Of a stretch of DNA of 64,000 bases, positions 1-64,000 are shown one piece after another. The stretch lies in NCBI RefSeq assembly GCF_963676685.1, contig NC_092345.1, positions 8,184,001 through 8,248,000 of the forward strand, written 5' to 3'. Position 1 is the stretch's first letter; the number at the start of each line of letters is the position of its first letter. The position numbers and the translations under genes are program-made. The notes under the pieces were generated by a model. It had not been told where the DNA came from, searched no databases, and was given only the letters and a program-made list of their open reading frames with translations. The DNA is from Mytilus edulis. Lineage: Eukaryota.

Positions 1-792
1 GTTCAGGTGTGTGTGGTTAGGTTTTAGACTTACTGTTAGGTGTTTGTGGTAAAGTTTTAGACTTACTGTTTAGGTGTTTGTGGTTAAGTTTTAGACTTAC
101 CGTTCGGGTGTGTGGTTAGGTATTAGACTTACCGTTCGGGTGTGTGTGGTTAGGTTTTAGACTTACCGTTCAGGTGTGTGGTAAGTTTTAGACTTACTGT
201 TTGAGTGTTGTGGTTAAGTTTAAGACTAACCGTTCGGGTGTGTATGGTTAGGTTTTAGACTTACCGTTTGAGTATGTATGGTTAGGCTTTAGACTAACCG
301 TTCGGGTGTGTGTGTTTAGGCTTAAGACTTACTGTTCAGATTTGTTTGGTTATGCTTAATACTTATCGTTCGGGTGTGTGTAGTAAGGTTTTATATTTAC
401 CGTTCGGATGTGTGTGGTTAGGTTTTATAACTTGCCATTCGGGTGTGGTGGTTAGGTTTAAGACTTACTGTTCGGGTGTGTGTTGTAAGGTTTTAGTCTT
501 ACCCTTTGAGTGTGTGTGTGATAATGTTTAGACTTACCATTCAGGTGTGTGTGGTTAGGGTTAAGAATTACCGTTCGGGTGTGTGTGGTTAGGCTTAAGA
601 CTTACCGTTTGAGTGTTTGTGATAAGGTTTTAGACTTACCGTTCGGGTGTGTGTGGTTAGGTTGTAGACTTACCGTTCGGGTGTGTGTGGTTAGGTTTTA
701 GACTTACCGTTCAGGTGTGTGTAGATAGGTTTTAGACTTACTTACCGTTTGAGTGTTTGTGGTTAGGTTTTATACTTACCGTTCGGGTGTGT
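1..792 (-). repeat. ~34-bp tandem array (>=22 copies, truncated by window edge) made of the exon end plus splice donor of the LU gene
   Basis: Sense-strand unit acacacccgaacg|gtaagtctaaaacctaaccac; its first 13 nt equal the last 13 nt of exon 894-780. Confidence 0.9.
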
Positions 793-3700
793 ACACGATT
801 GATTATTACATTTGTCTGTAGTGCAACACTTCTCACAAACGTGTAACTGTCCAGTTCTCTTCCCAAAACCTTCTTGATCTGCTACTTTACACAACTATAA
901 AACGACAACTTGATAATAACCAGTCAAACTGATTAGAATATAGATAATGTGTCCATGTTAAAGGGATAACTTAACCAGACATAACTTAACGTATGTATAC
1001 ACAGCTAAAATGGTAATACCTGGTATTATAGAAGAATAAAAAAAAAATATGTAGATTTTGTCTGTGTTTGATTTTTCAAGATCTGAGAAAGGCAGCCATC
1101 TTTATTCGTGTATATTTCACCCTAGTTTGTTCAATAAACACATTTGCGTGCACATCGATTCGGCAAGCAAACAAAAAATTGCCAAAATAAAAATTTATGA
1201 ATTAATTATGGTTAAAGAAAACACATATGTTGTCACTTTTTTAATTGATGAACTGTCATTAAATAACGGCATTCCAAATTAAACGTTTTATTGGAGATCA
1301 TGTAAAAATCGGACAGTAACTTGTATCTTTTACCAGATTTGAATTTATTATACTCAGTCTAAGACGTGTAGTTTTGGAGCACATTTTACAGAGTACGGCT
1401 TATCTGTTTGCGATGCTATGTACCAATCGACATTAGATTTATCGAAACCCTTTGATAGTATTGAAAATATGCCGAGGCGATGTTTTCGACAGACTAACAG
1501 AGCCAATCACCCTGAAAACACGCCAAAACAGCATTGGAAAGTCTCGTTATAGTTTGCGTCCACACACGTAGACAGGGGCGTAGCTAGAAGAAAACGATGG
1601 GCAAGCAACTACCCAATTTTTGGACCCTTTAATGCAGAAAAAATGTTTTTTTTTTCGGTTTTCGGTCATAGGACGGTTTAAAGAGGAGCTACATGTAGAT
1701 AGGACTTATAAACACTTTATGAATGTATAACTAATAATACTTGAATCTTCTGAATAGAGTAAATCATGGTTAATTTAATACATAAACAACACATTTTTGA
1801 ATTACAGAATTTACTCAACATTGACCAAAATCTGCTCTTCGGGTCTAAGCAGAAACGAACTTCTCCCAGACTTTAGACTACAGACTTAATACATTGATAG
1901 ATCTGCATGGTGGCACTCGCGAGATGTTATAAACCAGCGTACGTATTCTCTGTCGAGCGACCTCCCGATTGAAATTGTCAAAATACATGCCAGGTCATTT
2001 TGTATGTCTCATACAATGTTGAGAATTATTCGTGGGTTATATTTCCTACAACACAACACGAGGAAGCAGATACGACACAAAGAAGCTATTTTCTGATAAT
2101 ACCAGACACTCTCGAATTCCATTATCATATGGTCTACCGTCATTATACATAATGCAACATAAAGTCAAGGAGACAAATTATCTCATCAATCAATACATCA
2201 TCCCATCAATCAATAAATCATCCCATCAATTAATAAATCATCCGTGCAATCAATAAATCATCCCATCAATCAATAAATCATCCGTGCAATTAATGAATCA
2301 CCCGTGCAATCAATTAATCACCCGTGTAATCTATGAATCACCAGAGCAATCAATGAATCACCCGTACAATCAATTAATCACCCGTGCAATCTACAAATCA
2401 TCCGTGCAATCTACAAATCATCCGAGCAATCAATGAATCATCCGAGCAATCAATGAATCATCCGTGCAATCAATTAATCATCCGAGCAATCAATGAATCA
2501 TCCGAGCAATCTATAAATCATCCGAGCAATCAACCAATCAATCTATCAATCTATAAAGCATTCGATAAATCAACAGATCAATCGATTAACTAATAAATCA
2601 TTTGATCAATCAATAAATTAAATGATCAATCAATAAATCATTTGGTCAATCAATAAATAAATAAGTCGACCAATAAATAAATCAGTCGATCAATCAACAA
2701 ATCTGTTAGTCAATCCGATACAGTTTTAAGAATGTAAGGCTAACCGATTCATTTACTTGTTGTTTTCCTTAACATTAGAGTTTTTAAATTTTATTGTGTG
2801 CGTGTTCCCTGAATTTATGAAATGAAAACACAGTAGATGAAGAAAGAATAAAGAGGGGGAAAAAAAAGATAAAACCATTTTAATAAAATATTTATACTGA
2901 CCTGGCTAGATTTACATCCAACGTTATAAAAAACGTATAAATTATCATCTATCACTTGTTCTGTATAGCATTGCTAGAAGAGGAAAAATATGAATAAAAT
3001 GAAGTAGTTCTTAGTCTAGTTTATACACAAAGTGAAACTGTAAAGATTTGCAAACGAACAACACAAATCGGCTACATCCTTCGTTCTCAGTGATTGTAAA
3101 CATGCACCAAACCAGTTACACCACTCATACTCAATGATTGAGTACATGAACCAAACCAGTCACACCATTCATACTCAGTGATTGAGTACATGAACCAAAC
3201 CAGTTATACCACTCATACTCAGTGATTGTATACATGAACCAAACCAGTTACACCTATCATACTCAGTGATTGTATACATGAACCAAACCAGTTACACCTA
3301 TCATACTCAGTGATTGTAAACATGAACCAAACCAGTTACACCTATCATACTCAGTGATTGTATACATGAACCAAACCAGTTACACCTATCATACTCAGTG
3401 ATTGTATACATGAACCAAACCAGTTACACCTATCATACTCAGTGATTGTAAACATGAACCAAACCAGTTACACCACTCATACTCAGTGATTGTATACATG
3501 AACCAAACAAGTTACACCACTCATACTCAATGATTGTATACATAAACCAAACCAGTTACACTACTCATACTCAATAATTGAGTACATGAACCGAACCAGT
3601 TACACCACTCATACTCAGTGATTGTCTACATGAACCAAACCAGTTACACCACTCATACTCAGTGATTGTATGCATGAACCAAACCAGTTACACCACTCAT

Positions 3701-6700
3701 ACTCAGTGATTGAGTACATGAACCAAACCAGCTACACCTATCATACTCAGTGATTGTAAACATGAACCAAACCAGTTACACCTATCATACTCAGTGATTA
3801 TATACATGAACCAAACAAGTTACACCACTCATACTCAATGATTGTATACATAAACCAAACCAGTTACACCACTCATACTCAATGATTGAGTACATGAACC
3901 ACACAAACCGGTAACACCACTCATAATCAATGATAGAATCCATGAACCACTCAAACCAGTAACACCACTCATACTCAATAACTGAATTCATGAACCACAC
4001 AAATCAGTTACACCACTCATACTCAATAATTGAATACACGAACCACACAAATCAGTTACACCACTCATACTCAATAATTGAGTACATGAACTAAACCAGT
4101 TACACCACTCATACTCAGTGATTGTATACATGAACCACACAAACCAGTTACACCACTCATAATTAATGACTGAATACATGAACCACACAAACCGGTTACA
4201 ACACTCATACTCAATGACTGAATACATGAATCACACAAACCAGTTACACCACTCATACTCAATAATTGAATACCTGAACCACACAAACCAGTAACACCAC
4301 TCATACTCAATAATTGAATACATGAACCACACAAACCAGTTACACAACTCATAATTAAGGATTGAACACATGAATCACACAAACCAGTTACACCACTCAT
4401 ACTCAATAATTGAATACATGAACCACACTAACCAGTAACACCACTCATACTCAATAATTGAATACATGAACCACACAAACCAGTTACACAACTCATAATT
4501 AATGATTAAATACATGAACCACACAAACCAGTTACACCACTCATAATCAATAATTGAATACATGAACCACACAAACCAGTTACACCACTCATACTCAATG
4601 ATTGAATACATCAACTACACAAACCGGCTGCACTACTCATACTCAATGATTGAACACGTGAACCACACAAACCGGTTACATCACTCATACTCCATGATTG
4701 AACACATGGACCACACAAACCGGTTACACCATTTATACTCCACGATTGAACACATGGACCACACAAATCGGTTACACCACTCATACTCAATAATTGAATA
4801 CATCGACCACACAAACCGGTTTCACCACTCATACCCAATTATTGAATACATGAACCACACAAACCAGTGACACCACTCATACTCAATGATTGAATACATG
4901 AACCACACAAACCGGTTACACCACTCATACTCAGTGATTGAATACATGAACCACACAAACCAGTTACACTACTCATACTCAATGATTGAATACATGAACC
5001 ACACAAACCGGTTACACCACTCATACTCAGTGATTGTATACATGAACCAAACTGGTTACACCACCCATACTCAATGAGTGTATACATGAACCACACAAAC
5101 CAGTTACACAACTCATACTCAATGATTGAATACATGAACCACACAAACCGGTTACACCACTCATACTCAATGAGTGTATACACGAACCACACAAACCAGT
5201 TACACCACTCATACTCAATTATTGAATACATGAACCACACAAACCAGTAACACCATTCATACTCAATAATTGAATACATGAACCACACAAACCAGTTACA
5301 CCACTCATACTCAATAATTGAATACATGAATCACACAAACCAGTTACACCACTCATACTCAATAATTGAGTACATGAATCACACAAACCAGTTATACCAC
5401 TCATACATAATGATTGAATACATGAACCACATAAACCGGTTACAACACGCATGCTCAATAATTGAATACATGAACCACACAAACCAGTAACACCACTCAT
5501 ACTCAATAATTGAATACATGAACCACACAAACCAGTTACACCACTCATAATAAATGATTGAATACATGAACCACATAAACCAGTTACACCACTCATAATT
5601 AATGATTGAATACAAGAACCACACAAACCAGTTACACCACTAATAATCAGTAATTGAATACATCAATCACATAAACCGGTTACAACACTCATACTCAATG
5701 ATTGAATACATGAACCACACAAACCGGTTACACCATTCATACTCAATGATTGAATCCAGGAACCACACAAACCAGTTACACCACTCATATACATTGATTG
5801 TATACATGAACCACGTGCATGCAAACCAGTTACACCACTCATACTCAATTATTGAATACATGAACCACACAAACCAGTTACACCACTCATACTCAATTAT
5901 TGAATACATGAACCACAAAAACCAGTAACACCACTCATACTCAATGATTGAATACATGAACCACACAAACCGGTTACACCACTCATACTCAGTGATTGAA
6001 TACATGAACCACACAAACCGGTTACACCACTCATACTCAGTGATTGAATACATGAACCACACAAACCGGTTACACCACTCATACTCAGTGATTGTATACA
6101 TGAACCAAACTGGTTACACCACTCATACTCAATGATTGAATACATGAACCAAACCGGTTACACCACTCATACTCAATGATTGAATACACGAACAACACAA
6201 ACCGGTTACACCACTCATACTCAATGATTGAATACATGAACCACACAAACCGGTTACACCACTCATACTCCATGATTGAACACATGAACCACACAAATCG
6301 GTTACACCACTCATACTCCATGATTGAACGCATGAACCACACCGATTACACCACTCATACTCTATGATTGTAAACATGAACTACACTAACTGATTCCAAT
6401 GTAGACAAACCATCAAAGACTACATACCTCTCCTGGTGAACATTGAGTGGTCTGGATACAGTACCTTGGTTCAAACACTCCTTGACACGAAAGACATCGT
6501 AAACCTTAACATACAGAAAAATATATGTTACTTTTAAATCAAACGAAAAAAAAATATAATACGATCGCGAGAGGCGGATCCAGGGTGTCGACAGATGCAC
6601 GTCACAGCCCCCTTAGCAAACACATTATCAAATTGACAGAATTAAAATAAAATATTGAGAATTTTGTACTTGAAATACATTAATTAATTCTCAGATAAAA

Positions 6701-8026
6701 AAAATGTTAATTAAGATAAAAAAAATATTAAGGCATTCAGAAGTCCACATAAAAAAAATGTAAGAAGGAAAAAAAAATTACACATGGTGTACATGTTGAA
6801 TCGTGTACTTTAATGTAATACCCTTTCAGCAGACAAACTTGTGTTGGTGCATTCGGAATTTCCCAATTATGAAATGGGCTCCTTATTATAATTTTCCTAT
6901 CACAAAAACTTACCAATTGCTTCGGGGTATACAGCCGCTGTAAAACAAAAATACTTTCCAACATTACATTATACCGACAAGTTCAAATCATTATAAACAA
7001 ACAATAGAATGTTTACAGAGCTAGAAAATATGGTTATAGGCTTATAGCATAAAAAGTAATGTAAAATAAGAAGGTGTGATTGTTCTTAATTTTAACTTGT
7101 TTTAATACTTGAGATATCTGGGGCCCTTTATAGCTTGCTGTTCCAATCCGTTGAACCCTAATTTTTCACTGACATTCCTAATATCCCGCCTATCTTCCCC
7201 GTCGAACCCAAATTGCAGGACCTAACTAGTGTATTTACTATTAAATTGTTCGCAAAAAAGTGGTATGCAGAGTTGGTAACAATACGTTCGTTTTATTGTT
7301 CTGGTTCTATCTTGTAGTATATACAACTTACATTAATTATATAAGATGTGTACAAAATGTGACTTGGATGGAGAGTTGTCTAATTGGTTTATATTAATTG
7401 GTCGTTGCTTGCCTAACAGTTTTAAATTTCATTGTGTAAATGCGTTATCAAATCATTATTTAGAATCTTGTTATGTCAACGTGAAGTTTACCCTCAAGGA
7501 ATTATGGGATCAATAAATAATCTTATTCATATTCTTAGTACTTGGAAAACTAATAGTTTAATCTTTCCAATTACTAATGTGGCTTCCATGCCAGGATGTT
7601 CATGGCTTTTATAACGTTACATATGGAATAGACAAAAGAAAGTTCTTCGATTTTGACGGTATATATACCGACCCTTAAATGTATTTCCACTTCAGTATGT
7701 GTGTTTGTATGTATTCGTTGTTAATCGACAAGGTGCCCCGGGTTATGGAATTGTTCCAACTCATCACATTGTATGAATATTTTCAGTATGCATCCTGATT
7801 TTGATTTATTCCTAGTAAAGATGACAATTTTGTTCATTTGGTACATCTTATCCAGCAGTGCCTTCTTTCTTTCATGATCCTGTAGCTTCGTTTTTTATTT
7901 TAAAATTTGTCAGTTGTTAGTCTATCTAGTTATAGTTTCTTCGATTGTTTTGCTTAAGTTTGTTAGGTGTAAATAAACGTAAGAAAGTCACTTACCGAGA
8001 AAGAGAAGCACGTATTTCAATTCCAT
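780..8026 (-). CDS. Secreted Ly6/uPAR (three-finger, LU-domain)-like protein, 5' part; gene continues beyond the left window edge
   Basis: Hand-spliced GT-AG exons with compatible phases: 8026-7996, 6937-6914, 6504-6428, 2973-2902, 894-780. They give MELKYVLLFLAAVYPEAIG-LRCLSCQGVFEPRYCIQTTQCSPGEQCYTEQVIDDNLYVFYNVGCKSSQLCKVADQEGFGKRTGQLHVCEKCCTTDKCNNQSCTHPN. Features are a hydrophobic signal-peptide-like N-terminus, an LxCxxC start and a CCxTDxCN end, typical of LU domains. None of this is in the ORF track. Confidence 0.8.
2180..2710. repeat. Degenerate 20-bp minisatellite built on (ATCA)n
   Basis: Repeats of caatcaatgaatcatccgag / caatcaataaatcatcccat decaying into ATCA-rich sequence. Confidence 0.85.
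3085..6390. repeat. 44/48-bp intronic minisatellite (~70 copies)
   Basis: Unit actcatactcaatgattgaatacatgaacc(acac)aaaccagttacacc. 44-bp units dominate ~3085-3900 and 48-bp units dominate afterwards. It fills nearly all of LU-gene intron 3. Confidence 0.95.
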
Positions 8027-9462
8027 GTCTCTGAGCGAAAGTGATAAGAGAAGTTGAACTAGGACAATACTATCTGTACAATTTTAATCAAGAATTAATG
8101 TCAGGTAAATTCCACGATAAAATACCTGAAATTTGGCATTTCAACTTCAGATATACATAAAAACAATTGTTTGACTAATCATGGCTTTCGAAAATAATGA
8201 AATGAAGAGTCGTCTTCGTATTTAATGACATCGACATAAATTAATTGGTACTAACTTTTTTCGACAAATTCAACAACTTACATGTATATTTAACAGTCTA
8301 TCTTGAAATTGACAGGACAACCATTGATGATATTCTTGATTTGAACAGAACAGGCAAGCGAACGTATTGCATGTTCATGCGTTTTTCAACCCTTCAAACC
8401 CGACCACTAACAGAACAAAATTCTGATGAAGTCCGTGGAAAAGTACAGATAAAATAATAACACTGATACCGTATTAAACAATGTTACCAGTACGTGTAAT
8501 AGAAATCAAGCCGTTGCTGGTCCTTTAATAAAAATGTCTAGTACATAGGAAGCTGCATTATATTTAGTACATTTCATGCAGCATCGCCATACACAGTATA
8601 AGAAGAAATGTTTTGTTTAGGTATTGCTTACAGTAAATGTACTAAATTGTGTCATAGTAATCTCAGTTTCAATACCGAAAAATGAAAGAAACGTCTTAGG
8701 ATCTCTTACTTTTCACGTTCAGTGTTTCAAACTACATTTGTCACGTAAAGCAACCAACAATCAATCAATCAATCAATCATTTGTCACCAAAAATATCCGA
8801 AGCACTGAATTGTTCAACAATAGTATAACAATATTCTCTATCAACCTGTTTGATGTCCCAAATGGACAGACTTAAATGACTTTGCCCAAACTTCAAGCTT
8901 TCACTATATTAATGAGTGTTGCTGTGTCAAAGGATTGATGTGAAATACCAAGTTTTACCCATTTATCGAGGGAGGAAGCAGTGTACATGATGTGCCAAAA
9001 TCGTTCCTTTTTCCATATATGAAAAAGAATACGAATAATGTGTAATATCAAGGCAAGGATCTGTCACTTAGATTGCATGGTTTTCTCTTCTTTTTAGAAT
9101 TTACAAGTCATTTATACATCAGTCAAATTCGATTTTTAAATAAGTATAGCTGTTTTCAACCGATTTAAGACAGATGGGAAAGCCTGGTTGTTTTCTGCTT
9201 TAACGTAATCCGATTTTTGTATGAGTTCAGTTGTGTTTTTCTTTGCGAAACTGCTTTCCCCAGAAAACATTCTAACCTAATTACTTTGACTACAAAAAAA
9301 ATATTCCGGATATATACATCGCCATTACCGTGTTTGTAAAAAATATATATATAAAATTCATCCAATGAAATCGTTCGACACATACGCTTAGCAACACGAC
9401 GCCATCAACTGCTGCATAATATTTTTAATTTAAAAAACCGATTAATTTATCAAATTTCCGTT

Positions 9463-12400
9463 ATGGATCAAACAAAAAGACCCCTCCTTATTCCCCCAGA
9501 GTTCGGAACATATGCCGAGAAACATGGAATATTCGATTTATATAAGGTTTGAATATAAAACGTAGATTTCTTATATATAAGTTATATTTTATTTCCACAG
9601 CCACAAGCACGTAAAGTAAATGATAACCATGTTACTATTTTGTCTACTTATAGCAATAATTATGAAATGATGAATGTCACTTTTAAGCTGAATGATAATT
9701 CACTAGTAAATTTGTTCTTTCAGGACAGGTTCTTAATGACTAGACTATTGAATTGCCATACTACTGTGACAGGATCACAGGCACTTGTTTCTATCCAATG
9801 GAAGACCCACTTTGGAAGACCCACTATCAATGTATATTTCGTAAATATACGTTGATAGTGGGTCTTCCAATGGATAGAAACAAGTGCCTGTGGACAGGAT
9901 CGCTTCCCTTAGAAAAACTTAGTAGATACTTAGTCAACCGTAAGCGGTTGAGCTAAGGAAGAACTTCTTTAGCTCAGTCGGTTAACGCGCTGCCTTGTAA
10001 CACAGAGGTCCCGGTGGAGACATGCGATTTTGCAAGTAAAATCATGCTCAGCTCTCCGGTTACACTACATACATGTATCTTTTCACAAGAACTATTCAAT
10101 ACACCTTATTGCTATTTGACCGCCATTACTGGAGATCACATAGGTTCCCGTAAGATTTTGATGTCATAAAACAAAATATCTGACACCACAATGGAAAAGT
10201 GATTGTTGTATGCGTCAAAAGTTCAAGCGGCTGGGATTAGCGATACGGTGTATAAGAACTTAAAATTAATATCTTACTTACATAGTCTTACATAGTCTGT
10301 AACTCAGCGCTGGATCACTCCACTATGCTCAAATCTTTAGTTATTTGCTGACTTGTTTCGGTTCCGGTTCCTGTGTCAGCTTTTGCTCTATAGTTATATT
10401 TCATTTCACTATTTGTCCAATATTTATCTAGGCGGCTTTCAAATGTCTGAATAGTTGGTGCATTTACAACGTTGCTGGGTAAGCTGTTCCATATTGGTGC
10501 AATTCGTTGTGTGAAGAAGTTAGATCTTATGTTTTTGTTGCATCTTTGGATAGTCAGTTTTTTGTTGTGTCCTCTAGTAGCAGAAGTGGTGTTATATGTG
10601 AGTAGGTTAGGTAACGCTTCGTCATATATTCCCGATGTTAATTTGTAAGCTTCTATCATATCACCTCTCATTCGTCTGTATTTAAGTGTTGGTAATTTAA
10701 GCTTCTTCAACCGTTGTTCATACTCAGATCTTTCAATGTTGGTATCAATTTTGTTGCTCGCCTTTGAACATTTTCAAGTGCTGTTATATCTTTAACTTTG
10801 AATGGGCTCCATATAGCATTGGCATATTCGAGGTTTGGTCTTGCTAATGCTTTATAAAGTAATAAGAACATTTCCTCATTGAGGCAGGTAAATGTCCTTC
10901 TAATTAGTCCCATAATACTATTGGCTTTATTTATTTTTTCATTCATATATGTTGTTCGAAATTTAGTTTGTTATCAATGGTTACTCCTATGTCTTTTTCT
11001 TTGTCAACATGTTCTAGTGTGGTGTTACACAGGTTGTATTTATGGTTGTTAGCATGTTGTTTCCCTGTTGTTAGGACTTTACATTTATCTGGGTGAAATC
11101 TTAGCAACCAAGTATTTGACCAAGATTCTAGATGAGATAAGTCTGTCATATCTAGGAAGATCATCACATTACCTCTCTTGAATCAATGTGTTAAAAAAAT
11201 CAGCTCAAGGATGCATACTATTACTTAACCAAATACACATAAATATATATATATATATATATACAATAGTGTTACAGACTAATTACATGTATATGCCTGT
11301 ATTGTAATAAAGAAATAAAACTCTACACTTTGTGTTGTGTTACTTTTATGATCAAAATCTATATCGAAGGCCCCAAACAAAGGTAAACGTCATAAACATA
11401 TTAAAGACATAAATACGGTAAACATAACGTTAACATTTGCATTATATTCTCAACAATGTCATTGTTACACGTTGCACCTGCAGGATGAAGCAATATGTTG
11501 ATCAGAAACTAGAGAGCACCTACTACATATAGATGTACATGTAGAGACTAGTGTTGTGTACAGTAGTATCATTTAAGATGATATATATATCTTAAGTGAA
11601 ATGTGGACTGTAAATATTGTAAAAAAGATACTAATTACTATTATTAGTAAAATATGGACTATAAATATTGAAAAAAAGATACTAATTACTATTATTAGTA
11701 AAATATGGACTGTAAATATTGAAAAAAAGATACTAATTACTATTATTAGTAAAATATGGACTGCAATTATAGAAAATAGATATATCATTTAAGTGAAATA
11801 TGGACTTTAAAAATATAAACTTTTTTTTTAACATTAATTTATTCATCTATGCTTTATTTAAAATGAATCAATGATCATAACTTTAGAAAAAAATGGAGAT
11901 ATGTAATGACTTTAATTGGGAGTTACAATGTTATAATGTAGTTAATTATACTTTCAGAGACTAATGGAACAGTTATTAATCAACAAACCCTCAGATCCAT
12001 TAGTATTTCTGGTGGAATTACTGAAGAGGGACAACAATGATGGTATGGATTGTTTGATCAACGATTTACTGGCACTTTAAGCAGTGGTTTACTGCTATTT
12101 TTTTTAAGAAAAATAATTGTCTAATCACTTTATTTGCTGTAAATGTAAATTCTTGTTTGTTCAAATGTTGAAATTTTTCCAAAACATGACATGGCTTAAA
12201 CAAAAGATATTTGGCATTTTATTTTATAAAAAATACATTTGTTCAATTGATGATGTGATACAGCTTTTACAACCTATATTATTTAAATTCAAACACACAT
12301 AGTTACAGATAAGTCTTCTTTTTCTTAAACAAGATAAAAAAATTATAAAATATCATATATGTTTGAGGTAATAATTAAATGACCATACAAAAAGAGACCT

Positions 12401-15400
12401 GCTCTTAATTCAATAATTGTCAAATTCTGAATGTATGTTTAAATCTTCAGCAATAAAAAAAATTCTAAATTCCTATCAATTTGTAAAATTAATGGTGTGA
12501 CTTGAATTAAACTTAGGTTGTAATTATTGTGATGTTCATTGGGCATTACAAACCTTTTTTTCTTCAATTTGTTTTATGGAGAGATATATATATATGTTCC
12601 GGACCATATGAGTATTTGGACCATACGCGTATGGTCATGACATACGCGTATGGTCGGGGTAATTAACACTCTGTTACAGTTTACTTTTAATACTTCTAAA
12701 CTCTTCATATGGTATGACCGTTCATTCAAAAGACGCTATCATATAGGTAATTTTATCGTTATATTATAATAAAAAGATAAGCTAAATAAAAATAAGAAGT
12801 TTCACATTGTTAATTTTACTTAATTGTCAAATTTAAAGTAAACACATTTTATACCGATGGTCATTACCGATGGTCATAACCGATTTGTTATTACGAGTAA
12901 ATGGCAATATGTTGACTAAAAAATTAAATTCCAAAAATTTCTTAATGAACTGTTACATAAGAAGTCACTGGAAAGTAGCATACTATTAGTTTATTTAAGT
13001 TGTGTTGTGAAGATGGTGTATTGCAGTCAACCATTTTACGATATTTGAGATCTAGAGCTTCTTAAAAACACTGTAGACATCAGAATTGCCAAAGACCTCG
13101 GTATCACTGTACGCAGCTGCAAAAAAGGCTTGTTTTTCACTCGCAAACAAAATGTGTAAATGAAAAAGATCGTGCACAAAACTTGCAAAAGCTATGATAC
13201 CGTGTGGAAGTGAATGTCATCCAAGCCTACATGCACTAATGTAACTAGCGATGAAAACTAACTATGGCATCAATATTAAATTTTTACGTAGTTTTTTTTA
13301 TTATAAAATTAAAAAATTGTCATGTTTTAAACCATCACTGTTTTTTTAGATAAAGTTCTTGTATTATTGAAACGTTTATAATGTAATTTGGAAAAATAAA
13401 TATACCTATATATGGTCCAAATACTCATATGGTCCGGCCCGTTAATAACCAAACGAGTATTATACTCATATGGTCCGACCATACGCGTACGGTCGGACCA
13501 TACGCGTATGGTCGGACCATATGAGTATACGCATATGGTCATGACCATACGCGTATGGTCCAAATACTCATATGGTCCGGAACATATATACATATACAGC
13601 TCTTAAATAGAAAAGCTTTATTAAAAAATAATTTTGTTTTCTACTTTCAGTTCCTCAAGTAATAATTCTAGGACCTCCAGCCTCTGGTAAGAAGACAATA
13701 GCCAAACTTTGTTCCAATAAACTAAGAACTGCACACCTGACAGAAGACAATATGGTTGCTGAAGCTGAAACAGACACCAAAGTTAAAGTACAGGAGATGA
13801 TAAAAAAGAGACAGGTATTGCATCACAGACCAGCTGTGTATAAACAAAAGGAGTGTACACTCACTGAAAAAAGTACAATCACAAAACTAAAAAAATAGAC
13901 ACCTCTTTCAGCTTTCAGAATAAATTTTAAAACCACATGCCCAGAGCTCTCAATCTTTGGAAAATTTGAGTTAACTTAGATTATGCTGGCATTTAGAGAT
14001 CATTTTTACAGGCCTGAAAGCATTTTAAAAGCCTAGGTGCTTGGTCTTTTATTAACATGAAGTTCATAGATAGTTTATATTGATGCACCATAGTAAGACT
14101 GTCTTTACAGAACATGTATCTGTGAGAGTTTGAAACAATTCTTGTAATGACATGAAATTGTTCAAATTCATTTTTGCACTGTTTATCACATTTGTTTCTC
14201 AGTTCATAGTAGTAACTTGTTGATGGAAAATTATCAGATACTTTTCCCTGAATCATTATTTTGTGAACTCTTTCAATTCTGTAATCTCAAGATATAGTTA
14301 TCAATAAATCATAAGCAGTCAAACATTTAACCACCATAATACTTTAGATCCTTAGATTCCTACTTATTTTCACAGGTTGTTCCAACAGAAGTATGGGTTA
14401 AGATATTGACTGACAGGATGAAACTGGCTGACTGTATAAAGAAAGGCTGGGTCATGGAAGGATTTCCTCAGACTAGAGAACAAGCTTTAGCACTACAAAC
14501 TGCTGGTGTTTATGCAAAACACACAGGTATGTCAAATATAGAAGAAAAAATCTGCAAGTGGAACACTATAACTGTTCCTCATGTGTACTTGATATGGTAG
14601 GTTGGGGGTGTGGCCCGTGTGGGGAATGTGTTCCAACTTTGTAAAAAAAATCTGAGCATGTTCATATTAGTAGGTTTATTTGATCAGGACTTAATTCTTC
14701 TGTGGTTGCTGGTCTGTTTGATATCCAATGCAGTTCTCAAATCCATTAATGAAATTTATGTAAAAGCCAGATTCTTAATTACATATGTACTTTACTTGGC
14801 AAATATTCATTAGTATTGGAATATCAAAGCACTAACTTGTATATATATATACAAGTAAATTTGTATAAAAAAGATCTGATATGAAATACCATATGAACTG
14901 TAATAAGATTGAAGATTAACATTTTCTCTTAAAATGGCAAATTATTTAAGGAATGACTAATATTTTTTCTGTCTATGAAGAAATAACTTTAAAAATGTGG
15001 TGCACACTGAATAACACGCGTTAAGGGTTATTTACAGTGTGCACCACATTTTTATGTTATTTCGAGTAGACTGACAAAATATTACAGTTATTTCTTATAA
15101 TTCAATTCTAAATTCCATTTTAAACAAACGTAAATCATTAAAAAACTTTGATGATGGTCACATGGCAAAATTGTGTCTAAGATATGATAAACAAAACAAT
15201 GTCAGCCAATCAGAAGACGCGTTACATCTAAAACTAAATTATTATGAAATAACAAAAAATGTGGTGCACACTGAATAACACGCGTCAAGGGTTATTTACA
15301 GTGTGCACCACATTTTTATGTTATTTCGAGTAGACTGACAAAATATTACAGTTATTTCTTATAATTCAATTCTAAATTCCATTTTAAACAAACGTAAATC

Positions 15401-18400
15401 ATTAAAAAACTTTGATGATGGTCACATGGCAAAATTGTGTCTAAGATATGATAAACAAAACAATGTCAGCCAATCAGAAGACGCGTTACATCTAAAACTA
15501 AATTATTATGAAATAACAAAAAATGTTCTAGTAGATGGTATCTTAGAAATATATATGTAAAAAAAAACACGTATCTTGATTACATGCATTACTTAATAAA
15601 TTCCAAACAACTTGTACATGTTTGTATAATGAAAATTTTGTTTATATTTCAGTTATATTAGATGCACCAGACACTGTGTTGATTGAGAGAGCCCAAGGTA
15701 AAAGGATTGATCCAAAGACAGGAGACATTTACCATACTACATTTGATTTACCTACAAATCCTGAGATCCAGGGACGTCTAGAAGAAGTTCCAGGTTACAA
15801 AGAGGAAGAAATGGTACAAAAACTGATAGAATATCATCGCCATATTGATGGAGTGCTAGATTGTTACCAGAAGACAGTTAAAACTATCAATGCTGATCAG
15901 CCTAAAGCTGATGTCTTCTCACAAGGTAAAATATTTAAAAATTGTTTGTATGGTATACAAGATTGGTGAAAGATACCAAATTAAAGAGATAATCAAACTC
16001 ATAAGTAGAGAAGGAGCTGGCAATGCCATGGCAAAAAATAATGAAAACCCACAGGTTTGGTTTATAAGATCCTGATTGGTAATATTGTTAAACCTAATAT
16101 TTACATTGATGAATGTTTCACATTTCTATTGATCTTTTATGGTTTACATAAAAAGTTTTTCACTCAGGACAGTGTTCTCCCCAGAAATTTTGGATAGCAT
16201 CACATTTTGCGTAAAAAAAATAACTGTATTTTTTTTAATGTCGTTTGTCGCGTCGCGTTGATACTCTATTTCCTTTATATGTTTGAGTTTATATTGTTCA
16301 ATTCATAACTGAGAATACAATTAAACTATAACCACAAAAACAGTTGTTTCAGTTTATGTTTTCTTTATTCATTTATTGTTACAGAATTATTTTTTTCCTC
16401 TTGTGCCAAATAAAAATAAATATGTGGTTTCAGTTACCCAACAATGAGTCAAATGAATGAATGGTTCATTATAGATCAACCTGTTTATATACAAAACTAA
16501 ATATCTAGTACACAAAATTAACTATTTTTATATTATATCAAGTAAAGATAAAGTAGCAAAAGTAGCAAAAAAAAATCTATTTAAAAACTTTTTTTATCAT
16601 GTTTATGAAATTCATTGTTTCATGGCACTCAATAAATTAGTCCCAGTTGTTTCTTATCTTTACATCAAAATGATATGTATTTTTAACAAAGTTATCTAAC
16701 AAATAGTCTGTTAATGCGTAGTTTTCTCTCTTGGTATATTTTTTCTGTCTACTGTCCATCTGTTGTCATTATCATGAAAATGCGGATTTTTGTCATATCT
16801 GGTCCGGTTTACACAAGTATGTGCAATGGCGGCCGTAGAAAAATTTACGAAAATGAGTCCGAGAATAAACATTGTTTGACAAGAGATTGTGAATGAATAA
16901 GACGCTTTTAATGCAATAAATGAATTAAACATAGACTTAAGCCAATTATGATAACTTTTTAAAGAAGTATTAAACTTAGTTTAGCTCTAAACCAAAATTC
17001 TCGCTCTCGTATTACCGGAAGAGAAAGAAAGTAATTTTTGGAAAGATGCACAAATAAAGGACCTTTTTTAAAAAAAAATAAAAATCGTTTCAATCTGTGA
17101 AATTTCGTATTACAAAACGTAAATTTCGAAATGTTTTGTGATTGCATTTTTCCATGTCGAAATTGGTGATTGAAGACACGTGGTATTAGTCATGTCACAA
17201 GTGTCAGCTTGGCTTGGGATATTCGCATCCAAACAGTTATCACCCTGAGGGCAATTAACACCTAGCTATTTAATCTCTTATTTGCCTTTAGTGTCCGACT
17301 TAAAGGGATTACAATTAAAGGTGATATAATTTTTATGATCATAATCGATAATAAATGAAAGTTCAAAATTGAGGACAAGTAAAATAGCATCTTCAAAATA
17401 ATTATAGCATCGCGGGAATAATTATAGCGTCGCGGGAATTATTATAGCATCACGGTGAAAAAATATAGCGTCGCGGTACCGCGACGCTAAAACAGCCTGG
17501 GGAGAACACTGCAGGATTTTGAGCTATATCTTTTGCTATATTCCTTTCAATTTTTGTCCAAAAGTGATCTATTTATTATATTACATTGCCAGCATAACAC
17601 TAAACTATAACAGTTTGTAAATTATTAATTCATGATCAAAATTCTTATCCAACATAATAGCATATGCAATTGATTTTTAAATTTTGATTACAGTACATTG
17701 ATAGTACATGTACATTGCAGCTGTAACCTATGTCCAATGGTTATGTATTTTATTTTAAATGGCTTGATTATTTTACTTTATATTTTCAGTATACACATAC
17801 CTATGTAGAAACCCAAGATCTAATGCACCACACACCCCAAGAATTGTGTTACTGGGACCTACAGGTTCAGGGAAAGGTGTCCAAGCAGCTCTCCTGGCCA
17901 ATAAATATAACATTGTTAATGGTATGTATTAGACAGGTTGAACTCGAACAACAGTATTAGTATGACTAACAAGATTGGCCTATTAATATAATTAATAGAT
18001 GTATACATGTTTGTGTGTCTTAGAACATCAGAGTCAATTCAGATGTAAAGGGTACTTACTTAAACTTTCCCATGTATCTTGTAAATAAAAAGATAAATTA
18101 AATCATATCACATATTTCCTTTTATCCTATTAATTTCTTCTTGTTAATGAAACAAACCATGATAGATAAAAAATGTTGCCAGACAAACAATTTACTGTGT
18201 AAAAAGCCTTTGTTATATTTGAACACACCTTTTTCATTTTTCAGTATCATGTGGACAGTTGGTGAAACAATCCATAGCAGATGAAACTGACCAAGGAAAA
18301 GCTTCAATACCTTATGTGGACAAAGATATGATGGGTAAGAAACAAACTTTTTTTGGAATCTTGTATATTTTTTTTACCTCTAAATGTCTAATTTTATGGA

Positions 18401-21082
18401 AAAAATCTCAACTCGATAAAATAACAAAAAATCTGTGTTAAACATATTTGAACACATTGTCAAAATGATAAAAAATGAATAAAAAAAAAGGCTTACTGTA
18501 AGCTGATCATCATTATGAAAAGTCAATAATTGTAAGAAACTCCATCAGAATGCATATTTTGCACCTAAATATTCAGCTTCTTTACTTGCCTTAAAAAACA
18601 AGCTATTTTCCCTTGTAAATTTACAACAGACAAAGATACCTATAGCTATCTTAAGAGCTTTGCCTAGTTATACCATTTGATGAACTTTAGTCCAGCCAAT
18701 CTTGCATAAATTTGACCCTAACCCTGAAGTAATTGCAACAGAAGATTTTAAAGCTTTAATCATTAGCATTATACCCAAAGTATACACAGAAAAAGTCCTA
18801 TAAAATCTTACTTGAGGAAAACTAAAAAAGTCACGATTTTAAAATTCATATAGAGATTTACATTGATATGGGAGATAACTCTGCAAAAAAGGCAGAAATA
18901 TCATTAAAAATTGATACAAAATTATAACTTTACCGCTTGTATTCAACAAAATGTATTGATTCTTGATATTTTCAACAGAGTGTATTGATTCTTGATATTT
19001 TCAACAGAGTGTATTGATTCTTGATATTTTCAACAGAGTGTATTGATTCTTGATATTTTAACCGTCTATAGAGTATAACAAACAACTCTAAAGGTGTTTT
19101 CATATCTTTTATTAAGCTGCTACAATCTATATTTCATAATTCATTAGTTGACAATTAAATTTTTCAGCATGTCAAGGTTAAAGAATCTCAAATTGAATAA
19201 AACTGATTAAGCATATATTCTTCTTTTTGTGGTTTAAAATCTCTTTGAACAAGGTAGATGCCGAACAAATATAATTTACAGATATAAACAATACCAAATA
19301 TTCACATTAATTTTTCAAATTGGTCACAAAGCCATAAATCTGCATTTTTTTAATGAATAATGTGCCAAAAAAAAAAATATACTCATAACACTTCGGATTT
19401 ATACATTTCATGAGCAGAAGATTGTATAATATAGTCAAATACAAACTTATAACCCCATCAAAGTATCATACTTTAGATGAATTTTGGGGAAATCGACCAA
19501 AAACTGACCAAAAAAATATTCATTTATGCAGAGTTATCTCCCTTCCCAATGTTAATTTCCATAAGAAATTGAGAATGCTGATTTTGAGTTTTCCACACTA
19601 AAAATTATGGGACTTTTTCCTGTGTACGTTGGGGGCTTAATGCTATAGGTTATAACTAAAACATTTTCTGTTGCAATTAGTTTGAGGTTCAAACTTAGTT
19701 TGACTGGAATATTATAAAAACATGAACATTACTACACTGAATTGAATACAAACTCAACAAATGTAACAGAAAGAGAAAAACATTTTGATAACAAAAATTC
19801 TGTGTCAAAATTAATTCTTAGAAATAATAGGCTGTTGAGGCATAAATATTGTGATTTTAAAATATTATAAATTACCATACCAATACAATTGAGTTGTCTC
19901 CCCAATGAATTTCTAGAATAGCTAATTCATACCACAAGATTAAATACAATTTAATGTGTTTCTGTGTACATTCTAATATACATGATATAAACATTGTATG
20001 ACTGTATGCATCTTTTTCTTTAAGTTATCTTGTAACTTTATGTATTAAAGAAAAACTTTATTCTTTTAGTGCCAGATACAATTGTACAGAAAATAGTGAG
20101 CAACAGATTGTCCCAGCTGGACTGTGTCAGTAGGGGATGGGTGCTACATGGTTACCCAAGGACCAGAGAACAGGGAGAAATGCTGGCTAAAGAAGGATTT
20201 CTTCCTAACAGGTAAGTACCTAATACTAAAGGAACTGTAAGTTGTACATGCAAATTAAATTGAGAATAGAAATGGGGAATGTGTCAAAGAGACAACCTGA
20301 CCATAGATATCAATGGGTCTTCAACACAGTGAGGAATTGAGCACCCAATGGTGGGGTTCGGCTGTCCACTCAACAAAAATGTGTACAAGTTCAGCAAATA
20401 TGAATATCAAACTAAACTCTGAAACATGTTATCTCATGCCCCAGAAATCCATTAGAGATGCTTACTTTAAAGGACATCATCTCAACAGGTTGTAGAACAA
20501 CAGATATTAAATAAGCTTGACAATATTCAAGTCAAATTTCTAAAGTTATACAGAATGAAACAAAAACAATTTACACAGATAAAATTTCTAATACACATAA
20601 TAATTTATTATACATTAGCTATTTTTTCTACATCACTATACAAATCCAATCCTATCTTATATTTAAATGATTTAAAAAAAAAACCAAAGCAACAACAATA
20701 AATTTGTAGGGTAGAAAAGGTCTCAGTAAATTAAAGTTAATTGTGATATAATTTTTTTTTCAGAGTGTTTTTCCTCAATGTGCCCAATGATTCAGTGATA
20801 GAGAGATTAACATTACGGTCCACTGACCCAATCACAGGAGACAGATATCACAGTCTATACAATCCTCCACGGACACAGGAAGTTAAAGATCGTCTCTCTA
20901 AACATACCAAAGACGAGGAAAGCAAGGTGAAGGCAAGGTTATCACAATATCATGCCTATGTAGAGGAGTTAGCAGACTTATATATACAAGGACAACAAAT
21001 TAATGCTGACCAAGATCCACATACAGTGTTTGAATGTATTGAAAGTATGATCGTTAATCCACTGCCGAAGAAGTTTATGTGA
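9463..21082 (+). CDS. AK8: Adenylate kinase 8 (two tandem AK domains, N-terminal Dpy-30/RIIa-like segment)
   Basis: Exons 9463-9546, 11958-12042, 13651-13814, 14376-14526, 15653-15925, 17790-17921, 18245-18334, 20070-20211, 20764-21082, all GT-AG and phase-compatible. N-terminus [28 protein letters not shown]; two P-loops (GPPASGK, GPTGSGK); two GW(V)xxG(F/Y)P motifs; two LID segments ([18 protein letters not shown]); C-terminus [23 protein letters not shown]. Confidence 0.92.
9776..9895. mobile_element. Short palindromic MITE-like element
   Basis: cacaggcacttgtttctatccaatggaagacccact ... agtgggtcttccaatggatagaaacaagtgcctgtg form an inverted pair. The cacaggcacttgttt termini are shared with the element at 49950-50060. 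Confidence 0.6.
10270..11170 (-). mobile_element. 5'-truncated, frameshifted non-LTR retrotransposon (CR1/L2-group LINE ORF2 C-terminus) in AK8 intron 1
   Basis: Three consecutive frameshifted ORFs (11167-10943, 10946-10707, 10710-10315) with [74 protein letters not shown] and FFTQR...WNSLP. A short repeated 3' tail (gtaagactat) follows. Confidence 0.9.
11597..11810. repeat. ~53-bp AT-rich tandem repeat (3-4 copies)
   Basis: Repeated aaatatggactgtaaatattgaaaaaaagatactaattactattattagta. Confidence 0.85.
12591..13590. mobile_element. ~1-kb non-autonomous DNA transposon (MITE) in a TA run
   Basis: ~50-bp perfect TIRs, tatatgttccggaccatatgagtatttggaccatacgcgtatggtcatga and its reverse complement at ~13538-13590. 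Internal accatacgcgtatggt palindromes; no transposase ORF. Confidence 0.85.
14991..15525. repeat. Near-perfect direct tandem duplication of 264 bp
   Basis: aaaaatgtggtgcacactgaataacacgcg... starts at 14991 and again at 15255. Each copy begins with a hairpin (atgtggtgcacactg...cagtgtgcaccacat). Confidence 0.9.
16170..17511. mobile_element. 1.34-kb non-autonomous TIR element (CAGTG ends, hAT-like)
   Basis: 15-bp perfect TIR cagtgttctccccag / ctggggagaacactg; flanking direct repeat cagga; subterminal tatagcgtcgcgg repeats at ~17400-17480. Confidence 0.8.
18951..19060. repeat. 29-bp tandem repeat (~4 copies)
   Basis: tgtattgattcttgatattttcaacagag repeated. Confidence 0.9.
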
Positions 21083-22250
21083 AAATGAACAATCAAGCAA
21101 TTCTGTGATATTTATTTCGTTGGACCAGTTATCTTACAACTTATGTTTATTAATTAATAAGAGTGTCATCTAGACTTGAATTTTAAAATGATGCATTGTC
21201 ATACTTTATACAGCATGAAATAGTACAGAAAAATGTTTTAAATGCAAGAACAATACTTAAAATATTTTTTAAGCAAAATTTACAAATGACAACATTGTTG
21301 ATACAATATTAGACAATGTGACATCAAAACTTTGTGTATGACTGCCTTTGTGATGATGATTGATCTTGCTTACAAGTGTCCTTTATATTTAAAGCTTTAT
21401 TATGTATGAAGAAACCATAAAGTATGCAGTGGTAAATATTGCATTTATCTCAACAACTATTTAATCAATATATTTTATTATGGTATTTTGAGTTGAGGAT
21501 TCATTTATATGCCGTTTAAAATCCAAAAGGTGGTTTCTTATAAAATTCCAAAAATTGTATGCATCCATGAATTAAGATGATGTTTCTCAATATCATCCAC
21601 ACCACCTCCTTTGTCTTGTGGAAGAGTGCTCACCTTGTGGCAAACCAAAATCTTTTTAATTGGTATTTGCTGCTTCTCTGCCATGCACTCAACAGATTAA
21701 GAACAATGACTGGTTGCCAAGAAACATTATTATGTCCCTTAAAATGATATGTCTGTTTTATGATTGCATCATAACCTAGTGAGCTAGCAATAATCTGTTT
21801 AAATCCATTCAAAACAACAGAAATTTATTCCAAATCAAAATTTAAGATATGCCATGAACATGTTTATTATCTTAAGGTAAAATGTAACGGTGGAACTTTA
21901 TAATTGACAAAATGGCTTCATTTATTTCAACCTCCTGAATGACACTTTTATATTTCTCTCGGAAAAGGTTCAAATCAAAGGTAATATGCCAAATATAGCC
22001 CGCTTGTTTAAATAACTGTATAGGAAGATAATATTTTTGACAAATGTCACACTTCTAGATATAGTAGAAGTTCAACTTTTCCAAATTTCATGAAGCTCTG
22101 ATTAGTTGCTCCTGTGAAAAATGCTACCATATTTTATGGAAAAGATATACCGACAAAAACACTAAAGGATGGAAGGATGTAAATCATTTTAACTACTCCA
22201 AGTATAACTACAAATGACTGATCCAAGAGGTGTTATCACTATGCAATATT

Positions 22251-46790
<24,540 letters not shown>

Positions 46791-47305
46791 CTATAAAAGG
46801 TTAAAAAAAAATTAGTCTTATGATGAAGGTATTGATACTTTCTTTTATTTCAATCATTTGCTCCACTAAAATTCTCCTAAAAATTAAGTTTTTATAAAAT
46901 TGTACTTAGTTGCAAAATTATACCTCTATAATTAATCTTACTGTATTGAATACGTCAAATTCAGTATAAGGGGTATGATAGCCAATGAGAAAACTGTCCA
47001 CCATGATAACCATAGAATAAATAGTCCTTCTCTGAATATTCTGTGCATTGAGTTTGTGTACTTCGATGTTAAATCATAATACAGTTGCCTACTTGTTTCT
47101 TAAGTTAGAATTAAAACTCATTAAATGTTATTATAGTACGTAACACTATTGTTTCAGATAAGGGAGAAGGTTTCCTGCCATTAAAACGATTAATCCCACT
47201 GCAATTGATTGCAACTGTCCTATAAATCAGGAATCTGATGTTCAGTAGTTGATGTTTGATGTTTGTTGATGTGGTTCATAAGTGTTTTTTGTTTCTTGTT
47301 TTTTC

Positions 47306-48296
47306 GAATGCTAGTCAATTCGTTCCAAGTCCGATTCGTTCCAAGCCAGTTCGTTCCAGATTTGGACAATTCGTACCAAGTCAATTGTCAATTCGTTCCA
47401 ACTGATTTATTTCATTATTTATCAGATCAGACTTAACAATGTGTTCCACCTGATTAAGTTCATTATTAAATCAGACTTAACAATTTGTTCCAACTTTTTT
47501 ATAATGTATATGTCCGTATATCACTCACTGTATATGTGTAAATCAACCTACAGTGCACGGCAAAAATCGGCCATTCCTTGTCCATTTTTTTCTGTATATT
47601 TCATCAGAGACATATAATATGTCTCTGATTTCATATAAAAGATCATTTTTCATACTTTGAATGCATTAACAACTGTTATGCGCACATCATAGAAATACAA
47701 AAATCAATTATAATGATAACTAAGTAATTTAAATTGATAGCGCTGAAGGGTTTGGTGGAAAATATCCGACTCGAACAAAAAACCTTCTTAATTCTGACCA
47801 TTTTCAGTTTATGGGTTCTACATCAATTTCATGTATTAATTCAGAGTCAGTTTTATTTAAATGGTTAATATTGTTTATTATTGTATAGCAATATAATATT
47901 TCTCACAGAACGTAACCAAAAGTTAGCGTGCAATAAATTCTAATATTGCACTAGTGCAATAAATCTTCAAAATTCATGACGTCATCAACGTTTAAATCTT
48001 AGTTTAAACCAATTTTTTACTTTCAAATATTATATTGCTATACAATAAAAGGGTTATTGCATGAATATTGGGGAATATTGTCCCTCGTAGAACATATATT
48101 GCACTCGCAAGCTCGTGCAATTTAAAATTCTACTCGGGACAATATTCCCCAATATTCATGCAATAACCCTATAATACTGTTCTTGAATAAGTTGGAACGA
48201 ACTGTCCAGTTTTTGGAAAAGTTGGAACGAACTGACCAAGCAATTTGGGACGAATTTGTTGGTACGAATCAGAGTTGGAACGAATCATCCAGATAC
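47306..48296. mobile_element. Non-autonomous DNA element with reiterated ttcgttccaa / ttggaacgaa subterminal motifs and a nested hairpin (48051-48168)
   Basis: About six ttcgttcca motifs at the left and about five inverse tggaacga motifs at the right. It interrupts the dispersed repeat resuming at 48297. Nested ggttattgcatgaatattggggaatattgtcc ... ggacaatattccccaatattcatgcaataacc. Confidence 0.6.
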
Positions 48297-49479
48297 CGTT
48301 TGTTCATATGGTTTTCCTGTTTGAATGGTTTTACACTAGTAAAATTTTGGGCCCTTTATAGCTTGCTGTTTAGTGTGAGCCAAGGCTCCCTGTTGAAGAC
48401 CATACCTTGACCTATAAATAATGGTTTACTTATATTAATTGTGACTTGGATGGAGAGTTGTCTCATTGGCACGCATACCACATCTTCCTATATCTATATA
48501 CAATATCATTAAACAAATTGCTTCTCTTTGAAAAATTGAACTTTTGCATTGAAAAAAACATGCTCTAAGGCAGTCAGTGAGCCCCATTTCTGGATCTGCC
48601 ACTGCATTGGATATTTGTGTATCCTGCATAATCAAGAGAACACACATGTTTTCTTTCTTACTATCAAATGGAGGTTGTCAAAGTAAAGGATTCAGTGACT
48701 TCTGTAATGTAATAAATAAAATCCATCCTCTGTAAAATATTGTCTAGCCCTGGGCTATGTAAATAAGAAGATGTGATATAGAAGAGGGCAATAATGGTCT
48801 TTACTGTCAGGTGTCGAAAGGTCATTTTCGGCTACTGTTAGTGTCAAACTGGTAATAATTTTACCGTGATTCGTTAAAGTTCTCAAATAATTGTTGTCAC
48901 GGTCATTTTGGAAATAAATTAATGTGATTCATCAAAATGAATTGATTTTTTAAAAGAAAGTGCATTTATTGTTATGCACTACTGTAAAAATACCATGAAC
49001 ATCATTTGGCAAGTATTTGTGTTTTTAAACAAATAAACAAATTACCCTCCAGAGACGTCATATTATTTGGACTAGCTTTAGGCCTGATTTTGTTTCACAA
49101 AAATCATATAGTTATTATGACTAAAAGTTTGTATTCTAAAATCATGAAAATTAATTTTATTTTTTAATAAATTTGACTAAGGATTTTCTAGAAAAAAATC
49201 CTTGAAGAAAACACATAACGAGATACAAAATTATATAAATAGACAAAAGATTCTGGGATGGTTTTTTTTTGTATCTGCCTTAGAGTAGTGAAATATACTT
49301 ATTGCTGATTGTGTGCCTATCTGAGTATCTGTAATCTGAAAATTTAGGACTTGAATTGAATATGATATCAAACTTACAAAGCTGTTCTAACTTATGTATT
49401 AAGTACGTGCATTTCAAGTAAGAAATGCAATCAGAAAAGCTACTGTCACATCTTTAACTAAACGAAACCATTCTGAAGC

Positions 49480-49645
49480 CTTCTCAGTCGACACTGTCTG
49501 TGTCTGTGGCACCGGGTGTTGTGTCAACTTTCACTTTGAAAATTACACCGGTTCCGACTCTAAAAGTATAGTTAATTTTGTACTTCCGGTTAAATAGAAA
49601 GTTGAAGTTCAGCCAGCCTGCAAAAGCTAAGACTAAAAGAGAGGT
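49480..49645. promoter_or_regulatory. Probable bidirectional promoter / first non-coding exons of SKIV2L (-) and WDR6 (+)
   Basis: Locally GC/CpG-enriched patch between the divergent genes, with an ETS/GABP-type acttccggt (49582-49590), ccggttccg (~49548) and a candidate donor agag|gtagat at ~49643. Confidence 0.45.
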
Positions 49646-49949
49646 AGATGGAAGCAACATAAAGTGAAATCATAGACAGAAATAAACACCCATTCTTACC
49701 AATACAATTGCCCAATTTCAACTTGTGACATTTTTTTTAAATAGGCTCCATACAAAGATAAAACCACCTCACACGTGTAAAATTTAAAAAGCAGGCCAAC
49801 ATTGCCAACAACTGTCAACTCTTTGCACATATGAATGCTGAGTTAAATCCACAAAGTAAGTGCAAAAAATTGTCCCACTGGCATAGGAATCATATAGTAT
49901 AGGGGGATAGTAGATTTTAAATACCCAGTGTTCTTCTGTCCTCTGTGCA

Positions 49950-50212
49950 GCAGCACAGGCACTTGTTTCTGTCAATGTGGGGTTTACTATCCATACCAGT
50001 ACAAAAAAAACACTGGTATGGATAGTAAACCCCACATTGACAAACAAGTGCCTGTGTGCAGCAGTCTATATTTCATCTTGGTAGTCTACATCTACATTAG
50101 TCCAAATAATTATGACGTCTTGAAATGCCATTATATTTTTTTTCTTTGATGCCTTACTTCGGTCAGAAAAAAAATATAATAGCCTTTCAAGACGTCATAA
50201 TTATTTGGACTA
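49950..50212. repeat. Two adjacent palindromic MITE-like elements
   Basis: cacaggcacttgttt..tgtcaatgtggggtttactatccataccagt and its inverse (49953-50056); tagtccaaataattatgacgtcttgaaa / tttcaagacgtcataattatttggacta (50098-50212). Confidence 0.7.
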
Positions 50213-51002
50213 CATCTTCATCTACATTTCCCTATGTCGTCACTTGAAAAGGGTAGTGCTCTTGTACAATTCTTGCCTGATTTTTTATTGAACTCATATC
50301 ATAGGTTTATATCAGAAAAGTGATGTCTTGGGCAAGATCCCCCCCCAAAAAAAACCAGTTCCTTGAATGCTGATGTTCCTTAACTAGTCAATATAGTAAC
50401 AATTAAATAAAGGCACCTGTCAAAATAAGCACCCTGAAATGAATAAGAAGATATGGTACGATTGCTAATGATAACTCTCCAGCTGTAGAGTCACAGTATT
50501 GCCTTAAACAATGTGGAAAACCCATACTGCCTACCAAGATAGAAATAGGCCATGAATTTAAATATGTAAAACAATTCAAACCAGAAAACTAATGGTGTGA
50601 TTTATGTACAATCCTCCATAACCTGGGACAGGGGTGTAACAACACAACATAAAACAAATATGTTGAACAAACTATAAATTAACTGTTGATTGATACAATC
50701 TATAGTATACATATCTGGTATAGTTATGTTGGCTCATGGGAATTTCTGGAAATTGGAAAAAATTAAACTGGTTAATAGGATATTTTTAAAGGATGTTAAA
50801 GAAAGGGTTTGGTTGAAAGTAGACTCTTTGGTGATATCTCATCTACTATTTGGTTGATTTGACATATTGCATTCATGCATTGCATTAATTCTAAAAAATA
50901 ATTTTTATTGTTTTTTATTTTCTTTTGCAGTATAATGCTGTTTAGAATCTGTTTGCCTCATATAGGTGTTTCCTGATATAAATATACAAAATTTTGTCTG
51001 CA

Positions 51003-54000
51003 ATGGAGAATGCTGAATGTATATACCATACTGGCCCAGTTACAGCACTTCATGTAGAAGGCACCTACATTATTGCAGGTTTGTATGGTGAATAGATAAC
51101 ACATGTATTAGATACTGGTATATCTTATATATCAACTTAGAAAATCTCAATCAAATCCTGTCAGTTAAATGGAAACTAATGGTGAATTTGAAGACATTTA
51201 TAATCACAATATCTTGTTTATAATTTCAAAGAACTTGCAATCTATGATTCTATTTTTTATCCCCCCGCTGTAGCAGTGGGGGCATTAAGTTTTACCCTTG
51301 TCCGTCCGTACATACGTCCTATAATTGGTTTCCGTTCTCTAACTTTAGTTTGCCTCAACCAAATGTTATGAAATTTATACACAATGCTTATTACCACATC
51401 ACACAGGTCAAGTTTTAATTTTTGTGGTGTTACTTTTACTGTTCTAGAATTATGGCCCTTAACAAATGGAAATAATTGCTAAAGTTTTGTTTCCCCTTCT
51501 CTTACTTTAGTTTGCCTCAACCAAACTTATACACAATGCCTATTACCACAATACACAGATCAAGTTTGAATTTGGATAGCATCCCTTTTACCATTCTAGA
51601 GTTATTCCTTTTTACAAATGAAAATTTGGTGGCATCACTTTTCCTTCTATTGAGTTATGCCCCTTTACAAATTGAAAATAAAGTTTTACATTTTTGTTTT
51701 CTAACTAAAGTTTGCTTCAAGCAAATTCTATGAAAGTTATACACAATGTTTATTACAACAAAACTCAAATCAAATGTGGCTAGTGTCACTTTTACTGTTC
51801 TTAAGAAATGTCCCTTAATAATGTTACAAAATGTACATGCAAGCAGGGGCATCATATGTGTCACATGGACACATTACCCATTTATTTCATAAATGATTTA
51901 TACACTTCATTGGGGCACACTATGTTTGCGCGCATTTGGGGATTAAAATGTTTTACGTTTGTGCGCAGCTTTCGATTACATTTGCACGCATTCATTTTAC
52001 AGGTAAACTGAGGTAAAAATATAAATCAAAATTAAATCAAATTGTAATTGACTATATATTATTTTTATTTTCATAATAAATATGACTATCAATTATTAAT
52101 TTTGAAAACATTTCCTAAGTCAAATTATATATTGTTCATTGTGAGTATTTCAGGATGAAAAGTGTTTCAACTTATAGTGTTCGTTTTTAAAATTAGTAAA
52201 TAATTCAAATTAGTTTGTGAAGTTACACCAAGGTACAAACTTGGAGTTTCGGCACGTACCGACATGTAAAGTAATGAATTTATCCATACTTTTAACTTTA
52301 TTAAACAGCTATGTTTTAACATTTTAAAATTTTAACATTTTCATATGGATATATTTCTAGGATTTAGTGCTTGTGCATAATAAAACGGACTTATCTTGCT
52401 CGAAATCCCACTTCCATCTCATCGTTGGTGAGCAGTAGACCATGATTAACAGGATTGAGTACTTATTACTTACAACTTACAACTCCCGTTAGCGCCATGT
52501 GTCGCATAGGGCGCGAATTGAGTACTTATACTTATTAATAATTGAACAAATTATAAATAAGTAAGTGTTATCACCTGTATTTACCTGTCAAAAAAATGCG
52601 CGCAATTGTAATCAAAAGCTGCGCGCAAACGTAATGATTTTTGCGCACAAATGTAATGGTAATGCGCGCAAACGTAATGCACCGCTTCATTGTACTATAA
52701 AATATTTGTTGAGATTGTTTGCCCTTTTTTACTTTGCATTCTGAACTGGGTATGATATGAAGTAAATTTAATTCAGTTAATGGAGACAGGTAATGTTAGA
52801 TAATATCAGAGATTATATTTGAAGCTAATTATTAATTTTGACATTGTTTCAGGTTGTATGACAAAATGTATGATGATAAAACTATGCAATGTTTGTTTCA
52901 GGTAGTGGTGATTACTTGTACTTGTATGACAGTAAAACTACCCAATGTTGGCAAAGGCTCTCAGCATTAACTTGTACAAGAATTCATGGGATAAGATCAG
53001 GTATGTGATCAACCCACATAATCACCCACATTCACACAACCAATGTCTGCAGTATCCATTTTAGACTAGACTTTACCTGAAATAATGTGATAATCTATCT
53101 AAAGAAGTAAAACTTAGGATTTTGAATGATACTGTTTTGTATTTCCTAATTTTAATTGGATCATCCTTTTCTGTTTTTTAAAATTCCTTTTTTAAAATAT
53201 GTATGCCACAACTTTATATTGACCAAATACAACTTTATATTGACATTTTACATTGATGGCAAGACTATCATTTGATCAATTCTTTGAGAATTCAAAGTTT
53301 GTGAAATATCCAACATAAAATGATGTATAGCATTTATTTCAATGGCAATCATATTTGTAATATTTTAGACAACAATGGCCAGTTGTGTGCTTTTGGTGAG
53401 AAGAGAGCCTGTATTGTAACCATAGATACAGATACATTGTCACACACAGATAGGAAGACTCTACTTCAGGATTTAATCTGGGATTCACAGTTCTTAAAGG
53501 TTTGTATTATATGATCTTCAGAACAGTTAATAATTGTGTAGTATGTTGGTTTCATTGTCTGAAAGGGAACAGGTGAACAGTTTTATCAATTTTAACCACT
53601 GTGAATTCAGAATTTATGTTGAATTTATTAATTTAATTTGGAAAAGTTATTTAAAAGGTTGCGCATGGGAATTGGTTTTCTAGCTTTAGCATGTTTCATG
53701 TGTTTGGGGAAACAATACATGTATGAACTCACATAAAATTTTCTTTATGTTTTTCCATATTCATCAAACATGACCATTCTTACGTACAAACAGAATTTGA
53801 ACAGTATTTTAAACTTGATTTTGTTCTATTTACACAGATTAAAGGTCAGGTTGTTTTTGCTTTGGCACACAACACCATTGTTAGATGGGACAGCGGTAAT
53901 GATAAGATTCTGGACATTGTACAGTGTGAAGAAAACAGTATTCTGTATCCTTACTCTAAGATGATAATCAAGCATCACACACACCGTGAATTTTATTAAT

Positions 54001-57000
54001 ATCGAGTATTATCGAGGATTGATGATATATTATATTTTAACTGATATTTGAATGAGTGTTGTTTTTTGGTTTCTTAATTCTTGGAAAAAATCTGCTGAGG
54101 ATTCATGTCATGAACTAAGCATTCAGATATTTCAAATATTGGGGTGGGATGGGGTGGGGTGCAGTTTCTTTTCAACTTTCTTCGGAGCGGCTATTTGTCG
54201 TCTAAGATAGAAAAACAAATGAAAAGTTTGATACAACTATTATTTCATGGTTTTAGCATAAAAGCGAATTATAAGAATTAAAAGCATGCACAAACGTTTA
54301 GAAGGAAGCCATTCTGCACCGCATACAAAATGTGCAATGGCCAAAGCTTTTATACAGAATAACAGCATAAAAGAAGCATTTAATTCTTATTTATTAAATA
54401 AGGAATTGCATTTTCAGGACAAGCATTATTTACTGTGCTTAATTTTATCTTAATTCTATATTTGTGTAACACGAACTATTTATATAGTTTAATGAATTCT
54501 TTTATCTCATTGTTATATTGCAGTTATTTAAAAAGCTTTCTTTAATAGTAGATTTTCAGATACTGTGCACGTTTTATTACATCAAGTTGGGAGAATTTGA
54601 TTTTAGCTGCTGGAACAGTAACAAATCAAGTTTTGTTGTGGTCACCTAATACTACAAGAAATAGTTTGGGACTTTGCACAATAATTCACAGGTTCAAAGG
54701 TCACCAGGTAGGTATTAATGTTGTTTATATTTCTTTATTGGTGTAGAAAAATTAAGAATTCCACAATTGAAGATTTTGTTTAGTAGAAAAAAATATTAAA
54801 AACAAAATGCATTATAAACACATGAATACATATTCAAAAGATGTAAAGTTTTAATTTAACTTAGATTGTTACAAATCTGCAAATTGGCTGCATGCCTATG
54901 TGAGCAAGTCACTTATAATTCCGGAGTTTATTCAATGTATAACTGGTTAAGTTATATTTTTATTGTGACATGGAAACACTGGAAAGAACATATCATGATA
55001 ATGCAGAAATGAAGATTTGAAAATGAACGTAGAAGTAAATTGTTGTACCTAGGCCCTTTTAATAACATCTGTAGGAATACCTGCCACATTTTGTTAATTA
55101 GTAAAATAAAGATCAATCATCAACTATGTCACTTCTATCAGCCTTAACTTACACCTGGCTACAACAAGAATATTTAATTACAACTAAATTCAAATACTGA
55201 GGTGCCTGTCTTTGGACATGCAACCTTATGGTAACAGGATTAAATTAGTGATTTAGCTCTCAAACTCTAAAAAGTTAAATGCATGGACAAAGTGTCTTAC
55301 TGTAATAAAATCTAGTATTGATTTTTATTCTTTTCAATTTTTAATAGTAAAACTTCTTTATCAATATTATTTCAGGGTGTTATTTTCTCGGTGCGATACA
55401 ACACACAAAGACAGCAAATTTGTTCTGTTTCTGATGACAGGAGCATTAGAATATGGCAAATGACCTTTCCTGGTAGGATTACTATGGTAACAGATGACCT
55501 TGACATAGAAGATTGGACTGGGTGTCAGAGCACTCCACTACATGTTTTATATGGACATTCAGCCAGAGTCTGGGACATCAATTTACTGAGTAACGTTATG
55601 ATCAGTATTGGCGAGGTAATTACTAAATAATTTATACATTCTATGATTTTGTTGTATGATACCTCATATCACCTAACAGGAATTAATGAACAAATAGAAT
55701 TTTTATCTTTTTATAAGTAGAAAAATTTCTAAATACCACTTATGGAAATCAGAATACAATCAGATATTAAAAGTCAACTTAAAATCTTTTTATTATGATA
55801 TACATGTAGTTTAGTGTGATACTAAGCACATAATATTAAAGTGAAAATGAATATTATATAAAGTACATTTAAACCAATAAATGTGATTTTTTTCAGGACA
55901 GTTTATGCTGTGTATGGAACTACAATGGAGAGGTCATTCAAAAATTTAAAGGTCACAAGGTAGTTGTTCTTCGTAAATTTATCTTGTTAATTTCCTTATA
56001 TACAGTTTTGTGTGATAAGTAATTAAACATTGTTGTACTTGCTACCTAGTCATTTCATAGCAACCCATGCCTACATTGAGCAACCAATTAAATCTGCTTT
56101 AAACGTGCAGTAAATATTTTCTGACCAATTGGATAAATAAATTTTTAAATGTGTAATGCAGTCCAACAAAGATGCCTGGGTGTCCACCTTGAGAGGATTT
56201 TATCTTTCTGTGAGAATTAGCAATTTTACTTGTTTTCATGCTACTCAGCCATCTCATTAAAATTGATTTCGAACTTTAATTTAAATTTTTAAAGAAAAGC
56301 TTGAATCTTACAGTAGAGTAAGTTTATTTCTTATTAAAAGGAAATTATAATATAGACATTGCAATTTTGATCAGAGCATTATATTTTATACTGTACATGA
56401 AGATGCCACTAATTAGTGATGTTTTCAATTATCTACTGTATGTATGTACTACAGTAGAGATCATTTAAACTGTACCGGTACATTATAACCGGTCTGCAAT
56501 AGAAAGAACTTTTAATTAACAGTTGTGAATTGAAGCAACAGAATTATACTGATCAGTTTTGCATAATTTACATGAGTTGTTAATAAAAGTTTCATTTTTC
56601 AATCACCATCAGACAGGCAATATACAACATTTTCCTGCTCTTTTGTTAAACATTAAAGAATTACCAGTAATGATTAGATATTGAGCCATGTTGCTGTCCT
56701 TGTTCCTGATGATAAAATTGCTGTTTGATTTCAATGTTGTCTCAAATGACATTCTTTTGGCACTGGGATAAAAATTATATGATCTAATGAGTTCATAATT
56801 TTTATTTGCAGGGAAAAAGTATATGGAGTTTAGCTGCAGATAAAAAGGAACAGTTTTTTGTAAGTATAAAAATGTATTGTTATTATACCCCCGCTTTAAA
56901 AAAGGGGGGTATACTGTTTTACCTCTGTCTGTCAGTCCGTCCGTCAGTCCGTCAGTCAGTCCGTCCCATGAAACTTTCGTCACATTTTTCTCAGGAACTA

Positions 57001-59744
57001 CACATCCACCCTTTCTGTAATTTGGTATCAACATTTATATATGTTAGCCATACCGTGTGATGCGTTTTCAGATTCATCACTTGACAACTTCCTGTTTACC
57101 GAACACTTGTATGATTTTACACATGATAGCCAAGTTGAAAATTTTCGTCACATTTTTCTCAGCAACTACAATACAAGGATTTCTGAAATTTGGTTTCAGG
57201 ATTTATATAAGTCAGCTATACCGTGTGATGCGTTTTCAGATTCATCACTTGACAACTTCCTGTTTACCGAACACTTGCATATTTTTACACTATTAATATT
57301 ATCCACTTGCGGCGGGGGTATCATCAGTGAGCAGTAGCTCGCAGTTTCACTTGTGTATATTGGTTTTAGATGCATACCAATGGATGATAAAAGACTGGAG
57401 AAAAATGTTTAATGTTTTTGATAACTGAAGGACACTCATATTTTTAAAAAGAACATGACCAGTATACATGACCAGTATACCAGCTGAAGGACGCCTCCGG
57501 GTGCGGGAATTTCTCGCTACATTGAAGACCTGTTGGTTACCCTCTGCTGTTGTTTTTTATTTGGTCGGGTTGTTGTCTCTTTGACACATTCCCCATTTCC
57601 ATTCTCAATTTTATGGTATAGTTGTAATAGTCAGTTTCTATTTTTTGTAATTCTGAATAAACTATGTGGAGTTTAAAGTACTGTTTTTTCCATATCAATC
57701 TTCTAATTTTCTTCACAAAAAAGAAATACCTTATAGATTTGCGAATGGAAATGGGGAATGTGTCGACAACAAACTGACTAAAGAGTAAAAAATGCAGATG
57801 AAGGCCACAGCAAGATAATCCTGCAACTGGAGGAGGACCTCTGCTGGCTCCTAAACAAAAATGTATTTTTGCTATCAAAACTTGTAACTTGGTTAATGGA
57901 AATGACTCTGTGATCTTTACATGGAGATGTAGGAAAAATGACAGCCTTGTGAAAAATGGACAACTATGATTATTTTTCTTTTCTGTAGGTCACTGGTGGT
58001 GGTGATACCAGTATCAGATTGTGGAAACTTAATGTTGCAGAAAACCAATCAGTGAATAAGTTACATAGTCAAAGTCTACCATTCCAGAATGAAAATGTAA
58101 GTACCTGACTTGAACAGCTATAGGTAAATTATCTCAGTGCATACTTCATTGAAAAAAATCCAATTCCGAAATTTTTATCTCAAATGGATGTCAATGTTAA
58201 TTGTGTAAAAAATATATGGGTTGGATGTATATGAGACAACAGATAAAACCCACAATGAGCCATTGTATTTAAAAGATATAATTATGCTCTCATTGCCATT
58301 CTCTTCTTGGTGACATCACTTTCACCATTCTGGGGTTATGCCCCTTAATAACATTATATGCAAGACGGGCATCATCTGTGTCCCATGTCTCCATTTTGTC
58401 CCTCACTGCTTGACATAACTTTAAACAAACAGAAGAACACAACATTGAGTATATTCAAAACAGATGAGGAGTTTTACAAATAGATAACACTTGCTAATTC
58501 CTATTTTTGTTTTACAGGATTTTGTTAGAGTTGTGTCCCTTTGGAAATCAGATTATGTTATAGGAATTACAGATGAAGGGTAATTATAAACATGTGACCT
58601 TGAACTGGCAATATCTTAATAAGAAAATACTGAAAGTATGTGGATGGCAAATATATACTTCTTTCATAGAACATTATTATGCCTTCTCACACACTAATAC
58701 CAGCTGTCATACCTCTGAATAGATTTTCTAAAGGAATGTCAAGAACAGTTAGAAAAACAACTTTTCATTAGTTCAGAGCTTTTAGAATTTCAACATCACA
58801 GTAACTGATAGGTTTGTAACCAAGATAAGGAAATACATCTGTTCAGACTAAGTAGAACAGTTTAGATAGTGTTGCCAAAAATGGTTCTGAAAGCACCATG
58901 TTCTTTTTGAAGGGTAGAATGGTATACAAATAATAAATTTTAGTGGCCAAATTCATGTTAAAATTTGTTGTTTTAATTCAATGTTTTATTTTGCAGGTCA
59001 CTTTTGATCCATAGCTTAATAGATAATAAAACCTCAGTGATATTTAAAGATCCTAACTTTAAATCGTATACCGTGATAGCAGTATCCCATGTGATAGCTC
59101 TAGGGAATATCAAAGGGACTATACGTCTTGTATATTCAGGTAAATATTATATAGAGCAGTAACAATATTCCAGCTTTTAATTTTGAGGAACATCAGAGGA
59201 ATTCTATAGGCCTTTTATAATGCTGACTATACAGTATAAATATTGCTTGTTGTTGAAAGGACATACAATGACCTAAAGTTGCTTAAATCTGCACATTTGC
59301 AATCACACCTCATATACTTATTTTGTAATGAGCAGACTGATTTTCTTTTAAAGCTTTATAAAATTGACAAAAAAAGTTTAGGAATCTTGCTTATAAATAA
59401 AGTTTGTTATGAAGTTTTATCATGCATTGCAATTGACACAATAAAAATATTATTTGATCTATCAATTCCCAGTATTTTTTCAATAGACCAAACTCTGCCT
59501 TAACTATTGTCTTCAAGTGCCAATTTTAAAATTTGTTTATTTAAGTGAACAAACCTGTTTAGTGTTGCTAGTATTACACATACATTTAAGTAAATTGATC
59601 ATGTTTAGAATTTTGTGATTTTCAGAGAATCTGACCGACATGAAGTTTAGATGGACTGATTATGATATCTATAAAGGGAAAGTACTCTCTATCCACTGGC
59701 TGTCAGAAGATCTTTTGTTAACCACTGGACCAGACGGACTTATT
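51003..59744 (+). CDS. WDR6: WD-repeat protein 6 (Trm734-like tRNA methyltransferase partner), 5' part; continues beyond the window
   Basis: Exons 51003-51078, 52902-53000, 53369-53499, 53838-53944, 54560-54707, 55376-55615, 55897-55959, 56812-56859, 57989-58096, 58518-58579, 58997-59139, 59626-59744, phase-compatible. Motifs GPVTAL, FALAHN, LAAGTVTNQVLLW, GHQGVIFS, SVSDDRSIRIW, GHSARVW, SIGEDS, GHKGKSIWSL, TGGGDTSIRLW and GKVLSIHW...TGPDG match the WDR6 family pattern as I recall it. Confidence 0.85.
51255..51880 (+). mobile_element. Helentron-associated (HINE/DINE-1-like) element
   Basis: ttttatcccccc..ggggcatta start hairpin, gtccgtccgt microsatellite, three degenerate internal repeats (tttatacacaatgc.tattaccaca), and a ggggcatcatatgtgtc end. 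Confidence 0.6.
51915..52690. mobile_element. Probable MITE with degenerate inverted termini
   Basis: gtttgcgcgcatt / gcgcagctttcgattaca at the left pair with tgtaatcaaaagctgcgc / aatgcgcgcaaac at the right. Confidence 0.55.
53945..54559 (+). other. Probable U12-type (minor spliceosome) GT-AG intron in WDR6
   Basis: Donor GTATCCTTA; branch-like tttctttaat ending ~13 nt before the acceptor AG; splicing gives in-frame CEENSIL-YCARF. Confidence 0.7.
56880..57355 (+). mobile_element. Helentron-associated (HINE/DINE-1-like) element inserted ~20 nt after a WDR6 donor
   Basis: ttatacccccgc..ggggggtata start, (GTCY)n microsatellite, two ~168-bp internal repeats (ataccgtgtgatgcgttttcagattcatcacttgacaacttcc), subterminal inverted gcgggggtat, and 3' stem gtgagcagtagctcgc. 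Confidence 0.7.
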
Positions 59745-62700
59745 GTAAGTATGTTGATATCTATAAAGGGAAAGTACTCACTATCCACTGGCTGTCAGAA
59801 GATCTTTTGTTAACCACTGGACCAGACGGACTTATTGTAAGTATGTTGATATCTATAAAGGGAAAGTACTCTCTATCCACTGGCTGTCAGAAGATCTTTT
59901 GTTAACCACTGGACCAGACGGACTTATTGTAAGTATGTTGATATCTATAAAGGGAAAGTACTCTCTATCCACTGGCTGTCAGAAGATCTTTTGTTAACCA
60001 CTGGACCAGACGGACTTATTGTAAGTATGTTGATATCTATAAAGGGAAAGTACTCTCTATCCACTGGCTATCAGAAGATCTCTTGTTAACCACTGGACCA
60101 GACGGACTTATTGTAAGTATGTTGATATCTATAAAGGGAAAGTACTCTCTATCCACTGGCTGTCAGAAGATCTTTTGTTAACCACTGGACCAGACGGACT
60201 TATTGTAAGTATGTTGATATCTATAAAGGGAAAGTACTCTCTATCCACTGGCTGTCAGAAGATCTTTTGTTAACCACTGGACCAGACGGACTTATTGTAA
60301 GTATGTGGATATCTATAAAGGGAAAGTACTCACTATCCACTGGCTGTCAGAAGATCTTTTGTTAACCACTGGACCAGACGGACTTATTGTAAGTATGTGG
60401 ATATCTATAAAGGGAAAGTACTCTCTATCCACTGGCTGTCAGAAGATCTTTTGTTAACCACTGGACCAGACGGACTTATTGTAAGTATGTTGATATCTAT
60501 AAAGGGAAAGTACTCTCTATCCACTGGCTGTCAGAAGATCTTTTGTTAACCACTGGACCAGACGGACTTATTGTAAGTATGTGGATATCTATAAAGGGAA
60601 AGTACTCACTATCCACTGGCTGTCAGAAGATCTCTTGTTAACCACTGGACCAGACGGACTTATTGTAAGTATGTGGATATCTATAAAGGGAAAGTACTCA
60701 CTATCCACTGGCTGTCAGAAGATCTTTTGTTAACCACTGGACCAGACGGACTTATTGTAAGTATGTTGATATCTATAAAGGGAAAGTACTCTCTATCCAC
60801 TGGCTATCAGAAGATCTTTTGTTAACCACTGGACCAGACGGACTTATTGTACATTTGTAAGTATGTTGATATCTATAAAGGGAAAGTACTCTCTATCCAC
60901 TGGCTATCAGAAGATCTTTTGTTAACCACTGGACCAGACGGACTTATTGTAAGTATGTGGATATCTATAAAGGGAAAGTACTCTCTATCCACTGGCTGTC
61001 AGAAGATCTTTTGTTAACCACTGGACCAGACGGACTTATTGTAAGTATGTTGATATCTATAAAGGGAAAGTACTCACTATCCACTGGCTGTCAGAAGATC
61101 TTTTGTTAACCACTGGACCAGACGGACTTATTGTAAGTATGTTGATATCTATAAAGGGAAAGTACTCTCTATCCACTGGCTGTCAGAAGATCTTTTGTTA
61201 ACCACTGGACCAGACGGACTTATTGTAAGTATGTTGATATCTATAAAGGGAAAGTACTCTCTATCCACTGGCTATCAGAAGATCTTTTGTTAACCACTGG
61301 ACCAGACGGACATATTGTAAGTAAGTTGATATCTATAAAGAGAAAGTACTCTCTATCCACTGGCTATCAGAAGATCTTTTGTTAACCTCAGGACCAGACG
61401 GACATATTGTAAGTATGTTGATATCTATAAAGGGAAAGTACTCTCTATCCACTGGCTGTCAGAAGATCTTTTGTTAACCACTGGACCAGACGGACTTATT
61501 GTAAGTATGTTGATATCTATAAAGGAAAAGTACTCTCTATCCACTGGCTATCAGAAGATCTTTTGTTAACCACTGGACCAGACGGACTTATTGTAAGTAT
61601 GTTGATATCTATAAAGGGAAAGTACTCACTATCCACTGGCTATCAGTAGATCTTTTGTTAACCACTGGACCAGACAGACTTATTGTAAGTATGTTGATAT
61701 CTATAAAGGGAAAGTACTCTCTATCCACTGGCTGTCAGAAGATCTTTTGTTAACCACTGGACCAGACAGACTTATTGTAAGTATGTTGATATCTATAAAG
61801 GAAAAGTACTCTCTATCCATTGGCTATCAGAAGATCTTTTGTTAACCACTGGACCAGACGGACTTATTGTAAGTATGTTGATATCTATAAAGGGAAAGTA
61901 CTCTCTATCCACTGGCTGTCAGAAGATCTTTTGTTAACCACTGGACCAGACGGACTTATTGTAAGTATGTTGATATCTATAAAGGGAAAGTACTCTCTAT
62001 CCACTGGCTATCAGAAGATCTCTTGTTAACCACTGGACCAGACGGACTTATTGTAAGTATGTGGATATCTATAAAGGGAAAGTACTCACTATCCACTGGC
62101 TGTCAGAAGATCTTTTGTTAACCACTGGACCAGACGGACTTATTGTAAGTATGTTGATATATACAAAGGGAAAGTACTCTCTATCCACTGGCTGTCAGAA
62201 GATCTTTTGTTAACCACTGGACCAGACGGACTTATTGTAAGTATGTTGATATATACAAAGGGAAAGTACTCACTATCCACTGGCTGTCAGAAGATCTTTT
62301 GTTAACCACTGGACCAGACGGACTTATTGTAAGTATGTTGATATCTATAAAGGGAAAGTACTCACTATCCACTGGCTATCAGTAGATCTTTTGTTAACCA
62401 CTGGACCAGACGGACTTATTGTAAGTATGTTGATATCTATAAAGGGAAAGTACTCTCTATCCACTGGCTGTCAGAAGATCTTTTGTTAACCACTGGACCA
62501 GACGGACTTATTGTAAGTATGTGGATATCTATAAAGGGAAAGTACTCTCTATCCACTGGCTATCAGAAGATCTTTTGTTAACCACTGGACCAGACGGACT
62601 TATTGTAAGTATGTGGATATCTATAAAGGGAAAGTACTCTCTATCCACTGGCTGTCAGAAGATCTTTTGTTAACCACTGGACCAGACGGACTTATTGTAA

Positions 62701-64000
62701 GTATGTTGATATCTATAAAGGAAAAGTACTCTCTATCCACTGGCTGTCAGAAGATCTTTTGTTAACCACTGGACCAGACGGACTTATTGTAAGTATGTTG
62801 ATATCTATAAAGGGAAAGTACTCTCTATCCACTGGCTTTCAGAAGATCTTTTGTTAACCACTGGACCAGACAGACTTATTGTAAGTATGTTGATATCTAT
62901 AAAGGGAAAGTACTCTCTATCCACTGGCTATCAGAAGATCTTTTGTTAACCACTGGACCAGACGGACTTATTGTAAGTATGTTGATATCTATAAAGGAAA
63001 AGTACTCTCTATCCACTGGCTGTCAGAAGATCTTTTGTTAACCTCTGGACCAGACGGACTTATTGTAAGTATGTTGATATCTATAAAGGGAAAGTACTCT
63101 CTATCCACTGGCTATCAGAAGATCTTTTGTTAACCACTGGACCAGACGGACTTATTGTAAGTATGTTGATATCTATAAAGGGAAAGTACTCTCTATCCAC
63201 TGGCTGTCAGAAGATCTTTTGTTAACCACTGGACCAGACGGACTTATTGTAAGTATGTTGATATCTATAAAGGGAAAGTACTCACTATCCACTGGCTATC
63301 AGTAGATCTTTTGTTAACCACTGGACCAGACGGACTTATTGTAAGTATGTTGATATCTATAAAGGGAAAGTACTCTCTATCCACTGGCTGTCAGAAGATC
63401 TTTTGTTAACCACTGGACCAGACGGACTTATTGTAAGTATGTTGATATCTATAAAGGGAAAGTACTCTCTATCCACTGGCTGTCAGAAGATCTTTTATTA
63501 ACCACTGGACCAGACGGACATATTGTAAGTAAGTTGATATCTATAAAGAGAAAGTACTCTCTATCCACTGGCTGTCAGAAGATCTTTTGTTAACCACTGG
63601 ACCAGACGGACTCATTGTAAGTATGTTGATATCTATAAAGGGAAAGTACTCTCTATCCACTGGCTATCAGAAGATCTTTTGTTAACCACTGGACCAGACG
63701 GACTTATTGTAAGTATGTGGATATCTATAAAGGGAAAGTACTCTCTATCCACTGGCTGTCAGAAGATCTTTTGTTAACCACTGGACCAGACGGACTTATT
63801 GTTAGTATATGTTGATATCTATAAAGGGAAAGTACTCTCTATCCACTAACTGTCAGAAGATCTTTTGTTAACCACTGGACCAGACGGACTTATTGTAAGT
63901 ATGTTGATATCTATAAAGGGAAAGTACTCTCTATCCACTGGCTATCAGAAGATCTTTTGTTAACCACTGGACCAGACGGACTTATTGTAAGTATGTTGAT
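59664..64000 (+). repeat. 92-bp tandem array (>=47 copies, truncated by window edge) = last 81 nt of a WDR6 exon + 11 nt donor
   Basis: Period 92 (gatatctata at 59664, 59756, ...). The first copy is coding DIYKGKVLSIHWLSEDLLLTTGPDGLI followed by gtaagtatgtt. Confidence 0.97.

Follow-up and report, generated by a model that had tools for sequence, protein, structure and literature searches.

Minisatellite-like tandem duplications of exon/intron boundaries are known from amphioxus, where they were named mirages (work of Canestro et al. 2002, pmid 12087171, described in PMC3087553 and PMC3902484). According to these descriptions, mirages are found in a handful of genes (Adh3, TnC, the globins BflGb6 and BflGb9, and PGBD5), at both 5' and 3' boundaries. 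Their units are 10 to 160 bp long and locus-specific, the globins carry 3 to 6 copies, and length polymorphism has been shown; splicing is undisturbed, turnover is of the minisatellite type and the edge copies are diverged. Human VNTRs whose first monomer spans the donor occur in F7 intron 7, IFI6 (6-16) intron 2, CBS intron 13, LMNB2 and PDGF intron 4 (PMC1557585). The F7 VNTR consists of 5 to 9 copies of a 37-bp unit, of which 4 nt are exonic and 33 nt intronic, and splicing occurs only from its most upstream donor; in IFI6 and CBS the next one or two pseudo-sites are used as well (PMC1557585). A related idea is the Rogers model, in which a tandem duplication spanning an AGGT proto-splice site gives rise to an intron (PMC3265369, PMC4974935). 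A literature search for papers on such arrays in Mytilus found none.

Here we describe four tandem arrays, A1 to A4, in a 64,000-nucleotide stretch of Mytilus edulis DNA, the whole of which is called the window below. With a probability of roughly 0.75, they are minisatellites that span a splice junction, of the same kind as the amphioxus mirages and the repeats of single human genes, for instance that of F7 intron 7. The kind of repeat is already known; what is new here is its frequency and a preference for donors of about 4-fold over chance. The initial annotation knew of no named system for such arrays, a statement that the amphioxus mirages and the F7, IFI6, CBS, LMNB2 and PDGF VNTRs, which show the same architecture, overturn. 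The arrays, their exons and the intron seen in RNA lie as follows.

1..792, minus strand: A1 array, 34-bp unit in 23 or more copies, running past the window start
780..893, minus strand: putative cysteine-rich exon (..CEKCCTTDKCN..); its last 13 nt and donor (GT at 779-778) are A1 copy 1
28586..30501, minus strand: intron removed in RNA, the first donor of A2 being joined to the acceptor that precedes the exon at 28283-28585
30132..30563, minus strand: A2 array, 72-bp unit in 6.0 copies, 95% matches (TRF), with six GTGAGTTAAT donors
30502..30735, minus strand: SKIV2L helicase motif-VI exon; its last 62 nt and donor (GT at 30501-30500) are A2 copy 1
41747..45106, minus strand: A3 array, 52-bp unit in 64.3 copies, 91% matches (TRF), 3.4 kb in the assembly
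45071..45185, minus strand: SKIV2L N-terminal exon (..NPFWP); its last ~36 nt and donor (GT at 45070-45069) are A3 copy 1
59626..59744, plus strand: putative exon of a WD40-repeat gene, with acceptor ttttcag and donor GT at 59745-59746; its last 81 nt and donor are A4 copy 1
59663..64000, continuing past the window end, plus strand: A4 array, 92-bp unit in 47 copies within the window, 96% matches (TRF)

TRF and our reading of the units indicate that each array starts within a coding exon. In all four, the repeated part is the end of the exon (its last 13 to 81 nt) and a consensus GT donor, running into the intron, and the copies, 6 to ~73 in the assembly, are arranged head to tail with periods of 34, 72, 52 and 92 bp. 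The units are unrelated in sequence. The single architecture that had been proposed for them stands, based on the TRF calls and on the consensus donor in every unit type (ACG/GTAAGT, TTG/GTGAGT, CAG/GTAAGA and ATT/GTAAGT for A1 to A4 in gene orientation), and the proposed division into exon and intron, 13+21 (A1), 62+10 (A2), 36+16 (A3) and 81+11 nt (A4), is right to within 1 to 2 nt. The GT itself is retained in 20/23 copies of A1, 6/6 of A2, 63/64 of A3 and 45/46 of A4. No unit contains an acceptor and, as had been noticed before, there is no acceptor-spanning array among the TRF arrays of the 64-kb window, which holds some 40 to 45 introns by a rough tally from open frames rather than from annotation. 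Reading past the first donor leads to an in-frame stop after 5 (A1), 2 (A2), 6 (A3) or 22 codons (A4); it had been expected within the first unit in every case, but that of A4 falls in the second. Across the 1.37-Gb assembly, the 52-bp and the 92-bp unit each have matches at their own locus alone, so they are not a dispersed satellite or transposon-borne repeat. As judged from the units, of which those of A3 and A4 were checked across the assembly, the four arrays appear to be locus-specific, with independent local origins.

That copy 1 is the end of a coding exon is supported by homology for A2 and A3, where exons were searched singly and not joined into a spliced model. The A2 exon (30502-30735, minus strand) matches human SKI2W residues 658-734 (E 1e-37), and the 21 residues repeated in A2 align to residues 714-734. 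The A3 exon, taken as 45072-45185 in this search, aligns to SKI2W 121-156 (E 0.005), its only matches being to SKI2W, and the exon after the A3 intron begins near 40458. A cross-species search with the SKIV2L exon found no relative above 90% identity, and the representative cross-species search returned exon-sized fragments with identities of at most 55%. For A1 and A4, assignment as exons is based only on the open frame, the acceptor, the consensus donor and the gene context. From its motif, the A1 exon may be Ly6/uPAR-like; a Pfam search with it gave no match, leaving the label 'LU domain' unconfirmed. The A4 exon may be WD40-like, as its features suggest, and the neighbouring exon matches PF00400 (E 1e-6). 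Pfam gave nothing for the 40-aa WD40 exon itself and did not confirm the name WDR6 for the gene, and a cross-species search with the read-through frame of this exon found nothing.

Splicing could be followed in RNA for A2. A joint from 28584 to 30501, with ends CT..AC on the plus strand, was present in three RNA runs, each of a different study (a PacBio contig, an Illumina contig and a single raw read), which confirms for this array that the first donor is functional. The acceptor of this intron lies in unique sequence 1.5 kb beyond the array. There was no RNA depth over the array, and joints of this type from downstream pseudo-donors were absent from one RNA search. In A2, the first, exon-attached donor is used and the repeats stay intronic.

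We propose that each array began as a short local tandem duplication of 34 to 92 bp that would have straddled the exon/5' splice-site boundary by chance. Growth would be minisatellite-like, with single units as well as multi-unit blocks undergoing unequal exchange or slippage, as seen in A3. There, blocks of at least 11 units recur 14, 20 and 34 units further on, the patterns of units 13-23, 33-43 and 47-57 are the same, and three three-unit blocks, spaced 730 and 1042 bp apart, are 100% identical. A3 grew via duplication of blocks of 11 units and longer, which is ordinary minisatellite behaviour; nothing points to the rolling-circle copying that had been suggested. Among the A3 copies, 43 carry CAGGTAAGA and 19 carry CTGGTAAGA. 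The copies of A4 show 97% pairwise identity, and 44 of the 46 donors within the window are ATTGTAAGT; the array extends to contig position 8250409 (window-equivalent 66409), which gives ~73 copies and 6.7 kb in the assembly. A1 (34 bp x23.4, 80% matches by TRF) is the oldest of the arrays on the basis of these matches. The 21-nt intron part of its unit begins with GTAAGT, and the full ACGGTAAGT is intact in 9/23 copies and absent from 14/23. Divergence within A2 is highest in the distal copy. The arrays would be tolerated because the spliceosome picks the most upstream, exon-attached donor, as it does in A2 and probably also in A1, A3 and A4, and all further copies would therefore be intronic. 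Read-through into an array would meet a stop codon.

With the mirages, as described in the sources cited above, the mussel arrays have in common tandem units of 10 to 160 bp across an exon/intron boundary, a repeated splice signal, locus specificity, minisatellite-type turnover with diverged copies at the edge and occurrence in a marine invertebrate, and for A2 the RNA adds intact splicing at the authentic site. Compared with the same descriptions, they differ in reaching ~73 copies, in occurring four times within 64 kb, in belonging to another phylum and in the measured excess of donor words. The human VNTRs also have the exon end and the authentic donor as first monomer, followed by identical intronic pseudo-donors, and F7 resembles A2 in splicing from the most upstream donor alone (RNA for A2). 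The F7 unit is mostly intron (4+33 nt), whereas the mussel units mostly have a longer exon part. In the Rogers model a splice signal is likewise copied by local tandem duplication, but the duplication is within an exon and two copies yield a new intron, whereas in the mussel an existing intron is merely lengthened. We rejected intron gain of this type for the mussel arrays, as their units are without acceptor and that of A2 lies outside the array. Ordinary intronic minisatellites are similar in unit size, block duplications and local homogenisation; the mussel arrays differ from them in having one end anchored in a coding exon and a strong 5' splice site in the units.

Relative to how often the words occur in the genome, arrays with AGGTAAGT or AGGTGAGT outnumber those with the reversed words ~4-fold. 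This word test set two donor words against three control words, the arrays of one or two chromosomes being tallied by eye, irrespective of exon contact. It gave 27 arrays with donor words and 12 with control words, the exposure share being 0.357 and the ratio 4.1 (P = 2e-5). Both donor words showed a similar 4-fold excess over the three control words (P = 2e-5 and 7e-6), and an acceptor word showed none (ratio 0.95). At position -3, outside the searched word, C is present in 10/22 arrays (P = 0.001), which matches the donor consensus. The acceptor-word arrays L021 and L025 were plain intronic or non-exon arrays. Total match counts of triple patterns were rejected as a measure, since single large arrays dominate them. 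In the window, the periods of the 14 arrays add up to 528 bp; with ~42 donors in these 64 kb, ~0.35 donor-spanning arrays are expected versus the four seen, an excess of ~11-fold (Poisson P = 5e-4 without look-elsewhere correction, ~0.07 if 144 noted windows in this genome are counted). A random 200-kb block had 34 arrays (TRF) and no clear donor-spanning one: those at 36688 and 32446 are donor-like but have no adjoining exons, and for a 47-bp x3 array ending 4 nt before an acceptor the alignment backs the polypyrimidine part only and not an exon-spanning unit.

Counted by words on two chromosomes, and in the window as well, such arrays are over-represented at strong donors in this genome, by ~4-fold per donor-word occurrence. 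Of the donor-targeted amplification suggested in the initial annotation, the enrichment is partly borne out, and a donor-coupled cause is one of several candidates. It is possible, albeit doubtful, that in this genome minisatellites have genuine hot spots of birth or growth at 5' splice sites, at ~5-13-fold per real donor and with acceptors excluded, through transcription- or splicing-coupled mutation or through selection for U1-binding decoy-donor arrays.

Taken singly, donor-targeted mutation, in which founding duplications favour 5' splice sites through, for example, breakage or slippage linked to transcription or U1 binding, is a rather unlikely cause. It would fit the enrichment of donor words and not of the acceptor word, the count in the window and the five human cases listed in PMC1557585, all of which are donor-side. 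In addition, we infer that tolerance alone is insufficient for the donor excess, because neutral intronic positions set a ceiling on the rate that it can produce. A selection filter, offered earlier as an alternative, can account for more arrays at donors than at acceptors but not for the excess over random positions. Against donor-targeted mutation, no mechanism is known, later growth is generic block duplication, and mirages occur at both boundaries. Moreover, the intron-side breakpoint, said to lie always within 10-21 nt of the donor, does not cluster significantly in the four arrays (Fisher combined P = 0.17), and the F7 unit has 33 nt of intron. Selection or biased persistence, by which arrays with strong 5' splice sites are retained or expanded because their extra U1-binding sites aid the host gene (by less premature polyadenylation in long AT-rich introns, for example, or by support of exon definition), seems quite unlikely. 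Donor words are enriched, donor arrays (23+, 64 and ~73 copies) rank with the window's largest and all four have a strong intron-side donor half, but the donor positions vary as much as the others (mismatch of 1.9% versus 1.8% for the rest of the unit in A4 and 13% versus 17% in A1), 19/64 A3 copies have a weakened CTG/GT donor and the A1 copies without the full consensus outnumber those with it.

We also consider it unlikely that chance and tolerance suffice, with accidental straddling in a minisatellite-rich genome, a lucky cluster in this window and a confound behind the word excess. The density of arrays in both the window and the random block, the absence of donor-spanning arrays from the latter, the P of ~0.07 over 144 noted windows and the few words behind the word test would agree with this; the same excess for two donor words over three controls, the fit of the unsearched -3 position and the ~11-fold excess in the window argue against it. 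Misassembly of repeats as the source of the arrays or of their lengths is very improbable. One amphioxus mirage is reported to have been aberrantly assembled in a draft genome, but the mussel arrays contain structured internal variants and block duplications, and the exon-array junction of A2 matches RNA contigs. A2 is also partly covered, with raised depth on the 72-bp unit, by short-read DNA contigs from a run with another species label.

If the donor excess is real, either donors influence the places at which minisatellites are born or the gene benefits from decoy-donor arrays; neither effect was found quantified in the searchable literature. If it fails, these junction-spanning minisatellites are ordinary tolerated ones in a repeat-rich genome. 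In bivalve genomes such arrays are a hazard to gene prediction and assembly, and they may, as in the mirage model, give rise to new exons and introns. They are also natural experiments in 5' splice-site choice, with up to ~73 near-identical donors in a row, and in A2 only the first is used.

Four tandem arrays of the window each repeat the end of a known or candidate exon together with its 5' splice site. All four were recovered by Tandem Repeats Finder where the initial annotation had placed them, in units whose first copy (copy 1) starts inside that exon.

Arrays recovered by Tandem Repeats Finder, and the gene hosting two of them
1-792, minus strand: A1, 34-bp unit, 23 copies
30132-30563, minus strand: A2, 72-bp unit, 6.0 copies
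41747-45106, minus strand: A3, 52-bp unit, 64 copies
59663-64000, plus strand: A4, 92-bp unit, 47 copies, truncated at the end of the window
~46.9 kb to 22.25 kb, minus strand: Ski2-type helicase gene (SKIV2L), host of A2 and A3

Three host genes on both strands had been proposed; they are a cysteine-rich gene (minus), the Ski2-type helicase gene (minus) and a WD40-repeat gene (plus). In host-gene orientation, the exon part of each unit closes on a consensus donor (ACG|GTAAGT, TTG|GTGAGT, CAG|GTAAGA, and ATT|GTAAGT), and intron makes up 21 of 34, 10 of 72, 16 of 52, and 11 of 92 nt in A1, A2, A3, and A4, respectively. Searching the window's own assembly (of which C1, C2, and C4 are contigs), we found that A4 extends past the window to C2:8250409, with about 73 copies, that its 92-bp unit has a single locus in the 1.37-Gb genome, and that the 52-bp unit of A3 occurs at its own locus only.

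Copy 1 of A2 is a true exon end, as the frame at 30502-30735 (minus) aligns over its full length to residues 658-734 of human SKI2W (E = 1e-37), with the 21 repeated residues falling on 714-734. The same holds for A3, where SKI2W is the sole match to the frame at 45072-45185 (minus; residues 121-156, E = 0.005), with a conserved PFWP at its end. For the WD40-gene exon 59626-59744 (A4) and the cysteine-rich exon 780-893 (A1), both candidates, the support is an open frame between an acceptor and a consensus donor. Neither showed homology in its own right, and the latter had no Pfam match, so the names "WDR6" and "LU domain" stay unconfirmed. The exon neighboring 59626-59744 is a WD40 repeat, and this 40-residue exon itself falls among WD40 clusters in a feature search, a score to be taken as a lead only.

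To follow donor choice, one raw RNA run, two RNA contig sets, and one DNA run were placed on 28200-30800. The sole exon-exon joint in this interval connects the first A2 donor (GT 30501-30500, minus strand) to the acceptor preceding exon 28283-28585. Three studies contribute to it, through a PacBio transcript contig (3243 nt), an Illumina RNA contig (3770 nt), and a single raw read, and RNA depth on A2 (30114-30461) is nil or nearly nil. This indicates that the most upstream donor works and that the other five copies are intronic; first-donor use is thus shown for one array (A2) of the four. Read-through beyond the first donor runs into a stop codon after 5, 2, 6, and 22 codons in A1, A2, A3, and A4, respectively. 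Within an SKIV2L intron, 669 bp (29332-30000) are bypassed by a contig of the DNA run, which carries another species label. Repeat depth on this segment is very high and an inverted-repeat joint is present (29860/29994), as would fit a high-copy transposon or MITE whose insertion is polymorphic.

The initial annotation knew of no named system with this architecture, which was mistaken, as it is called "mirages" in amphioxus and has parallels among human VNTRs. Mirages are reported from Adh3, TnC, a retinol dehydrogenase, globin genes, and PGBD5; their units measure 10-160 bp, 5' as well as 3' boundaries are affected, and array length differs between haplotypes, with splicing undisturbed (pmid 12087171; via PMC3087553, PMC3902484). 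In human F7, the first monomer of a 37-bp VNTR in intron 7 lies across the exon 7 donor, an arrangement also found in IFI6, CBS, LMNB2, and PDGF; of the five to nine identical F7 donors, splicing uses the most upstream one alone, and 5'-to-3' scanning was offered as the explanation (PMC1557585). Our four arrays share with mirages and F7-type VNTRs the tandem units of this size range, the splice signal in the repeated unit, and a terminal copy that belongs to the exon (by homology in A2 and A3, as candidates in A1 and A4), and A2 also shares normal splicing from the exon-attached site. The observation is real. The architecture is of a known kind, so the arrays are additional members of it, in a mollusc: sequencing-run labels include "mollusc metagenome", and the best named protein matches are from Lottia and Octopus. 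The F7 unit has 33 nt of intron in 37 bp, compared to 10 to 21 nt in the window arrays. That the intron breakpoint always falls 10-21 nt from the donor is accordingly not established, and the combined P value is 0.17 when the donor is placed uniformly within the unit.

Rolling-circle copying or repeated donor-directed events had been suggested, but we saw no sign of these and found ordinary minisatellite turnover instead. A3 is assembled from recurring multiunit blocks (the unit pattern of 13-23 returns in 33-43 and 47-57), and three 156-bp stretches, at spacings of 730 and 1042 bp, match one another at 100%; block duplication is thus shown as the growth mode of one array. A2 has exactly six units, the distal copy being the most diverged. 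A4, with 97% pairwise identity and no higher-order period, is young. A single founding duplication with generic expansion afterward is sufficient.

Tolerance through use of the first donor accounts for the survival of such arrays, but it cannot raise their frequency above that of arrays at neutral intronic positions. Within the 64 kb, 0.35 donor-spanning arrays are expected and 4 were seen (Poisson P = 5e-4), given 14 arrays with a summed period of 528 bp, about 42 donors, and uniform placement of founding duplications. Allowing for the 144 windows of this genome with an initial annotation, this excess alone is only borderline. As had been claimed, none of the Tandem Repeats Finder arrays in the window spans an acceptor.

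We also searched the whole assembly for three consecutive exact 8-mer copies at a spacing of 20-50 nt. The number of distinct arrays on C1 and C2 was then set in proportion to how often the word occurs genome-wide.

Word test (arrays counted without flanks, so that a count does not imply exon contact)
AGGTAAGT, donor word: 22 arrays, 38,102 genomic occurrences
TGAATGGA, reverse of AGGTAAGT: 11 arrays, 73,856 occurrences
AGGTGAGT, donor word: 5 arrays (C1 alone), 15,075 occurrences
TGAGTGGA, reverse of AGGTGAGT: 1 array (C1 alone), 17,542 occurrences
TTTTCAGG, acceptor word: 9 arrays, 80,590 occurrences
GGACTTTT, reverse of TTTTCAGG: 8 arrays, 67,874 occurrences

For these few words, with visual array counts from one or two chromosomes, donor words were enriched 4.1-fold (27 versus 12 arrays, exposure share 0.357, exact P = 2e-5). 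The enrichment of AGGTAAGT over the three controls pooled was 4.0-fold (P = 7e-6), and the acceptor word ratio was 0.95. One "control" array is actually a AGGTGAGT array, which makes the contrast conservative. Among the 22 AGGTAAGT arrays, 10 have C at position -3, outside the search pattern, where about 16% would be expected (P = 0.001), so many of these descend from genuine CAG|GTAAGT sites. On our assumption that about one-third of word occurrences are real donors, the per-site excess would be near 10-fold, matching the window.

These counts suggest that donor-side arrays occur above chance and acceptor-side arrays near the chance rate. The proposed donor excess thus gains partial, independent support; the causes offered for it are hypothetical. 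A confounded chance result is unlikely: a random 200-kb block held 34 arrays, none clearly donor spanning, and few words were used, but a 4.1-fold enrichment of donor words argues against it. A donor-coupled mutational process could produce the excess and is also rather unlikely, set against the breakpoint result (P = 0.17) and growth that generic expansion explains. Selection for decoy donors is somewhat less likely still. Mismatch at donor and other positions of the copies is 1.9% versus 1.8% in A4 and 13% versus 17% in A1, and 19 of 64 A3 copies carry a weakened CTG|GT, so donor positions are kept no better than others.

In the random block, a 47-bp array of three copies was considered as acceptor spanning and rejected, as only the polypyrimidine tract is copied and the array stops 4 nt before the acceptor. 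It lies at C2:1170475-1170623 (L018:475-623), each polypyrimidine copy is followed by TAG, and the same intron holds a 45-bp array of 36 copies. At C4:14152939-14153166, a 55-bp unit has about 32 nt of exon-like sequence flanked by an acceptor (TTTTCAG|G) and a donor (G|GTAAGT), and resembles an entire micro-exon repeated in tandem along with its two splice sites. The array at C1:125944518-125952547, at least 8 kb long and with AGGTGAGT in each 56-bp unit, is the source of most AGGTGAGT pattern matches. At C1:2768842-2822772, AGGTAAGT returns with a period of 1423 bp through some 54 kb, indicating a long-period tandem repeat or gene array.

Within the window, adjoining arrays of 48 bp (70 copies, 3108-6390, strongly strand-skewed with a GC skew near -0.5) and 20 bp (24 copies, 2187-2702) lie away from any obvious exon, so large arrays also exist off splice sites. 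Three overlapping open frames of 79-152 aa at 10318-11182 (minus) have the appearance of a retrotransposon remnant; the longest had no Pfam match. At 14991-15526, a 264-bp unit is present twice with 99% identity and a palindrome of about 19 bp per copy, within an intron; the gene (13.6-21 kb, plus) has several adenylate-kinase-like domains.

Follow-up and report, generated by a model that had tools for sequence, protein, structure and literature searches.

Minisatellites whose first monomer lies across an exon-intron boundary have been described in human F7, 6-16, CBS, LAMIN B2, and PDGF (Borensztajn et al. 2006, PMC1557585). In the passages of that paper used here, experiments on F7 intron 7 support use of the most upstream donor, and part of the human cases show splicing at the closest pseudo-donors. 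Lancelet "mirages" are described in the consulted passages of PMC3087553 and PMC3902484 for Adh3, the globin genes BflGb6 and BflGb9, TnC, and PGBD5, and excerpts of PMC2812944 (De Grassi and Ciccarelli 2009) report internal tandem repeats modifying gene structure in human segmental duplications. Among titles and the starts of abstracts, a text base that lies mostly outside subscription journals, no paper was found on the WDR6 locus described here, on comparable arrays in Mytilus or other molluscs, or on exchange with the exon.

The array in the Mytilus edulis WDR6 gene belongs with the donor-spanning minisatellites known from human F7 intron 7 and from the lancelet mirages; it is real, ordinary in kind and extreme in size. 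The units, within the range of about 10 to 160 bp, are arranged head to tail, the first monomer spans a real exon-intron boundary, and later monomers hold a donor without an acceptor. In the explanation that we hold with high confidence, a 92-bp exon/intron piece was likely duplicated by mispairing at GATAT and brought to 73 copies by unequal recombination, splicing likely uses the first donor, and the copies likely exchange sequence with the exon. The array itself probably serves no function, and would be tolerated because a duplication on the donor side leaves the exon intact.

The WDR6 locus and its array

The window, the whole stretch of 64,000 nucleotides that was analyzed, covers positions 8184001-8248000 of contig C2 in the 1.37-Gb genome G000. 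The first-pass annotation, made from the window alone, had named the gene WDR6, and this name was confirmed by protein P0001 (named in its source tRNA (34-2'-O)-methyltransferase regulator WDR6-like [Mytilus edulis]), which matches 24 GT-AG exons exactly, between window position 51003 and a point 13.8 kb beyond the window end. WDR6 is a single-copy gene, with one match in its own genome, and a PDB search with it returned nothing beyond generic WD40 matches. On the opposite strand, the spliced map of P0091 places the 23 exons of SKI2 at 46786-22254. The features of the locus are as follows.

51003..59139, + strand: WDR6 coding exons 1-11 (tRNA 2'-O-methyltransferase regulator), from the exact spliced map of P0001
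59605..59625, + strand: true acceptor of exon 12, AG at 59624-59625, from the spliced map; outside the repeat
59626..59744, + strand: WDR6 exon 12, 119 nt, from the spliced map; 38 nt unique, last 81 nt in array unit 1
59664..59668, + strand: GATAT, likely breakpoint microhomology with ancestral intron positions +12 to +16, deduced from the X1 and X6 terminal alleles and P0076
59664..59755, + strand: unit 1, working exon end and first donor, identical to the array consensus
59745..59750, + strand: first 5' splice site GTAAGT, likely the one used (spliced map and RNA; the choice among identical donors is deduced)
59756..64000, + strand: units 2-47 of 73, intronic copies, each a pseudo-donor without an acceptor (TRF and spliced map)
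59811..59813, + strand: TAA reached by read-through or by use of donor 2 or any later donor

At least 47 near-identical 92-bp copies had been claimed for the window, and TRF reported exactly this number (59663-64000, period 92, 47.0 copies, 96% matches). Extension of the contig, proposed earlier as a check, placed the array end at C2:8250409, 2.4 kb beyond the window, and the start of exon 13 at C2:8250586. The complete array thus comprises 73 units of 92 bp (6.7 kb), 47 of them inside the window, and intron 12 measures 6841 nt counted from the first donor and 183 nt from the last. Spliced map and unit comparison bore out the proposed composition of the unit, the final 81 of the 119 nt of exon 12 and 11 nt of intron 12, that is, 81 exon nt followed by GTAAGTATGT(T/G). 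All 63 exact pattern matches of the unit junction in G000 fell inside the array (control, 0), and all 73 matches of the unit in a DNA search, a number that is a lower bound, lay at the WDR6 locus. The array is not a dispersed satellite DNA family; in these searches no other locus carried the unit.

The hexamer GTAAGT is present in 72/73 units, in line with the statement that nearly all copies keep it. The description of the copies as differing at a few recurring sites held for the three variants it named, which are the commonest (ctg/cta in 23/73 units, ctct/cact in 16/73, and gtt/gtg in 11/73), but not for the array as a whole: the exon-derived 81 nt carry 22 distinct substitutions across units, an 8-bp insertion occurs in four units and a 2-bp insertion in one, and only 17/73 units, unit 1 included, match the consensus exactly when all 92 positions are counted. 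Two of the variant types are stop codons, and the last unit departs from the consensus at its intron end. The mean pairwise difference among the 68 units of 92 bp is 2.6%.

Splicing of exon 12 and presence of the array in other animals

By the spliced map of P0001, the real acceptor of exon 12 lies outside the unit, with its AG at 59624-59625, as the annotation had maintained. It scores 10.2 bits, and the joint from exon 11 to this acceptor was seen in 2 + 5 RNA reads. Among the 19 raw RNA reads at the locus (10 from X22 and 9 from X23), 7 X22 reads exit exactly at 59744 into exon 13, RNA depth is 0 at 59755-59790, and no read enters unit 2; neither a joint leading back by 92 nt nor an excess of depth across the unit was found in these 19 reads. 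Distal-donor use, suggested earlier as a target for RNA-seq, left no sign in the same reads, which come from animals that may or may not carry the array and whose sequence departs from that of the window at 10 listed sites in the 143-nt exon 11. In library X15, an RNA contig joins the exon 12 end to exon 13 over a GT..AG intron, two contigs reach upstream into the unique stretch of exon 12 that lies before the unit, and one low-depth contig (3.7) covers a unit junction. The RNA is thin, comprising 19 raw reads and 6 contigs, and short reads and contigs cannot separate identical donors or link a unit to its flank. The motif of the unit is held once in 13/13 full-length or near-full Mytilus protein models with the motif, and P0089 is a model without it. 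In all RNA and models seen, the WDR6 mRNA carries one copy of the unit.

The units are not tandem alternative (mutually exclusive) exons, as had been recognized from the letters: they have no acceptor and the frame is lost. Of the AGs within the unit, the best reaches 1.3 bits, versus 1.8-16.8 bits for 45 true acceptors, and the cryptic site ataaag/gga, put forward for inspection, is therefore a poor one. Read-through ends at the predicted TGT TAA in unit 2 (59811-59813), and use of any later donor leads to a premature stop. Exon definition is an established principle and is consistent with use of the first donor. Because this principle and the human F7 experiments both support it, the first of the identical donors is likely the one cut; by exon definition or by 5'-to-3' scanning, splicing would take the first donor and leave one copy in the mRNA.

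Four DNA runs from four studies, X1 and X6 with organism label A and X8 and X12 with label B, were compared over the two ends of the array. The depth of the unit contig, which is no copy number, was 1975.5 versus 14.3 and 44.8 in the flanks in X6, 792.4 versus 11.2-12.8 in X8, 1207.3 versus 14.8 in X1, and 655.4 versus 13.2 in X12. We take these depths to mean that tens of copies are present, and derive no genotypes from them. The read-depth inflation proposed as a check was thus present in 4/4 runs, and since the unit stands far above its flanks in each, the array is no assembly artefact. X6 yielded a single circular 122-nt contig identical to the consensus, and X1 and X12 yielded many variant contigs (22 and 38 records on the 3' stretch). 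At the array end, the assembly, X1/X6, and X12 each have a different terminal unit. The expected variability between animals was accordingly found in the terminal unit and in the internal variety, when the assembly was set beside the four runs, and array length is likely polymorphic, contig depth being no measure of copy number. The stop codon in the last unit of the assembly occurs in 0/4 runs and is private or an error; it was dropped as proof of first-donor use for this reason.

Proposed origin, exon-end arrays elsewhere, and probable exchange with the working exon

The last donor of the assembly reads GTAAGTACAG and has only 7 nt in common with the unit junction. The terminal alleles of X1 and X6 hold 17 nt more than the assembly and give the intron start GTAAGTATATGGATATTGTAGGTACAG, in which GATAT at intron positions +12 to +16 stands in exact 92-bp register with the exon GATAT at 59664-59668. 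The junction microhomology noted in the first-pass annotation is therefore borne out as a 5-nt GATAT, visible only through these longer alleles; the chance of a match of at least 5 nt at a random breakpoint is about 0.008. The read-through ...GLIVSMWIF of P0076, a M. trossulus-named model, fits the same intron start with G at +9, and this one protein model suggests an array-free allele in the M. trossulus-named assembly. One mispaired repair or crossover at the GATAT match would have duplicated the 92-bp piece over exon 12 and intron 12, and later unequal recombination would have expanded it to 73 units. The junction carries T in most units and G in 11/73, as is expected from exchange one base either side of the match. 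A 3-bp untemplated insertion at the junction was dropped given the longer terminal alleles.

Rare variants are clustered along the array (span 163 versus 294, P = 0.003), from which we infer growth by unequal crossover or conversion. Neighboring units share variants no more than by chance (lag 1, 15 versus 13.3). Adjacent-unit slippage or a higher-order repeat was rejected, lag 1 not being enriched and lags 4 and 18 being nominal only (P = 0.02 and 0.04, of 10 lags), as was hairpin-driven instability, two units folding no better than shuffles (z = -0.24). The 72-bp array in SKI2 shows no breakpoint microhomology by eye. The WDR6 array had been called the most homogeneous and probably the youngest of four arrays; it is the most homogeneous in the window by a narrow margin (96% versus 95, 91, 89, and 80%), and the claim of youth is left unproven. 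Homogeneity need not mean youth, because the array is found under two organism labels, its consensus equals the working exon, and its variants match exon alleles; it may come from turnover and exchange.

In WDR6 and SKI2 together, donor-side arrays occur in 3/45 introns and acceptor-side arrays in 0/45. The 349 kb around the window, a region selected on account of the finding, contained 37 arrays, from which 6 calls were donor-type and 2 acceptor-type versus about 0.8 and 0.7 expected; one donor-type call is false by the WDR6 model and one acceptor-type call is spurious, with two more by eye. All call counts come from a relaxed classifier, the strict version having missed WDR6 itself. A blind sample of 1.4 Mb, made up of 14 100-kb blocks at round coordinates, contained 151 arrays; 4 calls were donor-type and 2 acceptor-type, where random duplications would give 2.6 and 2.1. 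For the first 10 of these blocks, the motif counts came to 15/65 versus 14.8 and 3/65 versus 6.3. A genome-wide preference of arrays for splice donors was rejected by these blind counts, and donor-only polarity by the acceptor-side arrays at a BTB exon on C12 and at a FAD-binding exon near the window. Three blind-sample calls look real, namely, an SRCR exon, a BTB exon (Pfam support), and an 81-bp x 31 array without Pfam support. Exon-end arrays at about 2-3 per Mb extrapolate to a few thousand per genome, a density to be expected if minisatellites arise at any position and persist where the exon is left whole.

The synonymous excess among the array variants and their sharing with expressed alleles are new relative to the first annotation. 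For sealed-off copies, about one-quarter of substitutions are expected to be synonymous in the exon frame; synonymous types made up 11 of the 22 found, where 5.6 are predicted from the mutation spectrum (P = 0.004), in a post hoc test chosen after the variants were seen and with 6 of the 11 types being singletons and possible assembly errors. All four expressed-allele differences within the unit (59672, 59702, 59724, and 59726) are array variants (P = 0.001; 0.01 with the synonymous class held). With three differences from protein models P0074 and P0076 added, 5/7 are shared (P = 0.01; 0.03), the list being 7 sites from three sources. The changes at 59724 and 59726 co-occur in expressed X23 reads and in unit 19. 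Exons being excluded for the units, exchange with the selection-filtered working exon end is the simplest reading: the intronic copies would trade sequence with alleles of the working exon, likely by recombination, in one or both directions. Among 9 arrays tested, only WDR6 passes clearly; the 8 others pooled gave 24 versus 18.3 (P = 0.04), 6 of them without a synonymous excess, and two with at least 60 exon-derived bases lean the same way (P = 0.035 and 0.05). In X22 the unit diverges less than exon 11 does (1/81 versus 10/143 listed sites), a contrast discarded as nonspecific, the first 30 nt of exon 13 also matching.

A broader reading, possible though on balance doubtful, is that the intronic array acts as a recombining reservoir for the coding exon, alleles passing in both directions between unit 1 and the 72 silent copies by unequal crossover and conversion, and that the same happens at a few thousand mussel exon ends. 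Taken jointly and held just as tentatively, intron-born amino acid changes would enter the WDR6 protein, and arrays with at least 60 exon-derived bases would keep a coding signature while untranslated. The candidates, both present in array units, are a Thr-to-Ser change in expressed X23 reads and a Leu-to-His change in P0074.

A purely neutral young array without exon exchange, its synonymous excess and shared variants due to chance, recurrent mutation or assembly error, differs from the preferred explanation in the exchange step only and is the less likely of the two, though not negligible. Its low divergence (2.6%), the array-free allele suggested by P0076, and the 6/8 other arrays without an excess under post hoc tests all fit such an array, but both tests are significant with the mutation spectrum held (P = 0.004; 0.001 to 0.01), and the pairing of 59724 and 59726 in X23 reads and unit 19 also speaks for exchange. 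Exon multiplication, with units spliced or read as coding repeats, would put the excess down to selection. Three extra units do restore the frame arithmetically; however, the unit has no acceptor (best 1.3 bits), read-through stops, two variant types are stop codons, and one copy is found in all models and RNA seen, so that this reading is largely refuted and highly improbable.

An assembly artefact or a strongly inflated copy number is equally hard to credit: the terminal unit of the assembly, 17 nt shorter and with a stop, is found in 0/4 runs, but the junction and the high unit depth recur in 4/4 DNA runs from 4 studies, and the units hold recurring, clustered variants. We consider improbable, too, a regulatory decoy in which the 72 extra donors bind U1 or route transcripts to nonsense-mediated decay and array length tunes the WDR6 level. 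GTAAGT is kept in 72/73 units, every distal donor leads to a premature stop, so that such transcripts would be degraded and undercounted, and the human cases with nearest pseudo-donors in use (PMC1557585, in the passages used) and the X15 junction contig (depth 3.7) would suit a decoy. Yet 0/19 RNA reads enter unit 2, the X15 contig can be accounted for by pre-mRNA or DNA when about 70 copies exist, GTAAGT is conserved no better than the rest of the 97%-identical unit, and arrays are not enriched at donors in the blind 1.4 Mb (4/151 versus 2.6).

Significance and comparison with known systems

The WDR6 array offers a natural test, on a large scale, of how a 5' splice site is chosen in an invertebrate, one of 73 near-identical donors being selected. 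It is also a hazard for mussel variant calling, read mapping, and gene models, reads from the 72 intronic copies piling onto exon 12. If two-way exchange is true, arrays of this type would generate coding variation, and false selection signals in noncoding DNA, from a source so far overlooked. The probable exchange of the silent copies with the coding exon is the point most worth following.

Among human systems, the array resembles the 37-bp VNTR of F7 intron 7, in which the first monomer holds the exon end and the authentic donor and identical pseudo-donors follow, and where the passages of PMC1557585 report one normal mRNA for the class, WDR6 shows a one-copy mRNA in the RNA seen (19 raw reads and 6 contigs). 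It differs in scale, with 72 extra donors versus 4-25 in the cases given there, and in the coding share of the unit (81/92 nt versus 4/37 in F7). It further differs in belonging to a mollusc and in its signs of exchange with the working exon, exchange being absent from the passages of that paper used here. The excerpts of PMC2812944 likewise describe variable tandem repeats at exon-intron boundaries with a lengthened intron; that study compares paralogues, whereas WDR6 is single copy.

With the lancelet mirages, as described in the passages of PMC3087553 and PMC3902484, the array shares the invertebrate setting, an exon boundary duplicated in the manner of a minisatellite, and concerted evolution with a distinct terminal unit, and probably also normal splicing and length instability; both donor-side and acceptor-side forms occur among the mirages and in the mussel genome. 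The 73 units of WDR6 contrast with 3-7 in the lancelet globin and PGBD5 mirages, and the breakpoint microhomology is readable in WDR6, whereas the origin of the mirages is called unclear in the consulted part of PMC3087553.

WDR6 alleles, introns and repeat unit

Across WDR6 exon 11 (window 58997-59139), 10 listed sites distinguish the alleles expressed in the RNA runs X22 and X23 from the window sequence, and the DNA run X8, which carries the same organism label as X22 and X23, showed 0 differences over the same exon. The 92-bp unit (window 59664-59755) holds four 6-bp palindromes (GATATC, AGTACT, AGATCT, and GTTAAC), which are convenient for cleaving the array into monomers; the folding of two units was not better than that of shuffles.

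At the exon 12-13 junction, the WDR6 protein model P0076, named for M. trossulus, reads through 17 nt of the intron, skips the start of exon 13 and carries IVSMWIF where IHCYELSSVENG would stand. This read-through is likely a model artefact, which nonetheless preserves a record of the intron start.

Two other WDR6 introns (window 53944; exon 18, C2:8253672) begin with GTATCCTT and end in AG, the signature of minor (U12-type) introns; both are candidates for this class.

Arrays at other exon ends

Tandem arrays were also located at the start of the window, elsewhere on the contig C2, and on C8 of the same genome:

window 1-792, with the array start 671 bp ahead of the window, minus strand: 34 bp x 43 array following a cysteine-rich exon
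window 3108-6390: 48 bp x 70 array, starting about 40 nt past a donor
C2 about 8.119-8.145 Mb (stretches L089, L090, and L092), minus strand: LDL-receptor-like gene with three exon-end arrays
C8 about 8.008-8.011 Mb (stretches L104-L105), minus strand: an 81-nt candidate exon followed by an array of 81 bp x 31

The cysteine-rich exon, for which no Pfam match was found, ends in SCTHPN directly followed by GTAAGT, and may belong to one gene with the donor ahead of the 48-bp array; no clear donor was found within the latter array itself. The LDL-receptor-like gene carries arrays of 52 bp x 21, 73 bp x 4 past an EGF exon, and 68 bp x 5 past an LDLa exon. The C8 array forms a single open frame of ~660 codons with a period divisible by three, so distal donors or read-through would keep the frame.

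Acceptor-side arrays

L149:1718-2754 (C12 about 45.052 Mb): array upstream of a BTB-domain exon
L087 about 8722-9341, near the window: array upstream of an FAD-binding exon

In both, the copies join the intron end to the exon start, and only the last copy yields an intact domain, which, if confirmed by RNA, would favour exon definition over first-site scanning.

Comparison with the SKI2 arrays

window 41747-45106, minus strand: donor-spanning array, 52 bp x 64, after SKI2 exon 3
window 30132-30563, minus strand: donor-spanning array, 72 bp x 6, after SKI2 exon 16

Four non-synonymous sites separate the majority of the 52-bp copies from the working exon, and this departure is a feature of SKI2 in which its 52-bp array differs from that of WDR6.
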